A DNA stretch of 64,000 bases from a phage, in assembly GCA_018015315.1 (NCBI GenBank), contig GCA_018015315.1_3629.1. One strand, 5' to 3'. The notes beneath the pieces were generated by a model. It searched no databases. It was not told where the DNA came from and saw only the letters and a list, made by a program, of their open reading frames with translations. Shown here in pieces: positions 1-64,000 of the stretch (within the stretch, counting starts at the first letter, position 1; the number at the start of each line of letters is the position of its first letter). The position numbers and the translations under genes are program-made.

Positions 1-114
1 AAACATAGTGTACTTTACATCGCTTTCAGTTTGCTGCTCTGCCTTTTCAGCCTTTGGAGATTTAACCTCTTGAGGCTTGTACAGGTCTTTTTCATCAACT
101 ATATTGCTTGGCAT
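1..114 (-). CDS. hypothetical protein, N-terminal 38 codons only (continues past window start)
   Basis: ATG at 112-114 (minus) preceded by GGAGAGG; open frame to window edge; directly downstream of tape-measure gene. Confidence 0.35.
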   Translation of the reverse strand, partial: MPSNIVDEKDLYKPQEVKSPKAEKAEQQTESDVKYTMF

Positions 115-181
115 AACCTCTCCAGGACACTCCGATACCATCTAAATATTGTATCATAAAATAGCCGTTTTTACAACACCG

Positions 182-208
182 ATAAAATAAAGGGGGCCGG
201 AGCCCCCC
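182..208 (-). terminator. rho-independent terminator after tape-measure gene
   Basis: GGGGGC-CGGA-GCCCCC hairpin followed on minus strand by TTTATTTTAT. Confidence 0.55.
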
Positions 209-219
209 TGCACAGTTTA

Positions 220-2556
220 TTACCAAAGGTCGGTAGACATGAAGTTGATATCTTTATTGTTCTCCCACTCAAGTTTTGCATCAAATATTTTGTTAAACTC
301 ACCCTCATCTATTGAAATCGTGATTTTCCCATCACTGATCTCTAAAGGTAGCATTTCCATAGTTCTTAATTGAGAAGCAAAACCAGGGCCACCCGGCAAC
401 GGAAGAGTCCCGCCAGGCAAGGTGTCCAAAGGATTAACAAACCCGTTACCTCCCGATATGATATCTTTGCGAATCATATCGCTGATAGTATCCAGCTGCT
501 GATTTCTTTCACTTAGTGGGTTGTAACGGTCATTAAATAATTCCCCGGCGCTTAGTATTGTACCGATAATACCCAGCTTACCGAGCAGACCAACTTTGCC
601 ACCAGGTGTCTTGAGGCCACCTCCACCTTTTCCTGCCGGAGCTCCACCACCAGACCCTTCTGTAGTAGCGGCACCCGCTGCTCCAGCTGCACCCCTTAGA
701 GAGTTAAGGAATTTAAAGGTTTTTACAAGCATGGATGCCATGACAAAACCTTTTGTTAGGGCGTTGACTACCAGCATGATGGCAGCAGCAAACCCTGCCC
801 ATTTAGCATAGCTAAAGGTGTCATGAAGCTCTTCAGAATATTCCTTCGTCTTAGCTGTTATGAATCCCCATTTAATCCCCCATTCAAGGAAAAACATGCG
901 GATCTTGACTATAGTGTTGTTTAGTTCACCAACTACCCAGTTAAGGCCTCTCACAAACCCGCTAACAAAATCACCAGAGGCATCCCACACAAATTGCAGA
1001 GTCTCACCAGTGCGGATTAGTGTATAATAGAACTCTGTTAGTTCGTCAGACCAACGGGTGAACAGTTTCTGACGAGTCAGTTCGATGAAGGTTTTCAGTC
1101 TGTTTTCTGCCAGCACGTTAGACTTCTGCATTCTTTCATAACCAGCTGCAGATGCCTCGTTCATGTACTTAGCCACATACTTCATGATCTTGGCTGTTTT
1201 AACCTCACCTTTCTTCATCATGTCCATGAACTGATCCATGGAGAGTTCAGAAAGACCAAAAGCCTCTTTGGTGGCCTTGATAAAAGGTTCGTATGCACCA
1301 GGCAATGCTTCAGCAAGTTGTTGCTTCAGTTCTTCGGACATTACTTGTCCCTTGCCAAGCATCTGTTGGATTGCCATAATACCGCGCTGGTATTTTACCT
1401 CATCGGCACCATAAGCAGCAGCATACTGGGAGTATGCAGAAAACAGCTCATGCACTTCCTGATTTGTCATCTGGTTTTTGGCGTTTACCGACATCTGGGC
1501 GTAACCTTGAAGACCAGATTTGAGATCAAAACCAAGACGCATAGCCTCTTGCTGGACAAACGCAACCTCACTGTTAGCTTTGTTTGGATCTCCAGTAACA
1601 GCTGTAAGAGCAGCACTTGCCCCCTCCATCATGTGACCGGATCTGTTAACCGCAGCAAATCCAGAAAAAGCCGTATACGCAGCTGTTGCATTAATAACAG
1701 ATCTACGTAGGTCTCTCATGGCATCGCCTAGTGTAAGCGTTTGGCTGGTGGCGCTTTTAAACCCAGACTGCAGCGCTGACAGGTGGGCGTTAAAGGTTGA
1801 CTTCTTCATCTCCCCGCGAGCAAACCTGGACTCTAACTCTGAGTATCCTGGCAAGCTTCCACGGAATCCGGCCCCATACTTGGCAGAAAGTCTTATCGCT
1901 GAGTTGTAGAGGTGGGTTCTCCTTGCCTCACGATCCGACATAAGCCTATTATCCATACCAGCTTTACTGTCTCTTCTTAGCTGTCTATGATAACGATTCA
2001 TAGCGGCTGTCTGAGCTTTCACAAGGTTAGGGTCGGAAGCCACACCACCCATATTAGGGTTACCGGGGATATATTTGAAAGATTTGGCATTAGCCAAAAC
2101 TCTTGCCTTAGGTGCCTTATAACCACCGTAAGACACTGGTGCAGATTTGGCAGCCTTTTTGGCCTCTTTAGCTTGCTGCTGGTAGAACTTACGCATCCTA
2201 GCCATTTCTGGATTTTTAGCGGTAAGATTACCTACAGCTTGTTTACGTCTCGCATTCTCCCTACGTTCTATTGCAGCCCTTACTGCAGCCTCTTTCTTGG
2301 CCTGTGCTACGCTCTCTCTGTGCAGTTTAGCATTTGCCTGAGATTGCTGTCTGGCAACCCTCTGCATTGTCTGCTGGGTTTTAACAGCTACCGCCTGCCA
2401 TCTACTCATGGGGTTGGATGAGTTAAAATCCTCGCCCAGTTTCCTGAACTCCCTCCCAATACTGCGAATTTTCTCTACAGCTTTTTTGTAGGAGGAGTTC
2501 TCTATCTCAAAGCCAATCTTGTTGACTGTTGTGGCAACTATTTTGTTTGTAGCCAT
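220..2556 (-). CDS. tail tape measure protein
   Basis: 778 aa; Ala/Lys/Gln-rich coiled-coil N-half, Gly-rich segment near C-terminus; sits after sheath, tube and chaperone genes. Confidence 0.6.
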   Translation of the reverse strand: MATNKIVATTVNKIGFEIENSSYKKAVEKIRSIGREFRKLGEDFNSSNPMSRWQAVAVKTQQTMQRVARQQSQANAKLHRESVAQAKKEAAVRAAIERRENARRKQAVGNLTAKNPEMARMRKFYQQQAKEAKKAAKSAPVSYGGYKAPKARVLANAKSFKYIPGNPNMGGVASDPNLVKAQTAAMNRYHRQLRRDSKAGMDNRLMSDREARRTHLYNSAIRLSAKYGAGFRGSLPGYSELESRFARGEMKKSTFNAHLSALQSGFKSATSQTLTLGDAMRDLRRSVINATAAYTAFSGFAAVNRSGHMMEGASAALTAVTGDPNKANSEVAFVQQEAMRLGFDLKSGLQGYAQMSVNAKNQMTNQEVHELFSAYSQYAAAYGADEVKYQRGIMAIQQMLGKGQVMSEELKQQLAEALPGAYEPFIKATKEAFGLSELSMDQFMDMMKKGEVKTAKIMKYVAKYMNEASAAGYERMQKSNVLAENRLKTFIELTRQKLFTRWSDELTEFYYTLIRTGETLQFVWDASGDFVSGFVRGLNWVVGELNNTIVKIRMFFLEWGIKWGFITAKTKEYSEELHDTFSYAKWAGFAAAIMLVVNALTKGFVMASMLVKTFKFLNSLRGAAGAAGAATTEGSGGGAPAGKGGGGLKTPGGKVGLLGKLGIIGTILSAGELFNDRYNPLSERNQQLDTISDMIRKDIISGGNGFVNPLDTLPGGTLPLPGGPGFASQLRTMEMLPLEISDGKITISIDEGEFNKIFDAKLEWENNKDINFMSTDLW

Positions 2557-2610
2557 GGTTTCCTCATAATAAAAAGGGCCAGATCCCAGAAAAGGAATCC
2601 GGCCCTTAGA

Positions 2611-2859
2611 TTATCCTCTCCTGCGCTTAGCTTTCGCAGCAGCTGCGGCAGCCTTCTGCTCCCGCTCCATTTCCCTGTTTTGGACGGTATCTAGGAATTC
2701 TTCAATATCAAGATACTCACAGAGCTTCAGGAAATACGCCATATCTGCAAGATTTAGCGATTCAAAATTTTCCCCTTTGAAATTCTTGAGCACCCTGCAC
2801 CAAAGAAAGTCGAACCAGTTGAGTGAACTGTTCTTGGCTGCCCACTCACTGGCCCTCAC
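2611..2859 (-). CDS. tail assembly chaperone extension ORF (possible -1 frameshift product)
   Basis: 82-codon frame, -1 relative to upstream 2871-3344 ORF and open across its stop; GTG start; position as lambda G/GT. Confidence 0.35.
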   Translation of the reverse strand: MRASEWAAKNSSLNWFDFLWCRVLKNFKGENFESLNLADMAYFLKLCEYLDIEEFLDTVQNREMEREQKAAAAAAKAKRRRG

Positions 2860-2870
2860 AACAACCTTGC

Positions 2871-3344
2871 TTATTCCTGCTCTTCCGGAGTCTGATCCAG
2901 GTTGTTCACCTGCTGAATCATACCCATCTGCTGTAACATCTCCAGAAGGCTTCCTAAACCGTCTTGTGTGAAAAAACAGCCGTAGTTAACCTCCAGAACC
3001 TTACCTGCCAGCTTAATCATCTCCAGCAGATGCCCCGCAAACACAACATCCGGGTTAAGCTTATCCACACCATCTACGGTAATATCTTCGAACAAGATTT
3101 TAAATAGCTCTTCAATAGAGTTATCATCAAGTTCTTGGAACAGGTAAGCCAGAGCAGTAGGAAGGACCTCTGCCATGTTCTGACCGCCTGAGATAATAGA
3201 TCCACCGATAGCACCTAGCGGGACAGCCACAATCTTACCGATTTTAGGCATGTTTTTCATTGCTTTCATCGGTCCCCAATGGGTGATCACAAAGTTGTGC
3301 CCTGCTAAATCAATCTCTGTTGTAGGTCTAAAGTTTATAGCCAT
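2871..3344 (-). CDS. putative tail assembly chaperone
   Basis: 157 aa acidic protein between tail tube and tape measure genes. Confidence 0.4.
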   Translation of the reverse strand: MAINFRPTTEIDLAGHNFVITHWGPMKAMKNMPKIGKIVAVPLGAIGGSIISGGQNMAEVLPTALAYLFQELDDNSIEELFKILFEDITVDGVDKLNPDVVFAGHLLEMIKLAGKVLEVNYGCFFTQDGLGSLLEMLQQMGMIQQVNNLDQTPEEQE

Positions 3345-3505
3345 TTTATAGCATCCTTATTAGTCATGTTGTGCACCATATTTGTGTATTTTACCATGAT
3401 TAGGGTGCATTGTCAATTTAACCTTTCAAGCAATTCAAGAACGTGTGTCAAAACCATAAAAGCAAAAAGCCCCACCCGAAGGTGAGGCTTATGCTAAAGT
3501 TGCCC

Positions 3506-3979
3506 TTAGATAATACCTGCAAGACCTGCTAGGCCAGTAAGAGCACCAGTGATGTTATCACGGTTGAGCCATGCATCCAGAATACCGATATCCCAGTCCA
3601 GTTGACCTACTTCGGTTCCGTAAGTCAGGTCAGGCTGTTTCTGGATCCAACCGATTGTGGAAATACCAGGACCCTGGCTACCTTCCAGCAGAACCGGGAA
3701 GAATACCAGACCAGTAATCGATGCCTGTTTCTGCCAGTCAGAAAGGTAAGCGTTCCATACAGAAGTGTTCTGCAAAGATACAGTCATAACACCAGATTGG
3801 TTACGAGACAGGGCCGCAGACATTTCGCCATCCACACCAACGTGAGGGTAGATGTTGTCTTCGTTTCTTGAAACAACGATCTTGGTGTCAGCAGCGAAGC
3901 CAGTGACACGCTGCTGCATCAGGTACAGTTTGACCTTTTTAGGATCATAAGCATAAGGAGTTAAAATTTGAGTTTCCAT
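3506..3979 (-). CDS. tail tube protein
   Basis: 157 aa ORF immediately downstream of sheath gene; high-expression codon usage. Confidence 0.5.
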   Translation of the reverse strand: METQILTPYAYDPKKVKLYLMQQRVTGFAADTKIVVSRNEDNIYPHVGVDGEMSAALSRNQSGVMTVSLQNTSVWNAYLSDWQKQASITGLVFFPVLLEGSQGPGISTIGWIQKQPDLTYGTEVGQLDWDIGILDAWLNRDNITGALTGLAGLAGII

Positions 3980-3989
3980 CTAGTCTTCC

Positions 3990-5366
3990 TTATTCAGTCA
4001 TTGCAACAGCATTGGTGGATTTAGAACCAACTTTGTCCAGAAGGACGTTGATCCGGATACGAACGAAGTGCAGGGCGTTGTTATACACCAGTTCTACTTT
4101 CACACCTTCCAGAACACGAGCAGCCAACTGATTGGTTGGAATCTCTGCACGTTTAGGAACTGTGATGATCGGGTCGTAGAACACATTGTTGTCTTCGTCA
4201 AAACCTGTCAGGATCGCACCATTCTTAATGCCAGTGTTGATTGGGTTGTTCATCAGGACAGACTTGATAACCGGAAGATCATCATCAGACATCTTCATGC
4301 TTAAACCCATGTTGGAGCGACGATGCATGTACCCAAACATAGATTCTTCAGATCTGAACTTGATCCAGTGTGCAAAACGAATAGCGTCTGCATACTGACC
4401 TGAAGCACACTTACCTTCCCAGAAAGCACCAACACCGTTAATCATTCTGTAGAAGTTAACGTGGTTTTCCCAAATAGCCATACGCTGAGTTAAAGTCAGA
4501 GACGGTGCAATCACACCTGGCATCTGTTTTAAGTGCAAGCTGTCGCCGTAAGACGGATCGTTGGATGCCATAGCACCTATGATACCACCCTCCGGGAAGT
4601 CCTTATCTGCACGAGGATCGTACATGCCGACACTGTCATATTGTGCAGCTTTCAGTTTGGTGGCGATGTTATTATCTTTACCCGTCACATCTTCTGCAGT
4701 AGAGTAGACATGCAGCTTGTAGTTAGCCTGAGCCCACTTAGCACATGCTTCAATGTCGGTGTGGTCTTCATGGCACAGGAAGTACCAATTGTCACGCTCA
4801 GCATTGATCTTATCAACTACTGTAGAAGGTTTTTCAGCATTGGCGATATTTTTGATTGTATAGTTACCAGTATGGTAACCAACAGTACAGTCACCAGTGA
4901 TGGTGAGAACACCTTCAGAAGCCTCTACAGTGATATCGTCCAAGTTATCATCTGCTTCGATTTTAGTCTTCATTGACTCTGCAATCTGAGTTGCAGCTGT
5001 TCCACCAGAGATAGGGACTATCAAAGAGGTATTGTAGCTACCTTTTGCAATAGTCATTACGACATCGGTATCAGCTGCGGCAGCAATACCTTTAAAATCT
5101 ACAGTGGTCTTTTCTTTGGCCTGTCTGCCGATCATAACGTATTGTGGAGGGAATACACCACCAAAAGCTTTTGCTGCAAACTCATACGCTGCAGAGCCTT
5201 GTGCGAAACCATCTTCCACCATCTGATCCAGCTCTGCATATACGCGAGCTCGCTCAGTAAAGTTGTTGTGGATAGCGATGAACAGGGGAGTTTCGAAACC
5301 TACAGTGTCAATAGGCTGGGTTCCGAGGTTAACTGTAACATCTACCACTTTATCTAAATATGGCAT
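3990..5366 (-). CDS. contractile tail sheath protein
   Basis: 458 aa; size and position (before tube, chaperones, tape measure); strongly biased codon usage. Confidence 0.6.
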   Translation of the reverse strand: MPYLDKVVDVTVNLGTQPIDTVGFETPLFIAIHNNFTERARVYAELDQMVEDGFAQGSAAYEFAAKAFGGVFPPQYVMIGRQAKEKTTVDFKGIAAAADTDVVMTIAKGSYNTSLIVPISGGTAATQIAESMKTKIEADDNLDDITVEASEGVLTITGDCTVGYHTGNYTIKNIANAEKPSTVVDKINAERDNWYFLCHEDHTDIEACAKWAQANYKLHVYSTAEDVTGKDNNIATKLKAAQYDSVGMYDPRADKDFPEGGIIGAMASNDPSYGDSLHLKQMPGVIAPSLTLTQRMAIWENHVNFYRMINGVGAFWEGKCASGQYADAIRFAHWIKFRSEESMFGYMHRRSNMGLSMKMSDDDLPVIKSVLMNNPINTGIKNGAILTGFDEDNNVFYDPIITVPKRAEIPTNQLAARVLEGVKVELVYNNALHFVRIRINVLLDKVGSKSTNAVAMTE

Positions 5367-5438
5367 TTGTTTCCTCTTAATATCTGTGCACGGATATCAA
5401 ACACGCAGTGTAATCATTACACTACACAATTATAACGA

Positions 5439-5990
5439 TTACTGACCACTGTCTGTAACCGCTTTACCAGAATTGGGTGAAGGGAAGTGTGTGGTTATTT
5501 CAGCCTTAATTCCCTGAAGATCCTCAAAAGCCCCAATGTCTGTTTCAACAAACCTTACGTTAAATGTCAGCATCACAGTGGCTCTATTTTCATACGTCTG
5601 CTTATTCAACGGCACTCTTTGAGGTGAGATTGTTGAATTGTTAGAGTAGGCAAAGCACGATCCCAGAGGGAAATACTTGTCATAAAACATTGGAAGGTTT
5701 ATTGCTTGCAATACTCTGCTAAGTGCAGCATATGCCCTGCCACGATAAGCTGTTAACAGATAAGTAACAGTGTAGCTGTGGGTGACGTAAGCATTACCCT
5801 CCGCATCTTGAAACTCATTATCTTCCCAAGTGGTGGGATTGATCGCCAAGGTTTGTAAAAGCACAAACTCACCTTCCGGCTTCGGTATGGTAGAGCTTTC
5901 TGCCAGAACTACAGTTCTTCCTGTGGCAACCTTGACAAGCTTAGCAATGATTGTTTCAAGATCAGAAAAAACTTTTTCGAAAGCTTCCAT
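5439..5990 (-). CDS. hypothetical virion protein (tail completion/terminator candidate)
   Basis: 183 aa ORF between head-tail genes and sheath. Confidence 0.4.
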   Translation of the reverse strand: MEAFEKVFSDLETIIAKLVKVATGRTVVLAESSTIPKPEGEFVLLQTLAINPTTWEDNEFQDAEGNAYVTHSYTVTYLLTAYRGRAYAALSRVLQAINLPMFYDKYFPLGSCFAYSNNSTISPQRVPLNKQTYENRATVMLTFNVRFVETDIGAFEDLQGIKAEITTHFPSPNSGKAVTDSGQ

Positions 5991-6415
5991 CAGTCTTCTC
6001 CTTCAGGCTCTTCTACCACAAAAAATCTATATCTCCCACCACCAGAGGTAACATATGCATCGCATTTTAAAACGGTAAACCATTTCAAGTCACCACGGAT
6101 GTCAGGCAGCTGAATTTGATCAGCCATTGCATATGTTCCTTCATCTGGACTATACAACTTGGTTGAGGAGTAGACTGTAAAAGCCTCGTACTGTCTGTCA
6201 CCTTCTGGATTTATTTGAGAGGAGTAATCTTTAGCTGCCCTTCCTGTCAACGGCTGCACAACACACTCTAAGACATCAAACTCTTCATACTCAAGTTCTA
6301 ACCCCTCGTTAGCAAAAGGACCACCAACTGTTTTGTTATACACTCTGTGGCGACCTTTGAATGTTTTACGGGGTATTAGCCTGTTCTTTCCTATCAGCTT
6401 ATAACCTGCTGCCAC
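5990..6415 (-). CDS. hypothetical virion protein (head-tail joining region)
   Basis: 141 aa ORF, start/stop overlap with neighbour. Confidence 0.4.
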   Translation of the reverse strand: MAAGYKLIGKNRLIPRKTFKGRHRVYNKTVGGPFANEGLELEYEEFDVLECVVQPLTGRAAKDYSSQINPEGDRQYEAFTVYSSTKLYSPDEGTYAMADQIQLPDIRGDLKWFTVLKCDAYVTSGGGRYRFFVVEEPEGED

Positions 6416-6424
6416 TCAACCCCC

Positions 6425-6901
6425 TTATTTTTGCTGTCCAATTTTAAAGGTTGCAGATTCCAGCAGCACATCGTAATGCCGCATAGCCTCGTTGAAGCCC
6501 TTCTCTTGTGCCCACTGCTCACTAACAGTAGGGTTACTAAACTGACCAGCCTCAATAACAAACTGGATAGCTTTGGCCCCTGTGTCCCCCATCTGCTTAA
6601 GAATAGCCTCTGCACTTGATCCTCTAGCCATAGCTCTCAACAATTTTTCTGTCAAGGTCTGTAGTTGAGTGCTGTGAAATGCAAAAGCTGTCTCCATGAA
6701 ATTGCGAACAGGCAGCCCGTTCCAACCGAAGTTGTGAATGGCTGCCAATGTTGCCATATTTAAGCCTGACGGGTGAGGTTCGTCATAAAAGCCGTAGGTT
6801 ATTGTTTTACTTTCAAGTCTCACAAGTTCTTTGTAGAAGCGATCTAAACGCTTTAGGTTGAACCTTGTTTGACATTTAACCTTTAGCATTATATCTCTCA
6901 C
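6425..6901 (-). CDS. hypothetical virion protein (head-tail joining region)
   Basis: 158 aa ORF in structural operon. Confidence 0.4.
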   Translation of the reverse strand: MRDIMLKVKCQTRFNLKRLDRFYKELVRLESKTITYGFYDEPHPSGLNMATLAAIHNFGWNGLPVRNFMETAFAFHSTQLQTLTEKLLRAMARGSSAEAILKQMGDTGAKAIQFVIEAGQFSNPTVSEQWAQEKGFNEAMRHYDVLLESATFKIGQQK

Positions 6902-6942
6902 TAATGTATTTTACCACAAAGATACATCAAAAGCAACAATTT

Positions 6943-7563
6943 TTAAAAACTGCGTTTGCGTCTTGGGTGGCGAGGAGGTTGGTTATTTAGACCGCTGATA
7001 GGTGTAATCCCCTGGACATCGAACGGTCCGTTGCTGTTTTCATTAAATTTAACCCGAATTCCTTCGTCTACACGAACACCACCAATGATAATCATTCTGC
7101 TGTAAGCATCTAGCTCAGAATCTACATAATCTGGGTGTGCCAGCAGCCAATCAAGAAAATCTTTCCACTGAGCGTAGGAAGATCCACCACGAATCTCTAT
7201 GGTCTCATCACCTATTTTTTCCAGACGAGAAGTTATACTTGCATTACCGCTGGAAACTTCCTGCATCATCAGCCACCGCACAAGCTGCACAAGCACATTG
7301 TACTTAAGCAGGGGTAGCTTATCAGGGTCTGCCGGATAATTTAGTTTCAACTTCTCCATGTCAAGGAATGTTTTAATTACCCCATCAGGGAGTGTTTCCT
7401 CATCAACATTTCCAAGCAATAACCTCATAATATCAATAAGAGGTTGGTCTGGATCAGGTTCTGGGGGCACAGGATCTTCTTTTGGTGGTTCTTCTGGGGT
7501 ATCGACTACACCATCATGGTTAGGCGGTGACGGGATAATCTCTTCATCTTCATACCATGCCAT
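6943..7563 (-). CDS. hypothetical virion protein, acidic Pro-rich N-terminus
   Basis: start moved to internal ATG (MAWYEDEE) with GAGG RBS, downstream of stop of 7623-8477. Confidence 0.4.
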   Translation of the reverse strand: MAWYEDEEIIPSPPNHDGVVDTPEEPPKEDPVPPEPDPDQPLIDIMRLLLGNVDEETLPDGVIKTFLDMEKLKLNYPADPDKLPLLKYNVLVQLVRWLMMQEVSSGNASITSRLEKIGDETIEIRGGSSYAQWKDFLDWLLAHPDYVDSELDAYSRMIIIGGVRVDEGIRVKFNENSNGPFDVQGITPISGLNNQPPRHPRRKRSF

Positions 7564-7579
7564 TTGAAAATACCTCGTA

Positions 7580-7612
7580 AAAATAAAGCCCCATTCCTGA
7601 TTTGGAAGGGGC
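7580..7612 (-). terminator. terminator-like hairpin
   Basis: GCCCC..GGGGC hairpin followed by TTTATTTT on minus strand. Confidence 0.35.
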
Positions 7613-7622
7613 CTTAACAAAA

Positions 7623-8477
7623 TTATGCCAGTGCAGCCTCAAAATCTTTCATCATATTTTGGAAAGTTTTTGCCTTACTTAAGGTAACACCGTGCTCTTT
7701 AGCGAAGGTTTGGAGTGCATCTTTCGAACCACTTTTGTCATCTTCGTTGTTAAGAGCTGCGGCTTGGTGCAGTATGGCATCAACATCGCCGTGAGAAGAT
7801 CTTGATTCTTGTGCCTGCTCAGGATCCTGTTCAGTACCTTCCGTACCCTCCTGTGCGGTCGGGCCTGGTGATTCCTCACTGCCACCACCAGGTTCAGTAG
7901 GGCCTACAGGTGGCTCCGGCTCTGGTTCAGGTTCTGGGGCTACTGTAGAAGTCAGCCCAAGATTTACAACCTGAGAACGTTTCTTAGGCCACTCAATGGT
8001 GAAAGTCTGGGTATCTTCTGCATAAGCAACATCGCATTGCTCATCGTTTATGGTCACTTTTTTGGGCATCCCTTCAGGGTCCCACAGATGGCCCTCTGCC
8101 ACTGAAACTTTGAAAGCGGCATCTACCTCTTTAAACACTGACGGGGTGAGTGTGATATTGACATCACCGCTTTGCAGTGTTAAAGTGCTTTCATCAAGGT
8201 TCTCTGTGAAGAACAGAAGAATAACACCCATACGGATAGTTGAGATACCAGTATCAATTGGCAGGCCTGTGTGTTTTGCAATCTTCTCGAAGAAGTCTAC
8301 AATCGTTCTGCATGGATAGTGAACACTTCCAATAACGAACTCTGTTGGTGGCAGCAGGGCTGATAAACCAACATTGATTTCTGGATTGTATTGTGCTAAA
8401 AATTGATAAAAACTTAACTGATTGTTGAAAACTCTTAATAGAGGATCATACTCGACTGGATATACAACTCTATTCAC
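7623..8477 (-). CDS. hypothetical structural protein with (PE)n linker
   Basis: 284 aa; central PEPEPEPEPP low-complexity linker; immediately after major capsid gene. Confidence 0.4.
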   Translation of the reverse strand: MNRVVYPVEYDPLLRVFNNQLSFYQFLAQYNPEINVGLSALLPPTEFVIGSVHYPCRTIVDFFEKIAKHTGLPIDTGISTIRMGVILLFFTENLDESTLTLQSGDVNITLTPSVFKEVDAAFKVSVAEGHLWDPEGMPKKVTINDEQCDVAYAEDTQTFTIEWPKKRSQVVNLGLTSTVAPEPEPEPEPPVGPTEPGGGSEESPGPTAQEGTEGTEQDPEQAQESRSSHGDVDAILHQAAALNNEDDKSGSKDALQTFAKEHGVTLSKAKTFQNMMKDFEAALA

Positions 8478-8498
8478 GGGACACTCCTGTTAAACCCT

Positions 8499-8534
8499 AA
8501 TAAATAAAAAGGGGAGGGGGAGAACCCCCTCCCC
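8499..8534 (-). terminator. strong rho-independent terminator after major capsid gene
   Basis: 10-bp perfect stem GGGGAGGGGG/CCCCCTCCCC, loop AGAA, followed by TTTTTATTTATT on minus strand. Confidence 0.7.
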
Positions 8535-8558
8535 ATATGGGATGAATCACCTTAGTGA

Positions 8559-9575
8559 TTAGTCACCACCTTTCAGAGTTGCTTTAACAACCAGCTCTGG
8601 ACGGGTGTTAACTGCCAGCATAGAGGTTTCAGATTCGATTTTCTGTTCTCTCAGGTAGGCAGAGTGTTTATACCACATATACAGCTCTTGAGCTGGGGTA
8701 TTTGCATCTTCCACAGTGTCAGCCGGGGCAAAGTGCAGCTGGAACATCTGATCGATACCCATAGGCATCAGGCGAGCCTCACCGTCCGGAATGTTGCCAG
8801 AAATATCTTCGATAAAGGTCATACCCTTGTGTTCAAACACACGGTAAATGCTTTGTTCGCCACCTGCACCCAGACGACGACGCAGCGGTTCCTGAGAAGA
8901 GCTGTAGTAGGTGTAGGCCAGCTCTACCAGTGGGTGATGAACCAGTGCAGAGAAGAATTTCGGAGAGCACAGCGCGATGATGTTATAAGCACCAGCGTTG
9001 TCACCAGCCTGCAGAGCAATGTGCAGACGTGCATCTTCGATTACTTCCATCGGGTCCTGTGCTGCATTTTTAGGATCGATTTCGATAGATTTCTGAGAAA
9101 CGCCCCACAGCGTGTAATAGTCATACTGGCAAGTTTTGTCACCAGGTGCATAGGATTTACCCAGAATTGCAGAAAAAAGAGCTTTTTCACGCAGGGTTTC
9201 GTGGCTCAGACGAATACGACGAACTACACGAGTAACCACGTCTTGCACAGTTTTCGGTGCATCTGGGGTGAAGTAGCGACGAAAGTTCTGAACGTCCGCA
9301 GCAGTAATGCCCTTATCCAGCGGGAAGAACGGGATGTTCAGGTTTTTGATCTGTGCACGTTCGCTATCAACGTAGTTACGTTCACCACCACGACGGCGAG
9401 CGGCGATATCACCAACCACTTCATCAACACGTTCGATCTGTGCGATTGTTGAGGTGCCGAGATGGGTTTCAAACAGATCCATACCAGTGATCAGGCGATA
9501 TTGGCGCGGAACCAGTTCAAGAGTAGCACCTAAATCAACAATACCAAAATCATCTTTACGCATTATTTTCTCCAA
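8559..9575 (-). CDS. major capsid protein
   Basis: 338 aa; last gene of portal-scaffold-decoration-capsid order; strong codon bias; strong terminator downstream. Confidence 0.6.
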   Translation of the reverse strand: MEKIMRKDDFGIVDLGATLELVPRQYRLITGMDLFETHLGTSTIAQIERVDEVVGDIAARRRGGERNYVDSERAQIKNLNIPFFPLDKGITAADVQNFRRYFTPDAPKTVQDVVTRVVRRIRLSHETLREKALFSAILGKSYAPGDKTCQYDYYTLWGVSQKSIEIDPKNAAQDPMEVIEDARLHIALQAGDNAGAYNIIALCSPKFFSALVHHPLVELAYTYYSSSQEPLRRRLGAGGEQSIYRVFEHKGMTFIEDISGNIPDGEARLMPMGIDQMFQLHFAPADTVEDANTPAQELYMWYKHSAYLREQKIESETSMLAVNTRPELVVKATLKGGD

Positions 9576-9609
9576 ATAACTTTAAAATTTGTTTCCCAAA
9601 GATCTAGGA

Positions 9610-9984
9610 TTATTCCTGAACTTTGTTGCCTTTGGCTTCGAGAGCTTCCAGAACTGCAGCAGGTGCAGCTTCGCCGCTGGCTACTTTCAGGTGTTTTTTA
9701 GCGAAAGTAACGCCACGAACAGCAACGACTAATTTGTATTTCTGACCCACAGTCAGAGGCTCTGCCAGATTAACTTTGCCAGCAGAGTCCGGCAGAAGTG
9801 CACGGTCAACCAGAACACCAAATGTGTCTGTACCATCTTTGTTAGCCAGAGTGCCAGTTTTGGTAACTACTGCGCCAGCAACGTGATCAGCAGTAAGGGT
9901 AATTTCAATCTCTTTAAAGTTGAAACCTGCATCGCTTGCATCTACTTTGCCGAGCACGATATCAGAATATTGAGTGGTGATCAT
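9610..9984 (-). CDS. putative head decoration protein
   Basis: 124 aa ORF between scaffold and capsid genes (lambda D position). Confidence 0.4.
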   Translation of the reverse strand: MITTQYSDIVLGKVDASDAGFNFKEIEITLTADHVAGAVVTKTGTLANKDGTDTFGVLVDRALLPDSAGKVNLAEPLTVGQKYKLVVAVRGVTFAKKHLKVASGEAAPAAVLEALEAKGNKVQE

Positions 9985-10005
9985 TATTTTCCCCTATTAA
10001 GCAGA

Positions 10006-10986
10006 TTATTTATTAGATTCTTTACGTGCACGAGCCAGAGCTTTAGCGACGTTTTCAGCAATAATATCTTCAGCAGATTTAGCAATGTCATCTACTACGA
10101 CATCACCATCTTTGCCTTGCTCGGTGGTTGCGAACTCTTCTTTAGCTTTTTCAACTTTAGCTTCCAGTTCAGCAATACGAGCTTGAGCTTTTTCCAGCAA
10201 TTCAACAACAGGAGCGTTAGCTTTATCCAGCATGAATTCGACCAGAGATGCGTGGTCTTCTTCAGTGGTGAAGCTTAACGCCTGAGCTTTTTCCAGCATT
10301 TTAGCTTTTTCAACTTCTACCTGAGCCTTGATGATTTCTTCAGCTTTTTCATTGGTAGCTTTCAGTTCTTCGAACTGTTTCAGCAGGTCCAGGTACTCTT
10401 GAGACTTGGTTACGTCTTCCACCGGATTCTCCTCGGTATTTGCGGATTTATCAACATTGTCCACAGCGTCTGTAACAACTTCTTCTGTGGTTTCCTGCGC
10501 CGCTTTAATAAGTTTCCCTTCTTCATCGAAGAGATCAGCGGTCATCTGCTCAAAAACTTGTTGGGTTTTCAACAGAGTGTATTGGTCAACAATACTTAAA
10601 TCTTTACCTTCTTTAGCAGCTTTGTGAATGGTTACGTTATCACAACGTTCTTCTAACCACTGCACACAAGCCTCTGCATCAGCCTGTGCCCACTCCCAAT
10701 CTGGGTGTTCTTTTGCCCAAGCTTCTTCCTCAATCTCGAACCCAAGCAGGTGAGCCAGTGCCTTAGCATCGTCATACCACATATCGAAAAAACGACGCAG
10801 GTATTCTTCAAAACTGAGCTCCACAGTAACTTGGCGAAGTGCCTTAACAATATCGTCTGTTAACTGCTCAGGCTTAAGATCGCTCTTCATTAAAAGAGAT
10901 ACAGGCCGATTGTTAGCGCTATAGCCTTGCGCCTTATGGCACAGGGCAATACCCTTCTCTTTAATAGTGATTGTTTTTTCAGACAT
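10006..10986 (-). CDS. putative scaffolding protein
   Basis: 326 aa, highly acidic, coiled-coil C-terminal half; between portal and capsid genes. Confidence 0.5.
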   Translation of the reverse strand: MSEKTITIKEKGIALCHKAQGYSANNRPVSLLMKSDLKPEQLTDDIVKALRQVTVELSFEEYLRRFFDMWYDDAKALAHLLGFEIEEEAWAKEHPDWEWAQADAEACVQWLEERCDNVTIHKAAKEGKDLSIVDQYTLLKTQQVFEQMTADLFDEEGKLIKAAQETTEEVVTDAVDNVDKSANTEENPVEDVTKSQEYLDLLKQFEELKATNEKAEEIIKAQVEVEKAKMLEKAQALSFTTEEDHASLVEFMLDKANAPVVELLEKAQARIAELEAKVEKAKEEFATTEQGKDGDVVVDDIAKSAEDIIAENVAKALARARKESNK

Positions 10987-11417
10987 TATTCATTGCCCTC
11001 TTCTACAACACTGATCCCGAAATTTACATTGGTAATTTCGCCCGTCTCTTCATCAACATTACCTGTTGCCTGAATGCTTAGGCCACCAACAATGCCAGCC
11101 TTCTTAGCTTCCCATAATTCAGGATTATTGTATTTAACTTTAGCAACCCAAGAGCCAGCCTTGATGACCTGCTCAGTACCAATTACTACAACATCAAACT
11201 CTTCTTGAATCCACGTCTTTTCAATAGTGAAAGCATCTGTAGAGGTCAAGTGGAAAAGGTTTTCAGAAACTAGGCCTGCGGCGTATGCTGCGTCCCAATT
11301 ATCTTTAGCCTTTTTGATGGTGTCTTTACTCATCCACTCACCGTGAGCGTCTTTAGTGTCCGGTTCGTAGATGATTTCGTAGGAAATCATTTCTTCCTGT
11401 GGCATCTTATTCCCCAT
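10986..11417 (-). CDS. hypothetical head morphogenesis protein
   Basis: ORF between portal and scaffold; start uncertain (track ORF overlaps portal 3-prime end, internal ATG chosen); no protease motif seen. Confidence 0.3.
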   Translation of the reverse strand: MGNKMPQEEMISYEIIYEPDTKDAHGEWMSKDTIKKAKDNWDAAYAAGLVSENLFHLTSTDAFTIEKTWIQEEFDVVVIGTEQVIKAGSWVAKVKYNNPELWEAKKAGIVGGLSIQATGNVDEETGEITNVNFGISVVEEGNE

Positions 11418-11472
11418 GTGGATTATTTTATCACGCCAAAGGAGGTTTTGCAACCCCCTGTGTTGATAATTT

Positions 11473-13029
11473 TTAATTTTCCATGTTGGATATGGAATTA
11501 TCTCTGGTTGATGACATCTTAGAAGTGCCGTTGCCAGCGGATCCTGCAGCCATTCCATCGCCAGCCCTACTGATGTCCTGGCCCAAGAGCTTCATTAGCT
11601 CTTCCTGATCCATGTCCTCGTCAAATCTTTCATCAAACCCACCTACTTCAAGAATCTTATTAATTACTGCAGGAGTTTTTGGCAAGTAACCTACAGCACC
11701 GATCCTCTGGACAAACTTGGAGAAGCTCTCCATGTCCACCTCTTCAATCAGGCCAGGTTTCAGTTTAGGCATATCATCATCTTCAAGGATGATACCATTC
11801 AATGCCAGAAGCTGTGGAATAAGATCTTTATTGAAGGCCTCAGTGATAATATCTATATCACGCTGAACAAAATGACCATGGATAGACTGTTTTGACTCAG
11901 ACAGAGAGAAGGATCCGACGTTATCGTTACCGAGGTTAATAAAGCCAGCACCGAAACGGTCAAGAATCGCCTTCTTACGGGCATCAATCAAATCTTTAGT
12001 TGAATACTGCTTGCCCATACCGTCAACCCCCTTCAGGGTCATGGAGTAAAGCTCTTTACCAGACTTATCTCTATCAGACGGAAGTATAAAGAAACTTTGC
12101 TCCCCACTATGGGCGTTTGCTGCGTCAAGCATAAGATCTGCAACCATTCTCCCTTCCATTGAATTCGGGTCAATACTGGCCTTGTTCAAAATATTGGAAG
12201 GAATTTTCAGCTCAAGCACACCACCAAGGTCTTTGGAACAGCCAACAACCTCAAGGTTTTCAATCAAAACTTTCTCACGGAAAGATCTGTAGCAACCTAT
12301 CATCGGTGACACACCTGCAGGGTTAGATTCTGTTCCTGACAGAGTCATGAGCATAAGCTTTTTAGCAGGGATGAAAATTTCAGGCTCATTAAAGCCTTTT
12401 GAAGGCATTGCAGCGAGAGGACCAGCCCAGCGTGCATTCTGCGTGTTTAGAAATGCATTAGGTGATTGATAAATACCTGTCAGTGTTCTACTATTCTTGT
12501 CAAAGACAAACGGCTCTGATCTGGACAAACTGGCCTGTGGTCGGAACGCAATCTTATCAATAAGAAGCATCCCGGCGTATTTACCTTCTTTCTCTCTGCG
12601 GTATACTTTCTCAAACAGTGAAAAACCATACTCGTTAAAGGTAGCTGCGCTTCTTGCAATATCTCGAAGAGTTTGTTGGTTTGCCAAATTACGCAAAGAA
12701 TACTCTATAAGCTCGGCAGCTTTCTTAGAGTCTTCACTTTTAACATTATAAAGGATCTTAAAATCATTAAATGCTTTCGTGATGAAAACATATTTTGTAT
12801 CTAAGGCAGTAGCAACTGTGGAATCACATTTCATAGTCTCCACTGTGGCAATCAGTTGAGGCCAACGCAATTCCTCAACCATCATAGATTGTGATTCTGC
12901 CATAATTTGGGAAAGTGCGCCAGAACCGATCTCACTCATACGAACATTATGAGTTGGTGCGCCTGCGTTCCCAGATTTATTCACAGTTTTGGCTGTGGCG
13001 TTGTGTTTCCTGCGGTTCTTTTTGGACAC
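11473..13029 (-). CDS. portal protein
   Basis: 518 aa ORF directly downstream of terminase large subunit; acidic C-terminus. Confidence 0.6.
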   Translation of the reverse strand: MSKKNRRKHNATAKTVNKSGNAGAPTHNVRMSEIGSGALSQIMAESQSMMVEELRWPQLIATVETMKCDSTVATALDTKYVFITKAFNDFKILYNVKSEDSKKAAELIEYSLRNLANQQTLRDIARSAATFNEYGFSLFEKVYRREKEGKYAGMLLIDKIAFRPQASLSRSEPFVFDKNSRTLTGIYQSPNAFLNTQNARWAGPLAAMPSKGFNEPEIFIPAKKLMLMTLSGTESNPAGVSPMIGCYRSFREKVLIENLEVVGCSKDLGGVLELKIPSNILNKASIDPNSMEGRMVADLMLDAANAHSGEQSFFILPSDRDKSGKELYSMTLKGVDGMGKQYSTKDLIDARKKAILDRFGAGFINLGNDNVGSFSLSESKQSIHGHFVQRDIDIITEAFNKDLIPQLLALNGIILEDDDMPKLKPGLIEEVDMESFSKFVQRIGAVGYLPKTPAVINKILEVGGFDERFDEDMDQEELMKLLGQDISRAGDGMAAGSAGNGTSKMSSTRDNSISNMEN

Positions 13030-13052
13030 AAGCTTTACCCCTCAAAACAGTA

Positions 13053-13081
13053 TAACAAAATAGCCCTCGTGTTAGAGGGCT
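13053..13081 (-). terminator. hairpin between terminase and portal genes (attenuator?)
   Basis: AGCCCTC-GTGTTA-GAGGGCT followed by weak U-tract on minus strand. Confidence 0.3.
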
Positions 13082-13131
13082 AGTATCTCCGATTAATCTA
13101 TTCTACCACATCTAATTAAGATTGGCAACAC

Positions 13132-14679
13132 TTAGATAAAACGCTTGAACATAGAAGGTGATGAGATTGATGGAATCACACAAGGAAGTGCTACCTCCTC
13201 TTTCTCCAGGAAATTAATTGCAGAAGCTACACAGTCAGCCCAGTCGTCTTTTCTGTTAAATGTTGATCTTTCCCCGTTGAATTTTTCAAGTTCGGTCAGA
13301 AATGCTTCCAGAGTATCAGGATGGAAACTGGATTTTACAATCCTCACCATCCCTTGTTGGGCAAGATTGGCAAAAGGTGAGAACCTTGTCAGTTTAGACT
13401 TGTTGGAAGGCATTGGGTCTTCTTCAACCCTGAACCCTTCTGCGAGCAAGGATCTGGATGAGGTTAAGAACTCACTCTTACCTGCCTGACCAGGGTCCAC
13501 AGAGAATACGATTATACAATCATCACCATCAAACTGCGCCTGTTTCCTGATGATCACATCTCGTTCACCAGCCTTTTTACAGAACTTGCCTTCCAGACCT
13601 GTGGAATACCTCCCGTCATCCACGTTTTCAGGACAATAATCCCCTGACAGGTAATAAAATCCGTCGCTATCTTTACTTACCTTAACACTGGCGGTAAAGT
13701 CAGGAAATTTATTACCGGAAGTTCTCTCGGTTCCTGCCTTATCCCATGCCCTGCAAGATACTGATCCAAGGGGTACTCTATCGGCATCACGAAGGAAAGA
13801 TCTTTGAAAATAGTTTGCACCCTCAGGCTTTGCAAACCAGTTACCATGGAGAAGCTGAGCTTTTTCCAGCTCTGGTAGACCTTCGAGGAAAGCAAGGTAT
13901 TCTGGGTTGTCTCTCAAACAGACAGGATTATCGAATATTGTTGCGCCTATGAACGAGAATGACAACGGTCTTGGCTTGATCTCCACACCCAGTCCGTTAA
14001 CCGTGGTGTATTTCTCTATCAACTCTTCCTTAGAGTCTCCCCAAATAAATTCACCGTCGCGTCGGATAAAATATCTTTTCTTACCACATTTCTCCGGATC
14101 TGGATACCCTTCATCGTCCAACCACCATCTAACCAGTTTGGCAAGCATGTGTTCTGAATCAGGGTTACAGCTGATAACCATCCTTGATGGATACTTTGAC
14201 TGAGATCGCAGACGAGACATCAGGTAGTCTATCTGCTCCCATTCGAACTGCGTGCCCTCATCGAAGCAAACCATGGTGTACTCAAGCCCCTGATGGTTAA
14301 GCTTATCTTGTACATACTCCATGTGGCAGTATTTTACAACAGCTCCCTTTTTGCTTCTATCCCACTTGCCAGTGCTCGGATCAAACCGTGGAAAAATGAA
14401 CTTATGATCCTTCTCTCTAAACTTTGGCTTAATGTTTTCAGGCAGATCACTATAAATAGCTACTGCTTTAGGCCATAGTCCACCCTCACCTTCCAACTGC
14501 GGGGTTGTTCTTCGGAACATAACCACAGAGCTGTGGGGGTCATCAATAATTTTAAGCGGCATCAACTGCAAGAGGAACGACTTGCCAGACCCTGCGGCAC
14601 CGCCGATTACCAAAATATCTGCATCGTTTTCGAGGATCATCTTCTGCTTTTCAGAACACGGTCCGTAAATCTTAGACAT
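13132..14679 (-). CDS. terminase large subunit
   Basis: 515 aa; Walker A GGAAGSGKS near N-terminus, Walker B-like VCFDEG, C-terminal nuclease-sized domain. Confidence 0.85.
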   Translation of the reverse strand: MSKIYGPCSEKQKMILENDADILVIGGAAGSGKSFLLQLMPLKIIDDPHSSVVMFRRTTPQLEGEGGLWPKAVAIYSDLPENIKPKFREKDHKFIFPRFDPSTGKWDRSKKGAVVKYCHMEYVQDKLNHQGLEYTMVCFDEGTQFEWEQIDYLMSRLRSQSKYPSRMVISCNPDSEHMLAKLVRWWLDDEGYPDPEKCGKKRYFIRRDGEFIWGDSKEELIEKYTTVNGLGVEIKPRPLSFSFIGATIFDNPVCLRDNPEYLAFLEGLPELEKAQLLHGNWFAKPEGANYFQRSFLRDADRVPLGSVSCRAWDKAGTERTSGNKFPDFTASVKVSKDSDGFYYLSGDYCPENVDDGRYSTGLEGKFCKKAGERDVIIRKQAQFDGDDCIIVFSVDPGQAGKSEFLTSSRSLLAEGFRVEEDPMPSNKSKLTRFSPFANLAQQGMVRIVKSSFHPDTLEAFLTELEKFNGERSTFNRKDDWADCVASAINFLEKEEVALPCVIPSISSPSMFKRFI

Positions 14680-14966
14680 TAACCTCTCTCCTTTGGAAAC
14701 AGTGTTCTAATATAGTCTTGCAAAATGATCAATTTAGCTCTATCATTGCTACAAGACAAATTATTATCCCTCATAATGCCAGAATTTACTGCATCTGGAG
14801 CACCTTTCTTCAAAGGCATAGCTTTAGCAGGTGGTTTCATGGCACCTTCCGGGGGTTTAACAATCAACCTTCCTACATCTGGAGGGTCAATCTTGTATTC
14901 TCTCTCAACGCTGGTTGCACACCCACATAATAACAAGCACACAATAAACAGTGTAGCAACTCTCAT
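14679..14966 (-). CDS. o-spanin-like outer-membrane lipoprotein (Rz1-like)
   Basis: 95 aa; signal peptide with lipobox LLLCGC; Pro-rich mature region; start overlaps stop of upstream gene. Confidence 0.55.
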   Translation of the reverse strand: MRVATLFIVCLLLCGCATSVEREYKIDPPDVGRLIVKPPEGAMKPPAKAMPLKKGAPDAVNSGIMRDNNLSCSNDRAKLIILQDYIRTLFPKERG

Positions 14967-15361
14967 CTACCCTCCTGATTAATACTCTCATTATAAATAT
15001 CTATAAGCTGATCAGGGAGTGTTGACTTCTTACCCTCAGGTGACTGGAGGTAAATAATCTGCTTTTCTTTACCTGCCTTCTCAGCCATATTTAATTTATC
15101 CTGTAGATCAGAAAGGGATTTTTCAAGGTTTTTAACCTCCTCTGCGTGGCCCATTTTAATTTTGTCGGCCTGCTTTTGTTGCTGATCAAGGATCCGTTCC
15201 CACTTTAACTCTGTTGCTGACACACCTTCTTGGTAGGCATCATTAAGCTTAGAGTTAAACCAATACACGGCCCCAAGATAAGCTGTACCTATCGCAGCTG
15301 CAAAAACTAAACCTTTTATGATCCCTCTATACCTGCTCAGCCATGTTAAAACTGAAATCAT
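14963..15361 (-). CDS. i-spanin-like protein (Rz-like)
   Basis: 132 aa; single N-terminal TM segment then coiled-coil periplasmic domain. Confidence 0.55.
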   Translation of the reverse strand: MISVLTWLSRYRGIIKGLVFAAAIGTAYLGAVYWFNSKLNDAYQEGVSATELKWERILDQQQKQADKIKMGHAEEVKNLEKSLSDLQDKLNMAEKAGKEKQIIYLQSPEGKKSTLPDQLIDIYNESINQEGR

Positions 15362-15378
15362 TTTAAGGCTCCAGAAAC

Positions 15379-15410
15379 GAAAAAACCCCGCAGCTATACA
15401 GCTAACGGGG
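15379..15410 (-). terminator. rho-independent terminator
   Basis: CCCCG..CGGGG hairpin followed by TTTTTTCG on minus strand. Confidence 0.4.
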
Positions 15411-15466
15411 CGGGTTAAAATTGAGTAACCTAAATAGATCGAAACTAACTAAAAGGAGACTAATAC

Positions 15467-15736
15467 TTATCGAGGCACTCGGTGGATGATTCTAACAGTA
15501 ACTGCATTTTCATTCATCAAGTATGCATCTACATCTCTGTAAATATAAAACTTCTGCTCACTATCAACAACACAAGCTACCGCCCCTTCAGAGTTGTCTT
15601 CAAAAAAGACCACCACTGCATCGCAGCTGAGTTCATGATATGACTCTCGAAGATTTACAGCCAGAGGATTGAAATCGTCACGAAAATCTACGGTATGGGT
15701 TGGATTTACACGCTCTACAATTTTAAGTGTATACAT
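15467..15736 (-). CDS. hypothetical protein
   Basis: start moved to internal ATG (MYTLKIV) with AAAGGAA RBS because track ORF would overlap tRNA-Pro. Confidence 0.4.
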   Translation of the reverse strand: MYTLKIVERVNPTHTVDFRDDFNPLAVNLRESYHELSCDAVVVFFEDNSEGAVACVVDSEQKFYIYRDVDAYLMNENAVTVRIIHRVPR

Positions 15737-15782
15737 TTTAAAGGTTCCTTTTGTTTGTATATGTTTAAAGTATAACTGAAAG

Positions 15783-15859
15783 TGGTCTCCACGGAGTGAT
15801 TCGAACACTCGACCTCCTGATCCCAAATCAGGCGCTCTACCAAGCTGAGCTACGCGGAG
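15783..15859 (-). tRNA. tRNA-Pro (anticodon TGG)
   Basis: cloverleaf by eye: 7-bp acceptor stem (one G-T), anticodon loop TTTGGGA, T-loop TTCGAAT, encoded CCA. Confidence 0.8.
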
Positions 15860-15870
15860 TATTTACTATT

Positions 15871-15945
15871 TGGTGGCCCTGGGTGGAATTGAACCACCGT
15901 CTGGCGATTATGAGTCGCTTGCTTGAACCTTCCAGCTACAGGGCC
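15871..15945 (-). tRNA. tRNA-Met (anticodon CAT; initiator, elongator or Ile-lysidine not distinguishable)
   Basis: perfect 7-bp acceptor GGCCCTG/CAGGGCC, loop CTCATAA, T-loop TTCAATT, encoded CCA. Confidence 0.8.
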
Positions 15946-15946
15946 T

Positions 15947-16022
15947 TGGTGCTGATGGCAGGACTTGAACCTGCAACATATTGATTACAAATCAATTGCA
16001 CTACCAATTGTGCTACATCAGC
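15947..16022 (-). tRNA. tRNA-Thr (anticodon TGT)
   Basis: acceptor GCTGATG/CATCAGC, anticodon loop TTTGTAA, T-loop TTCAAGT, encoded CCA. Confidence 0.8.
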
Positions 16023-16029
16023 AAAAAGG

Positions 16030-16126
16030 TGCTAGGTGATGGAATCGAACCATCTATGTATTCAACGACTACCTCGTCTATTTTCAGGATTAAAAATCCT
16101 CGCCCTTGCCAAAGGGCTTACCTAGC
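16030..16126 (-). tRNA. atypical type-II tRNA-like gene (Leu-like scaffold, apparent anticodon TTT)
   Basis: perfect acceptor GCTAGGT/ACCTAGC, D-arm, perfect T-arm GATGG-TTCGATT-CCATC, discriminator A; anticodon hairpin AGGATTTTTAATCCT; about 30-nt variable region with GACGA/TCGTT hairpin; CCA not encoded. Confidence 0.45.
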
Positions 16127-16224
16127 TCAGTATGTTGACCATGTTGCTAGTCGGCGATGACGACTGTAACATTTGATAATCCGGTTCTGCTTCCGGCTTT
16201 CGCTTAATTACAAGGTCAACAATG

Positions 16225-16315
16225 TGGCAGAGGATAATGGAATCGAACCATCATCGAGTCATCCTCAACGGGACGGTTTTCAAGACCGCTTGAGCACCAT
16301 TGCTCCCTACCCTCT
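16225..16315 (-). tRNA. tRNA-Ser (anticodon TGA)
   Basis: type-II: acceptor AGAGGGT/ATCCTCT, anticodon loop CTTGAAA, about 20-nt variable arm, discriminator G, encoded CCA. Confidence 0.7.
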
Positions 16316-16432
16316 TTTATTATAAACAATACTGATAATGACACTGATTTTCGAGCAGTTAGTGACTAGTATAAACGACGATAAATACCAATGCCATTAT
16401 CTGTATGATTTATGCATCTAAAAATATAAATT

Positions 16433-16519
16433 TGGTGGGGAGTGGTGGAGTCGAACCACCCGAGTCGCAATGACAATAGATTTACAGTCTACACCGCTAC
16501 CTCTACGGGATAACTCCCC
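16433..16519 (-). tRNA. tRNA-Tyr (anticodon GTA)
   Basis: type-II: acceptor GGGGAGT/ACTCCCC, anticodon loop CTGTAAA, long variable arm, discriminator A, encoded CCA. Confidence 0.8.
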
Positions 16520-16523
16520 AATT

Positions 16524-16598
16524 TGGCACCCCGTACTGGACTCGAACCAGTGTCAACGGCTTAGAAGGCCGCTGCTTTATCCACTAAGCTAACAGGGC
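16524..16598 (-). tRNA. tRNA-Arg (anticodon TCT)
   Basis: anticodon stem-loop GCGGC-CTTCTAA-GCCGT, T-arm ACTGG-TTCGAGT-CCAGT, acceptor with two G-T pairs, encoded CCA. Confidence 0.75.
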
Positions 16599-16694
16599 AC
16601 TGGGTGGCTTTCTTTTACACCTTAGCCGCCAGAAAAGGTGGGAGACCATGTTTACAATATTACACTGTTAAGCAAAGTTTGTCAAGAAAATATT

Positions 16695-17033
16695 TTAGCT
16701 ATTGCTAACAGGCTGTATTTCTGTGGTGAATGGCATAAAAGGTGCTGGTTTTTCAGCCTCTTCTACTACCACCTCTTCCTCTTCACCAAACATCTCATCA
16801 TATTCTTCCTGCATTCGGTCTGCCTTATCAAGAACATACTCTGCAATGCTTTGACGAATATTTTGTTTGGTTTTCGGGTCCAACATCAGCTCTCTTAGAA
16901 CTTTGTGAGCTTCTGGAACCATCGCTATAAAAGATTCCTTCATATCAAGGATGTTCTTCTCTAGCTGAATGGCGTTGGACTCCTCTTTCAGAGGTCTGCC
17001 TCTACGGCGACGCTTTTTAGTTGTATCCGCCAT
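16695..17033 (-). CDS. hypothetical protein (basic N-terminus, acidic C-terminus)
   Basis: start moved to internal ATG (MADTTKKRRRRGRP) with GGAGG RBS. Confidence 0.4.
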   Translation of the reverse strand: MADTTKKRRRRGRPLKEESNAIQLEKNILDMKESFIAMVPEAHKVLRELMLDPKTKQNIRQSIAEYVLDKADRMQEEYDEMFGEEEEVVVEEAEKPAPFMPFTTEIQPVSNS

Positions 17034-17377
17034 GTTTCCTCCATTATCACGTGATAGGTGGATTTTATCATAGCAAATACTGATTGTCAAGTTCGCCGCA
17101 GGGTGGTATTCCCTGCGACTTGTCCAGCGTCCTGGACCAGCAAGACCCAACAAGTGGGTTACCAGAGCCCATTACCGCGCTTTGGCTAGACCTTATTACA
17201 GGTTGGCTGGGGTCACATCGTCATGTGCTGGCTGCCCCTACCATTTTAAGTGTGGTGCACTATCAAGCTCTCTAAGGGGAACTCAGCCTTCTCCGAACCC
17301 TGTTTCAAAGCATCCGGAGATAAAGCCATCAAATTCATCTTTAAATTGGATATTCATCATGATACACGAAAACAACC

Positions 17378-17620
17378 TCATTGTAAAGCACAAATAAATA
17401 AAACATACTTAATTTGTTTGTTATCAGGCTCAGGGTAGAAGTAGAAGATCTTGCTATCACCGATCTGAACACCACCATCCCAACAGCATAGCCCATAACC
17501 CGTATTCATACAAGCTAAGTCGTTGGCAAAATCTATTGCATCATCCAGTGCACGAAATTCACCTTCATCTTCTAAATAATCCTCATTCATGGAACGAAAA
17601 ACGAGCTTAACCTTAAACAT
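17378..17620 (-). CDS. hypothetical protein
   Basis: 80 aa ORF in minus-strand gene run. Confidence 0.4.
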   Translation of the reverse strand: MFKVKLVFRSMNEDYLEDEGEFRALDDAIDFANDLACMNTGYGLCCWDGGVQIGDSKIFYFYPEPDNKQIKYVLFICALQ

Positions 17621-17696
17621 AGCATTACCTGTAGACCTCGTAAGTTAAAATTGTATCACATCATATTGCAGATCTTATCAGGTAACATTATTTTTG

Positions 17697-17885
17697 TCAA
17701 CAGATTCCGGCCTTATCTCGCCTGTCTGTGTATTCTTTAATCGCAACCTCATCTGCATTAGTGACCAGGTCTTCAAAGTAACTCTCAAGCTCCTCGTCAA
17801 TGTCAGGAGACCAGCCCTTTTTCCTGTCAGTGTGAATCGCAGACTTGTTAAACTTAGTACAGTTCTTTGCTACCGGATTGTTCAT
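17697..17885 (-). CDS. hypothetical protein
   Basis: internal ATG (MNNPVAKN) with GAGGGG RBS after stop of upstream gene. Confidence 0.3.
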   Translation of the reverse strand: MNNPVAKNCTKFNKSAIHTDRKKGWSPDIDEELESYFEDLVTNADEVAIKEYTDRRDKAGIC

Positions 17886-17895
17886 TAAGCACCCC

Positions 17896-18474
17896 TCAGC
17901 GTTCATAGTAAATCTTATTTAACATTACCTCATCCTTTGCAGAAAGGATATCTAGATATGCATCACCGAATCTACCTGCAACAACCTCTGCATGATACAT
18001 CACTTCGTTAATATCGTCAAGAGTGATAACTGGATGACCGTATCTCTCTGAGTATTGTCTCAGAGTGCGATGTAGGGAGTCATCATCATAGGCAGACTTT
18101 TTAATATCACAAACACGACGAATAGCCTTGATGTCGAAAAACCCTGTACGATACCAACCAAGAAAAAGGTTTCGTGCAGTGTCAACATCTACATCAATAC
18201 CATTAAGAACCTTATCTACAAGATAGCTGTCATCCTTTGGACCAGCTTCCTTAGTGCGAATGTAGTTGCCATCTTTTCCAGGTGACATCTCCTTCTCATC
18301 ACCAACCTGCATGCCATCATTTGGCGGTGTTAGCCACTTATCCGGATGCTTACGATCACGAGCGTTAGAATGATTACGCTGGAAACCAGGCTTCCACTTG
18401 AAAGTTTTCTCCATCTGTTCTTCATTCTGATAACGTTTTGCAATCTTTTCACGGTCATCTTTGCGTGAACCCAT
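17896..18474 (-). CDS. hypothetical protein
   Basis: 192 aa ORF; no recognisable motif. Confidence 0.45.
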   Translation of the reverse strand: MGSRKDDREKIAKRYQNEEQMEKTFKWKPGFQRNHSNARDRKHPDKWLTPPNDGMQVGDEKEMSPGKDGNYIRTKEAGPKDDSYLVDKVLNGIDVDVDTARNLFLGWYRTGFFDIKAIRRVCDIKKSAYDDDSLHRTLRQYSERYGHPVITLDDINEVMYHAEVVAGRFGDAYLDILSAKDEVMLNKIYYER

Positions 18475-18978
18475 AGCTGCCTCCTCTTCAAGTTATAGAA
18501 AAACTCACTGTATCACTTTGTAACGAGCTTTTCTATCAAACTGGTGCGATTGCATTACCTGGTATAGTTTATATAGCTGTGGAGCGATTTAGGGGCCTTC
18601 TTGTCAGTTTCCACACATAAACTTCATCCAAGCTCGCGCGGGAGACTCTCAACCGACTCCTTACGGCGCTGGCAAGCTTTCGTCGGTGGTCCACATCAGT
18701 GCTCGGCCTTTGGCCTGCGCTATCGCTTCGCTCCCACACATGTTAACAGACCTGCATGTATGCACTTCTGTTATTGTGTGCACCAAGGAGGCCCGGCATC
18801 TCGCCCATCGTAGGCGAGTGCCAATGAAGGGCCGACACTACCTATAGTAAGTAATAATTTTAAAACATGGTACTTAGGATCTAGTATATTCTACATAAGT
18901 TAAGTATATGTACTTAGTACCATAAGTACTAGATCTTTTATTTTTTATTATTTAGTTATTTTAGTTATATTCTTTATG

Positions 18979-19059
18979 TGTCCGTATCACGGACAGTTAG
19001 TGTCCGTATTACGGGCAGATGTGTCCGCGTGACGGACAGTAGTGTCCGTATCACGGACA
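18979..19059. repeat. four phased 17-bp palindromic sites TGTCCGT-nnn-ACGGACA
   Basis: sites at 18979-18995, 19001-19017, 19022-19038, 19043-19059; centre spacing 22/21/21 bp; flanked by AT-rich DNA. Confidence 0.8.
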
Positions 19060-19134
19060 GTTACTGACCTCTGTTCCAGAGCGAACATAAAACATACGAA
19101 TCCTTATAGTACAGATATTTAAGTTTTTACTGGT

Positions 19135-19485
19135 CTAACCAGTTGTTGACATTCGAATAACCTCTTCTGGTGGCAAAACTTTGGAAAATGTACATCTTTT
19201 ACCTCTCCCTTGTGTGGATATTTCAACCACTCCTGCACATTCTAAAGTTTTAACGCACGCTGCTGCTTTTGTTTTCTTTATCCCAACATCTGCTGCAATT
19301 TTCCTTGTGCTTGGTGTGAAGCGTGAATTTCCTCCAAGCTTATACCAGTTGTGCAGGTAGCAGTATACGATCTTGTCATATAAGTCAAGAACAACAACCT
19401 CCCCAGTTGTGTCATTCAAAACTTTTGACATAGACAGTATTTCAAGGGGGACTTTAAGATATAGCAGCTTATCCCCATCTTTCAT
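19135..19485 (-). CDS. putative winged-helix DNA-binding protein
   Basis: 116 aa; C-terminal segment resembles HTH/winged-helix; gene ends about 60 bp from palindrome array. Confidence 0.4.
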   Translation of the reverse strand: MKDGDKLLYLKVPLEILSMSKVLNDTTGEVVVLDLYDKIVYCYLHNWYKLGGNSRFTPSTRKIAADVGIKKTKAAACVKTLECAGVVEISTQGRGKRCTFSKVLPPEEVIRMSTTG

Positions 19486-19532
19486 ATCTCCTGATTCTCC
19501 TTGTGTGGCAATTTTCTTTAAAATAGCAGGGA

Positions 19533-20087
19533 TTACTCCCCGCTGTCAATAGCAAGACTCATTGCAATAAGGTATGCCTCTTCTAATGGTAAGAGTCTCC
19601 CCCACACATCCCAACCGACATCAAACTGCCTGCCAAACAACTGCTGTGTGGTTCCGTGAGCATGACCGAACAGTTGGACTGATCCGTGAGGCTTTCTGTT
19701 CCACTTTGCAAACTGGTAATGGCTCATACAGATCAAATTCTTGTTGTGGCGAAGCTCGTAATAATCTACAACCTCATGACCGAACTCTTTCATAATTCTG
19801 ACAGTCGTCCTTGTGTCATGGTTACCACGAACAAGAATAATATGTCCGTTCAACATATTTAGAACATCTGGGAGCAATTTGTTGATATTCTTATCATTAG
19901 TGCACGCAATATCTCCCAAGTGAAACACAGTGTCTGCAGGCGACACAACAGAGTTCCACTCGGCGATGATTCCCGCATTCATACTGTCAAGATTGTGATC
20001 ATACTGAGATCTGTGTTTTTGACATGAATCAAACTCCATGACCCGCTGGTGGAGAAAGTGTGTGTCGCTTGTTACAAAGTATTTCAT
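19533..20087 (-). CDS. calcineurin-like metallophosphoesterase
   Basis: motifs DTHF, GDIA, GNHD in order; start moved to ATG (MKYFVTSDTHF) with GAGGA RBS overlapping stop of kinase gene. Confidence 0.75.
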   Translation of the reverse strand: MKYFVTSDTHFLHQRVMEFDSCQKHRSQYDHNLDSMNAGIIAEWNSVVSPADTVFHLGDIACTNDKNINKLLPDVLNMLNGHIILVRGNHDTRTTVRIMKEFGHEVVDYYELRHNKNLICMSHYQFAKWNRKPHGSVQLFGHAHGTTQQLFGRQFDVGWDVWGRLLPLEEAYLIAMSLAIDSGE

Positions 20088-20094
20088 ACATTCC

Positions 20095-20505
20095 TCATTT
20101 AAGTTTAATGCAGTTTTTAAGCTGGCGTTCCATACGATCCACAACCTTGTCTGGAACATCATGAATGCTTTTATTACCGTGGCGGTTTTCAACCACGATC
20201 ACGGTATAACTATACCCATGACTGATTGCCATGTCAACATATTCCTGCACATGTTTTTCTTTTGTAAACGTATTACTTACCACGATACGGTCGTATCCCA
20301 TACGCATCATATCTTCTACGTTATCTTTGCACCATTTTGCTGCGAGTGTTACTTTACTTGCATCCCAGTTGTAATTGCCGTCATCGTCATACCAGAACAT
20401 ATCGTTCTCAAAATGTGGATACAGACCTTCTAAAGATAGCGCATTTGCCAGTGTTGATTTGCCAGACCCTGGCAGACCACGCACGATATATAGCATTTTA
20501 GACAT
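20095..20505 (-). CDS. P-loop kinase (polynucleotide-kinase-like)
   Basis: Walker A GLPGSGKST at N-terminus, about 135 aa; start at ATG (MSKMLYIV) with GGAGG RBS. Confidence 0.6.
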   Translation of the reverse strand: MSKMLYIVRGLPGSGKSTLANALSLEGLYPHFENDMFWYDDDGNYNWDASKVTLAAKWCKDNVEDMMRMGYDRIVVSNTFTKEKHVQEYVDMAISHGYSYTVIVVENRHGNKSIHDVPDKVVDRMERQLKNCIKLK

Positions 20506-20533
20506 AGCAATCCTCCGTTTTAATTTTAATGAT

Positions 20534-20562
20534 AGTATACCTAACTGTTTTGTTAATTTCAA
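20534..20562 (-). promoter_or_regulatory. sigma70-like promoter for kinase/phosphoesterase operon
   Basis: minus-strand TTGAAA-17 bp-TATACT upstream of RBS. Confidence 0.45.
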
Positions 20563-20623
20563 GTGTTGACACTAGGTTATTTGTGTGGCAGGATAGACTG
20601 ACAAAATGACAAATGAGGAACGT

Positions 20624-21541
20624 ATGATGAAGTATTTTAATGCAGATGACCTAGTAGACAAAGGTCTTGTAACCAGTCGGTATTATCCAGATCTTGGATT
20701 AAAGATCTATAAATATGCCAGAAAAGTATTCTACAACAATCTGTGGCATTTGTCTCCGCGTTTACTGGAGTGCCGAGGTATTGTTGTTGGCAATGAGGGG
20801 AATGTTGTGGCATGGCCTTTCACAAAAGTATTCAACTTAGGAGAAAACTCCACCAACCTACCGGACAGTAAACTTGTTACTGCGGTAGAGAAAAAGAACG
20901 GATTCCTCGGTGTGGTATCATCTCATAAAGGTGAACTATTGTTCTCAACAACCGGGTCTCTTGATTCTCCATATTGTAACCTTGCAAAGGAAACCATCCA
21001 AGAGCAATGTGGTAATTTAGATCTTATCAAGAAGGTTATGGGCAATGAAAACATGACATTCATGTTTGAAATTTGTCACCCTTCAGATCCGCATATTGTT
21101 CAAGAAGACCATGGCGCATATTTGATAGGTTGCAGATATAATGATTCTGGAATAATGCTACCAGAAGCAGCTTTAGATGGGATTGCCAAATACCTTGGTG
21201 CAAAACGTCCTCACACTGTGCGTGAAATCCCGTTCAGCTATGCAAAAGAATTAGCTGCAGAAACAAGGGGCGAAGGGTATATGATCCGTAAGCCTTACTA
21301 CCCTTATGACCTGCAGCTGAAGATCAAGTCTCCATACTATTTGGCACGGAAGGCCGTAATGAGAGGTAAAGCATGGAAGATTTGGGATGACGATATTTTT
21401 AAACGTGTTGACGAGGAGTTTTACGGTATGGTAAAATTTATTCGTAGCAACTATACAGAAGATGTGTGGAATTGCTTATTAGAGCAGGAGCGTCGCGAGA
21501 TACTGGACTGCTATTTCCACAACGAGGACTACATGAAATGA
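20624..21541 (+). CDS. RNA-ligase-like nucleotidyltransferase
   Basis: ligase motifs: I EKKNGF, III FMFEI, IV EGYMIRK, V LKIKSP; start taken at ATG 20624 after GAGGA (track start 20606). Confidence 0.5.
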   Translation: MMKYFNADDLVDKGLVTSRYYPDLGLKIYKYARKVFYNNLWHLSPRLLECRGIVVGNEGNVVAWPFTKVFNLGENSTNLPDSKLVTAVEKKNGFLGVVSSHKGELLFSTTGSLDSPYCNLAKETIQEQCGNLDLIKKVMGNENMTFMFEICHPSDPHIVQEDHGAYLIGCRYNDSGIMLPEAALDGIAKYLGAKRPHTVREIPFSYAKELAAETRGEGYMIRKPYYPYDLQLKIKSPYYLARKAVMRGKAWKIWDDDIFKRVDEEFYGMVKFIRSNYTEDVWNCLLEQERREILDCYFHNEDYMK

Positions 21542-21888
21542 AGAAGTGGATTGTGTGGCTTGATGATTTTAGAGATCCGTCAGATTATGGACTCCCAGAC
21601 GCTCTGTGGCTAAAGAATTCTTCTGAATTTATGGATTTTCTTAATGATAAGAGAAAGCTCTACAGACGCGTATCTGAATGGTATTTTGACAATGATCTAG
21701 GTGAAGTTCTTGAAGGGTACGACTGCTTCTCTGCGCTAGAGGAGAAACTTGTATTCGGAAAGCCACCACTTATTGACAACGTGATTATTTTCGTGCATAC
21801 TTCTAATCCATCGGCAGCTCGTAAATTTATGCTTGCTGCTGACTCATTCAAGAAGTTTGGAATAGAGATCAAACAAAACATCTACTGA
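21538..21888 (+). CDS. hypothetical protein coupled to Sir2-like gene
   Basis: 116 aa; ATG overlaps ligase stop (ATGA); ends 9 bp before Sir2-like start. Confidence 0.4.
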   Translation: MKKWIVWLDDFRDPSDYGLPDALWLKNSSEFMDFLNDKRKLYRRVSEWYFDNDLGEVLEGYDCFSALEEKLVFGKPPLIDNVIIFVHTSNPSAARKFMLAADSFKKFGIEIKQNIY

Positions 21889-21896
21889 GGACACTT

Positions 21897-22658
21897 ATGC
21901 GACGACTGATTATTATCTCCGGTGCTGGTTTGAGCGCTGAATCTGGTATTCCCACTTTCCGATCTGGTAGCACTGCAATGTGGGAGAATTTCAGCATCGA
22001 TGAGGTGTGCAACATCCACACCTTTGCCAAGAACTACTATAAGGTGCATGACTTTTACAATGCACGTCGTGTAGCTCTGGGCAGTGTTGATCCTAACCTT
22101 GCACATCTTCGGATCGCTGAGTGGTATTCCCGCTGGTCTGGTCGTGTGATCAACCTTACCACCAATGTAGATGATTTGCTGGAGCGTGCTGGTGTAAAAC
22201 ATGAAGATATTTTACATGTCCACGGGTATTTGCCTGAAATCACCTACGAAGATGCTGAAGGTAATGATGTAATTAAAAATATCGGATACACGGAGGTAGA
22301 TACAGGCAAGTATACCTGGGTTAAGCCCAATGTAGTGTTCTTCGGTGAGGTTGCTCCTAAGTATACAGACATGTATGACCTGTTGACATCTCTCACAAGC
22401 AATGATATGGTGATCCTAGTAGGTTGTTCTAACACAGTTATTAATTTTAACTGGGAATTGTTTCCTGCTACTTGTAAAGGCACAAAACTGCTGATTGTAA
22501 ACAAGTATGACTCGCAGAGTGCAGATGGAAGTGGCATTTCACGTAGCGACCTTTATCAATATGAGGATCGCGGGATCCCTGTATGGTTTAACGGTGCTGT
22601 TGACGCTTTCTCTGATAAAGCATTTATTGAAACTGTAGAAAACTTTATGGAACTTTAA
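21897..22658 (+). CDS. Sir2-family protein (no zinc ribbon)
   Basis: GAGLSAESGIPTFRS, TTNVDDL, catalytic HG, VVFFGE motifs; no CxxC pairs. Confidence 0.75.
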   Translation: MRRLIIISGAGLSAESGIPTFRSGSTAMWENFSIDEVCNIHTFAKNYYKVHDFYNARRVALGSVDPNLAHLRIAEWYSRWSGRVINLTTNVDDLLERAGVKHEDILHVHGYLPEITYEDAEGNDVIKNIGYTEVDTGKYTWVKPNVVFFGEVAPKYTDMYDLLTSLTSNDMVILVGCSNTVINFNWELFPATCKGTKLLIVNKYDSQSADGSGISRSDLYQYEDRGIPVWFNGAVDAFSDKAFIETVENFMEL

Positions 22659-22671
22659 AAGGAGACCTTTA

Positions 22672-23385
22672 ATGCTGAATACTAAACTGATCGACAACCT
22701 GGAAAAACTGTCTCAGCCTGAAAACTACCTTTGGTCTGCCAACTGGGTGGAAAACTGGAACCGTGTGGCAGCTAAAGTGAAAAAATCATACACACCATTC
22801 GAATTACAGCTTAGCTTCATTGAGGAAGAGTTCAATGAGGTTTTGGAAGAGCTGGAGAAAGGTGATGGTGGAGATCACCTGCTAAAAGAGGCCTGCGATC
22901 TTCACGTTGTCACAAGTTATGCCGCTTATCTTGTTAATGATAATCACGAAAAGTGGTCAAACCTGTTTGATAATCCACGAGGTCTTAAGTTCAAGATCGG
23001 TGAGTTCTATGATACACTGATCGCTGCGAAAAACACATCCAAGCAAAGAGCGTCAGCTTACCGCTTAGCGGAGTTGTCAACAGCTTTGCTGTTCCAGCTT
23101 CGCGGCGATGTGTGTGGGATGATGCGGAAGGTTCTCAAATCTAATGACAGTAAGTTTGCACGGATCAACCATCTACGATATTCTCACAGTGCCAGTGCAG
23201 ATATGTCTACTGAATTGCTCATAGAGTTAGAGATTGAAGATCTTGAGCGTCGTTTTGGTGGTCGCTACGAAGGTTTCGTTGCTAAAGAGGAGTTCTACAA
23301 CGGTAATAAAGTTATTATATTCCTTGACAGTAAAGGTAAGATTATGAAGCCTTCGAGCTTCAAGGATGTAACAGAGTATATTTAA
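22672..23385 (+). CDS. MazG-like nucleotide pyrophosphohydrolase domain protein
   Basis: N-terminal EEEFNEVLEELEKGD...KEACDLH resembles MazG EExxE/D motif. Confidence 0.4.
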   Translation: MLNTKLIDNLEKLSQPENYLWSANWVENWNRVAAKVKKSYTPFELQLSFIEEEFNEVLEELEKGDGGDHLLKEACDLHVVTSYAAYLVNDNHEKWSNLFDNPRGLKFKIGEFYDTLIAAKNTSKQRASAYRLAELSTALLFQLRGDVCGMMRKVLKSNDSKFARINHLRYSHSASADMSTELLIELEIEDLERRFGGRYEGFVAKEEFYNGNKVIIFLDSKGKIMKPSSFKDVTEYI

Positions 23386-23391
23386 CAACAT

Positions 23392-23418
23392 AGCCGGGAT
23401 TACCCGGCTTTACTTATT
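23392..23418 (+). terminator. rho-independent terminator
   Basis: AGCCGGG-ATTA-CCCGGCT followed by TTTACTTATT. Confidence 0.5.
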
Positions 23419-23447
23419 ATGGAAAGTATGCAGTGAGGTAGTTAGTT

Positions 23448-23756
23448 ATGTACAAGCATTCCAGAGATCTTGAAAAAGATGCTGTGTTTGGCGACCAGAT
23501 GAAGGAGCTGATCAAACTTATAGGTAGAATGGAAGATAAGTTTGACACTAAAATCTACATCGATAGCAAGATCTTCAACCACAAAATATGGACAAATGTG
23601 TGTGTTGGGCTACATGGTGATAAAGATATTGTAAATTTGGTTGTAATAAAGTTCATAGTGTGGCAGAATAGGACTATACGTTATTCCGATCCACACTTAC
23701 TTGTTTATCCTATAAAAGACCTACTACAGAAGGAGGACTGCAATGCCGTTATTTAA
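23448..23756 (+). CDS. hypothetical protein
   Basis: 102 aa ORF. Confidence 0.4.
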   Translation: MYKHSRDLEKDAVFGDQMKELIKLIGRMEDKFDTKIYIDSKIFNHKIWTNVCVGLHGDKDIVNLVVIKFIVWQNRTIRYSDPHLLVYPIKDLLQKEDCNAVI

Positions 23757-24012
23757 TCTTGCTAAACCTGTAGAAGCACACCAGTTTGATGGAAGCTCTT
23801 CATCAGTATCTGATCTGCAACGGTGGATTGATACAGGTGTGTTTACATCGTCACCTGTTCGGACCAGAGATATTCGTCGCATGTGTGAGCTTGTTGAGCC
23901 GTTTGGCAACTTGGTTTTGTACCAGGGAGATTGGTTAGTTGACTTTATGGGAGACTGGTCGGTAATGAGTAAAGAAGAGATGTTTAAAATTTTTAAGGAA
24001 GAGGCCGAGTAA
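23743..24012 (+). CDS. hypothetical protein
   Basis: 89 aa ORF overlapping neighbours. Confidence 0.4.
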   Translation: MPLFNLAKPVEAHQFDGSSSSVSDLQRWIDTGVFTSSPVRTRDIRRMCELVEPFGNLVLYQGDWLVDFMGDWSVMSKEEMFKIFKEEAE

Positions 24013-25295
24013 TGCATCAAATCAAAACAACACTGTACGCACTGAACAAAGATGGCAGCTACCAACAGTGGAAAGTATTCACTGATGGCGAAAAGGTTAT
24101 CGTAGAGTTTGGCAAGCTTGACGGTAAATTGCAGTACAAAGAGACGGTATGCACACCTAAAAACGTAGGTCGTGCCAACGAGACTACAGCTGAGCAACAG
24201 GCCGAGCTTGAGGCTATCAGCAAGTGGGAAAAACAAGTCCGTCTGGGGTATGTTGAAAACATGGAAGATTGCGAGCAGGGTGTTGATCTTTTACCTATGC
24301 TGGTGCATGACTACCTGAAGCGTGGCAAGGCACTTAAATTACCTTGCTGGATCTTGCGTAAGTTAGATGGCCTTCGTCTGCTTGTTGTTTTCCAAAATGG
24401 TGAGCCTAAATTTATTTCCCGTGGTAATAAGTCCTACCCTATTCAAGGAAAGCTTTTAGAGCAACTTCGTTCTTTCCATTCTACCACTGGGATTAAACAA
24501 CTTGATGGGGAACTATACATTCATGGTCTTCCTTTGCAGAAAATAGTGTCTCTTGCTAAACGGTGGCGCACACAGGAAGAGATTCAGGCCGAGATCGATA
24601 AAGACTATGAGGCAGATAAAAAACGCCGTCATGCAGCAATTAAGGCAGGCTTATCAACATACAAAAACTTCAACAAGGTAGATATTCCTGTCGATGTTGA
24701 GCCTGTTCGTGATGATTTGCGTTACGGTGGGTACTGTAGCTACGATCTGGAGTATCACATTTTTGATATTCCTAGCGACAAGGTGTGGTGGGATCCAGAA
24801 ACAGAGTCTGGACGCTGCAAGGATCTTATGGATGCAGAGGATACCGTTACCACTCTGATGCTTGATCATATCAAGGTTGTTGACGCAGAGCTTGCGTACA
24901 CAGTTGATCATTGCGAAGAATCTGTTGGTATATTCATGTCCGAAGGATATGAAGGTACTATCATGCGTAATTTCTGCGGTAAATATGAGTATGGTCAGCG
25001 AACATCTGAAGCATTGAAATGGAAAAAGTTCAACGACGCAGAGGTGAAAGTTATTGACGTTGAGAAAGATAAGAATGATGAAGGTGTTCTTATCTGTGTT
25101 GACAAGGAAGGTGTTGTTGTTAAAATGAAGATGAAAGGCACGCACGAGGAGCGTAGCTATGACAGGATGCAGGAAATGATCGGCAAGTTTGTCACCTTCA
25201 AATACCAAGCAAGGACAGAAGACAACAACTACCAATTCCCTGTCGGTATCTGCGTCCGAAATGTTAACCCAGACACTTGGGAGGTGCTTGAATGA
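24012..25295 (+). CDS. ATP-dependent DNA ligase
   Basis: 427 aa; motif I KLDGLR (KxDGxR) and downstream ligase-like motifs. Confidence 0.8.
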   Translation: MHQIKTTLYALNKDGSYQQWKVFTDGEKVIVEFGKLDGKLQYKETVCTPKNVGRANETTAEQQAELEAISKWEKQVRLGYVENMEDCEQGVDLLPMLVHDYLKRGKALKLPCWILRKLDGLRLLVVFQNGEPKFISRGNKSYPIQGKLLEQLRSFHSTTGIKQLDGELYIHGLPLQKIVSLAKRWRTQEEIQAEIDKDYEADKKRRHAAIKAGLSTYKNFNKVDIPVDVEPVRDDLRYGGYCSYDLEYHIFDIPSDKVWWDPETESGRCKDLMDAEDTVTTLMLDHIKVVDAELAYTVDHCEESVGIFMSEGYEGTIMRNFCGKYEYGQRTSEALKWKKFNDAEVKVIDVEKDKNDEGVLICVDKEGVVVKMKMKGTHEERSYDRMQEMIGKFVTFKYQARTEDNNYQFPVGICVRNVNPDTWEVLE

Positions 25296-25418
25296 TGTAG
25301 GAAGGTTCAGTAGGTAACGGTAGCCAATTGAATGATGGTTTTCAATCGGCACCTACATAACCACACTGTGTAGTGTTGTTGATCGTGTTAGTTATGAGTA
25401 AACTGGAGAGTATGAAAA

Positions 25419-25889
25419 ATGAAACTTGATAAAAATGTTCAACGAAAAGCTTTCTTGGACATGATCGCATATTCGGAAGGCACAGATAATGGTAGGCAAC
25501 CCACTAAGGATCGGGGATACGATGTCATAGTTGGTGGCAAGCTGTTTAGCGATTACAGCAAGCATCCAGGTGTGTACGTTAAGCTAAATGCTAAACTTAC
25601 CTCCTCCGCTGCTGGTCGTTACCAGGTTTTGGAGAAGTTTGCTAAACACTACATGGAACAGTTAGGATTGCCAGATTTTGGCCCTGCCAGTCAGGACAAG
25701 ATTGCGTTGCAACTGATCCGTGAGTGCAAGGCTCTCGCCGACATTGACGAAGGGCGTATCCACGAGGCTATCCATAAATGCCGTTCCCGCTGGGCTTCGT
25801 TACCTGGTGCTGGATATGGTCAGCATGAACAGAAGATCGAGAAGTTGATCGAGGTGTTTAAAAAGGCAGGCGGTGTTGTCCTTGATTGA
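25419..25889 (+). CDS. endolysin, lambda R-type lytic transglycosylase
   Basis: 156 aa; near-colinear similarity to lambda R from memory (QRKAFLDM..SEGTDNGRQ..GYDVIVGG..ASLPGAGYGQ). Confidence 0.9.
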   Translation: MKLDKNVQRKAFLDMIAYSEGTDNGRQPTKDRGYDVIVGGKLFSDYSKHPGVYVKLNAKLTSSAAGRYQVLEKFAKHYMEQLGLPDFGPASQDKIALQLIRECKALADIDEGRIHEAIHKCRSRWASLPGAGYGQHEQKIEKLIEVFKKAGGVVLD

Positions 25890-25952
25890 TCATTGACATA
25901 ACCACACGGACGTGGTATTGTTACCTCATAAAATGTTTAGGAGGGCTTAACC

Positions 25953-26159
25953 ATGAAAGATTTTCTGTTGGCAATTTTGTTCATGGCAGCATGTCTGGCC
26001 TGTGGTGTCGTGTTTGCAGGTGAAACAGCGTATCTTGTCGATGTATATCGGGACAATGGTAAACGTATTTGCCTTTATGAGACAAGTCAAGGTGAGCTCT
26101 ACGAGCTTGTGAAACAAGGCGAGGCTGGATCTTGTCCTCGCACCCATTTCTTTGAATGA
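25953..26159 (+). CDS. small secreted/lipoprotein-like protein after endolysin
   Basis: 68 aa; single N-terminal hydrophobic segment with Cys; not holin-like topology. Confidence 0.4.
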   Translation: MKDFLLAILFMAACLACGVVFAGETAYLVDVYRDNGKRICLYETSQGELYELVKQGEAGSCPRTHFFE

Positions 26160-26168
26160 GGAGAATAC

Positions 26169-26633
26169 GTGGAAGACGGACGTTTAATGAAGTCTGAACG
26201 CAGGCTTATTGTGCAACTGATCCCAGAAACAGCTTGGTATAATAACCTCCGAAACGCTGTGAAGAAGAGTGAGTGGGATAAGATCCGTAAGAAGTGCTAC
26301 AGAGAAGCAAACTACACTTGCGAGGTGTGCGGAGGTAAAGGCAGCAAACATCCAGTTGAGTGTCATGAACTTTACACTTTCGAAGAAGGAGTGATCCGGC
26401 TTGTCGGACTGATAGCGTTGTGCCCAGATTGTCACACATCGGTGCATCCTGGGTTAGCAAATATCCGTGGAAAGTATGCTCAGGCAGTTAATCAGTTGGC
26501 TAAGGTGAATAAGATCACCAAGGGTATGGCAGAGGCGTATTACCGAGACTGCTTTGCAGAGTGGCGTGAGCTTAGTAAAGTTCCAGAATGGAAGACTGAC
26601 TTTTCGTGGATAGAGGGTTACCTTGATGGCTAA
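26169..26633 (+). CDS. zinc-finger protein, HNH-like nuclease candidate
   Basis: CEVCGG...ECHELY...CPDCH cysteine/histidine pattern; GTG start after GAGGAG. Confidence 0.4.
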   Translation: MEDGRLMKSERRLIVQLIPETAWYNNLRNAVKKSEWDKIRKKCYREANYTCEVCGGKGSKHPVECHELYTFEEGVIRLVGLIALCPDCHTSVHPGLANIRGKYAQAVNQLAKVNKITKGMAEAYYRDCFAEWRELSKVPEWKTDFSWIEGYLDG

Positions 26634-26916
26634 GAAACCTGTAAAAGAGAAATTTGATAAGACAGCTTTTGTATTCGATACACCTTTGGACGATATCATC
26701 AGAGGTATGCAAGCCTTGTATCGGAAGTCTGAATCTGAGCAGCTGTCGGAATCAGAGCTTTACTGGTTGGGTTGGTGGGAGCTTAATCTACCTAAAGCTG
26801 AAAGCTCTGATCTAAAAACCGTTAAAACGTGTGCCCAAGAAAATGCTGCACTTGGAATTTACCACAAAAGAAAAAGATCAACAAAAAGCTCTCCAAGAAA
26901 GACTAAAAAGTCTTGA
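26626..26916 (+). CDS. hypothetical basic protein
   Basis: ATG overlapping upstream stop; Lys/Arg-rich C-terminus. Confidence 0.4.
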   Translation: MAKKPVKEKFDKTAFVFDTPLDDIIRGMQALYRKSESEQLSESELYWLGWWELNLPKAESSDLKTVKTCAQENAALGIYHKRKRSTKSSPRKTKKS

Positions 26917-26942
26917 CAAATGAGTCTCTGATCTGATATTAT
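26913..26942 (+). promoter_or_regulatory. sigma70-like promoter
   Basis: TTGACA-18 bp-TATTAT. Confidence 0.5.
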
Positions 26943-26975
26943 CAGTTAACTATTTATTAACTAGGAGAACTAGGT

Positions 26976-27284
26976 ATGCTTAAAATTTTTATTGTTGAAG
27001 ATAAAGATATCGTCCAGTTGTATGCAAACGAGAATCACAAAGGTATGATTCTGAAGAAGGCAAAAAACCTTCATGAAAACACAATTCAACCGGGCGATGT
27101 AATTAAGATCTGTGGTTATATGATACCAGACTCCTTGATGAAAATAACCCACCACTGGGGGTCTAATCCGTTCCTTTTTGAAAAGTATTGGGATGTTGAG
27201 TCACTTATTGCAGAGAGTGATGATGCATTTCATTACAGCATCCAACCATCTTGCAGAATAACTAACAGGAGGGGCTTTGAGTAG
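26976..27284 (+). CDS. hypothetical protein
   Basis: 102 aa; AGGAGAA RBS. Confidence 0.45.
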   Translation: MLKIFIVEDKDIVQLYANENHKGMILKKAKNLHENTIQPGDVIKICGYMIPDSLMKITHHWGSNPFLFEKYWDVESLIAESDDAFHYSIQPSCRITNRRGFE

Positions 27285-35778: not shown

Positions 35779-38090
35779 TCACCAAGGTAATTAAAAGCAA
35801 CGGATGTGAAGTGGCATTCGATCCAGAACGTTTAAATAAGGCAGCTATTTTCGGTGACGACGGTAACGGCAATTGGTCACACATTGCACTGGATGCATAC
35901 AAACGACTGTATGATGGATGTACAACTAAAGAAGTTAACCAAGCTATCATAGACTCCTGTGTTAGCCGTAAAGACGAAGAACATTCCCGTATGGCTGGTC
36001 GTGTTCTTATTGGTCAGATTTATAAAGAGGCTTTTGGAGGGTTTACAAAGATCCCTTCCTTACCATCATTTTACAATACCATGGTTGAGAAAGGGTATTG
36101 GGAGGATATGGGCTATAGCTTTACCGAGCTAAACACTTTAGACGCTGTTATTGACCACAGTAAAGATCTCGGTTATGGCTATGCAGTCCTTAAACAGTTT
36201 CGCGACAAATACGGGATCAAGGATACTCTTAAAGACACCTTGTTTGAATCTCCCCAGATGATGTTTATGGGGATAGCAATGGCTGTCATGAAGAATATGC
36301 CGAAAGAACGTCGTATCAACGATGTTGTAAAATTATACACTTATCTGTCCGACTTAAAGATCAATGCCCCGACACCGTACTTAAACGGGCTGCGCACAGG
36401 TAAGACAGGGTATGCATCTTGTTGTGTAATAAAAGCTGATGATACAGCAAAATCTATTGGTGTGGCACGTGAAGTTGCGTACACAATGACGGTTAACCAA
36501 GCAGGTATCGGCTACTATTTATCATCAAGATCTGCAGGCGATGGTGTTCGTGGTAACACTATTAAACACATGGGTAAGATTCCATATTATCGAGGTATTG
36601 ATGCTGGGGTTAAGGAGAACAGACAACAATCACGTGGCGGTTCTGCAACAGTATCATTCCTTGCACTAGACCCGCAGATTGATGAGCTAATCCGTTTGAG
36701 AAACCCTATGACTGTTGCTTCAAAAAGAATCAACACCATGGACTACTCTATAGGTATTAATAGATCGTTTATCAACCGTGTGGCTAAGAATTTAGATTGG
36801 ATGCTTGTTTCTTATAAGCACGCGCCTCAACTGCATGAAGGTATCTTCACCATGTCTATGGAGGAGTTTGATGCAGAGGTTGATCGTATCGCTAAAGATG
36901 ACAGTATTCCTAAAACATGGATCCGAGCTAGAGATCTTGCTGTTGAACTGCTCACGCAGCGTATTGAGGTTGGAAGGCTGTTCGTATACTGGACAGACGA
37001 GATGAATAGACATACACCTTTTAAAGATGTGATCTATTCAAGTAACCTGTGTGCAGAAATAGCCCTCCCGACAAAAGGCTATTCAGATATGCGTAATATC
37101 TTCAAGCACGATGTTGATGATGGCGAAGTTGCATTGTGCTTCCTGTCATCACTTGTAGCTGGAAGGGTTACCCCAGAGGAGTATGAGGATGTTGCATATT
37201 ACACGGTGCTTATGATTGACAATGTTATGGAAATCATGACATATCCGTATGAAAATATGGAGAGCACTGTTAAAAAACGCAGATCCATCGGAGTTGGCCT
37301 TACCAATGTTGCACATTTTATTGCCAGCCACAAGGTTACTTACGGATCTCCTGAAAGTAAACAGCTTGTTCACGATCTTGCAGAACTTCACAGCTACAGC
37401 TTGCATAAGGCAAGTTTACGATTGGCAAAAGAGCGTGGTGTCTGTGAGTGGATGCATAAAACAAAATACCCGGAGGGTTGGTTACCAATCGACACCTATA
37501 ACAAAGAGGTCGATAGCGTGGTGAAAGATCCTTCTCTTAAACAGGATTGGGAAGGGTTACGTAAAGAAATCATTGAAAATGGTGGGCTACGTAATAGCGT
37601 TCTTGAAGCATATATGCCTAATGAAAGCTCTTCGCTGGCAACAAACACCACTAACGGGGTTTATCCTGTCCGTGAGCACATTATCTTTAAAAAGTCGCCA
37701 CAAGGGCAGGTGCTATTTATCGTTCCTGACTATGATGAGTTGAAAAAGTATTACACTTCGGCTTGGGACGTTGATACTAACGACATGATCGATATGTATG
37801 CTGTGATTCAAAAATTCACAGGTCAGGCAATCAGCGCGGATTTATACATAGACTACACCAAGTTGAAAGATGGTAAAATTTCAATGAAGGAGCAGCTAGG
37901 GTACCTTATCCGTGCCACTAAATTCGGGATGAAGACATGGTATTATTTAAACTCTAGGGTTGGTGCTGGTGACTCCTTGGCAGAGGAACTTCATGCCAAG
38001 AAACAGGCTGAAGATGAAACCAGAAAGAACTACCCTTTGATTGCAGATAGTTCAGTTGAAGATCCGTATTGCGAAAGCTGTGCACTATAA
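35775..38090 (+). CDS. nrdA: ribonucleotide reductase class Ia alpha subunit
   Basis: 771 aa; N-terminal ATP-cone, active-site NLCAEIALP, C-terminal CESCAL tail. Confidence 0.95.
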   Translation: MITKVIKSNGCEVAFDPERLNKAAIFGDDGNGNWSHIALDAYKRLYDGCTTKEVNQAIIDSCVSRKDEEHSRMAGRVLIGQIYKEAFGGFTKIPSLPSFYNTMVEKGYWEDMGYSFTELNTLDAVIDHSKDLGYGYAVLKQFRDKYGIKDTLKDTLFESPQMMFMGIAMAVMKNMPKERRINDVVKLYTYLSDLKINAPTPYLNGLRTGKTGYASCCVIKADDTAKSIGVAREVAYTMTVNQAGIGYYLSSRSAGDGVRGNTIKHMGKIPYYRGIDAGVKENRQQSRGGSATVSFLALDPQIDELIRLRNPMTVASKRINTMDYSIGINRSFINRVAKNLDWMLVSYKHAPQLHEGIFTMSMEEFDAEVDRIAKDDSIPKTWIRARDLAVELLTQRIEVGRLFVYWTDEMNRHTPFKDVIYSSNLCAEIALPTKGYSDMRNIFKHDVDDGEVALCFLSSLVAGRVTPEEYEDVAYYTVLMIDNVMEIMTYPYENMESTVKKRRSIGVGLTNVAHFIASHKVTYGSPESKQLVHDLAELHSYSLHKASLRLAKERGVCEWMHKTKYPEGWLPIDTYNKEVDSVVKDPSLKQDWEGLRKEIIENGGLRNSVLEAYMPNESSSLATNTTNGVYPVREHIIFKKSPQGQVLFIVPDYDELKKYYTSAWDVDTNDMIDMYAVIQKFTGQAISADLYIDYTKLKDGKISMKEQLGYLIRATKFGMKTWYYLNSRVGAGDSLAEELHAKKQAEDETRKNYPLIADSSVEDPYCESCAL

Positions 38091-38097
38091 TTTTAAA

Positions 38098-38116
38098 GGG
38101 GCTTCGGCCCCATTTT
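38098..38116 (+). terminator. hairpin terminator/attenuator between nrdA and nrdB
   Basis: GGGGC-TTCG-GCCCC followed by ATTTT, 12 bp before nrdB start. Confidence 0.45.
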
Positions 38117-38128
38117 AGAGGTAGAATA

Positions 38129-39217
38129 ATGGCTGTATTTAATGCTGAGAACACCGCTCATAAAACTGGTGACTATCCGCTGTTTCTGGGACAGCAAATG
38201 GGTATGTACGACTCTATCAACAAAAAATATCCACAACTGTTCGAACTGTACAAAAAACAAAAAGAACAAGACTGGGCAGAGGATGAAGTGGATTTGTCGC
38301 AATCTATTTCAGATTTTGTAACATGCTCCAAGTCAACTTATGATGTGATGGTGCAGACCTTGATGTGGCAATGGGAGGCTGATAGCGTTGCGGCAAGATC
38401 GATCATCTGCCTCTTTTCACCATTCATCACTAATAGTGAGCTTTTCACTCTATTGATGAAACAGTCAGAGATTGAAGTTCTTCACGCACTAACTTACTCA
38501 GAGATTGTTAGACAATGCCTCCCCAATGCCCGTGAGATTATAGAAGAGATTCAGGAAAACCAAAACGTTCTGAGCAGATCTGGCGTTATTGTCAAATACA
38601 TGCAAGAGCTTGAGGTTATTGGTGCAAAATACCGACTGGATCCTTCTAGTGTTGAAGAGGATATTGTGCGGAAATGCATTCTTAGAGCGCTTTTTGCACT
38701 TTTAGCCCTGGAAAGTATTGAGTTTATTGCAAGTTTTGCATGCACTTTCGCAGTAGCTGAACAGGGTATTTTTGTTCAGGTGGCGCAGCTTGTTCAAAAA
38801 ATCATGCTTGACGAAATGCTACATTCGAAAGGTGATTTTGCCATCATTGATATCCTGCTTAATGATCCGGCATGGGAGAAAAGCTTCCTTGAGATAAAAG
38901 GGGAGTTAAAAGAGATTCTTGATGAAGTACGAACCAAAGAGTACGGTTGGAGTGACTACATTTTCAGCGAAGGAAGAGCGATTATAGGTCTTAACTCACC
39001 GTTGCTTAAAGAATGGGTTGACTATAACTGCTCACCGATTTATGATTACTACGGCATCGACAAAGACTTTGTGCCGCCAACAAAGGACCCTCTACCGTTT
39101 ATGCAGGTGTGGATGAAACCTTCATTGCAACAGACGGCGAACCAAGAAATGTCGAACACTGACTACCGCGTCAACACAACTGTTAATGACGCTGAAGAAG
39201 AAATTTGGGAGTTTTAA
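38129..39217 (+). CDS. nrdB: ribonucleotide reductase class Ia beta subunit
   Basis: start at MAVFNAENT with AGAGGTAG RBS; ferritin-like di-iron fold implied by size and context. Confidence 0.9.
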   Translation: MAVFNAENTAHKTGDYPLFLGQQMGMYDSINKKYPQLFELYKKQKEQDWAEDEVDLSQSISDFVTCSKSTYDVMVQTLMWQWEADSVAARSIICLFSPFITNSELFTLLMKQSEIEVLHALTYSEIVRQCLPNAREIIEEIQENQNVLSRSGVIVKYMQELEVIGAKYRLDPSSVEEDIVRKCILRALFALLALESIEFIASFACTFAVAEQGIFVQVAQLVQKIMLDEMLHSKGDFAIIDILLNDPAWEKSFLEIKGELKEILDEVRTKEYGWSDYIFSEGRAIIGLNSPLLKEWVDYNCSPIYDYYGIDKDFVPPTKDPLPFMQVWMKPSLQQTANQEMSNTDYRVNTTVNDAEEEIWEF

Positions 39218-39220
39218 TAC

Positions 39221-39499
39221 ATGAGCTGTGAAAAATCTTTTTTCTTTATTATTTACGGTAAAGATAACTGCCCACATTGTGTAAGAGCAAAAGAATTTGC
39301 AGTCAGTAAAGGTCTGCCTTTTGTATATAAGACACTTGGCGAGGGTTACACAAAAGAAGAGCTTATTGAGAAGTGCAGTCCAATCGTACCCAGAACGTTG
39401 CCGCAGATCTTCTTAGAAAGCAATCTTGAAAGTGTCCATATAGGCGGTGCCGACGATTTCATCTCTTTTGTTAAGAATGGTTTTGGAGAGAAAAAGTGA
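39221..39499 (+). CDS. glutaredoxin/NrdH-like redoxin
   Basis: 92 aa; CPHC active site near N-terminus; between nrdB and nrdD. Confidence 0.8.
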   Translation: MSCEKSFFFIIYGKDNCPHCVRAKEFAVSKGLPFVYKTLGEGYTKEELIEKCSPIVPRTLPQIFLESNLESVHIGGADDFISFVKNGFGEKK

Positions 39500-41619
39500 A
39501 AGTTGTAAAACGGGACGGTAGAGAAGAGGTCTATAACGGAATTAAGGTGATCAAGGCGGCAGAGTCCGCCTTACTTGAGTCTGGACATACTGAAGAAGAA
39601 GCTTACCGGATCGCCTGTGCGGTTAATGAAGTTGTTGCTAACAATCTACCAACCGATCAGTGCACGATCTCTGTAAAAAATATCCATATCCTTGTTGAAG
39701 ATGCTCTTATGGATATGGGTTTAAAATGTGCAGCCAGAGAATACATCCAGTATAGGCAGACAAGAGATAATAACAGAGAGGCAGGTGGAAAACTGCTTGC
39801 AGATATTAGTGGCTTCTTGGATCGCACTTGTGATGAATTTACAAAAGAAAACGCAAATAAGCCTACCAATCATGTACACACTCATCGTGACCTGCTTGCA
39901 GGCATCCTTAGCAAACACCTTGCATCAACACAGATCCTGCCAGACCGTGTCTCAGAAGAGCACAATAAAGGCTTCATCCATGTGCATGATCTTGACTACT
40001 TGATCAGTCCGTTAACAAACTGTTGTTTGGTAAATTATCCAGATATGTTGGAAAACGGATTCAACATTGGCAACGCCCATGTCAGTAAGCCGAAGTCAAT
40101 AGGGGTTGCAACAACAATCCTTAGCCAAATCTCTAGTGCAGTAGCTAGTGCTCAATATGGAGGTCAGACTATGAGCCATATTGATCATTATCTGGCACAG
40201 TATGCTGAGGCGACCTATGAGAAGAATCTTAAATTTTGCCAGGAACACTGGTTGCCAGATGCTGAGACTGTTGCAATGCAAATGACAGATAAAGACGTAT
40301 TTGACAGCATGCAGACTTTGCTCTATCAAATCAATACGTTAACCTCTGTCAACGGGCAAACTCCATTCATCACATTAAGTTTAGGACTGGATACCTCGGT
40401 CTTTGGTAGAATGATTACCAAAAACTACTTGAAAGTCCACAAAATGGGTCTTGGTGAAGAACGTATCACACCTGTGTTCCCTAAAGTGCTGTTCTTCCTA
40501 GAAGAGGGTGTCAACATGAGCCCTGGAGATCCCAACTATGATTTGAAACGATTAGCTCTGGAATGCTCTGCAGAGCGGATTTATCCTGACTTTGTTTCTG
40601 TTCCACTAAATCGTAAAGTGACAGGCTCGACAGATGGCAAAGTAACGAGCATGGGTTGCCGGAGTTTTCTTAGCAAATACAATGACTTGGAAACAGGCGA
40701 GGAGAAATACCTTGGTAGATTTAACTTAGGCGTTGTTAGCCTTAACCTGCCAATGATTGCGGCAAAAGCTAAAACGGAAGGTGTTGATTTCTTTGCAGTT
40801 CTTGACGAATACCTGGATCTTGCATACGAGGCTCACCTTGTAAGGGTTAACCGTCTAAAAGGAACAAAGGCAGGGCAGAACCCTATCATGTGGTGTGAAG
40901 GCGCTCTTGCTCGCCTGGATCCTGAAGAGAGTATTGATAAACTCTTCTATGACGGGTACGCTTCCATCAGTATTGGGTATATTGGTGTGTATGAAACCTG
41001 TCAGATTTTGGGCAGGGAGGGTGACAAGGCTTTAGCTCTTGGAATACTCCAGCACATGAGAGATGCTTGTGAGCGATACAAGAAGGAAAGTAGACTAGCG
41101 TTTAGCTTGTACGGCACCCCTTCTGAGAGTCTATGCTATAAAGCTGCAACCTGTCTGGATCGTGAATATCCTGAAGTGTTGAAGCACGAGCATGAATATC
41201 TCACCAACAGTTTCCATCAGCCAGTATGGATCAATAGCTCTCCTTTTGATAAGTGGGAGTATGAGGAAGGTTTTGCTATGATCTCCTCTGGTGGCAACAT
41301 CGGATACGTAGAGACACCAAATCTGAAAAACAACTTAGATGCTTTGGAAGCTCTTGTTGATTTCGGATATAAACACATTATGTATTTTGGTATCAACCAG
41401 CCTGTGGATAAATGTCTTAAGTGTGGTTTCTCTGGTGAGTTCAGTGCAACAGCTAAGGGATTCGTATGCCCAGAGTGTGGAAACCATGAAGAGGGAACGA
41501 TCAGTGTGATCAGACGTGTATCCGGGTACCTGTCTAGTCCAAACTCCCGTCCTTACAATAAAGGTAAGCAAGCGGAAGTTATAGAACGGGTTAAGCACTA
41601 CGGAAGTTGTGGTTGCTGA
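39496..41619 (+). CDS. nrdD: anaerobic ribonucleotide reductase class III
   Basis: 707 aa; N-terminal ATP-cone; C-terminal zinc site CLKCG...CPECG and glycyl-radical motif RRVSGYL. Confidence 0.9.
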   Translation: MKVVKRDGREEVYNGIKVIKAAESALLESGHTEEEAYRIACAVNEVVANNLPTDQCTISVKNIHILVEDALMDMGLKCAAREYIQYRQTRDNNREAGGKLLADISGFLDRTCDEFTKENANKPTNHVHTHRDLLAGILSKHLASTQILPDRVSEEHNKGFIHVHDLDYLISPLTNCCLVNYPDMLENGFNIGNAHVSKPKSIGVATTILSQISSAVASAQYGGQTMSHIDHYLAQYAEATYEKNLKFCQEHWLPDAETVAMQMTDKDVFDSMQTLLYQINTLTSVNGQTPFITLSLGLDTSVFGRMITKNYLKVHKMGLGEERITPVFPKVLFFLEEGVNMSPGDPNYDLKRLALECSAERIYPDFVSVPLNRKVTGSTDGKVTSMGCRSFLSKYNDLETGEEKYLGRFNLGVVSLNLPMIAAKAKTEGVDFFAVLDEYLDLAYEAHLVRVNRLKGTKAGQNPIMWCEGALARLDPEESIDKLFYDGYASISIGYIGVYETCQILGREGDKALALGILQHMRDACERYKKESRLAFSLYGTPSESLCYKAATCLDREYPEVLKHEHEYLTNSFHQPVWINSSPFDKWEYEEGFAMISSGGNIGYVETPNLKNNLDALEALVDFGYKHIMYFGINQPVDKCLKCGFSGEFSATAKGFVCPECGNHEEGTISVIRRVSGYLSSPNSRPYNKGKQAEVIERVKHYGSCGC

Positions 41620-41682
41620 TACTTGACAAAAGCCACAAGGATGTGGCATATTATTGACACACAGTGAGCTAGGAGGTACAGT

Positions 41683-41799
41683 ATGTCTACAGGTATTTAT
41701 AAAATTTGCAAGTGTGGTTGTCGTTGCAATCTTCGTTGGTGCAAGGCACTGGACGATTTTATTTGGCATTGCCCTAAATGTGATGCGGAGTATCTATGA
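41683..41799 (+). CDS. small Cys-rich zinc-ribbon-like protein (38 aa)
   Basis: AGGAGG RBS 7 bp upstream of ATG; 8 Cys in 38 aa; stop overlaps nrdG ATG. Confidence 0.4.
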   Translation: MSTGIYKICKCGCRCNLRWCKALDDFIWHCPKCDAEYL

Positions 41800-42269
41800 A
41801 TATTGCCGGATACACAGAAATATCTTACACCGAAGGGCCAGGTATTAGAACTGCCTTGTGGGTATCTGGGTGCCCACACGCTTGCCCTGGTTGCTTTAAT
41901 CAGGCATTTTGGTCAAAAGATAAGGGAAGGGAGTTTACTGAAGAAGACTTGCAAAAAATCTTGTCAGATTTAGATAACCCGTCTGTGTGCGGTATCTCTC
42001 TGCTGGGTGGAGAACCCTTAGCATACTATAATGAGCCAGATATTATTAGCCTGATGGAGAAAATTAAGGAAAAATTTGGTGACAAGAAAACTATTCTTGT
42101 ATATACTGGGTTCACATTTGACCATATCTCTAGTGATGTTCTTAAACTGGCTGATATCATCATTGACGGTAAGTATGTAAAAGATTTACCAACCAAGAAA
42201 CCGTTCCGAGGCAGTGATAACCAAAGAATGTTTAAAAAAGTATCAGGCGGTTGGGTTCAGGTAGACTAG
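41796..42269 (+). CDS. nrdG: anaerobic RNR activating enzyme (radical SAM)
   Basis: 157 aa; CPHACPGC cluster motif; follows nrdD. Confidence 0.85.
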   Translation: MNIAGYTEISYTEGPGIRTALWVSGCPHACPGCFNQAFWSKDKGREFTEEDLQKILSDLDNPSVCGISLLGGEPLAYYNEPDIISLMEKIKEKFGDKKTILVYTGFTFDHISSDVLKLADIIIDGKYVKDLPTKKPFRGSDNQRMFKKVSGGWVQVD

Positions 42270-42272
42270 CTG

Positions 42273-42302
42273 TTGACAAAGCTTTGTTTAGATAGGTATA
42301 GT
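42273..42302 (+). promoter_or_regulatory. sigma70-like promoter
   Basis: TTGACA-18 bp-TATAGT. Confidence 0.45.
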
Positions 42303-42333
42303 TATCGTAAAATGAAAGCAGAGGAGGTGCCAA

Positions 42334-42447
42334 ATGGCTAAAAAAGCCTTGAAGAAGGCGTACAAAAAAGAAATTGCGCTTGAGCTTAAGAAAAAACACA
42401 AGCGTGAAAAGAAACATCATGAGGATGAAGAGGTGGTGCAACAGTGA
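42334..42447 (+). CDS. small basic protein (37 aa)
   Basis: GAGGAGG RBS; Lys-rich; stop overlaps GTG start of next gene. Confidence 0.3.
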   Translation: MAKKALKKAYKKEIALELKKKHKREKKHHEDEEVVQQ

Positions 42448-42794
42448 CACAAGAACGTATCGATTTGGCTAATAAGTTTGTAGATCTCATTTTGCCACGG
42501 TTAGTTACTCAACATGCAGACGCTATTTCTACTAATCTTGATGGCTTACGCCTAATGCTGAATCGCACAGATGACCCTCGCATTCGGGCTGATTTAGAAG
42601 CCTCTGCCAACAAACTGGAAAAGTTCTTGCAAGTAGACACGCAAGAAGCCTTACACAAGATTATGGTGGAAGGTTTCTCTAAAGAATTTACCATTAAAGA
42701 GCTTAAGGAGCTGATCCACCAAGAAGAGATGAATATCCGAGTTCAGGCTGTTGCAAGCAGCATGGAAGAGGCTATTGAAAAACTGTTGCAGTAA
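42444..42794 (+). CDS. hypothetical protein
   Basis: 116 aa ORF. Confidence 0.4.
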   Translation: MTQERIDLANKFVDLILPRLVTQHADAISTNLDGLRLMLNRTDDPRIRADLEASANKLEKFLQVDTQEALHKIMVEGFSKEFTIKELKELIHQEEMNIRVQAVASSMEEAIEKLLQ

Positions 42795-42832
42795 AAGTAC
42801 TTGGCACATCTCAATCTAAAAGGAGTCCCAAC

Positions 42833-43621
42833 ATGGGTCGAGCTAAAGAAACAAAACGCATGCGTGATGAAGCTAGAGAGGCTCGCAAATCTGATCGCCT
42901 GCGTAAGGCTGCTGAGAAATTTGCTGACGAAAGAGAGTACACCGCTCCAGCTCTCCGACCAATGAATAAGAAGCAGCAAAAGTATCTTGATTATCTAGGG
43001 TCACGTAAGATTATCATTGTAAACGGTGTGTTTGGATCCGGTAAGACATTCATGGCATCTGCATATGCAGGTGATCTTCTGCGTAAGAACGAGATTGATA
43101 AGATCATTGTTGCACGTCCTTACGTTCAGACAGGAAAGACTTCAGGATTTAAACCTGGAAATGCAATGCAGAAACTGTGGCCCTATCTTCGAAGCATGAT
43201 GGACACGATTTGTCGTCGTGTTGGCAAAGGTGCTTTTGCCGCAATGCTGGGAGACGGTCAGAACAGCCGTATCGAGATTTGTGAGGTTGAAAGCATTCGT
43301 GGTCGTAGTTTCGATGAGCGATGCTTTGTCCTGATTGACGAGGCACAGCAAACTAACCCTGAAGAAATGTTGTCAATTATCACAAGGATCTCTGATCAGG
43401 CCACCCTTGTAATTATGGGCGATAATAGCCAACGTGACATCCCTGGTAAATCTGGCCTTGCATGGGTGACGGATTTCTTTACTCGTCATCCAGATCCTGA
43501 GGTTGGAATGATCAGCTTTGATAGTCCAGACGATGTTGTTCGTTCCGGGTTGGGTCGTCAGATTGCACTCAATCTTATTGAGGATCGTGCAAATCATATT
43601 TGGACCCCTGTTTCCGAGTAA
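42833..43621 (+). CDS. phoH: PhoH-like ATPase
   Basis: 262 aa; Walker A GVFGSGKTF, Walker B-like VLIDEAQ. Confidence 0.8.
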   Translation: MGRAKETKRMRDEAREARKSDRLRKAAEKFADEREYTAPALRPMNKKQQKYLDYLGSRKIIIVNGVFGSGKTFMASAYAGDLLRKNEIDKIIVARPYVQTGKTSGFKPGNAMQKLWPYLRSMMDTICRRVGKGAFAAMLGDGQNSRIEICEVESIRGRSFDERCFVLIDEAQQTNPEEMLSIITRISDQATLVIMGDNSQRDIPGKSGLAWVTDFFTRHPDPEVGMISFDSPDDVVRSGLGRQIALNLIEDRANHIWTPVSE

Positions 43622-43665
43622 TACAGAAGGGTGGTTATTCCACCCTTAGATATCTAAAACAGCTG

Positions 43666-43694
43666 TTGACAAACAGGTAAGATTTAGATATTAT
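43666..43694 (+). promoter_or_regulatory. sigma70-like promoter
   Basis: TTGACA-17 bp-TATTAT. Confidence 0.5.
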
Positions 43695-43724
43695 TACCGG
43701 ACAAGACAAGGAGAAGGAGATAGT

Positions 43725-44036
43725 ATGGCTACAATACAAGAGAGACTGAATAAAATATACTGCCTGTTTGTCTATAACGGCGAGACAATTTTGGCAAATA
43801 AAGGATCCAAGAATGTGTGGATCAAGGACAGTGGTGGTAATATAATCAACTTAGCGTTGCTACGTGAGCGCCGACACAGATTCTTTATCGAGTCTCGGAT
43901 TATTGAAAGCAGCACCTGCTACAGAACAGGCGATAAAGTAATTGTTGACAATGATACGTGGTATGTGGTAGACTGGCAATCATTGAGCTGTGATGCTTCT
44001 GACAATCGTAAGTATTCCCTAGTGATTGCTAAATAA
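43725..44036 (+). CDS. hypothetical protein
   Basis: 103 aa; AGGAGAAGGAG RBS. Confidence 0.45.
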   Translation: MATIQERLNKIYCLFVYNGETILANKGSKNVWIKDSGGNIINLALLRERRHRFFIESRIIESSTCYRTGDKVIVDNDTWYVVDWQSLSCDASDNRKYSLVIAK

Positions 44037-44096
44037 AGGTAAATGTGAATCAGGTTTAAATAAATAGCTTTCAACTTCCAATATTAAGGATTTCTC

Positions 44097-45146
44097 ATGA
44101 ATTTAACACCTCGCAGCACCATGGTACACGGCATGAAAGAAAAACAGAACGGTTTCGAACCTATGAGTAATAAAATGTTTGGTATGCCGGGTGGTATTAT
44201 GGAAACATACAGCTACCCAACACCTGTTGTTGACCACGTTCTTTATATCGACGATTTGGAAGACTTACAAGATCATATGTCTCGTCTGCAGACGATCCGT
44301 ATGGCTCAGCCGGAAGAAAGCATTCGGGTGATCATCAATAGCCCTGGGGGTTGCGTGCACATTGCAATGGCCTATCTGCAGGCATTCCGCGAGTCTCAGG
44401 CAAGCGTTGTTGCACATGCTGAAGGGATGTGCTGCTCTGCTGGAACAATCTTATGGCTTGGTTGTAAAGAACGTACTGTGGCTCCGGACACAGAGTTTAT
44501 GTTCCACTACTATCAAGGTGGCACTTATGGTAACGGTGTGAACATGAATACTCAGGTCAGCTACTGGAAAAAACGTTTTGAACGCCTGATCGAAAAATAC
44601 TACGGTGGGGTGCTGACAGAAGATGAGATCGCATCCATCACAGCTGGTGGCGAAGTGTGGTTGGACGGAGAAGAGCTGGCAGCACGCACTGGAGCTATTA
44701 TTCTGGATGAAGGCAACATACAACGCATCCAGAACGGACAAAAACCGAAAAAGCTTCTGGCAAAAGGTGATGAAGAAGGCGTGTTAGGTGAAGCAGGTCT
44801 TCCGGAGATTCACCAGTGCACATCTTTAGATGAGTTAGTTCATGCTGTTGAATCTGCAAAAGCGGGTGGTTCGAAAGGTGATGTTCACACTGTGTTCCTG
44901 AATCTGCAGATGGAGAGTGGCGAGACCGTCAGAATTGCCCTGGGTGAGATTACTTCAGAAGATCTGCAGAGATTCTCTGTCGTTGAACTTCAGGATATTC
45001 TGTCTCAATTGAAGACTACTCTGAACGGCGGTGAAGAGGTTAAGGTGAAAGATAAGACGCGCAAGCGTCTGGTGGACAATATTATTAAAACAGCAAAAGA
45101 GCTCAATGAAAAAATCCTGGGTGCAGGAATTGTCGAAGAAGCTTAA
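44097..45146 (+). CDS. ClpP-like serine peptidase with C-terminal extension
   Basis: INSPGG, MCCSAG (Ser), MFHYYQGG (His) match ClpP landmarks; about 130 aa extra C-terminal region. Confidence 0.65.
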   Translation: MNLTPRSTMVHGMKEKQNGFEPMSNKMFGMPGGIMETYSYPTPVVDHVLYIDDLEDLQDHMSRLQTIRMAQPEESIRVIINSPGGCVHIAMAYLQAFRESQASVVAHAEGMCCSAGTILWLGCKERTVAPDTEFMFHYYQGGTYGNGVNMNTQVSYWKKRFERLIEKYYGGVLTEDEIASITAGGEVWLDGEELAARTGAIILDEGNIQRIQNGQKPKKLLAKGDEEGVLGEAGLPEIHQCTSLDELVHAVESAKAGGSKGDVHTVFLNLQMESGETVRIALGEITSEDLQRFSVVELQDILSQLKTTLNGGEEVKVKDKTRKRLVDNIIKTAKELNEKILGAGIVEEA

Positions 45147-45158
45147 ACATTAATTCTA

Positions 45159-45182
45159 AAGCCCTCTTCGGAGGGCTTTTAT
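45159..45182 (+). terminator. rho-independent terminator
   Basis: AAGCCCTC-TTCG-GAGGGCTT followed by TT-rich run. Confidence 0.6.
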
Positions 45183-45197
45183 GATCTGGAGATTTGC

Positions 45198-45731
45198 ATG
45201 ACTTGTGCTAGAAAACCTGATGAACAACGTAACGCCTACGATGAGTATGTGACACCGGAGTGGTGTGCAGAAGGGCTGTATGACCTTATTCCGTTCCCAG
45301 AAGACTGGACCTACTTAGAGCCTTGCAGGAATAGTGCCTCAGGTGTGTTCTACTCCCGTATGCCGTTAGGATCTGCATGGGGAGAAATCCAAGAAGGTGT
45401 TGACTATCTGAATACAGAATACAACCATGTTGACTGTATTATCACCAACCCGCCGTACAGCCTGGCTCGTGAGTTTGTGGACAAGGCGTTGAAAGATGCC
45501 GACGTAGTTATTATGCTTTTGCGTCTTAATTTTCTGGAAAGCAAGGCCAGATTTGAATGGTGGCTTGATAATGCACCTACCACTGTGATCACAATATCTA
45601 AGCGCCCGTCATTCCAATCCAATGGTAGAACGGATGGGCAGGCATATGCATATTTTGTATGGGACAAGAAAAACCGTCTAAACTTGCCGCCATTTATGTG
45701 GTTGGCACCACCAGAGGCAGATTTGAAATGA
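45198..45731 (+). CDS. small DNA adenine methyltransferase-like protein
   Basis: 177 aa; catalytic IITNPPY motif. Confidence 0.6.
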   Translation: MTCARKPDEQRNAYDEYVTPEWCAEGLYDLIPFPEDWTYLEPCRNSASGVFYSRMPLGSAWGEIQEGVDYLNTEYNHVDCIITNPPYSLAREFVDKALKDADVVIMLLRLNFLESKARFEWWLDNAPTTVITISKRPSFQSNGRTDGQAYAYFVWDKKNRLNLPPFMWLAPPEADLK

Positions 45732-46012
45732 AAATGAGTGCTAAGGACAAGTTGCACCAGTTAGCGCTAAAACGTCCTGTAACGCTCCCTGACGAGCTTA
45801 ACTCCATTTATGATGCGATTGTAGGGGAGATACAAAATAAAGCGTTAGCAGGCTTTCTGGGATGCGGATTTTCGATAAATCTACCCTCACATCTCTCAGA
45901 TTACTTCCCGCATATTGTTGGGGATTTGAGGGCAGGAGGTCTGCAGGTAGATGTTGTTGGCATCTCTCCAGAGAAAAATAACACGGTTGCCTACTTGACA
46001 GTAACCTGGTAG
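45728..46012 (+). CDS. hypothetical protein
   Basis: ATG overlapping upstream stop. Confidence 0.4.
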   Translation: MKMSAKDKLHQLALKRPVTLPDELNSIYDAIVGEIQNKALAGFLGCGFSINLPSHLSDYFPHIVGDLRAGGLQVDVVGISPEKNNTVAYLTVTW

Positions 46013-46046
46013 TTATGTATTGTTGTTCTCAACAAGGGGGTCATTT

Positions 46047-46286
46047 ATGTACAAGTCATTTTCAATTTACTCAAGACAGGCGAAACACTACACAGAGATC
46101 CTGATTACTCAGAAAAAATCTGTAGAAGGTGAGTGGGAGTATCACCATAAAATGTTGCGCCCAGATTGGGTTTTTGATAGACTTATTGCTATGATCCCTC
46201 TTGGAGAAGTATACCCTCTGACAGGTCATAGGGATGCTTGGGATTTAATTGATTACATAGATTCATTTAAGGAGCCCAGTGTATGA
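46047..46286 (+). CDS. hypothetical protein
   Basis: ATG after AGGGGG RBS. Confidence 0.4.
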   Translation: MYKSFSIYSRQAKHYTEILITQKKSVEGEWEYHHKMLRPDWVFDRLIAMIPLGEVYPLTGHRDAWDLIDYIDSFKEPSV

Positions 46287-46681
46287 AGATTGAGATCACT
46301 AAAGAAGGTAAGAAAGTGTCTGGAGACTATGCAACAGTAATTCGAGATTTAATGTTTGAAACCACCAAGTTCGGCACATCTAAAGTTGGTCAAACGGTGA
46401 GTGTGCAAGGTAATATCACCTCAGGAGAGAAGATAATCATCGTGATCAAAGGACAAGATCCTGTGGAAGGAACAGTGGGCCGAGGAGGCTACCTGTGCAT
46501 TTCTGAAGAACCGCGCATGCTGGTCGCTGATGACTCCACAGGTAAAAAGCGGGTATGTAACACTGACGAGGTGATGATTATCTATCCAGTCAACCCAGAT
46601 GATCCTGCAACATGGATTGTGGGGAATGAAATCTTCTCTTTAGAAGAGTTATCCTTCCCAGCTCCGCGCTCTGTTCAGTAA
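46283..46681 (+). CDS. hypothetical protein
   Basis: 132 aa ORF. Confidence 0.4.
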   Translation: MKIEITKEGKKVSGDYATVIRDLMFETTKFGTSKVGQTVSVQGNITSGEKIIIVIKGQDPVEGTVGRGGYLCISEEPRMLVADDSTGKKRVCNTDEVMIIYPVNPDDPATWIVGNEIFSLEELSFPAPRSVQ

Positions 46682-46720
46682 TAATTTATCTTACCAGAGA
46701 CGGTAGAAGTAGGAGGTAGC

Positions 46721-46954
46721 ATGAAAGTTAAATTTCTTACAGATTTAGGGTACCCTTCCTTGGTTGACTGCGTTGGTAAAATTGTGGAAGCAAAACGACT
46801 ATCTGCAAACGATAATGTTGTCATGGTTAAGGGAAAAGATTTACTATCTGCAGGTGCAGAGTCTGGCAGGATCTCTCCTGACTATACGTATTACCTGTCT
46901 TTAAGTAATCTACCAGAACGAGGCGGCAAAGGCCTTGAAGTTGTGGAGGAGTGA
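46721..46954 (+). CDS. small acidic protein, MKVK paralog family
   Basis: MKVKFL N-terminus, VKGKDLLSAGA core, C-terminal LEVVEE. Confidence 0.5.
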   Translation: MKVKFLTDLGYPSLVDCVGKIVEAKRLSANDNVVMVKGKDLLSAGAESGRISPDYTYYLSLSNLPERGGKGLEVVEE

Positions 46955-47478
46955 CAGGTATGCTACTGGTTGATTGGAAAGATTTTTATGGCGATAAAGA
47001 CCCGAAAGCATTTATATATAAGCCTTGGAGATACTCAGAGAGTCAAATTGCTGCAATAAACCTTACAGCAAAGCGCCGAAAAATTATTGAAAGTAAATAT
47101 AGATACGCCCAGCTAGTGGCTGGTGTTTCTCCACAGGTAGAGGGTTTTGTACTTAAACTGTACGAAAAGTTTATGAATTACGATTTGTCATTCGTGAAGG
47201 TGGGCGAGGATTTATCCCCTGGTAACAACGTAACCCGTTGGAAAGTTTCGTGTGACAAAAAACTCCCGATCAGTATTGAGGTGTGTCGATACTGGGGGTA
47301 TCATGATTGTGGATTGTATGACTACCATGATGTGGAAATAAAGCCACGCAATCATCTAAGCGACCCAGAAAAAGATTACTTGAAGCATGTGATTCTTTCC
47401 ATGTTTGGAGGGTATATCACAGAGAAAAATAGCGAAGACAGAGTATCCTTTCTTAACAGTTTGAACCAGGAGATGTAA
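46951..47478 (+). CDS. hypothetical protein
   Basis: 175 aa ORF. Confidence 0.4.
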   Translation: MTGMLLVDWKDFYGDKDPKAFIYKPWRYSESQIAAINLTAKRRKIIESKYRYAQLVAGVSPQVEGFVLKLYEKFMNYDLSFVKVGEDLSPGNNVTRWKVSCDKKLPISIEVCRYWGYHDCGLYDYHDVEIKPRNHLSDPEKDYLKHVILSMFGGYITEKNSEDRVSFLNSLNQEM

Positions 47479-47479
47479 T

Positions 47480-47716
47480 ATGGCCATAGATACTGTGTTG
47501 GTTTGGTATTGCGCATTGACCTTTCTGACAATGGTTGTTTTAGCAACTCTTTGCATCATATCTTGTAGAAAAATTAAGTTTGACGACTTTATAACTATAA
47601 TCACTGCCGCACCTTTTTGGCCTGTCGTTCTCTTCATTGTTGTTATGTGCTTGGTAGATCACTGTAAAACCGTCAGAAAAATGAAGGAGGAAGATAAGAA
47701 TGGTAACAGTGACTGA
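47480..47716 (+). CDS. small membrane protein (holin-like topology)
   Basis: 78 aa; two hydrophobic segments and charged C-terminal tail. Confidence 0.35.
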   Translation: MAIDTVLVWYCALTFLTMVVLATLCIISCRKIKFDDFITIITAAPFWPVVLFIVVMCLVDHCKTVRKMKEEDKNGNSD

Positions 47717-47830
47717 AACTGTTTATACTGTTCTTAGGGAGATTGCATTCTATACAGACCTTAGTTCAGTATCTTCATGGGAAAAGAGTGTGTATTTAAA
47801 ATGGTGCGTGAAATTAGAGGGGACCTTCTA

Positions 47831-47950
47831 ATGTTTCAAGCCATGTTTATTGAAATGCTCTCCGGAGTATTACTGCTGGTAGCCATTTTGGGTGGTGCGG
47901 CACTAATGTATAATTATCTTGAAAAAGGGGACAGTAATGACAAAAAATAA
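47831..47950 (+). CDS. small hydrophobic peptide (39 aa)
   Basis: GAGGGGA RBS; single TM-like segment; below track size cutoff. Confidence 0.3.
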   Translation: MFQAMFIEMLSGVLLLVAILGGAALMYNYLEKGDSNDKK

Positions 47951-48122
47951 ATCCTTAGAACAGGCTGAAAACCTTCTCCACGAGCTGGTAAAGGAGTGGA
48001 AAGTCGAATACTCAGATTTTAATGCAAGAGAGGGTGAAGATTATTGGCCTACGGAGCGCTCAGAGGGAGAGTGGTATCAAGATTTCATAGAATGGTTATA
48101 TCAGACGTGTGATGAGGGGTGA
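47937..48122 (+). CDS. hypothetical acidic protein
   Basis: ATG after AGGGGA, overlapping upstream peptide. Confidence 0.35.
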   Translation: MTKNKSLEQAENLLHELVKEWKVEYSDFNAREGEDYWPTERSEGEWYQDFIEWLYQTCDEG

Positions 48123-48580
48123 CGATGTTTGTTAAATATGTAAAAACGTGCCTCAACAACCTTGGTAGAGAGCATTGGTACACCTTGCTTGAAAAAGGAG
48201 AAATTTTAACAAAATCTGGAAAGATAACTTTGATACCCTTGGATGATAAAGACCCGTCACTACTTGTCATAGATGATTACGTTACAGGTGTGTCGTACGA
48301 GGTCTCTGTGGAGAGGTTAATACGCAGATCTGGAGGGCCTTATGACCGAAGAGAGTATGTTTTCGATTCTGTTACAGAGAAGGAGGATCCGTCTCTAATG
48401 TTTAGGATGGTAATCAGGGATATGAAATCATCTATAAATAGGATCGTAAAGGACATTAAAGAGCCTTTTAGGGTAAAAGTTAAGAAGTTTTTTGATTCTA
48501 AGATTAACATACTCGCCGTTGTGCTAGGCGTAATTCAACTTCTGTTAATTTTGCACTATCTTGAACTGTTGTTCAAGTAG
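48119..48580 (+). CDS. hypothetical protein with C-terminal TM segment
   Basis: 153 aa; C-terminal hydrophobic stretch. Confidence 0.4.
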   Translation: MTMFVKYVKTCLNNLGREHWYTLLEKGEILTKSGKITLIPLDDKDPSLLVIDDYVTGVSYEVSVERLIRRSGGPYDRREYVFDSVTEKEDPSLMFRMVIRDMKSSINRIVKDIKEPFRVKVKKFFDSKINILAVVLGVIQLLLILHYLELLFK

Positions 48581-48640
48581 TGTGCAACAAGGCACAAAGG
48601 ATGTGCCATGATTAAATAAACTAAGAAAGAGGTAGAGAGA

Positions 48641-48988
48641 ATGCCAAAGATTAAGTCGGTATTAATGTGGGCAGCTGTTGTAGCTTTTGTAGGATACTGG
48701 ACTTGGGAAACTGAATTAAAAGATATCGGATATACCAGTCTTGAGAGCAAGGCATGCATTGGCATAACCGATGCATTCAGGCAAAATGCTATGGATCATG
48801 AATGTGTTGATGCAGATATAGATGAGAAACTGTCTAAGGACAAGGATTTTTACCATGGGCATGCTTTGCTTGATAGTGGTGACACTGTAGAGTTCTGGTC
48901 GTGGTTCCGTGAAGATGGAACAATAAAAACAGCAGTAAAGATCTCTAACAAAGAGTTAATGCTGTTGCAGCAGAAGGAGGCTCAATGA
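48641..48988 (+). CDS. hypothetical protein with N-terminal TM/signal segment
   Basis: 115 aa; AAGAGGTAGAGAG RBS. Confidence 0.45.
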   Translation: MPKIKSVLMWAAVVAFVGYWTWETELKDIGYTSLESKACIGITDAFRQNAMDHECVDADIDEKLSKDKDFYHGHALLDSGDTVEFWSWFREDGTIKTAVKISNKELMLLQQKEAQ

Positions 48989-49272
48989 TCTGGATATCCT
49001 ATACTGATGGCACCATGCTGTATACTGCAGGTACCCGATATGAGGTTCAGGAGGACGATAAAAAATTTATCGTAAAAACATTTGACAAGGACGACAACCT
49101 TTTGCTAGAATTGACTTACAAGGTTGGAGAGGTATCCGATATCCAATTGGATTGTGGTCATAAAGATAATCCACTCAAAAAACCTGGAATAGGCAAGGCT
49201 TCAGAAGAACGTTTGTCTCGTATTGCAGAAAGCGTTTCTCCCCAAAAATCTAAGAAGAGGAGTAGAAAATGA
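48985..49272 (+). CDS. hypothetical protein
   Basis: 95 aa ORF. Confidence 0.4.
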   Translation: MIWISYTDGTMLYTAGTRYEVQEDDKKFIVKTFDKDDNLLLELTYKVGEVSDIQLDCGHKDNPLKKPGIGKASEERLSRIAESVSPQKSKKRSRK

Positions 49273-49469
49273 GTGACAAAATTCTTAAATTTAATACCTA
49301 CTATGAGAATGATTTGAACGATCTGTATTATATAGTGCGTAGCGAAAACCCGAATGTAGTACTGTTTTGCCGAGAACCTTTCAAAGGAGAGGAGATTGAA
49401 TCTACCATGAATGTGGATCAGATTTCACACCTGCTGCTCCTTGGATCATTAAAAGAGGCAGTATTCTAA
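49269..49469 (+). CDS. hypothetical protein
   Basis: 66 aa ORF. Confidence 0.35.
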   Translation: MSDKILKFNTYYENDLNDLYYIVRSENPNVVLFCREPFKGEEIESTMNVDQISHLLLLGSLKEAVF

Positions 49470-49488
49470 ACCAGGATGGAGGGTTTTT

Positions 49489-49677
49489 ATGAAGCACTAT
49501 TGTCTGTCTGGTAGGATGGGTGCAGATTGTGATTGGGTTTTCTTAAAACTTGTCAGTATTCGAGAGTTCATTCCAGAGGAAGAGCAAGAAAGTGAGCTGA
49601 TGTCATGGATCAACCATTACGGTAACACTTTTCGGCATGTTAAGGTGGAAGAGTTGCCAAGCGAGGCTGAATTATGA
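49489..49677 (+). CDS. hypothetical protein
   Basis: 62 aa ORF. Confidence 0.35.
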   Translation: MKHYCLSGRMGADCDWVFLKLVSIREFIPEEEQESELMSWINHYGNTFRHVKVEELPSEAEL

Positions 49678-49967
49678 AACTTTTTGAGTGGTTTAAAAAG
49701 TTTAAATATAAAGCTGTAGCCATCGTGCCGTGGTCCATTCAGTGGGTGGACGATGATGGATTACCAATTCCAGGTGATAAAGACACGGGATACTGGATCA
49801 TGCTTGAGAACGGGTTCGGTAAACGGAAATATTCCTGCACGGATACCTCAGGAGCATCTTTTAGGAGAATTCCTGGGTATAAATGTATGATTGTGTGGAA
49901 GATGTCTGGTGTACCTCCGGCCAATGCACAATATCTTACTACCAATCCAACCACAGAAGAGGACTAG
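49674..49967 (+). CDS. hypothetical protein
   Basis: 97 aa ORF. Confidence 0.4.
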   Translation: MKLFEWFKKFKYKAVAIVPWSIQWVDDDGLPIPGDKDTGYWIMLENGFGKRKYSCTDTSGASFRRIPGYKCMIVWKMSGVPPANAQYLTTNPTTEED

Positions 49968-49969
49968 TA

Positions 49970-50251
49970 ATGAAAAAGATTTGCGATACAGATGTGGAGT
50001 TCAAGGTGTGTAGTAAGGAGACCTATTGGGAAGTGAGACAAAAGGTATATTTGTTTGGACTTATCCCATATTGGTCTAAATTCTACTGGGGAGCAGATGA
50101 ATTAGGGAGATATGCCACCAAAGCTATGGCGCTTATAGGTATAGCTGAATATATTGCTGCTAGGGACAGGGCTGGAAAAACCTGCTACTACACTGCTGAC
50201 GAGATTCGTAACAGTGTTTACGTCCCACAACCACCTGATGGAGACCGTTGA
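49970..50251 (+). CDS. hypothetical protein
   Basis: ATG after GAGGA RBS directly after upstream stop. Confidence 0.4.
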   Translation: MKKICDTDVEFKVCSKETYWEVRQKVYLFGLIPYWSKFYWGADELGRYATKAMALIGIAEYIAARDRAGKTCYYTADEIRNSVYVPQPPDGDR

Positions 50252-50475
50252 TGAAAGTTAAAGTTTTAGATTCAAGCTTCTATATTGGTCAGGAGCCTTT
50301 AGTAGGGAAAGTGTTTACTGCTGTCCCTAACGAAGATTACCCTGACCTTTTAAAAATAAAAGGGGCAGATCTTATTGCCGCTGGTGCATCTCAGGACTGC
50401 TTTGACAGCCAGTGGGACTACAACTTTGCCCTAGGTGAGGATGTAGAGATAGTGGAGGACGATCATGAAGGTTAA
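50248..50475 (+). CDS. small acidic protein, MKVK paralog family
   Basis: MKVKVLDSSFYIGQ, IKGADLIAAGA, C-terminal VEIVEDD. Confidence 0.5.
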   Translation: MMKVKVLDSSFYIGQEPLVGKVFTAVPNEDYPDLLKIKGADLIAAGASQDCFDSQWDYNFALGEDVEIVEDDHEG

Positions 50476-50719
50476 AATTCTTGATTCTAACGTCTACTTG
50501 GGGCAATCCTTCCTGAAAGGAAAGGTCGTCCCTGCGGTATACTTTGAAGGGTTGCCGTGGGATGATCCTGTGCGGCAACATCACAGTTATGTAGGCCACA
50601 ACGTGGTGTTTATTTTAGGATCAGACCTGATCACCGCTGGTGCACCTGAATATTATTTCGGGGAAGAGTCCTATTATGCCTTTGGGGTAGGGTCAGATGC
50701 AGATATTGTAGAGCTGTGA
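50465..50719 (+). CDS. small acidic protein, MKVK paralog family
   Basis: MKVKILDSNVYLGQ, ILGSDLITAGA, C-terminal DIVEL. Confidence 0.5.
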   Translation: MKVKILDSNVYLGQSFLKGKVVPAVYFEGLPWDDPVRQHHSYVGHNVVFILGSDLITAGAPEYYFGEESYYAFGVGSDADIVEL

Positions 50720-50731
50720 TGGGTAACCGTT

Positions 50732-51130
50732 GTGAAAAATAAACTGTTCAAAGTTACAATGAAAATTCGCGGAGCTTGGAGCGTAAAGCAAGGGCGTATC
50801 CCAGAATTTGAGAAAGACTTCTACGTAGTCTCCACCTCGGAGGAGGCTGCATGCTGGCAGGCTGGCTATGCCTATGCAAGAACCTGGTACGAAGGATACC
50901 AGACTGGGGGCTATGACGGAGAAATTGTCAGCAAGGGTGTAGAAGAAATTAATGTGTTGACAAGTGAAAAAGTTTTTGTTATAGTGCATCCAGATTCCAG
51001 AGTGAAGCATTACTGGAATGCCAGAACAAAAACTTGGACACCGTTTGCAGATTCTGCTACTCCACTTTTAAACCAGAAAGCTCTTGACTCTGCCCCAAGT
51101 TATGGGGTTGTTGAAGAAAAGCTAAACTGA
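50732..51130 (+). CDS. hypothetical protein (paralog of 52941-53336)
   Basis: shared segment HPDS..YWN..WTPF with 52941-53336 product. Confidence 0.45.
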   Translation: MKNKLFKVTMKIRGAWSVKQGRIPEFEKDFYVVSTSEEAACWQAGYAYARTWYEGYQTGGYDGEIVSKGVEEINVLTSEKVFVIVHPDSRVKHYWNARTKTWTPFADSATPLLNQKALDSAPSYGVVEEKLN

Positions 51131-51147
51131 AACAGTGAGGTGTCACC

Positions 51148-51438
51148 ATGATGGATTTAATTCTAAATATTGATAACGCAGGAGAGTTTAAAGACGATGG
51201 TGTAACAAGCATGGACAAACCCTGCTCTGCTAAGGTTGACTCAAAATGGACCTATAAGTTTGATGGAGAGATCTTCGCAAATGATGAGAAGGTTGTAGAT
51301 GCTGCAGCCATTTTGAACGCTCTAGGTTACGACCCTGTGAATTCTTTGATCAAGGATCCTGTTGAGTTTGCGGAGTATGTTCGAAAAATGGCAGATCTTG
51401 CTGTAGATATTTTAAAAACTATCGACAACAAGCTATAA
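51148..51438 (+). CDS. hypothetical protein
   Basis: 96 aa; GAGGTG RBS. Confidence 0.4.
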   Translation: MMDLILNIDNAGEFKDDGVTSMDKPCSAKVDSKWTYKFDGEIFANDEKVVDAAAILNALGYDPVNSLIKDPVEFAEYVRKMADLAVDILKTIDNKL

Positions 51439-51443
51439 AACTG

Positions 51444-51472
51444 TTGACACAATGCTTCAGCTATAGTATTAT
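51444..51472 (+). promoter_or_regulatory. sigma70-like promoter upstream of hpf-like gene
   Basis: TTGACA-17 bp-TATTAT, then leader hairpin AGAGAGA..TCTCTCT and AAAGGAG RBS. Confidence 0.5.
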
Positions 51473-51524
51473 TGTTTTCAAAGAGAGATGGTTGTTACTC
51501 TCTCTTCCTTAAAAGGAGCACGTT

Positions 51525-51842
51525 ATGCAAATTGAAATCACTGGCAACGTAGAAATCACTGAAGGTATGGTGTCTTTCATTTCCCACAAAATGTCTAAGC
51601 TGGAGCGTTTGCACCCATCTGCCAACTATGCACGTGTGAGTGTAAAAGTTGAAAATGATCACCAGGAAGTCATGGCGTTCATTTTTGACACTTCCGGAAA
51701 AGAAGTTATTGCCAAAGCTAAAGGCAGTGACGCTTACGAGGCAACTGACCGTATGGTAGATGTTGCAGCACGTCAGTTGGCTAAATGCGGTGGAAAGAAA
51801 GGTAAAGGGAAAGGCAAAGTAAAGATTGACTTTGGAGAATGA
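51525..51842 (+). CDS. hpf: ribosome hibernation promoting factor / RaiA-family homolog
   Basis: MQIEITGNVEITEGM closely matches E. coli HPF N-terminus MQLNITGNNVEITEA (from memory); about 100 aa; basic Gly/Lys tail. Confidence 0.7.
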   Translation: MQIEITGNVEITEGMVSFISHKMSKLERLHPSANYARVSVKVENDHQEVMAFIFDTSGKEVIAKAKGSDAYEATDRMVDVAARQLAKCGGKKGKGKGKVKIDFGE

Positions 51843-51979
51843 GGTGCTACAATGGGCGTGATTAAGAAATTAGTCCCAAATGTAGAGATTGCATGCTTTG
51901 AAATTATGTTTGCAATCGCAGTTGTAGTTAATGTGTTAGGTTACGGCTATTAATATCAAATAATTGAGGAGACCTCTAA

Positions 51980-52249
51980 ATGAAAATTAAATTATTCAAA
52001 ACTGAGCTGGCAGACAAAAACTGTGGACTGGTTGAAGGCATGATTGTTGAAGCACAACCAGTGGACTATATGAAAGTGGTTCGTGATGCCCTGGGTGAAG
52101 GTTTTGATCTGATGGAGCCAGCTCTGCGCGAAGATGTTATCGAGATGGCTAAAAAGCACACACCTGAAGGTTTGGTGGTGTTTGTTGCACCGGGTAACGG
52201 AGAAGAGTTGATTGTAACTCCTGATGTGTATGAGATTGTAGAGGAATAA
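51980..52249 (+). CDS. small acidic protein, paralog family (YEIVEE tail)
   Basis: MKIKLFK N-terminus, C-terminal PDVYEIVEE. Confidence 0.45.
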   Translation: MKIKLFKTELADKNCGLVEGMIVEAQPVDYMKVVRDALGEGFDLMEPALREDVIEMAKKHTPEGLVVFVAPGNGEELIVTPDVYEIVEE

Positions 52250-52340
52250 TCCTGCTTGGATTAGCATACTTACTCGATAAGGAAGATTTGTAATTATTTG
52301 TGGGAAAGGAATCCCAATCTCTTACCAGAGGTGATACTAT

Positions 52341-52604
52341 ATGATTGTTTATTTTAAAACTTCAGGTGGATACCCTGATTCTCAAAGCTTGATCGGGAAA
52401 ACGTGCACAGCATACTCACCTCTTGATGAAGAGGTAGGTGATATTCTACGAAATATGTATCGGATTGACCCCCAAGAAGCTTTTGATCAAAACCTTGTAT
52501 TTGTCAAGGGCTCAGACATGAAGTCTTTGGGAGCATTCCCTGAAGCAGATGATGATGCCGTTTATTCGTTCATGACCCCTTTTGAAGCTATGGTTGTTGG
52601 GTGA
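52341..52604 (+). CDS. small acidic protein, MKVK family relative
   Basis: VKGSDMKSLGA core. Confidence 0.45.
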   Translation: MIVYFKTSGGYPDSQSLIGKTCTAYSPLDEEVGDILRNMYRIDPQEAFDQNLVFVKGSDMKSLGAFPEADDDAVYSFMTPFEAMVVG

Positions 52605-52608
52605 TAAT

Positions 52609-52941
52609 ATGAAAGTACGCTTTATTGGTGAAACAATTCCTGTGCATCTCCGGTCGCCTGAAGATTCTGCAGATCTTGCATCTCAGAAGGCGAGAGGTTA
52701 TGATAAGAAAGTAATCTCAACCGATGTAGAACTTGAGGCTACTAGTCTACCTGACCCTGCTGCATTCTTTAATCATTATGGATACTATTTCAGCAATCTG
52801 ATGAATATCGGTGAGCTTGTGTTTATTAGTGGTGGAGAAATTGTTAGCAAGCTTGGCGGCGATCCGGATGTCTTTCATGAAACCTGTCCTTTTGCATTTG
52901 TGGTAGGTTCAGATGTGGAAGTTATTGAGGAGGTGCGGTAA
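52609..52941 (+). CDS. small acidic protein, MKVK paralog family
   Basis: MKVRFIGE, VVGSDVEVIEE tail; internal ATG chosen. Confidence 0.45.
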   Translation: MKVRFIGETIPVHLRSPEDSADLASQKARGYDKKVISTDVELEATSLPDPAAFFNHYGYYFSNLMNIGELVFISGGEIVSKLGGDPDVFHETCPFAFVVGSDVEVIEEVR

Positions 52942-53336
52942 TGGTAAGACTATACCGTGTTGAGTATAGCTCAGATACTGTATACAATGTAAGAAGCAAA
53001 GATCGCAGCGACAGAGTGCAAGAAATGTATGTTCTTGCCGACAGTCCGTTATCTGCAGCGTTCAAGGCAGGGTCTCTTGCATCTCGTTGGAAATTTGAAG
53101 GTGGATCTTTCTATGAAGAAACCCTTGAAGATTCTGTTGTTATTTCTTCTGCAGAGGTTTCAGATGACTACGAAGGGAAAAAGTTCGTAATGCGGCACCC
53201 ACACAGCAACATTGCGTACTACTGGGATGTTCTGAACAACGAGTGGACCCCAGATCTTCAGAAGGCCACTGTGCTAACACCGTTTTTGGCAGATAAGTTT
53301 CCACCAGAAGGTAATTTATCCGCACTGTTTCAGTAA
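52941..53336 (+). CDS. hypothetical protein (paralog of 50732-51130)
   Basis: RHPHS..YYWD..WTPD segment shared with 50732-51130. Confidence 0.45.
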   Translation: MVRLYRVEYSSDTVYNVRSKDRSDRVQEMYVLADSPLSAAFKAGSLASRWKFEGGSFYEETLEDSVVISSAEVSDDYEGKKFVMRHPHSNIAYYWDVLNNEWTPDLQKATVLTPFLADKFPPEGNLSALFQ

Positions 53337-53354
53337 TTTTCTTGCACACAGGTG

Positions 53355-53383
53355 TTGACAACGCCAACCCTGTGTGAAATAAT
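53355..53383 (+). promoter_or_regulatory. sigma70-like promoter (weak -10)
   Basis: TTGACA-17 bp-AATAAT. Confidence 0.35.
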
Positions 53384-53412
53384 ACCTTCATCTTAACAAG
53401 ACAGGAGACCGA

Positions 53413-53673
53413 TTGATGAAGATTAAATTGAAAAACCTTGAAACGGCAGAGATTCAGGACGGTGTGGATTTCCGTTCTAAAGATGGTGACATCTTAGAGG
53501 TAAATATTCCAACCTACGAGCTGATCAAAGGTTTTGGCAACGTCCCCGAGGAAGGTATCGCAGACGTTCTTCTAATGTTAATCGTTAGTGGGACAGTGTT
53601 CTTGGGGGAAGGTGAGAACGCTATTGCAATCCCAAGCCATTTTTATGAAGTAGTTGACGAAGAGGCGCTGTAA
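53413..53673 (+). CDS. small acidic protein, paralog family
   Basis: MMKIKLKNLE, C-terminal YEVVDEEAL. Confidence 0.45.
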   Translation: MMKIKLKNLETAEIQDGVDFRSKDGDILEVNIPTYELIKGFGNVPEEGIADVLLMLIVSGTVFLGEGENAIAIPSHFYEVVDEEAL

Positions 53674-54024
53674 ATGAAAGTAGAAATTACTGGTTTTGAT
53701 GTGAATGTGGTTCCGGAAGATATTTTAGCTAAACTCCCGGAAGGTTTTGGTAACGGTGTTGTGGTGGATGCTGTTCCTCCTACCAAAGACATTCTGCTGC
53801 AGTATGGTGTAGCAGAGGAAGATGTTGATAAAGTTCTTACAATGATGGCAATCGATCGTGTTGTCGTTGTTAAAGGTCTCGATAATTTTGAGAGTGATCC
53901 TCTGATTATTCGTGGAGATGACTACAAAATCATCGATAATGAAGGCCAAGAGTTCTATGAGCCTTGTGCAGAAGATATTCTTAACTTATTACTGGAAGCA
54001 GGCACCGAAGAGGAGGACGAATAA
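53674..54024 (+). CDS. small acidic protein
   Basis: MKVEITGFD N-terminus, acidic C-terminus EEEDE. Confidence 0.4.
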   Translation: MKVEITGFDVNVVPEDILAKLPEGFGNGVVVDAVPPTKDILLQYGVAEEDVDKVLTMMAIDRVVVVKGLDNFESDPLIIRGDDYKIIDNEGQEFYEPCAEDILNLLLEAGTEEEDE

Positions 54025-54353
54025 TGAAGATTGACCCGTTACTGAAGGCTCGTGCAGAAAAAGCGTACACCATTAAGCTGACCAACCTGGTTCCTACTTG
54101 TCATCCAGATGTAGGTTGGCCCGAAGGTTTGGTGGAGGGAACTGTAACAGCTGCATACCTTCCTAACATCAAATACCTCATGGAGATCTTAGAGATGGAT
54201 GAGGAAACTGCAGAACAGTTCCAGTTGGATATGAAACAGAGTGGGACTCTGGTTATTCACGGGTGGTATAATACTAAAGATGCAGAAGACCCTCTGGTAA
54301 CTTCTAATCTGGCATATGAAATCTTAGGGCCTTTGAACCTGGAGGAAGACTAA
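54024..54353 (+). CDS. small acidic protein
   Basis: 109 aa, ATGA-coupled to neighbours. Confidence 0.4.
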   Translation: MKIDPLLKARAEKAYTIKLTNLVPTCHPDVGWPEGLVEGTVTAAYLPNIKYLMEILEMDEETAEQFQLDMKQSGTLVIHGWYNTKDAEDPLVTSNLAYEILGPLNLEED

Positions 54354-54640
54354 TGAAAGATCTGGTTAAGATTAAGATTAAAGATACCAATGGGGAGCTC
54401 AGCCATTTTGGAATTAATGATGGTGACGAGCTGATCGCACACCTGCCTACCAAGGAGGTTGTAAGCAAAGCAGTTGCCGGAGAAGAAGCTGCAATGCAGG
54501 CTGCAGGTGTGGATGAAAACTATGTAGCTATGTGCATGTGCCGAGATCAGGTTGTTCTGTATAAAGCGTATCGACCAAACGGAGCCACGGAGTGGCTTGT
54601 ATTCCGACCCGAAGGATATGAAATCTTAGAGGCACTATGA
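54353..54640 (+). CDS. small acidic protein, paralog family
   Basis: KIKIKDTNGE, C-terminal EGYEILEAL. Confidence 0.45.
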   Translation: MKDLVKIKIKDTNGELSHFGINDGDELIAHLPTKEVVSKAVAGEEAAMQAAGVDENYVAMCMCRDQVVLYKAYRPNGATEWLVFRPEGYEILEAL

Positions 54641-54729
54641 TAAATCTTGCCAAGGTTGCAACGGCACTGTTAATTATTTGCTGGTCAGTAACCTTAACAC
54701 TGTGTCTTGTATTTCAGTGAGGTGCTTGT

Positions 54730-54993
54730 ATGAACATCCTGATGTGGGTTATAGCAGTGGCGTTTGTTGCATGTTTTTGCTGCTGGGTTGCGGTGAGGAT
54801 TTCTGTAGCTACCCTTCGGAAGTTGGGGTTCTCAGAATGGGATATTGATATCCTTTCTTTTCGCAATGAGACAATATCAGCCGCCCTGCTTTGTAAGAAA
54901 TTCAAGTGGGAACCTTGTGAGGTCATGAACTATCTAAGAACGGGAGATATCCCTGAAAGATTTAAAAAAGTTCTTGACGGTAAGGATAAATGA
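54730..54993 (+). CDS. small membrane protein
   Basis: 87 aa; N-terminal TM segment. Confidence 0.4.
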   Translation: MNILMWVIAVAFVACFCCWVAVRISVATLRKLGFSEWDIDILSFRNETISAALLCKKFKWEPCEVMNYLRTGDIPERFKKVLDGKDK

Positions 54994-55002
54994 TAGTATA
55001 GT
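54974..55002 (+). promoter_or_regulatory. sigma70-like promoter
   Basis: TTGACG-17 bp-TATAGT. Confidence 0.45.
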
Positions 55003-55021
55003 GACTAACAAGAGGTGAGGA

Positions 55022-55162
55022 ATGACAGATTTTACTGAAGCTTTAATGATGGCCTTGTCTGTTTTAGCGCTATCGGTGTGTTTTGGGGCGTTATTCACAT
55101 CTCTGGTTAAAGTTTTACATACAGTATTATTACCCAAGGAGCGCAGTAATGACGAAGATTGA
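55022..55162 (+). CDS. small hydrophobic peptide (46 aa)
   Basis: AGGTGAGGA RBS; hydrophobic core; below track size cutoff. Confidence 0.35.
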   Translation: MTDFTEALMMALSVLALSVCFGALFTSLVKVLHTVLLPKERSNDED

Positions 55163-55400
55163 CTTGAATGCTGGCGACCATGTTGTTGTCAAATGCATCG
55201 GAGATTATCTTGGATTCACAATCGGCAATACTTACGAGGCGGTAGTGGCGAAGGTTTATCATGATAAAGTCCTCAGTCTTGTATTTGACTGCGATGATGA
55301 TGGGGATGACCGATACGTCTGTGAGGTGCTGGCACGAGACGATAGTGAAGACCAGAAATTCCTGGTTATTGAACTGAACGGTATTTTTGTAGAACGTTAA
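55149..55400 (+). CDS. hypothetical protein
   Basis: ATG after AGGAGCG, overlapping upstream peptide. Confidence 0.4.
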   Translation: MTKIDLNAGDHVVVKCIGDYLGFTIGNTYEAVVAKVYHDKVLSLVFDCDDDGDDRYVCEVLARDDSEDQKFLVIELNGIFVER

Positions 55401-55428
55401 TTTAAAACAACATAAGGAGACTCTTACT

Positions 55429-55734
55429 ATGGCTAAATCTAAAGTTGAACTGTTCACCTCTCTTCCTTCTGACACTGCAGAGCGTGATCGCCTTCGCAAA
55501 ACAATCGAAGAACTGGTGGAACTCCAACTTCAGATTAAAGATCTGAAAGATGCCATCAAGGATATCATTCTTGTTGAGAAGCAGGATCATCTGTATTCTC
55601 CTAAATTCATCAAATCTCTGGTGGCTACCGAGTTCGATATTCGATATGAGGCTGAAAAACGTCGAGCTAAAATCGAAGAAGAGGTTGAGCACATGTCCGA
55701 GGCAGACATTCTGTTCAAACGCTCTGTAGAATAA
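55429..55734 (+). CDS. hypothetical coiled-coil protein
   Basis: 101 aa; AAGGAGA RBS; terminator downstream. Confidence 0.45.
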   Translation: MAKSKVELFTSLPSDTAERDRLRKTIEELVELQLQIKDLKDAIKDIILVEKQDHLYSPKFIKSLVATEFDIRYEAEKRRAKIEEEVEHMSEADILFKRSVE

Positions 55735-55742
55735 TGACAAAG

Positions 55743-55768
55743 AGAGGGGCTTGGGCCCCTCTTTTTAC
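55743..55768 (+). terminator. rho-independent terminator
   Basis: AGAGGGGC-TTGG-GCCCCTCT followed by TTTTTACT. Confidence 0.65.
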
Positions 55769-55789
55769 TATCTATGAAGGAGATTTGAG

Positions 55790-56116
55790 ATGGGTATACC
55801 GATCACTGTAAAAGAATTGAATGAACGTGATGCAGGTGGTCTATGGCCTGCACGAAAAATACGCTGCGTCTACATGAAAGAGAACCTTGAACATCTTGAT
55901 CAACAGATCAAGGTCGGTGATATTTTCGAGGTCTTCTATTCCAATCGTCGCAACTGGGAAACCATTCAGCCTTCTGGTTTTGTTCTTGCCAAACTTGACA
56001 CTGGAGAAGTGATTATCCCAGGGTTGGATATTGTCTTCGAAATTATCCAGGAGTGGGATCCGGATAAGATTAGATATGAAGAGTTATTCGGTGAAGGTAT
56101 TATCAAACCTGTGTGA
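55790..56116 (+). CDS. hypothetical protein
   Basis: 108 aa; GGAGA RBS. Confidence 0.45.
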   Translation: MGIPITVKELNERDAGGLWPARKIRCVYMKENLEHLDQQIKVGDIFEVFYSNRRNWETIQPSGFVLAKLDTGEVIIPGLDIVFEIIQEWDPDKIRYEELFGEGIIKPV

Positions 56117-56424
56117 GGTGGATTATGTCTACAAAGACGGCTAAATACTCCTACATGCCATCAACCTCTGCAGAGGTAGATTTTAGTTTCGATGTGTTTC
56201 CACTGTTTGAGGTGGTTCTGGCATACCCAACAATACTATCTACTCCGGAATCACTTGTGCCTGTTAAGTTGCAGAACGCCATGCATTCTATGCACTACAA
56301 CAATAAATGCAGGCACAGATGGTGTCAGGACGAGGAAAAAGATCTGGATAGTTTGAGAGATTTTGACAGTCACCTTTTGACACCTTTCAGCTACTCCAAC
56401 CTTGATAAGCCATCATGGGTATAG
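56113..56424 (+). CDS. hypothetical protein
   Basis: 103 aa; terminator downstream. Confidence 0.4.
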   Translation: MRWIMSTKTAKYSYMPSTSAEVDFSFDVFPLFEVVLAYPTILSTPESLVPVKLQNAMHSMHYNNKCRHRWCQDEEKDLDSLRDFDSHLLTPFSYSNLDKPSWV

Positions 56425-56448
56425 CAAAATATCAAATTTAAGACACCT

Positions 56449-56479
56449 AGGACGCTCTGTGGCGTCCTTTTCTTTATTT
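56449..56479 (+). terminator. rho-independent terminator
   Basis: AGGACGC-TCTGTG-GCGTCCT followed by TTTTCTTTATTT. Confidence 0.65.
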
Positions 56480-56637
56480 AGTGCACGATTGCATACCTTG
56501 GACAGATAATCTCATTACAGAGCGTTTAAGAGCTTCCTACAAACAACTCCATATTTCGAGCGTAGCGAGAACGCACGTCCGTTTTGACCCAAATCACCAT
56601 ACGCTCGGATTTTAACCAAACCCTCGCGGCGTTTCTG

Positions 56638-56666
56638 TTGACACATTATCGCTCCAGTGATAATAT
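56638..56666 (+). promoter_or_regulatory. sigma70-like promoter
   Basis: TTGACA-17 bp-TAATAT; lies inside track ORF 56584-56997. Confidence 0.5.
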
Positions 56667-56686
56667 CCACACATCATTTGGAGAAT

Positions 56687-56788
56687 ATGGAATACACAAT
56701 GAAAACACTGTCCGAAGTTTTGGTGGTGATCCTGATGATCATTACGTCCATAGCAGCTGTTGCCGGAATACTCACGGGTGGAACATGA
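56687..56788 (+). CDS. small hydrophobic peptide (33 aa)
   Basis: ATG after GGAGA (short spacing); single TM-like segment; stop overlaps next ATG. Confidence 0.3.
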   Translation: MEYTMKTLSEVLVVILMIITSIAAVAGILTGGT

Positions 56789-56997
56789 TCAACACACATG
56801 TATCTGAAGAGACATCCGAAGGAGTTACCATATGTCCATTGGCTGAGCCAGTGAAAGAGGAAAACTTCGATTCTGATGACTCTTCATCTTCGCTCCAGGT
56901 AGACCCTGAGGCTGATGACCTGACGTGGGAAGACATCGTAGATATCTGGTTCTCTATTATGCCTGAGCACGAAGAGTTCAGGGGCGGTAGACTATGA
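56785..56997 (+). CDS. small acidic protein
   Basis: 69 aa; C-terminal part of track ORF 56584-56997, restarted downstream of promoter. Confidence 0.4.
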   Translation: MINTHVSEETSEGVTICPLAEPVKEENFDSDDSSSSLQVDPEADDLTWEDIVDIWFSIMPEHEEFRGGRL

Positions 56998-57117
56998 AGC
57001 ACCGAGCCCACACAGGTTCCTCATGCTAAAGCATGGCCTGAAGAGGCAAACGTGCATAATTCCTGTGCATTGTGACGTATAAAACCCGTTCACACTCTCA
57101 TTTCCAGAGGAGATTTC

Positions 57118-57333
57118 ATGAAGATAGAAATATTTGGTGGAGTTGACAACACTCGTGGCCTGATTTACCTTGAATTCGATGAATCATACCTGCCAGAGGT
57201 GTTAAATATAGACTCTGTTGCTGAGGCTTTGGGAGTAAACCCTAAAGAACTCCACTCTTGTGCTGAGATCGATGGTTGGGAAGAGACCATGAACATTGAT
57301 TTCAGTGAAGTAGAGGATGAACCGCTGGACTGA
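57118..57333 (+). CDS. small acidic protein
   Basis: MKIEIFGG N-terminus like other family members; last plus-strand gene before non-coding region. Confidence 0.45.
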   Translation: MKIEIFGGVDNTRGLIYLEFDESYLPEVLNIDSVAEALGVNPKELHSCAEIDGWEETMNIDFSEVEDEPLD

Positions 57334-57683
57334 CACACAATTAGCTGCCAGGCTAAAGTGCTGGAAGCACCTATAACACATCTTTCAACTAAATTTCCTA
57401 CCACCACAATCACTTACCTCCCACACATGACTGTTTGCTTGTTTAGTGAGCAGTCATGCCTTGACATTCTTGCCTATCCTGATAAAATTAAGTTCTTCTC
57501 TTTTCTTTTACCGAGTAATTCGGGTTTTCTGTTCTCTTCGGTTTGAAGGGGTATGGAGATACACCTGAGTGAACAGGGTGAACAACCGAACATTTGGCTA
57601 TGGCATTAGCATGGCGAAGCGGACGGGTGACGAAAGAGGGGCCGGAGGACACCAGTCACTGCCATATGGTATATGGGTGATAA

Positions 57684-58224
57684 CCTGAAGAGTCTGAATA
57701 AGTGTTTAAGTACCAGTCAGAGGAAAAGGTGAATGGTAGCCGAAGGGGGAGGGGGGTTTCTTGTATCTTTAATTTGTATATTATGTATACACTTGTAAAC
57801 CAATCTCATTTGAATTTGTTTACCACACAAAGTGGATAGAGACAAATATTACCTATTAAACTTGAATTATTTATAGAAAATACCACAACACTACTTAAGT
57901 CTTTGATTTTACACACAAATCCTGCAGATATTCACCCTCCATATTTAACATACTTGTAACATATTCCATACTCTACCTGCCCGATCAATTCACCCAACTA
58001 CATCCCCATATTTTCCCTGTCTGTACTACCCCTGCCCCGCCGGGAGTCCCGTCATATCTGGCTTTCCAGCAAATATCACACCCACAAATATCATTGCCTG
58101 AAGAGGGTTTCATCCCATAGTACATGCCTTACCTGAAGAGCGCTTCATATACCCCGTAAATTTTTTAATTGACACCCTCCCCGCCGCCGGAGGGGGTTGG
58201 CTTTTCCCACACAGACCTGAAGAG
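57684..58224 (+). repeat. dispersed direct repeat CCTGAAGAG (4 copies)
   Basis: exact 9-mers at 57684, 58097, 58132, 58216 in non-coding DNA. Confidence 0.7.
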
Positions 58225-58785
58225 CCAGCCAGAAATATCTGAACAGGTCCAGCTATGCCACGATTTTGTGCTTGTCCTACAGGAGTGCTTCCCTGTCAGG
58301 AGCCGGTAGCGACTGGAGTGCTGCCAGGCGGACGAAATGGGAATACTTCTCATTCTTATAACAATTCTCAAATATCGAGGCAGTGAGACAAATTAATAGG
58401 CTTTGCCGTTCACACAATGGCACAACATTTGCAGCCTATCTTGTGGGGGGTGAATGAGAATACCTATCATTGCGAGAATAGTTATCATTACGGGCAATTT
58501 AACATAATACCCATTATGCGCACCACTGGCGATATATACAGGGGTTAATAACATGGTGGACTGTTTACGCACATTACAATTGCATTACTTATTATTTGTG
58601 TGGGATATAGTTAGCCACCAACAGATTGCATAATAACCTGCAGACTTCCAGCCGTCCAGACGCCTAAGCGCCTACACAATAAGGATTATACATACACAAC
58701 TGAATGTAAACAGGGCCGCAAAAATGCTACCATACAAGATTGTAAATTTTTCATGCAGCACTTGACAAAGAGGAGAAAAACTTGT

Positions 58786-58875
58786 CTGACATACTGGTGA
58801 CATAATATGACACTTTAGACACAATAGTGACATACTGGACACGATATGACACACTGGGCATAATTGACATACCTG
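58786..58875 (+). repeat. iteron-like array of (A/T)GACA(C/T)A motifs at 10-11 bp spacing
   Basis: about 8 copies, including TGACATACTGG twice and TGACACACTGG once. Confidence 0.7.
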
Positions 58876-58983
58876 ACTGTTTACGCTGTCACTATTCACT
58901 CGCTTACATGCTTAATAGACTACATGACTAATAGTTTACATAGCTAACTGTTCACGTATAGATTGTTTACTTAAAAATGATAA

Positions 58984-59264
58984 GCCATGCCATTCGTTTG
59001 CATGATAAAGATTAGCAAGTTAATAATCTTTCACTGGCTATGCCAGGTGACCTTTTGTCACCTCTTCGGGTGTTTCTATGACATAATATAAAAGCAGGGC
59101 AACTATTAGCAGATCTATAGTTGCCTTGCTTGTTATGTCATGATTAACTAAATACAAGGCAACTATGATCTGATTAATAGATTGCAGACAAACTATCACG
59201 GGGGTGATGGTTACTGCTTTTATATTATGTCGCGACTCCGTCGCGCCATGCCATTCGTTTGCAT
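58984..59264 (+). repeat. 20-bp perfect direct repeat GCCATGCCATTCGTTTGCAT (2 copies)
   Basis: copies at 58984-59003 and 59245-59264. Confidence 0.8.
59098..59125. repeat. palindrome GGCAACTAT-10 bp-ATAGTTGCC
   Basis: 9-bp inverted repeat; further half-site copies near 59160 and 59265. Confidence 0.75.
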
Positions 59265-59880
59265 AGTTGCCTTATTGTTACAGATAAAATAATTATATTG
59301 TTAATTATTTCTTATCTTTCTCTTAGTCATCTAATGATTCCAGTCAGTATAGTAATGTACAGTAAACATTAGACGACTAAAGATTTATCTGCTTATAATA
59401 ACTTACCGTGACAATTCCGGACTGTTTACGAAAAATGTTGACACCTGAGCTGATTTATGTTATGCAATTTACACGAATAATTATTTTATGCAGGTATTGA
59501 CTATTACGTTATTCTATGGTCGGAATAAATACTTAGCGGACTATAGAATGGTGACGCTACGTGAATTCTGGAATTTAGTGGCTATAGTTATACCCGATTT
59601 TTCACGTAGAACACGCTTTTGTGGTTATGTAAGTGTATGACTTATAAAGATTTTTAGTTGTTGACAAGGCACTGAAGATATGCATCAGGTTAAATTTTGT
59701 GCAATAGCTGCATTACGTGCAATTTTGGAAGGAAAAACGTGTAAAAATGGCCCTGCTACCACACAATGAAAGATTATGCAATAGCTATTTTACATGTATA
59801 TTTGTACAGTGTGTGGGATTGATGGCTAGTCAATTATTCCACTTGCCAGGCTGGGCCGTTTGTGGTAGGAGAAATACAGA

Positions 59881-59909
59881 CAAAAAGAAAGGGGCCTTTT
59901 AAAGCCCCT
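59881..59909 (-). terminator. rho-independent terminator
   Basis: GGGGC..GCCCC hairpin followed by U-tract on minus strand; 20 bp downstream of stop of 59928-60347. Confidence 0.6.
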
Positions 59910-59927
59910 GATAGTTTAGTTAAGAAA

Positions 59928-60347
59928 TTATAATGATTCGTATATTTGATAGATTCGATTTGCCAGGTCATTACGATAGCGGAATTTTTCATCACGCTTG
60001 ATCATCAGATCTTTGAAGCCATATTCTTTAAGCACTTCATTAACTTTATAGCGGCATACCTTCATATTATCTTGCGCGTCACCGATAAACTTGTTGCTAT
60101 GATGCATGGCTTTGATCTCTTCCTCCAGGACCAGGGCAACTACGCGGACCGGATCAAGCTGATATGCGGTAACATCAATGCGGCATTGTAAACGGCTTTT
60201 AACGTCTGCCACCGGATATACTGCAACCTCTTCCCCGTCAACATTCACAATAACCAGTTTACCATCAATTTCAAAACCTTTTGCGGCTGGGCCGTGACAA
60301 AAAGCGTTATCAAAGCTGTATGCGGGATTGTTAGATTTAATATTCAT
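59928..60347 (-). CDS. hypothetical protein
   Basis: 139 aa; own promoter and terminator. Confidence 0.5.
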   Translation of the reverse strand: MNIKSNNPAYSFDNAFCHGPAAKGFEIDGKLVIVNVDGEEVAVYPVADVKSRLQCRIDVTAYQLDPVRVVALVLEEEIKAMHHSNKFIGDAQDNMKVCRYKVNEVLKEYGFKDLMIKRDEKFRYRNDLANRIYQIYESL

Positions 60348-60393
60348 GGTGTTTACCTCTTAGATAATTTTCTTACAACTTCCCTTCAAAAAG

Positions 60394-60422
60394 AATATAG
60401 CAAAACTGCCGATCCCTGTCAA
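60394..60422 (-). promoter_or_regulatory. sigma70-like promoter
   Basis: minus-strand TTGACA-17 bp-TATATT. Confidence 0.5.
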
Positions 60423-60483
60423 CAAGGGATAGCATAATTTTTGTGTGGGCAATAGGGGCCGTAGCCCCTGGTTGTATCGCCTG

Positions 60484-60747
60484 TTATTTGTTATTCATCC
60501 AGTTTTCCCAAGATGCCTGATACTCGGCCTCACTGCGGCGGATCTCTTCTTGTTCTGCAAGGCGGATCTCTTCTTCCAGGTAGCCTAAGATGTCAGCTTT
60601 TTTGGTCTGGCGTAACATCCAATCGTCCTTTTTGCGAGTAAAGATTTTATATGCTTTCTCACAAACTTCTTTTTTGCTACCTTTCTGTACTTCAAGGATA
60701 CGGTAGGCCATGTATTGAACTAATTTAAGTTGGTCGATACGTTTCAT
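60484..60747 (-). CDS. hypothetical protein
   Basis: 87 aa ORF. Confidence 0.45.
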   Translation of the reverse strand: MKRIDQLKLVQYMAYRILEVQKGSKKEVCEKAYKIFTRKKDDWMLRQTKKADILGYLEEEIRLAEQEEIRRSEAEYQASWENWMNNK

Positions 60748-60806
60748 GATGTTTTCCTCTTTTGTGGTCTTGATTAGTGGGCCTTCCGGCCCGTGTCATT
60801 ATCTTA

Positions 60807-61079
60807 TTACTTACGGCGGCAGAATTCAAGGGTTTTTAATTGATAATCTTCCTCGGCCTGGAGTACAACCGCCTCGATCATTTCGTTGGCATTGTTGAAG
60901 CCATAACCTTTAGCGAACTCATCCGCACCACCTTTGTGATCATGTTCTGCGTTCATCGCTTCCACAAAATGGAATTCCAGATTGTTAAGGTATGGGCTTG
61001 ATGTTCCGTCCTCTTTTTCGATGAGATCCCAAATAGCATTAAAACGTGATTCGACTTCTTGATTAATCCAGCTTGACAT
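60807..61079 (-). CDS. hypothetical acidic protein
   Basis: 90 aa; GAGAGAGGAAAA RBS. Confidence 0.45.
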   Translation of the reverse strand: MSSWINQEVESRFNAIWDLIEKEDGTSSPYLNNLEFHFVEAMNAEHDHKGGADEFAKGYGFNNANEMIEAVVLQAEEDYQLKTLEFCRRK

Positions 61080-61244
61080 AATGTTTTCCTCTCTCCTGGT
61101 TGTTGTGTGGGCACCTTTGCCCCTTCAAGATAAATGTTAACTCACTTATCGAAAGGTGTCAACGGTTTTTATAGTTCTTATATGACAGGCAGGCCCGGTG
61201 ATTGTCTCCCCCCGTCGCCAGGTGCCTGCCGTATAATAAGTATA

Positions 61245-61276
61245 ACAAAAAACAGGACCATTGCAAGCCCTGTTTT
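61245..61276 (-). terminator. rho-independent terminator
   Basis: AACAGG..CCTGTT hairpin with T-runs on both strands. Confidence 0.5.
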
Positions 61277-61283
61277 GTAAAGA

Positions 61284-61487
61284 TTAGATGATCTGCATAT
61301 CCTCCACGATAATTTCTAATTTACAAACAAGATGATCTAAGCTCCCTGATAAAAATGATTCCGATACATAACCGCCATCGGATACTGTAGCAAGGATCTC
61401 TCCATTTGCTTGCTCTTTGATTTGAACGTCTAGGCGGTTAGCCTTTGCTTTGTTCAGGACGGCAATCAGGCGGTTAGCTGTAGTCAT
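61284..61487 (-). CDS. small protein, early-gene paralog group
   Basis: 67 aa; GGAAGG RBS; conserved leader GTAGGGCGGC upstream. Confidence 0.45.
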   Translation of the reverse strand: MTTANRLIAVLNKAKANRLDVQIKEQANGEILATVSDGGYVSESFLSGSLDHLVCKLEIIVEDMQII

Positions 61488-61570
61488 GGTTTTTCCTTCC
61501 AGTGGTTAGCGGCACCATTGCCGCCCTACAAAACACATCTTACACTATCCGGCACATCATGCAAGCTATT

Positions 61571-61762
61571 TTAAATCTTATCGCCAATATAATCTGATCT
61601 ATTCTTCTCTGTCATGCGTTTAAGCAATTCTTGCATATGGCTGATAGCTTGTAGCGTGTCTTCTTCCAGGCTTGAATCTACATAATCAGGATCGTCTATC
61701 ACCTTTCTATGATTATGATAACGCAGTACTGCTAATACCTTTCTGACTTGTTCAGTATTCAT
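61571..61762 (-). CDS. hypothetical protein
   Basis: 63 aa ORF. Confidence 0.4.
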   Translation of the reverse strand: MNTEQVRKVLAVLRYHNHRKVIDDPDYVDSSLEEDTLQAISHMQELLKRMTEKNRSDYIGDKI

Positions 61763-61778
61763 TTTACATCGCCCTTGC

Positions 61779-62069
61779 TTATTGTTGGCGGTTTACATAA
61801 GCTTTACCGTTTACCGTCATCGGCAGATCTTCCAGGTTTGGATCTTCCTTAAGGTCGCGCGCAAGCTCACCGCACCGGATACCCTCGAATCCGTAGTACT
61901 CTGTTGTACCGTCATTAAAAGTTTTAGCGGCAAGGCATAAGCGATAAGTAACCCCGATTTGATTGACGGCATGGATATCCGTTAGATCAACCTCTTTTGC
62001 CAGCTCTTTAGCCATTACAGGTGCGTTAAGTCCAACAACCAGGGCAACTACTGCGATCATCTTTTTCAT
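61779..62069 (-). CDS. secreted protein with signal peptide
   Basis: N-terminal MKKMIAVVALVVGLNAPVMA signal-like segment. Confidence 0.5.
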   Translation of the reverse strand: MKKMIAVVALVVGLNAPVMAKELAKEVDLTDIHAVNQIGVTYRLCLAAKTFNDGTTEYYGFEGIRCGELARDLKEDPNLEDLPMTVNGKAYVNRQQ

Positions 62070-62216
62070 TGTGTCTAGCCTCTTTCCGCTACGTTTAAGG
62101 CGGCGGTAACCGCCTGTTTATGCTTTGTTGGTTAATTTTCAGGTATCGCTATAAATTAAACTATGCTGTACGCTCAACTATAACAACGGTTTGGGGGATC
62201 TCACCTTCCACCACTA

Positions 62217-62375
62217 TCAAGGCTTTTTCTGCGTGATGGATATCTTTACCCGTTGCAGTGTGGCGGTGAAGTCTTTCATTTCGTCACGTGGTGTTTTAGT
62301 GCAATGCCAGATCTCAGGCTTACCTATTTGCAAGCCGCGTAAAAATTCTGTTTTGCCTGTTTTGTTAGTGATCAT
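62217..62375 (-). CDS. small protein (52 aa)
   Basis: minus-strand ORF with AAGGTG RBS; preferred over antisense track ORF 62191-62409. Confidence 0.3.
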   Translation of the reverse strand: MITNKTGKTEFLRGLQIGKPEIWHCTKTPRDEMKDFTATLQRVKISITQKKP

Positions 62376-62385
62376 TTGTTACACC

Positions 62386-62490
62386 TTAACCGATACCATT
62401 GGAAGATAGGATCATGTTAGCCAGAGTCGCAACCACTCCAACCGATAACACCAGGCCCACTATTACAACCGTGAAAATTTTCTCTAACAT
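62386..62490 (-). CDS. small hydrophobic peptide (34 aa)
   Basis: GAGGG RBS; single TM-like segment. Confidence 0.3.
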   Translation of the reverse strand: MLEKIFTVVIVGLVLSVGVVATLANMILSSNGIG

Positions 62491-62532
62491 GATTCTACCC
62501 TCATTGATGGGCGTTACTGCCCCGCTTATGGT

Positions 62533-62769
62533 TTATTGATTGATGTTATAATGAAAGTTATTTTCTTCAGTAGCTTTTAAAATAAAAGCCGTGATCGCTT
62601 TTGTGTCTACTTGTTCGAACGTATCAGAATAGCACCAATAATAATCATCCCCTACTTTCGGCGGGTAAACCTGGACAAGGAGATCGCCACCTGGTTGATC
62701 TATAATCTCAACATGCAAGCCGGATGATTCAGCGGTTTTAACGGCGGTTAATACTGTTGCAATACTCAT
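62533..62769 (-). CDS. small protein, early-gene paralog group
   Basis: 78 aa; conserved leader upstream. Confidence 0.45.
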   Translation of the reverse strand: MSIATVLTAVKTAESSGLHVEIIDQPGGDLLVQVYPPKVGDDYYWCYSDTFEQVDTKAITAFILKATEENNFHYNINQ

Positions 62770-62849
62770 AATCTTTTCCTTTCCGATGTGGGGGCGTTGC
62801 CTTATTGCCCCGCCCTACGAAATACATTCTATCAGATAACAAATTATCG

Positions 62850-62996
62850 TTAAGATTTATTTTTTACTTCCCAAACGGAAAATTCACTACCTATCGGGAG
62901 CATTCTTTTAATCTTGTTTGCTGCCGCTACCAGATCCACGGCTTGCACTGTAATAATATAACCAATTGTCGAGGCTGTTGCGTTGAAAGTTTTCAT
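62850..62996 (-). CDS. small protein
   Basis: internal ATG (MKTFNATAS) with AGAGGA RBS downstream of promoter. Confidence 0.4.
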   Translation of the reverse strand: MKTFNATASTIGYIITVQAVDLVAAANKIKRMLPIGSEFSVWEVKNKS

Positions 62997-63067
62997 TATA
63001 TTATCCTCTAATCCAGGCCGCCCTACGTGATACATCTTACACTATTTGAAAATGTTGTCAAACTATT

Positions 63068-63247
63068 TTAACGATAATCATCATATGCTTTATTTACCTG
63101 GCGAATATAACATTCAAAAGCCAGATCAATAGATTCATATTCACGGATATATTCACCATAGGAAACCACGTACATCTTTATAGCTTCCTCATATGCTAGG
63201 AGAATAGAATCTAACCCTACGATCTCAGTCTTTGCAATAATAGCCAT
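63068..63247 (-). CDS. small protein (59 aa)
   Basis: AGAGGA RBS; TTGACA-16-TAATAT promoter upstream. Confidence 0.4.
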   Translation of the reverse strand: MAIIAKTEIVGLDSILLAYEEAIKMYVVSYGEYIREYESIDLAFECYIRQVNKAYDDYR

Positions 63248-63322
63248 GATTTTTATCCTCTTTGTGGTTGGTGGGGCTTGTTGCCCCCTTTGATTTATAT
63301 ATTACAGTCTTATATGGTCATG

Positions 63323-63556
63323 TCAACTATTTTCAAAAAATTTTTCTGCTGTGATATTCTTCCCGGTGGGGTTCGCTACTTTTAAAATTTTATCATGCAC
63401 TGGACGCCCAAAAGAATAAGATCCGTATGCAGTAAACCAATAATCGCCGTCAGGCTGTACTATTACCGCCGCATATGGTACGCCTTTCTCGTTATTGCTC
63501 ACAAAATAGATCACATTGCCATTAATAGCCTCAGCGCGTTTAATTTGTTCCATCAT
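63323..63556 (-). CDS. hypothetical protein
   Basis: 77 aa; AAGAGG RBS. Confidence 0.45.
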   Translation of the reverse strand: MMEQIKRAEAINGNVIYFVSNNEKGVPYAAVIVQPDGDYWFTAYGSYSFGRPVHDKILKVANPTGKNITAEKFFENS

Positions 63557-63618
63557 GATAATTTACCTCTTTTTATTTTCATAATCTCAGGTTAGGGGCC
63601 TTATCGGCCCCTCCAGGC

Positions 63619-63903
63619 TTATTTATTGATAGCGTGCAGCGGGAAAGGTGCGCCAGGTTGATAAATAACTTTTACAACCTCATCAGGGCAAAAGAAGTTG
63701 CAGAACTCACCCCGATAAGCTTCCTCTTCTTTCAATTCGTCATCAACATACTCGAAAAAATAATCTACGCTTGGATAGTCCTGCCCGGGGTTGTAGTCAA
63801 CCATTGTAAGCACCAGTTCAAGATCATTGCGGATGATATGCATACCCGCTTTTAAATATTTTGCTTCCATTTTTACTACATCGCCAGCGGTAACAATAGC
63901 CAT
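63619..63903 (-). CDS. hypothetical acidic protein
   Basis: 94 aa; AGGAG RBS. Confidence 0.45.
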   Translation of the reverse strand: MAIVTAGDVVKMEAKYLKAGMHIIRNDLELVLTMVDYNPGQDYPSVDYFFEYVDDELKEEEAYRGEFCNFFCPDEVVKVIYQPGAPFPLHAINK

Positions 63904-64000
63904 GGTTTTAACTCCTGTTCAGGTTAATGATTGATTGGAGGCATCACCTCCTGACAACTCCTATTATCCACATTGTCAGGCTTGATGCAAGCAATTATTT

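What the first reader, a model, noticed from the sequence alone, without database searches (positions are those of the whole stretch)
47831..62490. Several unannotated micro-ORFs encoding hydrophobic peptides
Below the 60-aa cutoff of the ORF track there are RBS-preceded frames for 33-46 aa single-TM peptides (47831-47950, 55022-55162, 56687-56788, 62386-62490), each overlapping or coupled to the next gene. Such membrane peptides in phages are often modulators of lysis timing or host membrane proteins.
Basis: seen in the sequence. Interest (0 to 1): 0.35.

Follow-up and report, generated by a model that had tools for sequence, protein, structure and literature searches.

The report
Known tiny membrane-peptide genes of rV5-like phage
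The four short frames are real, conserved genes for 29-46-residue single-helix membrane peptides of an rV5-like E. coli phage, but relatives already list them as hypothetical membrane proteins and their function is still unknown, so the finding is ordinary.

Summary
The window is an rV5-like E. coli myophage (Vequintavirus). All four micro-ORFs exist at the stated coordinates, each with a Shine-Dalgarno motif, one hydrophobic helix, and overlap or close spacing with the next gene. They are conserved at full length in 114-156 phage genomes. Substitutions fall mainly on synonymous sites in the claimed frame (m1 22:5, m2 17:17, m3 20:15, m4 22:16 synonymous:non-synonymous against about 26% expected), and that frame scores best of all six.

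They are not new. rV5 gp131, gp156 and gp173 were published in 2013 as 1-TMD "membrane proteins". Murica gp119, gp147 and gp158 are the same genes. All four match PHROG families of unknown function.

Refinements:
- m3 most likely starts at 56699 (29 aa) and sits just downstream of a conserved promoter-like site. It displaces the longer rV5 ORF162-type frame.
- m4 belongs to a two-gene cassette shared by three genera, has an invariant C-terminus in the seven variants aligned, and is missing from some relatives.

Function is unresolved. No Pfam family or remote homologue was found. The endolysin lies 22-37 kb away, and only m1 is near an unproven "putative holin". My best reading is early or accessory inner-membrane peptides acting through their helix.

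Seen in passing: an unannotated 27-aa candidate (54637-54720) and a roughly 300-nt ultraconserved ORF-free block (57455-57765).

The parts
47831..47950 (+). m1: 39-aa single-TM peptide gene, orthologue of rV5 gp131 and Murica gp119. Predicted N-out/C-in topology, because K/R occur only in the C-terminal tail.
   Evidence: ORF and GAGGGG SD. Start is ATG or GTG in all 11 loci. 22 synonymous vs 5 non-synonymous variants, P=2e-9; variable columns by codon position 3/2/20. Full length in 118 records. phrog_15251 E=1e-30. Listed as '1 TMD membrane protein' in rV5 Table S3.
55022..55162 (+). m2: 46-aa single-TM peptide gene, orthologue of rV5 gp156. Acidic N-tail; the C-tail carries the K/R residues and also encodes the SD and ATG of the next gene.
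   Evidence: Strong SD AAGAGGTGAGGA. 17:17 overall, P=0.003; residues 1-33 give 14:7, P=2e-4; the tail is relaxed. Full length in 118 records. phrog_16755 E=4e-36. Only 11 homologue clusters, all 46 aa. Caveat: the start codon is AGG in SYGMH1.
56687..56788 (+). m3: single-TM peptide gene, orthologue of Murica gp147. The conserved start is probably 56699 (29 aa, MKTLSEV...). ATGA overlap with the next gene.
   Evidence: Residues 5-33 give 18:9, P=4e-5; residues 1-4 give 2:6. First ATG lost in L007. The phrog_34195 profile matches residues 5-33. 114 records. The competing long frame 56584-56997 (rV5 ORF162 / A51.2_106 type) gives 17:45, P=0.33, and is broken in L007.
62386..62490 (-). m4: 34-aa single-TM peptide gene, orthologue of Murica gp158 and at the rV5 gp173 locus. 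Predicted N-in/C-out topology. C-terminal motif AT(M/L)(A/S)NMILSS(N/H)GIG is invariant apart from those three positions.
   Evidence: GAGGG SD. 156 records in Vequintavirus, Phapecoctavirus and Justusliebigvirus. 22:16, P=1e-4. phrog_14631 E=2e-19. N-terminal half replaced in rV5 and Murica. Gene absent in ECP32, and no match in JEP1. 42 clusters, the longer contigs being 130-150 kb and phage-sized. Only 2 representative clusters among 1.84 billion.
51852..51953 (+).
   Evidence: Intact in all 12 loci. phrog_15151 E=4e-26. Listed as 1 TMD in rV5 Table S3. Too few variants for a selection test (4:9).
54637..54720 (+). Candidate 27-aa single-TM ORF (MINLAKVATALLIICWSVTLTLCLVFQ), ATGA-coupled to the upstream gene. 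Not annotated in any record inspected.
   Evidence: Full length in 118 records. No PHROG match. 8:8, P=0.04, which is suggestive only.
54974..55002 (+). Sigma70-like promoter (TTGACG-17-TATAGT) 20 nt upstream of the m2 ATG.
   Evidence: Both hexamers are conserved in 11 of 12 relatives, but the -35 lies inside the upstream gene's 3' end. A consensus match only, not evidence of function.
56638..56666 (+). Sigma70-like promoter with extended -10 (TTGACA-17-TGaTAATAT) just upstream of m3. This would make m3 the first cistron of a transcription unit.
   Evidence: The -35 is invariant in all 12 relatives, and the TG and the key -10 positions are kept. It lies in an intergenic stretch downstream of the terminator-like hairpin at 56449-56468.
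47937..48122 (+). Gene overlapped by the m1 3' end (rV5 gp132 homologue). Its SD (GGGG) and ATG lie inside the codons for the m1 tail K-G-D-S-N-D.
   Evidence: 28:17, P=4e-9. phrog_8789, unknown function.
55149..55400 (+). Gene overlapped by the m2 3' end (rV5 gp157 homologue). Its SD (AGGAG) and ATG lie inside the m2 tail codons.
   Evidence: 44:5, P=1e-21. phrog_12851, unknown function.
56785..56997 (+). Acidic 70-aa gene coupled to m3 by an ATGA overlap.
   Evidence: 32:42, P=2e-4. phrog_16356, unknown function.
62217..62375 (-). Gene 10 nt downstream of m4 (rV5 gp172 homologue, 71 aa in relatives). It travels with m4 as a two-gene cassette across three genera. In this window it is cut to 52 aa by a 1-nt deletion in an A-run.
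   Evidence: 42:9, P=3e-18. phrog_5988, unknown function.
47480..47716 (+). 78-aa two-TMD protein (rV5 gp129 homologue, 'putative holin' in the 2013 paper), two genes upstream of m1.
   Evidence: phrog_10061, unknown function. Only 55-57% identical between allelic types within the genus, and not called a holin in any record listed.

Best explanation
The four frames, plus two more of the same kind at 51852-51953 and 54637-54720, are genuine protein-coding genes of an rV5-like (Vequintavirus) phage.

Shown here:
- Each encodes a 27-46-residue peptide that is little more than one transmembrane helix.
- Each sits in a dense array of small accessory genes of unknown function and fills what would otherwise be a non-coding gap.
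- Each has its own SD and is overlapped with or closely spaced to its neighbours. The polar tails of m1 and m2 also encode the SD and ATG of the next gene.
- The amino-acid sequences are under purifying selection, and the non-synonymous changes visible within the helices keep them hydrophobic.
- The frames are conserved across 114-156 genomes and match existing PHROG families.

Inferred, not shown:
- Transcription is by host sigma70 RNA polymerase from promoters such as 54974-55002 and 56638-56666.
- The peptides insert into the host inner membrane during infection. The positive-inside rule predicts N-out/C-in for m1 and m2, and N-in/C-out for m3, m4 and the two extra ORFs.
- With almost no extramembrane mass, they probably act through helix-helix contacts with host or phage membrane proteins, or by self-association. 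This would tune the membrane state of the infected cell (transport, exclusion of other phages, defence or envelope signalling) rather than form part of the lysis cassette.
For: Identity of the window: 257 phage records match, with rV5-like phages the best at 92-97%.

ORFs, SD motifs and overlaps.

Hydrophobic helix and charge distribution.

Conservation at full length: 118, 118, 114 and 156 records.

Synonymous excess confined to the claimed frame, best of six frames, with no stop-creating variants: m1 22:5 (P=2e-9); m2 residues 1-33 14:7 (P=2e-4); m3 residues 5-33 18:9 (P=4e-5); m4 22:16 (P=1e-4).

Non-synonymous changes visible within the helices are conservative, for example V/I/L/M/A/T/G exchanges.

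Family matches: phrog_15251, 16755, 34195 and 14631, full length, E=1e-19 to 1e-36.

Prior annotation as 1-TMD membrane proteins in rV5 Table S3 and as CDS in Murica, MiataMamis, naswa and A51.2.

Promoter-like sites conserved upstream of m2 and m3.

The lysis gene is far away: endolysin at 25419-25889.
Against: - There is no direct evidence of translation or membrane insertion. No ribosome profiling or peptide mass-spectrometry data were found for any Vequintavirus. The rV5 virion MS flagged neighbouring proteins but not these.
- The selection signal rests on a few haplotypes. P-values of 1e-3 to 1e-4 are only 1-2 orders better than wobble-sharing antisense control frames.
- m2 is the weakest case: 17:17 overall, and its start codon is AGG in SYGMH1.
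- The m3 SD is poorly spaced for either start (3 nt or 16 nt).
- m4 is dispensable. It is absent in ECP32 and has no match in JEP1.
- Codon-usage scoring was uninformative.
- The functional part is pure inference. No Pfam match, no named homologue and no remote relatives were found, and all coupled partner genes are of unknown function.
Confidence: 0.75

Rival explanations
1. Lysis-timing modulators. One or more of the peptides, chiefly m1, acts as an antiholin-like or holin-accessory factor that tunes when the holin triggers.
For: m1 lies two genes downstream of the 78-aa two-TMD protein that the rV5 paper called a 'putative holin' (gp129). No holin is encoded next to the endolysin in rV5 according to that paper. 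Small membrane proteins can regulate holins; T4 RI is an example (general knowledge).
Against: - The holin call rests only on TMD count. None of the records listed annotates that gene as a holin, and its PHROG family has unknown function.
- It has diverged to 55-57% identity within the genus while m1 stays at or above 90%, so the two do not co-vary.
- m2, m3 and m4 are 29-37 kb from the endolysin and lie in different transcription units.
- There is no sequence relation to any known holin or antiholin family.
Confidence: 0.1
2. Small membrane-damaging toxins for host shut-off. The peptides oligomerise and depolarise or permeabilise the inner membrane, in the manner of type I toxins such as TisB, Hok or Ibs, rather than binding a specific partner.
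For: Size (27-46 aa), very high hydropathy (GRAVY up to 1.8) and minimal polar ends resemble those toxins (the resemblance is from general knowledge). A promoter-like site sits directly upstream of m3.
Against: - No Pfam match to any family at E<=1, which would include the toxin families.
- The antisense frames show no independent conservation.
- Six such peptides in 15 kb would be heavily redundant for one generic function.
- The invariant polar C-terminal motif of m4 suggests a specific contact.
Confidence: 0.15
3. Coupling or leader ORFs. The frames are translated only to deliver ribosomes to, or regulate, the downstream gene, and the peptide products have no function of their own.
For: All four overlap or closely precede the next gene. 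The tails of m1 and m2 contain the next gene's SD and ATG. m2 and m3 sit directly after promoter-like sites, as first cistrons.
Against: Pure coupling would not constrain the amino-acid sequence. Yet the helix-coding parts, which do not overlap anything, show strong synonymous excess (m1 21:4 outside the overlap; m2 residues 1-33 14:7; m3 residues 5-33 18:9). The hydrophobic character is also preserved across three genera for m4.
Confidence: 0.07
4. Chance ORFs in conserved spacers. The frames are not translated, and conservation reflects recent common ancestry or nucleotide-level constraint.
For: Relatives are only 5-15% divergent. Hydrophobic ORFs with an SD motif also occur on the antisense strand at about 3 loci per 16.5 kb. 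Wobble-sharing antisense frames reach P~2e-3 in the same test. Annotation pipelines disagree on m2 and m3.
Against: - Variation by codon position is 3/2/20 for m1 and 6/9/17 for m3.
- The claimed frame is the best of six for all four ORFs.
- No stop-creating variants or frame-breaking indels fall inside the frames, apart from the m3 3' end, which is rearranged in ECP32 and L007. Indels do occur just outside them.
- Start codons switch only between ATG and GTG, with the single exception of SYGMH1 m2.
Confidence: 0.05

Closest known systems
rV5 gp131, gp156 and gp173 (Kropinski et al. 2013, PMC3606486, Table S3); Murica gp119, gp147 and gp158 (KT001917); PHROGs 15251, 16755, 34195 and 14631
   Same: These are the same genes by synteny, length and sequence. 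m1 is 80-100% and m2 83-100% identical in protein across the genus. m4 is 76-100% identical across three genera. They are already described as 1-TMD 'membrane proteins' or hypothetical proteins.
   Different: - This window's m1 starts with ATG where most relatives have GTG.
- Its m4 has the N-terminal half typical of Phapecoctavirus and Justusliebigvirus, combined with the rV5-type ...SSNGIG end.
- rV5 annotates gp173 with a 12-residue N-terminal extension.
- rV5 does not annotate m3 at all, calling ORF162 in another frame. The evidence here favours the Murica gene model.
Small inner-membrane regulator proteins of E. coli (AcrZ, MgtS, MgrB, KdpF, CydX, PmrR)
   Same: Under 50 aa, a single TM helix, almost no soluble domain. 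They act by binding larger membrane proteins. This is the mode of action I infer here (general knowledge).
   Different: No sequence similarity: no Pfam hit at E<=1. The genes here are phage-encoded and sit in arrays of accessory genes. No partner is known and no experiment exists.
Phage T4 small membrane proteins of the early/accessory class (Ac, Imm, Sp, RI)
   Same: Small membrane proteins of a large virulent myophage, encoded away from the endolysin. They act on host membrane machinery or on superinfecting phage. T4 Ac is assumed to act on the AcrAB-TolC efflux pump (as cited in PMC13250531).
   Different: No detectable homology: PHROG and Pfam scans gave only the peptides' own families. 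The peptides here are shorter (27-46 aa) than Imm or RI (sizes from general knowledge).
Type I toxin peptides (TisB, Hok, Ibs, Ldr, ShoB, DinQ)
   Same: Similar size, and extreme hydrophobicity for m3 and m4.
   Different: No family match. No evidence of an antisense RNA partner. The genes have ordinary SD motifs and are co-translated with neighbours, rather than being translationally silenced.
Pf3 / M13-type small coat proteins (topology analogue for m2 only)
   Same: About 45 aa, an acidic N-tail, one TM helix and a basic C-flank, which predicts Sec-independent N-out/C-in insertion (general knowledge; charges).
   Different: Not a filamentous phage and no sequence similarity. m2 was not among the virion proteins flagged by mass spectrometry in rV5.

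Membership tests
PHROG families 15251 (m1), 16755 (m2), 34195 (m3), 14631 (m4) | Full-length profile match at a significant E-value | tested here: met
   E=1.4e-30, 3.6e-36, 4.6e-21 and 2.2e-19. Profiles are covered end to end; m3 matches from residue 5.
Orthologues of rV5 gp131 / gp156 / gp173 and Murica gp147 | Same position between the same neighbouring genes, and high sequence identity | tested here: met
   Annotation tables and alignments. For gp173 only the C-terminal half is alignable to this window's m4, but length, position and the downstream gp172 homologue are the same.
Single-pass membrane peptide (generic class) | One hydrophobic stretch of about 19 or more residues, long enough to span the bilayer | tested here: met
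   Best 19-residue windows have mean Kyte-Doolittle hydropathy 2.21-2.95. rV5 orthologues were predicted to have 1 TMD by TMHMM and Phobius. Actual insertion into the membrane is not testable with these tools.
Holin / antiholin (lysis-timing proteins) | Encoded in or next to the lysis cassette (endolysin, spanins) | tested here: not met
   The endolysin is at 25419-25889 (phrog_90, E=3e-56). That is 21.9 kb from m1 and 36.5 kb from m4.
Holin / antiholin (lysis-timing proteins) | Sequence membership in a known holin or antiholin family | tested here: not met
   No Pfam hit at E<=1. Apart from weak matches (E 0.04-0.41) to other families of unknown function, the only PHROG hits are the peptides' own unknown-function families.
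Holin / antiholin (lysis-timing proteins) | Controls the time of membrane permeabilisation | not testable with these tools
   This needs lysis curves of mutants. The only lead is m1's proximity to the unproven 'putative holin' gp129 homologue.
Type I toxin peptides (Hok/Gef, TisB, Ibs, Ldr, ShoB and others) | Match to the family profile | tested here: not met
   The Pfam-A scan of all peptides at E<=1 returned nothing for m1-m4.
Type I toxin peptides | Overlapping or adjacent antisense RNA antitoxin; toxicity on expression | not tested
   No transcript data. Antisense frames show no independent constraint, but that says nothing about a non-coding RNA.
E. coli small membrane regulators (AcrZ, MgrB, KdpF, CydX/YbgT and others) | Match to the family profile | tested here: not met
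   No Pfam hit. m4 has only 2 representative clusters among 1.84 billion proteins. m2 has 11 close clusters only.

The most novel reading that the evidence does not exclude
m4 is not a generic hydrophobic filler but a specific small membrane effector.

- Together with the 71-aa gp172-type protein it forms a two-gene cassette shared at about 85-92% nucleotide identity between three genera in two subfamilies: Vequintavirus, Phapecoctavirus and Justusliebigvirus.
- Homology to most of those relatives ends about 25 nt upstream of its start codon.
- It tolerates replacement of its whole N-terminal half, but keeps an invariant C-terminal end, AT(M/L)(A/S)NMILSS(N/H)GIG, predicted to face the periplasm.

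This pattern would fit a peptide that docks onto one conserved host envelope protein. Examples would be blocking entry of competing phages or disabling a membrane-bound defence. By extension, the six-peptide set could be a toolkit of such effectors.
Probability: 0.2. Interest if true: 0.45.

Novelty: already known. Interest (0 to 1): 0.15.

Why it matters
The finding matters little as a discovery. The genes are in public records, in PHROGs and in the 2013 rV5 paper, all with unknown function.

There is a practical point for annotation.
- Of the nine annotated Vequintavirus records inspected, m1 is called in six, m2 in four and m3 in three.
- For m3, several records carry a conflicting longer frame (the rV5 ORF162 type). 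The substitution pattern does not support that frame.
- The comparative evidence here supports the small-gene models and a 29-aa m3.

If their targets were found, these peptides would add to the few known cases of phage micro-proteins that act inside the host membrane. Nothing here makes that directly testable beyond the standard experiments.

Tried and rejected
- **Pfam scan of all peptides and their coupled partner genes:** nothing significant.
- **PHROGs for the partner genes:** all of unknown function except a 'transcriptional regulator' (55429-55734) and a 'virion structural protein' (48119-48580).
- **Large-database homologue searches:** m2 gave 11 near-identical clusters. An m4 profile gave 42 clusters, the longer contigs phage-sized. 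m4 against 1.84 billion representatives gave 2 clusters. No names, no other contexts and no remote relatives turned up. The tool refuses queries under 40 aa, so m1 and m3 could not be searched this way.
- **IMG/VR:** only 3 related loci, so GenBank phage records were used instead.
- **Codon-usage log-likelihood trained on the window's long ORFs:** the claimed frame is top or near top, but the margins are too small to count as evidence.
- **Literature:** no transcriptome, ribosome-profiling or toxicity screen for Vequintavirus small genes was found.
- **Holin link for m1:** considered and downgraded.
- **Long frame 56584-56997 as the real gene instead of m3:** rejected.
- **The 57-aa extension of m1 from 47777:** rejected, because a 1-nt indel at -12 puts it out of frame in most relatives.
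- **Conserved non-coding block:** no Rfam hit, no tRNA, fold z-score only -1.45, no match in E. coli genomes.

Full report
**What the window is.** The stretch 47000-63000 matches 257 phage records. The best are rV5-like E. coli myophages of the genus Vequintavirus: JES2013 at 95.8%, MiataMamis at 96.4%, and rV5 itself at 93.5%. The finding lies in two blocks of small, mostly uncharacterised genes. One is on the + strand up to about 57.3 kb (rV5 genes 128-163). The other is on the - strand from about 59.9 kb (rV5 genes 164 onwards). They are separated by the roughly 2.6-kb ORF-free region already noted for rV5 and Murica.

**Checking the observation.** All four frames exist exactly as stated.
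- m1, 47831-47950 (+), 39 aa.
- m2, 55022-55162 (+), 46 aa.
- m3, 56687-56788 (+), 33 aa.
- m4, 62386-62490 (-), 34 aa.

Each has a purine-rich SD motif upstream: GAGGGG, AAGAGGTGAGGA, GGAG and GAGGG. Each has one strongly hydrophobic 19-residue window, with mean hydropathy of 2.2-2.95.

The coupling claim also holds.
- m1 starts on the last base of the upstream ORF's stop codon (TAATG) and overlaps the next gene's ATG by 14 nt.
- m2 overlaps the next gene by 14 nt.
- m3 overlaps the next gene by ATGA.
- m4 stops 10 nt before the next ATG.
- The polar tails of m1 (K-G-D-S-N-D) and m2 (K-E-R-S-N-D) are encoded by AAAGGGGACAGTAATGAC and AAGGAGCGCAGTAATGAC. These stretches carry the SD and start codon of the next gene.

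**Is it more than chance?** Hydrophobicity plus an SD motif is weak evidence on its own. A scan of both strands of 47000-63500 for ORFs of 25-60 aa with an SD motif and a hydrophobic window gave 11 frames. Four of them (three distinct loci) are antisense to real genes. I therefore relied on comparative evidence.

tblastn finds each peptide at full length in 118 (m1), 118 (m2), 114 (m3) and 156 (m4) records. About 119 Vequintavirus records are present in the collection, using the conserved non-coding block as the denominator. m1-m3 are confined to that genus. m4 is also found in Phapecoctavirus and Justusliebigvirus.

I aligned 11-16 loci fetched from GenBank and IMG/VR. I counted each distinct variant once and classified it against the consensus codon.
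- The claimed frame gave synonymous:non-synonymous counts of 22:5 (m1, P=2e-9), 17:17 (m2, P=0.003), 20:15 (m3, P=2e-4) and 22:16 (m4, P=1e-4), against an expected synonymous share of about 26%.
- It had no stop-creating variants and was the best of all six frames for every ORF.
- Variable columns by codon position are 3/2/20 for m1 and 6/9/17 for m3.

The controls put these numbers in context. Antisense frames that share wobble positions with a real gene can reach about P=2e-3. Neighbouring accepted genes mostly reach 1e-8 to 1e-23, though the gp130 homologue (P=0.1) and 62533-62769 (P=0.17) scored no better than the micro-ORFs. On this basis m1 is secure, m3 and m4 are well supported, and m2 is the weakest. 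The m2 signal sits in residues 1-33 (14:7, P=2e-4), while its tail evolves freely.

The non-synonymous changes visible within the helices are hydrophobic-for-hydrophobic exchanges. Start codons alternate only between ATG and GTG. The one exception is m2 in SYGMH1, which has AGG.

**Refinements.**
- *m3 start and gene model.* Residues 1-4 are unconstrained (2:6), and the first ATG is lost in the divergent contig L007. The PHROG profile and the Murica gp147 annotation both begin at the second Met. The conserved product is therefore probably the 29-aa MKTLSEV... starting at 56699. The competing annotation is a long frame, 56584-56997, used in part by rV5 ORF162, A51.2_106 and JEP1_131. It shows no constraint upstream of 56785 (17:45, P=0.33) and is interrupted in L007. 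The model of m3 plus the 70-aa gene is the better one.
- *m3 transcription.* m3 lies just downstream of a promoter-like site, TTGACA-17-TGaTAATAT at 56638-66. Its -35 is invariant in all relatives. The site follows a terminator-like hairpin at 56449-68, so m3 would be the first cistron of its transcript. m2 is likewise preceded by TTGACG-17-TATAGT at 54974-55002.
- *m4 cassette.* m4 travels with the downstream 71-aa gene as a cassette that is 85-92% identical at nucleotide level across three genera. In most of those relatives the homology ends about 25 nt upstream of the m4 start. rV5 and Murica carry a different N-terminal half (MKQKLIDA...) but the same length. The C-terminal AT(M/L)(A/S)NMILSS(N/H)GIG is otherwise invariant in the seven variants aligned. 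ECP32 lacks the gene, and JEP1 gave no match.
- *Topology.* The positive-inside rule splits the set into two classes. m1 and m2 have K/R only on the C-terminal side. m3, m4 and the two extra ORFs have K/R only on the N-terminal side.

**Comparison with what is known.** These are not unannotated in the public sense.
- The original rV5 record has ORF131 (120 nt, equivalent to m1), ORF156 (141 nt, equivalent to m2) and ORF173 (the m4 locus with an N-terminal extension).
- Table S3 of Kropinski et al. 2013 labels gp131, gp145, gp156 and gp173 as 'membrane protein, 1 TMD'.
- Murica annotates gp119, gp147 (m3, 90 nt) and gp158.
- MiataMamis annotates all four.
- A51.2 calls the m4 orthologue 'putative membrane protein'.
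- All four match PHROG families of exactly their length, all of unknown function.

No Pfam family matches at E<=1. Large-database searches return only near-identical hypothetical proteins, the longer contigs being phage-sized. All coupled partner genes are of unknown function. Membership in the holin/antiholin, type I toxin or E. coli small-regulator families therefore fails on sequence. The resemblance is one of size and architecture only.

**How it most likely works.** What is shown is that these are constrained coding sequences for single-helix peptides, embedded in translationally coupled gene arrays. The rest is inferred: transcription by host sigma70 RNA polymerase, Sec-independent insertion into the inner membrane, and action through helix-helix contacts with host or phage membrane proteins.

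m1 is two genes downstream of the gp129 homologue (47480-47716), which was called a 'putative holin' in 2013 on the basis of two TMDs and a charged C-terminus. Several points weaken that lead.
- The assignment is untested.
- None of the records listed repeats it.
- The protein is only 55-57% identical between allelic types within the genus, while m1 stays at or above 90%.
- The endolysin is 22 kb away, at 25419-25889.

I put lysis timing at about 0.1, a generic membrane-toxin role at about 0.15, pure coupling ORFs at about 0.07, and chance ORFs at about 0.05.

**Verdict.** The 'unannotated' label and any novelty are not supported. The kind of gene is already known and catalogued, and function remains unknown. 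Interest is low.

**Seen in passing.**
- *A further candidate micro-ORF.* 54637-54720 encodes a 27-aa TM peptide, ATGA-coupled to the upstream gene. It is intact in 118 records, absent from every annotation inspected and from PHROGs, and only weakly supported by substitutions (8:8, P=0.04).
- *A truncated gene.* A 1-nt deletion in an A-run cuts the gp172 homologue downstream of m4 to 52 aa.
- *An ultraconserved block.* Inside the ORF-free region, about 57455-57765 is 97.8-100% identical in all 118 records that cover it, while flanking genes are 70-97% identical. It starts with a near-consensus promoter at 57461-57488. It has no Rfam, tRNA or E. coli match and no significant predicted fold. This is probably the most interesting unexplained feature within the given coordinates.

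Noticed in passing
window 57455-57765 (+), inside the ORF-free region ~57400-59900: A roughly 300-nt block is 97.8-100% identical in all 118 Vequintavirus records that cover it, including a relative whose flanking genes are only 70-86% identical. It begins with a near-consensus sigma70 promoter (TTGACA-16-TAAAAT with TG, 57461-57488). It has no Rfam or tRNA hit, no E. coli match, and a fold z-score of only -1.45. It may be a conserved ncRNA or a cis-acting DNA element. The surrounding 2.6-kb 'non-coding' region is known from the rV5 and Murica papers but is unexplained.
   Followed up: partly
window 54637-54720 (+): A 27-aa hydrophobic ORF (MINLAKVATALLIICWSVTLTLCLVFQ), ATGA-overlapped with the stop of the upstream gene. 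It is full length in 118 phage records, is not annotated in any of the nine records inspected, and has no PHROG match. The substitution test is only suggestive (8 synonymous : 8 non-synonymous, P=0.04).
   Followed up: partly
window 62217-62375 (-), deletion near 62225: The gene downstream of m4 (rV5 gp172 homologue, 71 aa in relatives) is truncated to 52 aa here by a 1-nt deletion in an A-run (A6 to A5). The remainder of the protein is readable in another frame. This is either a homopolymer sequencing error or a real frameshift.
   Followed up: yes
window 56584-56997 (+): There is an annotation conflict among relatives. rV5 ORF162, A51.2_106 and JEP1_131 use a long frame across this stretch. 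Murica, MiataMamis and SYGMH1 annotate m3 plus a shorter gene (about 62-70 aa) starting at 56785. The long frame's N-terminal part shows no purifying selection and is broken in a divergent relative.
   Followed up: yes
window 62163-63000 and 60250-61000, 62500-63750: The region is a mosaic. 62163-63000 is 89% identical to Justusliebigvirus EmilieFrey, whereas most Vequintaviruses match only the m4 cassette there. The otherwise divergent contig L007 is 96-100% identical over 60250-61000 and 62500-63750. Both observations point to recent recombination in the accessory-gene block.
   Followed up: partly
window 58550-59610 and 59080-59280: The ORF-free region contains six copies of an ACTGTTTACG-like 17-mer. 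It also has a cluster of inverted repeats, including an 18-nt pair that is perfectly complementary with arms 116 nt apart. Several public assemblies of related phages break within 57.8-59.1 kb.
   Followed up: no
window 25953-26159 (+): Immediately downstream of the endolysin (25419-25889) lies a 68-aa ORF with a lipoprotein-like N-terminus (…LFMAACLAC…). It may be an o-spanin or u-spanin-type lysis partner. Its PHROG family (4641) has unknown function.
   Followed up: no
window 16028-16126 (-): ARAGORN reports a 99-nt tRNA-like gene with a four-base anticodon (atcc) within the cluster of seven tRNA genes. Rfam scores it weakly as a tRNA (37.5 bits).
   Followed up: no

Follow-up and report, generated by a model that had tools for sequence, protein, structure and literature searches.

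The 64,000 nucleotides analysed here, hereafter the window, derive from an rV5-like Vequintavirus and encode a short protein of the HPF/RaiA superfamily of ribosome hibernation factors. This protein stands nearest to the short HPFs, and is an equivalog of neither HPF nor RaiA. We read it as a captured short-HPF-like protein that would be expressed early from a sigma-70 promoter and would protect idle 70S ribosomes, an interpretation to which we assign a probability of roughly 0.6. The gene itself is not a newcomer. An earlier note on this DNA had implied novelty, and in this it was wrong: the HPF of rV5 has been annotated since the 2000s, together with the rV5 genome, and Mizuno et al. (2019, Nat Commun 10:752) both discussed it and put it to a test. 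Gene, family assignment, promoter and a first biochemical test are already known, and the present work adds detail rather than discovery. New are the strength of selection, the state of the residues that contact rRNA, the variable Gly/Lys tail, a leader hairpin that is dispensable, and the lack of an RMF homolog in the window.

The coding sequence lies on the plus strand at 51525..51842, starts with ATG and specifies 105 amino acids, as the earlier note had described it; the N-terminus read from the translation is MQIEITGNVEITEGM. A Shine-Dalgarno sequence, AAGGAG, can be read from the sequence 6 nt 5' of the ATG (51513..51518, plus strand), and the ribosome-binding region AAAAGGA is kept in 10 of the 10 Vequintavirus leaders compared. 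To which family does the product belong? The Pfam model PF02482 (Ribosomal_S30AE) matches with 48.2 bits against a gathering threshold of 23.7 (E = 1.9e-12, profile positions 1-83 of 88), and the NCBIfam model TIGR00741 (HPF/YfiA) with 46.7 bits against a cut-off of 40.9, so that both curated thresholds for the HPF/RaiA family are exceeded. The likeness to Escherichia coli HPF, to which the earlier note had pointed, is real and amounts to 37 identities over 88 positions (42%) in a pairwise alignment. Among the subfamily models the E. coli-type short HPF, PRK10470, scores best, with 55 bits where the equivalog cut-off lies at 125; the RaiA model PRK10324 gives 18.7 bits against an equivalog cut-off of 158. 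A sequence search against solved structures returns E. coli HPF chains as the best matches, with E ~1e-11 over residues 1-89. The long HPF of Gram-positive bacteria is a poor description of the protein, which has 105 residues compared to ~180-190 and PF02482 as its only Pfam domain.

In the PHROG collection the Vequintavirus protein forms a family of its own, phrog_12469, labelled 'unknown function'; it also matches, less well, phrog_8990 (E = 1.9e-6), whose label reads 'sigma 54 modulation protein/ribosomal protein S30EA'. The term 'sigma 54 modulation' goes back to the early naming of the yhbH/hpf family. A role in sigma-54 regulation was considered and rejected, as the family models name a ribosome hibernation factor.

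An AlphaFold2 model of the phage HPF has a mean pLDDT of 83.7 and predicts the elements E2-7, H13-29, E33-42, E47-55, E60-67 and H70-89. The predicted folded core comprises residues 1-89 (51525..51791, plus strand; pLDDT ~79-95), while residues 91-105 fall below 50. When this model was compared with the PDB by Foldseek, the 35 best matches were all hibernation factors, led by Vibrio cholerae HPF (4hei, rmsd 1.1 A) and by E. coli HPF in the 100S ribosome (6h4n_x, 1.2 A), both of which the core overlays. Membership of the family is thus supported by the Pfam and TIGR00741 models, by the matches to solved chains and by Foldseek on the predicted structure. The E. coli short HPF (YhbH; PDB 2rql, 4v8h, 6h4n) has the same fold and a similar length. 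E. coli RaiA (YfiA, protein Y; PDB 1n3g, 4v8i) likewise shares the fold, the family of the binding site and an extension beyond helix alpha-2, but it is only 22% identical to the phage protein.

The gene is widespread within one genus. At the DNA level, 117 phage records with a query coverage of at least 80% match the region of the gene at 96-98.5% identity; all are Vequintavirus, among them rV5, FV3, Murica and the BASEL phages. A tblastn search detects the protein in 118 Vequintavirus records, at >95% identity; at E <= 1e-3 it gives no match in any other phage group, and in each of the 119 phage records that match, the alignment spans at least 80% of the protein. In rV5 the same gene is ORF144 (DQ832317, there called 'sigma 54 modulation factor'; protein ABI79209), the product of which is 99% identical to that of the window (cluster P0001), with N56 in place of the T56 of the window as the sole residue difference. 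The flanking DNA is 96.8% identical, and synteny as well as the promoter P144 are the same. Later records name the gene HPF, RaiA or ribosome hibernation factor.

Outside the genus, relatives become scarce. An exhaustive HMMER search of 1.84 billion representatives retrieved 27 proteins at E <= 1e-3, and a word-indexed protein search returned only 5; one HMMER match, a repetitive protein of 1160 aa (P0006), was set aside as spurious. The best match, P0004, has 103 aa, is 64-65% identical and occupies the syntenic position. It is encoded on contigs of 124-126 kb (the longest on record has 136,793 bases), whose DNA aligns with Vequintavirus at ~73-76% identity over one third of an 8-kb region. 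Judged by this divergence, the contigs represent an uncultured sister lineage of Vequintavirus. Cellular HPFs are at most 44% identical to the phage protein in the HMMER search, the nearest being short HPFs of gammaproteobacteria. Mizuno et al. (2019, Nat Commun 10:752) count rV5 ABI79209, together with five related phage proteins, as HPFs encoded by viruses; they placed these among gammaproteobacterial sequences and the HPF of Cronobacter phage GAP32 near Firmicutes sequences. The S30AE proteins of GAP32, of the Xanthomonas jumbo phage XaC1 and of PHROG 8990 are not orthologs of the Vequintavirus HPF; they represent independent captures by large myoviruses.

The HPF gene sits at the same position in the sister lineage, and therefore the capture predates the split: a myovirus ancestor probably acquired the gene before Vequintavirus and its sister lineage separated, and it has been kept under purifying selection since. 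That selection is strong. Within the genus, dS ranges from 0.05 to 0.68 and dN from 0.004 to 0.033, which corresponds to pairwise dN/dS values of ~0.03-0.17 that stay below 0.1 except for the closest pair. In the comparison with the sister-lineage ortholog, synonymous changes have reached saturation, at a dN of 0.31. A decaying pseudogene or passenger is rejected by these dN/dS values.

Which of the residues that hold cellular hibernation factors on the ribosome have survived in the phage protein? Structural work describes Lys80, Arg83, Lys87, Lys89 and Lys91 of helix alpha-2 as strictly conserved and as making identical rRNA contacts, with Lys80 identical between HPF and RaiA; further contacts involve Lys26 and Gln29 near m3U1498, His55 and Glu60 with the uS9 C-terminus, and Asp75 (bioRxiv 10.1101/2025.10.07.680626). 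From the cryo-EM literature, Arg83 is known to contact m4Cm1402 (bioRxiv 10.1101/2025.10.07.680626; Beckert et al. 2018), whereas Arg33 and Lys93 contact the E-site tRNA and His95 stacks on G693 (Beckert et al. 2018).

The phage protein shares with E. coli HPF the N-terminus MQ(L/I)xITGN(N)VEITE as well as K26, D75, R83, K87 and K91. In the alignment, the equivalents of Lys26 (K25 in phage numbering), Asp75, Arg83 and Lys87 are kept in both the window protein and its sister-lineage ortholog. Two further positions are kept in the window alone: Glu60 (E60, replaced by V60 in the sister lineage) and Lys91 (K91, where the sister lineage has S91 flanked by K90 and K92). The remaining contacts are replaced in both. 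Lys80 has become V80 in the window and T80 in the sister lineage, and is therefore lost in both phage lineages; Lys89 is found as G89 and S89, Lys93 as G93 in both, and His95 as G95 and D95. Arg33 corresponds to S32 and T32, His55 to F54 in both, and Gln29 to R28 in both. Of the five basic residues of helix alpha-2 described as strictly conserved, the window protein accordingly keeps three and the sister lineage two. The N-terminal 20 residues are almost identical to those of cellular HPF. Three loops, DHQEV, FD.SGK and KAKG, are common to both phage lineages and differ from cellular HPFs.

Beyond the core follows a Gly/Lys-rich tail, GKKGKGKGKVKIDFGE, encoded by codons 90-105 (51792..51839, plus strand) and predicted to be disordered. 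Together with G89 it makes up the 17-residue stretch after position 88 (GGKKGKGKGKVKIDFGE, residues 89-105), which carries a net charge of +4; the corresponding stretch comprises 7 residues (+2) in E. coli HPF and 25 (-3) in RaiA. The phage tail is thus 10 residues longer than that of E. coli HPF, rich in Gly and Lys, and basic where the RaiA tail is acidic. The pI of the whole protein is 8.7, compared to 6.5 for E. coli HPF. Size and basic tail had been called typical of short HPF proteins in the earlier note. Both phage lineages have a basic tail, although not one of conserved sequence, and frameshifts change it in APECc02 (101 aa) and Murica (99 aa). For RaiA, the tail has been reported to head towards the RMF site (bioRxiv 10.1101/2025.10.07.680626).

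The gene has a promoter of its own, which follows immediately upon the stop codon of the gene before it (51148-51438). It spans 51439..51472 on the plus strand and consists of an AACTG block, TTGACA at 51444-51449, a 17-nt spacer and TATTAT at 51467-51472. The GenBank record of rV5 annotates it as 'Sigma70-type promoter; P144'. The hexamers match the sigma-70 consensus at 11 of 12 positions, the spacing lies within the usual 16-18 nt, and the element is conserved in relatives. Sites of this quality (at least 11/12) occur 14 times across the 64-kb window, compared to a mean of 1.66 and a maximum of 7 in 100 dinucleotide-preserving shuffles, and the extended motif AACTGTTGACA, with one mismatch allowed, is found 11 times where 2.0 are expected. 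A general promoter scan of 48-56 kb gave no excess of loose matches (18 vs 17.1 expected). A 13-nt block around the -35 element, AAACTGTTGACAC, is invariant in 11 of 11 leaders, namely those of ten Vequintavirus phages and that of the divergent sister-lineage locus (L002), and the -10 hexamer reads TAT(T/C)AT within the genus. The promoter is probably functional, because this block is invariant even in the sister lineage, where the remaining intergenic region does not align. The promoter is present with the sequence and spacing given in the earlier note.

From the position of the -10 hexamer we infer that transcription would start ~7 nt downstream, near 51479-51480. A near-consensus sigma-70 promoter implies expression from the start of infection; host sigma-70 RNA polymerase would be the enzyme that transcribes the gene, and early transcription by the host polymerase is what the sequence suggests. 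The HPF gene would then head a small operon, itself part of a block of small early genes. A hydrophobic ORF of 33 aa, which corresponds to rV5 ORF145, follows 9 nt downstream (51852..51953, plus strand) and is annotated in rV5, FV3, V18, Murica, nomo and nom. A terminator scan detected no terminator-like site between the HPF gene and this ORF or the small ORFs that follow, and the next strong promoter downstream lies at 53355-53383 and equals rV5 P150. The 33-aa ORF is probably co-transcribed with the HPF gene from P144. It has no significant Pfam match, and a Pfam scan of ten neighbouring ORFs yielded no family, with only a meaningless 13.5-bit match for one 33-aa ORF. No homolog of RMF was detected in the 64-kb window by tblastn with E. 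coli RMF (best E = 2.6).

The only experiment on record concerns the rV5 protein. Mizuno et al. (2019, Nat Commun 10:752) suggested that viral HPFs might act as competitors of the cellular factor and keep ribosomes from dimerising, and expressed the rV5 HPF from pBAD24 in E. coli NM522. The crude extract contained peptides of the protein, whereas purified 70S and 100S ribosomes yielded none; expression left the 100S fraction unchanged. Cells were collected at an OD600 of 1, and their ribosomes were sedimented through 0.5 M NH4Cl. As possible reasons for the null result the authors name the growth phase, stripping by salt, and a genuine loss of binding (Mizuno et al. 2019, Nat Commun 10:752). 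In the field, RMF, HPF and RaiA are detected in low-salt 'crude ribosomes', and 'high-salt-washed ribosomes' are prepared separately. We found no paper that states outright that high salt strips HPF, so the salt caveat rests on Mizuno et al. themselves. Our literature search found nothing on a hibernation factor of rV5 or Vequintavirus beyond that study, and no transcriptome of an rV5-like phage, expression timing or infection phenotype for this gene.

How might such a protein act during infection? The earlier note proposed that it could silence or protect host ribosomes. Cellular HPF and RaiA occlude the mRNA together with the A- and P-site tRNA positions (Beckert et al. 2018), and by homology binding to the 30S decoding channel is most likely for the phage HPF as well. 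In our preferred reading, its folded core would occupy the channel between head and body of the 30S subunit in vacant host ribosomes, over the positions of A- and P-site tRNA and mRNA, and the Gly/Lys tail would follow the path of the mRNA in the direction of the E site and the platform. Idle ribosomes would be held in a protected 70S state that stays open to reactivation, and would be shielded from ribonucleases and from the 100S dimers driven by host RMF and HPF while host mRNA disappears. We favor a protective role because cellular hibernation factors have been reported to block ribonuclease attack on ribosomes, in PMC7913689 (Prossliner et al. 2021) and, for S. aureus HPF and RNase R, in PMC8406268. 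We counted in favor of this reading the family and fold, the kept residues R83, K87, K91, D75, E60 and K25, selection and age, and the promoter. Counted against it were the null result of Mizuno et al. 2019, V80/T80, the unkept Lys89, Lys93, His95 and Arg33, and the sub-equivalog scores.

A more specialised version of the same idea takes the loss of Lys80 and the gain of the Gly/Lys tail as adaptations to the phage. Such a protein would bind idle 70S monomers reversibly, its tail would sit in the mRNA-exit/anti-Shine-Dalgarno region and bar host RMF from driving 100S formation, and the decoding centre would be shielded, out of reach of ribonucleases or of ribosome-targeting defence toxins. We hold this version tentatively and consider it unlikely as it stands. 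If true, it would describe a viral anti-hibernation or ribosome-shielding factor that enables phage replication in starved cells.

A rival reading, the idea of which was suggested by Mizuno et al. 2019 (Nat Commun 10:752), makes the phage protein an anti-hibernation decoy: it would compete with host HPF and RaiA for their common site, and either bind less tightly or block the RMF site with its tail, like the tail of RaiA. In slow-growing or stationary cells, ribosomes would then escape being locked into 100S dimers and stay free for phage mRNAs. The loss of both Lys80 and Lys89 fits a weaker, reversible binding, no RMF homolog is encoded in the window, and the 17 residues beyond position 88 place the tail between the 7 of HPF and the 25 of RaiA, the tail of which heads towards the RMF site. 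Against a decoy, the phage tail is basic and that of RaiA acidic at its end, the HMM scores favor HPF over RaiA, and frameshifts have changed the tail of two or more phages. Moreover, ectopic expression left the small 100S fraction unchanged, if in cells at an OD600 of 1, short of stationary phase. On balance a decoy seems doubtful to us. Simple shut-off of translation is less likely, and among the readings considered it is the one to which we give very little credence. It would have the protein block the decoding centre of free 30S or 70S early on and depress host synthesis, including that of defence proteins. Occlusion of the mRNA and tRNA positions by cellular HPF and RaiA speaks for it, as does the early-type sigma-70 promoter combined with a strong ribosome-binding site. 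We regard it as improbable because the block would not discriminate between host and phage mRNAs, so that the latter would be inhibited too. In addition, cultures that expressed the protein overnight and on to the end of the exponential phase still reached an OD600 of 1, their ribosome profiles were normal, and the account of Mizuno et al. mentions no defect in growth.

The remaining alternative gives up the ribosome altogether. The fold resembles that of dsRNA-binding domains, as weak Foldseek matches to Staufen and Dicer-partner dsRBDs illustrate, and a protein that has lost ribosome binding might now bind another structured RNA or a protein, of phage or host. The missing peptides in purified ribosome fractions (Mizuno et al. 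2019, Nat Commun 10:752) would follow naturally, and the loss of Lys80 in both phage lineages, their distinct loops DHQEV, FD.SGK and KAKG, an identity of no more than 44% to any cellular HPF and the mere 27 representatives at E <= 1e-3 among 1.84 billion all point in this direction. Against a new function stand the retention of R83, K87, K25 and D75, the almost unchanged N-terminal 20 residues, and a core that overlays ribosome-bound HPF at 1.2 A; the negative binding result, moreover, was obtained after a wash with 0.5 M NH4Cl (Mizuno et al. 2019). We consider such a switch quite unlikely, more so than a decoy and less so than shut-off.

Ribosome-associated proteins encoded by phages suggest that viruses adjust the translation machinery of their hosts directly. 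An HPF that is under strong purifying selection across a genus of E. coli phages with candidates for therapy should be useful to these phages. One possible benefit lies in slow-growing or stationary hosts, in which phage therapy tends to fail.

A last feature concerns the 5' leader, for which the earlier note had described a hairpin ahead of the ribosome-binding site. The hairpin is present: at 51482..51505 on the plus strand, AGAGAGA (51482-51488) pairs with UCUCUCU (51499-51505) in a 7-bp stem that closes a 10-nt loop and begins ~2 nt from where the mRNA would start. Statistically it does not stand out, though, and it is absent from the sister lineage. The 49-nt leader folds with -11.4 kcal/mol (z = -1.4), and 10 of 200 shuffles fold equally well. 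No Rfam family matches the leader at E <= 1 when 51300-52000 is searched. The stem of the window, AAGAGAG/CTCTCTT, is found as AAGAGGG/CCCTCTT in rV5, FV3, nom, APECc02 and Aya, which amounts to one compensatory change from A-U to G-C; between rV5 and the window, the length of the loop differs as well. In V18, Murica, nomo and A142 the stem contains an A.C mismatch and folds more weakly, with -5.3 to -7 kcal/mol. The leader of the sister lineage (L002) is 27 nt shorter. As this lineage does without the hairpin, the element is mildly conserved but dispensable. An intrinsic terminator of the upstream gene was also considered and rejected: the hairpin lies downstream of the promoter, lacks a T run and was missed by the terminator scan. 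The relation between 5' stem-loops and RNase E is the basis for reading such elements as mRNA stabilisers. A stabiliser at the 5' terminus of the mRNA would be the most economical reading here, and the hairpin would at most stabilise the HPF transcript.

Near-consensus sigma-70 promoters, matching at least 11 of 12 positions, are found 14 times in the whole window, against 1.7 expected. Examples lie on the plus strand at 25099, 26913, 35007, 42273, 43666, 49082, 50957, 53355 and 57461, and on the minus strand at 60422, 20237, 17090 and 3416. At many of the 14 sites a CTG or GTG immediately precedes TTGACA on the 5' side, and two of them (49082 and 50957) are intragenic, falling within ORFs. 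The uncultured sister lineage, which carries a divergent HPF ortholog at locus L002, has AAACTGTTTACA together with a hairpin, ctgtagtacactacag, upstream of the gene that lies 3' of HPF (L002 4300–4400), and the same AAACTGTT(G/T)ACA promoter context therefore serves another gene there. This hairpin overlaps the likely -10 region.

A further promoter-like site (51826–51853, plus strand) falls within the final codons of the HPF gene; it reads TTGACT-16-TACAAT, a 10/12 match, and has a TG upstream. The -10 element of this site overlaps the ATG of the hydrophobic 33-aa ORF immediately downstream, so that it could serve only genes located farther downstream.

The block of small early ORFs that surrounds the HPF gene includes paralog families. 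One family comprises the ORFs at 46721–46954, 50248–50475 and 50465–50719, of which the latter two share 41% identity (E = 3e-14) and the first is a more distant relative of both. A second pair is formed by the ORFs at 50732–51130 (132 aa) and 52941–53336 (131 aa), which are 27% identical (E = 3e-10). None of these five paralogous ORFs has a Pfam match.

Elsewhere in the window, a tRNA cluster at 15783–16598 encloses a tRNA-like gene of 97–99 nt (16028–16126, minus strand), which was detected with both ARAGORN and Rfam. ARAGORN assigns it the four-base anticodon atcc and the label 'tRNA-???', and its 37.5 bits exceed the Rfam tRNA gathering score of 29. The gene is kept in 125 Vequintavirus records, where it is labelled as tRNA-Lys, as tRNA-OTHER or not at all.

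Annotation drift also affects the HPF region in public records (GenBank OR062525, OR062530, MT884009, MT884011, KR698074, MN850578 and MN850646), several of which call the HPF gene 'ATP-dependent protease La type I'. An unrelated downstream gene, the homolog of rV5 ORF146, carries the transferred name 'sigma 54 modulation factor' in APCEc02, nomo and nom. Finally, 18 UNVERIFIED 'Campylobacter phage' records (MG065635–MG065690, for example locus L011) are Vequintavirus genomes. In the HPF region they share ~96% identity with phages of E. coli, which suggests that their hosts were mislabelled or that the records reflect contamination.

Follow-up and report, generated by a model that had tools for sequence, protein, structure and literature searches.

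A gene-free 2.6-kb region of an rV5-like phage as the probable site of its chromosome ends, with a nearly invariant element of about 265 nt

In a 64,000-nt stretch of phage DNA (contig GCA_018015315.1_3629.1, the whole of which is referred to here as the window), a plus-strand and a minus-strand gene block run towards each other and leave about 2.6 kb between them, at 57340-59927, in which no credible gene was recognised. This raises the question of what such a region might be for. The original prediction, made from the sequence alone, proposed an origin of replication, a packaging site or a non-coding RNA locus. Comparison with related genomes led to the view that the region is very probably a Vequintavirus chromosome-end region, with the termini of the virion DNA inside it, a reading that rests on sequence homology.

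The gap between the converging gene blocks

Matching the window to phage records identified the source as an rV5-like coliphage, a myophage of the genus Vequintavirus. The stretch 57340-59927 matched 122 phage records with 85-96% identity, and for 98-100 of them the match spanned 80% or more of the stretch. Its counterpart in rV5 (NC_011041) is found at 104020-106617, in the gap between gp158 (plus strand) and gp159 (minus strand), which was already drawn as a "non-coding" box in the 2013 genome paper (PMC3606486). As findings, neither the non-coding gap nor the chromosome ends are new to the genus.

The region was said to be the longest non-coding stretch of the window, and this was borne out: the longest stretch lacking an ORF of at least 80 aa spans 57414-59927 (2514 bp). 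The conserved small protein genes that would have contradicted the original prediction were not found among 18 relatives. ORFs of 45-75 aa located outside 57488-57688 were intact in just 0-12 of the 18, being interrupted by frameshifts and stops, and the two that stayed intact, both inside the near-invariant block described below, showed an excess of non-synonymous change (11 synonymous vs 31 non-synonymous differences in one, 6 vs 27 in the other). No ORF was kept across these relatives with mainly synonymous change, and a PHROG family search with ten small ORFs of the region returned no match.

A gap of this kind might be a neutral spacer, the functionless remnant of lost genes, and it is true that many small ORFs have been called here by some annotators (14 in MiataMamis) and that parts of the region are rich in indels. 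However, these ORFs are not kept in relatives, most of the region is conserved at 0.95-1.00 compared with about 0.92 for the adjacent genes, and structured and repeated elements occur far above chance expectation, so that this explanation is hardly credible. The region is also as repeat-rich as had been claimed, since it contains a pair of perfect 20-mers, an 18-nt inverted repeat, four copies of AGGCAACTAT, a cluster of CCTGAAGAG and tandem arrays.

The terminal repeat and its flanks

The key feature for the chromosome-end reading lies in the middle of the region.

58327-58786, no strand: direct terminal repeat (DTR) of 460 bp, left end GGCGGACGAAATGGG..., right end ...CTTGACAAAGAGGAGAAAAACTTGTC, recognised by homology to the ends of relatives
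58455-58494, plus strand: tandem 20-nt repeat inside the DTR (GAGAATAcCTATCATTgCG / AGAATAgTTATCATTaCG), read from the sequence

Because the window is a collapsed assembly in which the repeat is present once, the ends of this particular phage were placed by homology. In the Gotham record (MT682716), repeat_region features are annotated at 1-459 and 136567-137025; these are identical copies that start with GGCGGACGG and end with AAAAACTTGTC, and their borders are the same sequences as those at 58327 and 58786 of the window. The record of EdH4 (MK327930) has the same end sequences, and that of YN3 carries identical 458-bp copies at both ends. Four records start at the equivalent of 58327 (YN3, ECP2309 and two bovine isolates from a single group) and two end at the equivalent of 58786 (EcoIv14a_Aya and ECP2303); in total, seven records from at least four groups begin or end at one of these positions, with the boundaries of a record depending on its submitters' own analysis. 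Two papers are in agreement: terminal redundancies of 458 bp were reported for EdH4 and HdK5 (PMC6563267), the published repeat sizes in the genus are 459 bp and 458 bp, and a Vequintavirus paper described the same start sequence in all virions. The packaging-site option of the original prediction is thus supported by records and papers on relatives, which put the virion ends and a repeat of 458-460 bp at 58327-58786. Conservation also changes at the borders. Across 19 aligned genomes, identity was 0.97-0.99 just inside both of them, whereas the DNA just outside was indel-rich (0.23-0.69). Close to the equivalent of the internal tandem repeat, as judged by the offset from the start of the match, the records of phages nomo and pangalan have an annotated 34-nt repeat_region.

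Fixed ends are difficult to reconcile with headful (pac) packaging of a circularly permuted genome, under which the region would be at most a pac site and its repeats unrelated to packaging. The authors of the rV5 paper described the genome as circularly permuted, and headful packaging was inferred by PhageTerm for Vequintavirus BpE1AUH in one 2026 paper. Nevertheless, the rV5 sequence was obtained by primer walking and from Sanger clone libraries at 3.6x, its authors report no analysis of the ends, and neither statement was based on mapped ends. The same two end points, in contrast, recur in records of at least four groups, Gotham, EdH4 and YN3 have identical end repeats of 458-459 bp, and two papers give defined terminal repeats in the genus. 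Instead of permuted ends with no fixed right-hand termini, both borders were found to be fixed in the records of several relatives, and a headful mechanism is very improbable.

The chromosome-end reading can be developed into a model by analogy with T7-type short-repeat phages. Both virion ends would meet within 57340-59927, in concatemers or in a collapsed assembly. The terminase, whose large subunit is encoded at 13132-14679 (phrog_979, intron-split; Terminase_6 according to the rV5 supplement), would recognise fixed sequences and cut at 58326/58327 and 58786/58787, and the repeat would be duplicated, so that every packaged genome carried the DTR at both ends. It is proposed that the gene blocks converge here because each runs toward one end of the linear genome. 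The flanking non-coding DNA would then be cis-acting and not junk, and by the same analogy we infer a role for each of its elements. The left cis flank would be the highly conserved DNA with clustered CCTGAAGAG and AAATATCA words; its features, together with a stem-loop further upstream, are as follows.

57426-57458, plus strand: 14-bp stem-loop (CATGACTGTTTGCT...AGTGAGCAGTCATG), directly upstream of a promoter
58030-58240, plus strand: conserved island with two copies of AAATATCA (58071, 58086) and three of CCTGAAGAG (58097, 58132, 58216)
58175-58205, plus strand: predicted terminator-like hairpin within the island
58270-58313, no strand: hypervariable indel zone, just outside the left DTR border

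The island was conserved at 0.89-0.99 in the 19 aligned genomes, with 0.95-0.99 in its core (58030-58149), and it is a candidate for the terminase-recognition zone left of the DTR. CCTGAAGAG occurs eight times in the window, compared with 0.58 expected from shuffles, and five of these copies are clustered in 57037-58224. The counts of AAATATCA and AGGCAACTAT across the whole window were not above chance, and for these two words it is the local clustering that stands out. In the indel zone, identity was 0.50-0.69 with gaps at 0.26-0.39, and relatives carry insertions of 13-33 nt there. Terminators had been expected at both borders of the region. On the left, the last plus-strand gene has no canonical terminator immediately behind it; the stem-loop at 57426-57458, which folds with -16 to -19 kcal/mol in every one of the 19 sequences and whose changes retain pairing, possibly marks the end of the plus-strand block transcript or a protein-binding site. 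On the right, the expectation was correct, as listed with the other features of that side.

58787-58870, plus strand: array of 7-8 GACAY copies spaced 9-11 bp apart, from the first base past the DTR
58904-58960, plus strand: second tandem array, of 16-nt TTACATG-type units (TRF period 16; spacing 16/16/14)
58984-59003 and 59245-59264, plus strand: perfect 20-bp direct repeats (GCCATGCCATTCGTTTGCAT) that bracket the palindrome
59080-59231, no strand: 152-nt palindrome with an 18-bp perfect closing stem (inverted repeat 59080 / 59214)
59290-59880, no strand: AT-rich mosaic of conserved blocks, in which TGCAAT...TTACRYG and GACTGTTTACG words recur
59890-59909, minus strand: intrinsic terminator of the minus-strand gene block (8-bp stem and T-run; t164 of rV5)

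In the proposed mechanism, the right cis flank would consist of the helically phased GACAY array, the 16-nt repeats and the large palindrome. The GACAY motifs are found at 58788, 58799, 58809, 58818, 58829, 58838, 58848 and 58866 (TRF period 19), and identity over the array was 0.23-0.54, with large gaps and a copy number that varies among relatives; copy number also varies in the TTACATG-type array, with insertions of up to 71 nt. The palindrome was found in 118 of 120 records. Its predicted minimum free energies are -79 and -72 kcal/mol on the two strands (z -9.3 and -11.1), and it encloses internal hairpins with AGGCAACTAT / ATAGTTGCCT half-sites at 59097, 59117 and 59157, the fourth copy of AGGCAACTAT being located outside it, at 59263. 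FV3 lacks the DNA from the first 20-bp copy as far as the right palindrome arm, roughly the interval between the two copies, and the palindrome may therefore be dispensable, unless this gap is a cloning or assembly artefact. A MITE-like interpretation of the palindrome and the 20-bp repeats was ruled out, as the direct repeats lie 76 nt and 13 nt from the inverted arms.

The GC content of the mosaic was 0.20-0.48 per 60-nt bin, mostly 0.32-0.38 (0.357 for 59001-60000), and it contains islands at 59350-59379 and 59470-59499 with an identity of 0.98-0.99. GACTGTTTACG has three exact copies in the region, and the mosaic also includes a 36-nt repeat, D4. The terminator at 59890-59909 keeps its stem in relatives and varies in its loop, and the rV5 supplement lists it as t164.

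The accessible published notes on Vequintavirus give the repeat length alone, and they do not place it in the non-coding box or relate it to flanking elements or an invariant block. Many of the approximately 120 Vequintavirus records have been opened arbitrarily, labelled as circular or permuted, or supplied with invented small ORFs across the region. A 460-bp repeat at fixed coordinates in the "non-coding box" would provide a simple orientation and annotation rule for therapy-candidate phages.

The invariant element and its promoter

The region contains a further segment, left of the repeat.

57461-57488, plus strand: near-consensus sigma-70 promoter (TTGACA, 16 nt, TG-n-TAAAAT; 11/12 hexamer matches, extended -10)
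57495-57757, plus strand: ultra-conserved element (UCE) of about 265 nt with a purine/G-rich body, defined by identity across genomes
57760-57879, no strand: AT-rich block (GC 0.23-0.25 in 60-nt bins), immediately after the G-run

The UCE is separated from the DTR by about 570 bp and from the right chromosome end by about 1 kb. It has a CU-rich 5' end, a small hairpin with a T-run (57511-57535) and a final G5AG6 (57745-57757) followed by TTTCTT, and the G-rich tract noted in the original prediction was confirmed by a G-skew of +0.2 to +0.67 across 57520-57759. The element is about 99-100% identical in more than 120 genomes (0.95-1.00 per 30 nt in the 19 aligned genomes). A 401-bp query containing it (57400-57800) retrieved 55 records at 99% or more and 85 at 95-99%; with a piece of the capsid gene, 7 of 101 records reached at least 95%, and with a terminase piece, 2 of 140 reached at least 99%. 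Both the capsid and the terminase genes are less conserved than the UCE. The promoter is absent from the rV5 promoter list, and in the most divergent relative its spacer is rewritten and 2 nt longer, with both hexamers retained. The accessible earlier work on the genus describes neither the UCE nor this promoter.

Promoter, UCE and 120 bp of AT-rich DNA (57461-57880) would together be compatible with either an origin or a non-coding RNA. It is conceivable, and is put forward tentatively, that the UCE and its own promoter specify an undescribed, Vequintavirus-specific RNA of about 265 nt, acting either in trans early in infection or as the primer or R-loop RNA of an origin; overlap between the function of the RNA and signals in the DNA would keep the sequence from changing. 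The first of these options, a structured RNA (57495-57757) transcribed from the 57461-57488 promoter and acting early in trans, for instance on a host protein or RNA, is an open contender that falls somewhat short of being probable. In its favor, the promoter matches 11 of 12 hexamer positions with an extended -10, and its hexamers were kept where the spacer changed. The invariant sequence begins where transcription is predicted to start, immediately downstream of the -10 box, and extends as far as the G-run, and its conservation exceeds that of capsid and terminase coding DNA. The ORFs inside the element, with their mostly non-synonymous differences and lack of a PHROG family, also fit this option. 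Finally, six one-sided changes keep predicted pairs, and a helix closing the 5' and 3' ends is predicted on the plus strand only because it is rich in G-U pairs.

However, the predicted fold of the UCE is no better than that of shuffled sequences (z of the minimum free energy -1.05 on the plus strand and 0.03 on the minus strand), its 3' end has no canonical terminator, and it is absent from the equivalent locus of Klebsiella phage KPP-1. RNAalifold on 12 variants found no two-sided compensatory change among 88 predicted pairs, the sequence being almost free of variation. No Rfam 15 family was matched, either in a scan of the region or by the block alone at E values up to 10 (best scores 8.7-22.5 bits, compared with thresholds of 39-50), and the region 57340-59927 contains no tRNA or tmRNA. 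Homologues were searched for by blastn in 50,697 phage records, E. coli genomes, IMG/VR and metagenome contigs, and by nhmmer in the KPP-1 locus and in the window itself. Neither search gave a divergent homologue, since all matches were Vequintavirus genomes of about 137 kb or shorter contigs and records more than 95% identical, and the contigs that were checked align with the window; nor was there any match in E. coli, a paralog in the window or a copy at the KPP-1 locus. A trans-acting RNA at this place would not conflict with chromosome ends elsewhere in the region.

The second option is a transcription-primed origin, modelled on T7 phi1.1/phiOR, T4 oriF, ColE1 RNA II and mitochondrial LSP-CSBII: the RNA from the 57461 promoter would form an R-loop over 57520-57757, stall at G5AG6-TTT and prime synthesis into 57760-57879. 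The expected anatomy is present at 57461-57879, in the order promoter, G-skewed R-loop-prone tract (+0.2 to +0.67, purine up to 0.72), G5AG6TTT and 120 bp with a GC content of 0.23-0.25, an arrangement that is necessary but no proof, and the AT-rich block is possibly a DNA-unwinding region. The promoter, about 830 bp left of the DTR, is aimed at it, and the G-run presumably resembles human CSBII (GAAGCGGGGGAGGGGGGGTTTG). A skew change at 104425-105475 was noted by the rV5 authors, who attributed it to transcription direction (PMC3606486). Such a shift arises because transcription converges, which counts against an origin, as does the fact that R-loop origins require composition and not 265 nt of invariant sequence. 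Moreover, KPP-1 lacks the UCE, and DnaA boxes (TTWTNCACA) are not enriched, with 11 in the window compared with 8.8 expected and a single one in the region. Neither a DnaA-box or iteron arrangement nor an adjacent initiator gene was found. An origin of this type is therefore considered unlikely. A literature search found no Vequintavirus transcriptome paper or origin study. Should the UCE prove to be an RNA or an origin, this group of phages would have its first defined regulatory element, whether cis- or trans-acting.

Comparison with other phage chromosome ends

T7-type short DTRs ("DTR, short" in PhageTerm; 160 bp in T7) likewise combine fixed ends with a repeat of a few hundred bp. In T7, the short-repeat arrays SRL and SRR adjoin the terminal repeat, as the arrays do here, and the phiOR promoter is aimed at the terminal repeat from the right-end side, about 550 bp to its left, in a manner that resembles the 57461 promoter. 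However, the source phage is a 137-kb myovirus with an intron-split large terminase of the Terminase_6 type and not a podovirus like the T7 group, its promoter is of the host sigma-70 type, the genes on both sides run toward the ends, and T7 has no sequence similarity to the region. Phage T5, in an account attributed to Davison in 2015, reportedly has a non-coding "injection stop" region, rich in repeats and palindromes, near its terminal repeat. What the two phages would have in common is a non-coding stretch on the kilobase scale, located beside a chromosome end and containing numerous direct and inverted repeats. The T5 region is part of a 10-kb repeat, is tied to two-step DNA transfer and has DnaA boxes, whereas the source phage shows no enrichment of DnaA boxes and is not known to transfer its DNA in two steps.

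A closer case is that of KPP-1 (Mydovirus, Vequintavirinae), for which PhageTerm defined a 514-bp repeat and T7-type packaging, the repeat being covered at about twice the read depth and bordered by read-start peaks (PMC9862379). Its repeat also lies between converging gene blocks, and its end motifs (GCTA/GACGGAC and CTTGACAAGGAGAGAGAATTGTGT) show a short similarity to those of the window, the boundary motifs under comparison being G(G/A)CGGAC and CTTGACAARGAG. A palindrome of different sequence (207 nt; z -8.7 and -8.0) is located a few hundred bp right of the repeat, and AAAATATCA, (C)CTGAAG and AAATATCA-like words could be recognised by reading alone to its left. In contrast, the KPP-1 repeat measures 514 bp against 460 bp, and its left flank is only about 335 bp long and lacks the UCE. 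As blastn-short gave no significant alignment between the two regions, the likeness of motifs across the genera rests on their position. The nearest equivalents are the Vequintavirus termini themselves (Gotham, EdH4 and HdK5) and the rV5 box, which consist of homologous DNA (85-96%) with the same ends in the same gp158/gp159 gap, and which do not differ in any essential way from the region described here.

Coding status and edges of the gap

The 2588-bp region 57340-59927 is matched by 122 phage records at 85-96% identity, all of them rV5-like and of the genus Vequintavirus, with near-complete coverage in about 100. Some 19 GenBank MG0656xx records bear the name "Campylobacter phage"; these genomes belong to Vequintavirus, share 88-95% identity with the region, and have host labels that look wrong. 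In rV5 (NC_011041) the counterpart is found at 104020-106617, between gp158 (+) and gp159 (-), and the non-coding gap itself has been in print since 2013, because the genome paper drew it as a grey "non-coding" box that "contained no ORFs"; these authors expected bidirectional terminators in it, found none, and could not define an origin (PMC3606486).

The proposal that this is the longest non-coding stretch of the window, without credible ORFs, was confirmed, as 57414-59927 is the longest stretch lacking an ORF of at least 80 aa. Every ORF of 39-75 aa in the region was tested for preservation in the alignment of the window with 18 relatives. Those outside 57488-57688 were intact in only 0-12 of the 18, and the two staying intact sit inside an almost invariant block, where the differences are mostly non-synonymous. 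None of ten region ORFs matched a PHROG family, and the comparison with these 18 genomes, suggested as a check, yielded no conserved small protein genes. In MiataMamis (PP925834), 14 "hypothetical proteins" of 30-68 aa are annotated at 1519-4019, a span covering the terminal repeat as well as the non-coding DNA around it; the small ORFs that the window has over this stretch are not preserved in relatives.

Terminators had been predicted on both sides; a canonical one was present only at the right edge, and none at the left:

59890-59909 (-), intrinsic terminator, rV5 t164; stem kept and loop variable in relatives

Next to it, the gp159 homologue (139 aa, 59928-60347, minus strand), first gene of the minus block, is absent in 5 of the 18 relatives (nomo, pangalan, APCEc02, FV3 and ev146), and is therefore an accessory gene.

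Elsewhere in the window, within the tRNA cluster 15783-16598, ARAGORN calls a 99-nt tRNA-like gene (16028-16126, minus strand) with a four-base anticodon (atcc) and without an assigned amino acid. For the large-terminase ORF (13132-14679, minus strand), the match to its PHROG profile begins only at profile position 147, in keeping with rV5, whose TerL was described as intron-split.

The terminal repeat and its flanks

Features around the virion DNA ends (window coordinates)
58030-58150, conserved left flank, identity 0.95-0.99, with AAATATCA and CCTGAAGAG words
58327-58786, direct terminal repeat (DTR), 460 bp, one copy in the collapsed assembly, by homology to relatives' ends
59080-59231, palindrome, 152 nt, z -9.3 and -11.1 on the two strands

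Among the relatives, four records have their first base at the position matching 58327, and two have their last base at the one matching 58786. The YN3 record begins at one such point and stops at the other, with identical 458-bp copies at both ends. The annotated repeat regions of Gotham (1-459 and 136567-137025) are also identical, starting with GGCGGACGG and ending with AAAAACTTGTC, and these boundary sequences are exactly those at 58327 and 58786; the ends of EdH4 are the same. A terminal redundancy of 458 bp was reported for EdH4 and HdK5 (PMC6563267). Taken together, these record ends, terminal copies and publications identify 58327-58786 as the direct terminal repeat, and the gene blocks "converge" because each of them heads for one end of a linear genome. 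On the contrary side, rV5 was described as "circularly permuted" (PMC3606486) and headful packaging was stated for BpE1AUH, mapped ends being the basis of neither description. The packaging-site candidate was supported, and the original prediction was partly right: this is the packaging and terminus region, a role already known for the genus.

In the alignment with relatives, identity just inside both DTR borders is 0.97-0.99, and the sequence just outside is indel-rich (left, 58270-58313; right, 58787-59079). The several repeat classes predicted are real and beyond chance, comprising a perfect 20-mer in two copies, a perfect 18-nt inverted repeat, four AGGCAACTAT half-sites, tandem arrays, and CCTGAAGAG, found 8 times in the window versus 0.58 expected, five of these inside 57037-58224. 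Directly past the right border lie seven to eight GACAY words spaced by 9-11 bp, that is, one per helical turn, followed by 16-nt TTACATG-type repeats; the copy number of both arrays differs among relatives. In T7, similar short-repeat arrays adjoin the terminal repeat.

The palindrome, bracketed asymmetrically by two 20-bp direct repeats, was found in 118 of 120 records and is absent only from FV3, in which the gap reaches from the first copy of the direct repeat as far as the palindrome's right arm. This leaves two options: the palindrome can be dispensed with, or it was lost in FV3 cloning or assembly. Its segment shows only 80-90% identity in about ten records, rV5 included; in rV5 the central loop is enlarged by a 33-nt insertion, placed after the equivalent of 59131. 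The last 600 bp of the region are an AT-rich mosaic with conserved blocks and TGCAAT...TTACRYG and GACTGTTTACG words.

The Klebsiella phage KPP-1 (Mydovirus, Vequintavirinae) has a 514-bp repeat, classed as T7-like by PhageTerm (PMC9862379). In its record, as in the window, the repeat lies between converging gene blocks, with borders GCTA/GACGGAC and CTTGACAAGGAGAGAGAATTGTGT (window, GCCA/GGCGGAC and CTTGACAAAGAGGAGAAAAACTTGTC), and on the right, at a distance of a few hundred bp, it is followed by a 207-nt palindrome unrelated in sequence to that of the window. Apart from this the regions cannot be aligned, so the likeness is one of position and short motifs only.

The invariant element

Features left of the terminal repeat (window coordinates)
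57461-57488, near-consensus sigma-70 promoter (TTGACA, 16 nt, extended -10 TAAAAT), preceding the invariant element
57495-57757, invariant element, about 265 nt

A 401-bp query holding this element (57400-57800) matched 55 records at 99% identity or more and 85 at 95-99%, while a 401-bp capsid-gene piece reached at least 95% in only 7 of 101 records and a terminase piece at least 99% in 2 of 140. The element is thus nearly invariant over more than 120 Vequintavirus genomes, and its conservation exceeds that of the capsid or terminase genes. Invariance extends from just past the -10 box up to a G5AG6 run, beyond which divergence is complete in one relative; the most divergent relative keeps both promoter hexamers, although the spacer between them has a different sequence and 2 additional nt. 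The predicted G-rich tract is real: the plus strand of the element is G- and purine-rich, and the next 120 bp have a GC content of 0.23-0.25.

The rV5 promoter table has no entry at this promoter, and neither rV5 nor the other examined records annotate the element, except for a few small ORF calls. It matched no Rfam family, its ORFs no PHROG family, and it had no match in E. coli, no paralog within the window and no copy at the KPP-1 locus; when IMG/VR and metagenomes were scanned for its exact core, all contigs that carried it were from Vequintavirus. Its predicted fold is no better than that of shuffled sequence, and covariation is absent because there is so little variation.

From its sequence, the element may be a new RNA, a primer or R-loop part of an origin, or a packaging DNA signal. 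The origin and ncRNA readings of the original prediction now have a precise candidate in 57495-57757. It alone merits bench work, the region as first flagged being of modest interest. The run at 57745-57760, GAAGGGGGAGGGGGGTTT, whose length differs by one G among relatives, presumably closely resembles human mitochondrial CSBII, at which transcription is halted by a G-quadruplex, giving the replication primer. For the origin reading, the order of promoter, G-run and AT-block is reminiscent of T7 phiOR, ColE1 RNA II and mitochondrial CSBII.

Follow-up and report, generated by a model that had tools for sequence, protein, structure and literature searches.

In the phages lambda, SPP1 and P1, short repeated sequences, i. 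e. the R-sites of lambda cosB, the pacL and pacR boxes of SPP1 and the pac hexamers of P1, are bound by the small terminase, and both this binding and the genetic requirement for the repeats have been demonstrated. In these phages, several short repeats lie beside a unique cut, once per genome and with bent DNA nearby, and the genome ends are either cohesive or result from headful packaging. A different arrangement is present in T7, a podovirus with exact direct terminal repeats: Its short-repeat arrays were reportedly named SRL and SRR by Dunn and Studier in 1983, and we know of no function that has ever been established for them. In the T7 sequence, the terminal repeat has a length of 160 bp, about a dozen CCTAAAG units extend from about position 175 to 340 and start 15 nt past the repeat, and related CCTAAAG/CCTAAGG units are found on both flanks of the repeat as well as inside it. 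The primary description of the short-repeat arrays and of pacB was not found in the open-access literature; our comparison is based on the T7 sequence. Finally, direct repeats that all point in one direction and that are roughly in phase with the helix are also known from the lambda origin and from the iterons bound by plasmid Rep proteins, with a usual iteron unit of 17 to 22 bp. Here, we describe an array of even shorter units in an rV5-like phage that has features in common with each of these systems. We suggest that this array most likely belongs to the signal for genome cutting and packaging, and not to a replication origin.

A phased GACAY array in a gene-free region

The DNA studied here is a stretch of 64,000 nucleotides from a phage (contig GCA_018015315.1_3629.1), which we refer to as the window. 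It is derived from an rV5-like phage of the genus Vequintavirus: The segment from 58300 to 59400 matches 120 phage records with 85-93% identity, and nearly all of them are rV5-like phages of E. coli (Vequintavirus). GenBank also contains 18 records of about 135-143 kb that are designated 'UNVERIFIED Campylobacter phage' (MG065635-MG065690) and that are Vequintavirus by their sequence and taxonomy line; these are probably E. coli phages that were carried in Campylobacter phage stocks, or mislabelled. When IMG/VR was scanned with the repeat-end anchor, one contig was recovered, which added little diversity.

The array (array 1, see Table 1) is located in a gap of about 2.6 kb that is free of genes and that separates two convergent gene blocks. 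The nearest genes are about 1 kb or further away, and all downstream genes are encoded on the opposite strand. The homologous site in rV5 is a geneless stretch of 2.6 kb between gp158 on the plus strand and gp159 on the minus strand, at which two long transcription units converge. In the rV5 genome paper, this stretch is marked just as 'non-coding', and neither repeats nor termini are discussed (PMC3606486). A description of the GACAY array was not found in the literature that we searched.

Direct reading and a motif count both place the starts of the GACAY cores on the plus strand at 58788, 58799, 58809, 58818, 58829, 58838, 58848 and 58866, i. e. at spacings of 11, 10, 9, 11, 9, 10 and 18 nt, with the degenerate unit GGGCATAAT filling the gap of 18 nt. 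The mean spacing is 10.0 bp in the window and 9.86 bp if the 59 intervals from the window and the related phages are taken together. A reading of the sequence alone had proposed about eight copies of (A/T)GACA(C/T)A at distances of 10-11 bp. Eight is indeed the number of GACAY cores, but the strict 7-mer fits only six of them; likewise, the helical phasing holds, with a range of 9-11 bp. The exact repeats noted in that reading are present as described, the 11-mer TGACATACTGG at 58787 and 58828 and TGACACACTGG at 58847. Tandem Repeats Finder calls a double unit of 19 nt from 58799 to 58869. The GC content is 39% in array 1 and 32% in the adjacent array 2, and array 1 itself has no predicted intrinsic curvature (46th-70th percentile of the window).

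The phased GACA array is real: With 110 GACAY motifs on the plus strand of the window, 0.155 are expected per 90 bp, which gives a Poisson probability of 7e-12 for at least eight, and the value is still about 1e-6 once all positions and both strands are allowed for. All six plus-strand pairs of GACAY in the window that are 9-11 bp apart are located in array 1, and the minus strand has none. Similarly, every 90-bp frame on the plus strand of the window with at least five cores corresponds to array 1; the minus strand reaches a maximum of four cores per 90 bp, and these belong to unrelated 21-bp repeats near 19 kb. Moreover, the complete rV5 genome (137,947 bp) contains no second chain of at least three phased GACAY cores.

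In all relatives, array 2 follows directly after array 1 with one to ten TTYAC copies, and it is itself followed by the conserved block GATAAGCCATGCCATTCGTTTGCAT. Further to the right, the region from 58984 to 59264 contains a segment of 261 bp between perfect 20-bp direct repeats GCCATGCCATTCGTTTGCAT (58984-59003 and 59245-59264). The interior of this segment carries perfect inverted repeats of 18 bp (59080-59097 and 59214-59231) and four copies of the CAAGGCAACTAT type. The segment is missing from phage FV3 (L018), in which the 20-mer is present just once, and we therefore regard it as an indel or a small mobile element.

Table 1. Positions of the sequence features discussed in the text (window coordinates).
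Feature	Position	Strand	Remarks
100 bp with the highest AT content in the window	18878-18977		19% GC
Four 21-bp repeats GTGTCCGTATCACGGACAGTA	18978-19061		each an inverted repeat
Initiator-like gene	19135-19485	-	116-aa winged-helix protein; PHROG 12838 'replication initiation protein', 2.5e-80
Left variable zone	58240-58326	+	one or two modules that end with GGAGYGCTGCC(A); here at 58282-58289 and 58315-58326
Homologue of the direct terminal repeat (458/459 bp)	58327-58786		aligned to Gotham repeat_region 1-459; single copy in the window
Predicted intrinsic bend	58730-58795, centre at about 58762-58766		99th percentile within the window under two wedge models; weak evidence
Leftward sigma-70-like element	58739-58768	-	TTGTCA, 18 nt, TACAAT; within the final 50 bp of the repeat
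Palindrome TGTC-T-GACA	58783-58791		spans the inferred right-hand repeat boundary 58786|58787
Array 1 (GACAY)	58787-58873	+	eight cores and one degenerate unit, single orientation
Array 2, unit (C)TGTTYAC / TTTACA	58874-58978	+	about 5-7 copies, 13-17 nt apart

The boundaries of the terminal repeat

The window holds one copy of the terminal repeat, and the termini of this phage therefore rest on homology. One reference is the phage Gotham, which has terminal repeats of 459 bp and in which all virions share the same start sequence (PMC7471380). In the Gotham record, the last 459 nt are identical to the first 459 and terminate with ...GAGAAAAACTTGTC, so that the right end of the virion DNA halts at ...CTTGTC. 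The repeat at positions 1-459 ends with ...AAAAACTTGTC and is then followed by TGACAT, and this transition is equivalent to 58786|58787 in the window. Several other genomes agree: For EdH4 and HdK5, terminal redundancies of 458 bp were reported by Korf et al. (PMC6563267), and the EdH4 record starts at the same base as the Gotham repeat. A search of higher sensitivity, for which the array was used together with its flanks, identified several records that start about 412 nt before window position 58740. The Pr121LW record is a collapsed circle that was opened exactly between ...CTTGTC and TGACAT.... Even in the sister genus Mydovirus, the boundaries are homologous: In KPP-1, twofold coverage and PhageTerm have defined a repeat of 514 bp (PMC9862379), and both ends of this repeat correspond to those in the window within about 2 nt, with GACGGAC versus GGCGGAC in the window at the start and CTTGACAAGGAGAGAGAATTGTGTT versus CTTGACAAAGAGGAGAAAAACTTGTC in the end block. 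The record of the Klebsiella phage DP, for which a repeat_region is annotated, starts at the repeat end that is homologous to that of KPP-1. By contrast, 'circularly permuted' genomes or headful packaging were called for Vequintaviruses by PhageTerm with default settings in two other papers. If the boundary is placed by this homology, T58787 is both the first base of array 1 and the first base outside the terminal repeat, i. e. the offset is 0 nt, and the array would directly adjoin the terminase cleavage site.

The junction has a symmetry of its own. The terminal repeat closes with four bases that show the array core in inverted form, and the resulting palindrome TGTC-T-GACA (TGTCTGACA) occurs only once on both strands of the 64-kb window. 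Moreover, the window and its 19 relatives, i. e. 20 of 20 sequences, all share the junction CTTGTC|TGACAY without any change. The left boundary of the repeat is also located within a short palindrome, GCC-A-GGC. The predicted bend directly precedes the right-hand boundary and covers the last 60 bp of the repeat. The leftward sigma-70-like element in this part of the repeat has its counterpart at 2985-3015 of one related locus (L020), and the block TTGTAAAT...CTTGACA that holds it is present in KPP-1 as well as in PVP-SE1, GAP31 and 4MG.

Beyond its length, nothing has been reported on the terminal repeat of the Vequintavirinae in the literature that we searched. According to a column-wise conservation profile, the repeat is 80-99% identical among the relatives. 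Within it, a core of 30 bp (58497-58526) is 90-93% identical in PVP-SE1, GAP31 and 4MG, which belong to the genus Seunavirus; the remainder of the repeat was not detected in these three phages by blastn.

The module of the variable zone to the left of the repeat ends in GGAGYGCTGCCA, and the stretch from 58270 to 58299 in this zone has an identity of 0.28 with a gap fraction of 0.65. Still further to the left, the non-coding DNA from 57400 to 58240 is 89-100% identical across 17 relatives, mostly at 95% or above, and this exceeds the conservation of the adjacent terminal repeat. This block contains a strong sigma-70-like promoter (57461-57488; TTGACA, 16 nt, TAAAAT; 11 of 12 positions). The RNA fold of 57490-57775 is not significant (z = -1.31), and the block from 57400 to 58240 had no Rfam hits and was not detected in the sister genera by blastn. 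The 9-mer CCTGAAGAG is present in eight copies where 0.58 are expected, all of them on the plus strand (57037, 57684, 58097, 58132, 58216, 33421, 34288 and 40921), and five of the eight are found within 1.2 kb to the left of the terminal repeat.

Conservation and variation among related phages

We compared the window with 19 related Vequintavirus loci and, additionally, with Pr121LW. Array 1 is present at the identical offset in the window, in all 19 loci and in Pr121LW. The core motif, the orientation and the start point are conserved, whereas copy number, the order of the units and the spacers are variable. The sequence-only reading had held that repeats which are neither conserved in related phages nor bound by any phage or host protein would speak against it; it is not refuted on the side of conservation, as motif, orientation and start are kept in 19 of the 19 relatives. 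A perfect TGACAY forms the first unit in every case, and the distal units decay to GCACA, AACAC or TACAC. Strict GACAY copies range from two to eight per phage, and since the number is as low as two in some of them, most units are dispensable.

The units have a length of 9-11 nt and the consensus TGACAYAHTR(G). Among 79 units, G is present in 69, T at position -1 in 59 and T at position +7 in 67; the ACA was fixed when the units were parsed and is hence uninformative. We read these frequencies as a sign of selection on the core. The same unit types recur in differing orders in the different phages: TGACACAATA, TGACACTTT(A), TGACATACTGG, TGACATAATA/GG and AGACACAATAG. Depending on the phage, 101 to 232 bp separate the end of the repeat from the conserved block GATAAGCCATGCCATTCGTTTGCAT. 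Two zones rich in indels are located just outside the repeat boundaries, from 58240 to 58327 and from 58787 to 58930.

The sister genera lack the array. KPP-1 (Mydovirus) as well as PVP-SE1, GAP31 and 4MG (Seunavirus) have kept the block at the repeat end, but the GACAY array is absent and their sequences continue with TAGCAAT.... Thus, the array is not a general requirement for packaging in the subfamily, nor is it the sole recognition element. Judged from these genomes, it is an elaboration specific for Vequintavirus, and recognition by the terminase may instead take place inside the terminal repeat.

A candidate cleavage signal and its alternatives

The position of the array, the invariant first unit, the palindrome at the boundary and its single occurrence make the GACAY units candidate half-sites that mark the right-hand cleavage site. 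A link of array 1 to the genome ends, rather than to a replication origin, is very probable. More specifically, we tentatively propose that it is a cis-acting, terminus-associated and phased protein-binding site at the cleavage site of the terminal repeat. The site would sit where the left direct terminal repeat borders the interior of the genome, i. e. at the right edge of the single copy in the concatemer. In our model, three events can be distinguished: (i) An oligomeric DNA-binding protein, most likely the small terminase or an accessory packaging protein, would bind the GACAY half-sites head-to-tail with about one per helical turn. (ii) The boundary-proximal unit and the inverted TGTC would together form one symmetric site, TGTC-T-GACA, and a nuclease would cut at 58786|58787. 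(iii) The second end would be made 459 bp upstream at 58326|58327, and the terminal repeat would be regenerated by a duplication of the T7 type after these staggered cuts 459 bp apart. The distal units would serve as redundant loading sites, and this redundancy might explain why their number and order have drifted. A binding array for the small terminase subunit had already been one of two suggestions made from the sequence alone. The position at the end of the repeat speaks strongly in favour of this idea; on the other hand, a binder was not found among the flanking ORFs: The ten ORFs that flank the gap have no Pfam matches and provide no candidate for a binding protein, and a small terminase is not annotated in rV5.

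The likeness to T7 concerns the overall design: In both cases, a short core is present in many copies and in a single orientation next to an exact terminal repeat, and a leftward host-type promoter is nearby (A0 at 224 in T7, the promoter-like element at 58768-58739 here). However, the motif is different and the spacing is 12-13 nt in T7 as compared to 9-11 nt here. T7 has its units on both flanks of the repeat, whereas the left flank in the rV5-like phage carries the GGAGYGCTGCCA modules and CCTGAAGAG copies rather than GACAY, and only here does the first unit combine with the repeat end into a palindrome. Moreover, the RNA polymerase of the podovirus T7 takes part in the processing of the junction, whereas the rV5-like phages are myoviruses of 136 kb with promoters of the sigma-70 type. 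With lambda, SPP1 and P1, the array shares several short repeats beside a unique cut, one site per genome, and nearby DNA that is bent, in our case by prediction. It differs from them in that the ends are exact direct terminal repeats, in that copy number is highly variable, and in that the array is missing from the sister genera.

A binding array near the terminus might also have a role other than packaging, such as the protection of the end, the control of DNA entry, or a barrier that keeps duplication of the terminal repeat or gene conversion from extending past its edge. We consider this rather unlikely, even though it shares the evidence from position and conservation with the proposed packaging signal. 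Given its absence from the sister genera, the array is actually easier to reconcile with an accessory, genus-specific function than with a core signal for packaging, and the hypervariable zones just outside both repeat boundaries are also in line with such a function. Among host proteins, a response regulator of the OmpR/PhoB type would be a candidate for the binding protein: These regulators bind direct repeats that are 10-11 bp apart, and the minus-strand core TGTCA resembles the core of the Pho box. However, the spacing of 9-11 bp does not fit the fixed 11-bp register of the Pho box, and the search of the ten flanking ORFs against Pfam revealed no candidate protein for a non-packaging role. 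The array is located about 460 bp from the left end of the virion DNA. Finally, a palindrome exactly at the cut is better explained by an involvement in cleavage. It is tempting to speculate that the array might be a genus-specific polar barrier, i. e. that a filament on the GACAY units stops repeat duplication, branch migration or gene conversion, and we regard this specific idea as improbable. If it were true, the length of the repeat would be fixed independently of sequence recognition by the terminase, and the array would represent a kind of cis element that is undescribed for terminal-repeat phages.

Genome ends are hot spots of recombination in terminal-repeat phages, and the array might be a by-product of slippage and unequal recombination beside the ends that has no function of its own. 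Among genomes that are otherwise 90-99% identical, copy number (two to eight), the order of the units and the length of the region (101-232 bp) all vary; moreover, a comparable indel-rich zone is present at the other boundary, and the sister genera do without the array. Yet the units are heterogeneous and belong to old types that recur across phages rather than being recent identical duplicates, the core and the orientation persist in all genomes, the first unit is perfect without exception, and none of the 19 relatives has lost the array. An origin as a mere by-product is therefore unlikely as well.

The units could also be read as a cluster of overlapping sigma-70 promoters, with TGACA as the -35 region and CATAAT or CATACT two units further on as the -10 region. 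Rightward transcription from the left genome end could then give rise to a short RNA or stimulate replication or packaging, as the promoters near the ends of T7 do. Three weak to moderate matches are found in the array (+58797, +58807 and +58836; 9-10 of 12 positions), hairpins resembling terminators follow about 200-350 nt downstream (59059-59072 and 59191-59212), and T7 has host and phage promoters in and beside its short-repeat array. However, the matches follow automatically from the sequence of the units, and the 16 sites found in the 3.2-kb region scanned do not significantly exceed the 10.6 +/- 3.0 that are expected. The genes downstream are all on the opposite strand, and the putative transcript would span the most variable DNA of the region and has no Rfam match; a permissive Rfam scan from 56500 to 60500 gave three sub-threshold chance hits, none of them in the array. 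We thus have considerable doubt that promoters are the reason for the existence of the array.

The second suggestion made from the sequence alone was that the repeats are initiator iterons, i. e. that the array is part of a replication origin and bound by an initiator protein of the phage. At first glance, there are arguments for this idea: The repeats are direct, in one orientation and present about once per helical turn, as in the lambda origin and in plasmid iterons. They are located in a long gene-free region with converging transcription, in which the authors of the rV5 genome study observed a change in skew (PMC3606486), and the 100-bp segment that ranks second in AT content within the window (59272-59371) lies about 400 bp to the right of the array. 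On the other hand, the units of 9-11 bp have only half the length of the usual iteron of 17-22 bp, an unwinding element adjoining the array, which itself has 39% GC, was not found, and no initiator gene was found near the array, as the flanking ORFs are devoid of Pfam domains. In addition, a more canonical candidate is located 39 kb away at 18.84-19.49 kb. There, the only initiator-like gene that we found is accompanied by 21-bp repeats of its own and by the most AT-rich DNA of the window (see Table 1). The winged-helix protein encoded by this gene also matches three further initiator PHROGs weakly, and its score of 24.5 bits against the Pfam family HTH_36 is just under the cut-off of 25 bits. 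The region from 18840 to 19485 is therefore a candidate for the replication origin. With its short units, no adjoining AT-rich element, no linked initiator gene and a better locus elsewhere, the array is very unlikely to be the origin, and the suggestion of initiator iterons is not supported. Two further possibilities were rejected: An ORF of 75 amino acids (58672-58899, minus strand) overlaps the array, but indels of 9-11 nt in the relatives preclude its conservation, and ACTGGTGA, which resembles Chi at just six of eight positions, occurs in one unit and has the wrong orientation for the protection of the nearby end.

It is little understood how large myoviruses with short exact terminal repeats recognize and cut their concatemers. 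In the rV5-like phages, the ends can now be pinned to motifs, i. e. to an invariant palindrome and a phased array on the right and to a second short palindrome on the left, and the junction together with the array provides a concrete candidate for a packaging signal that can be mutated. Phages of this group are used in cocktails for phage therapy and biocontrol, and their packaging signal matters both for engineering and for the assessment of transduction. By analogy to T7, our work suggests that arrays of short repeats beside terminal repeats recur in an unrelated phage lineage.
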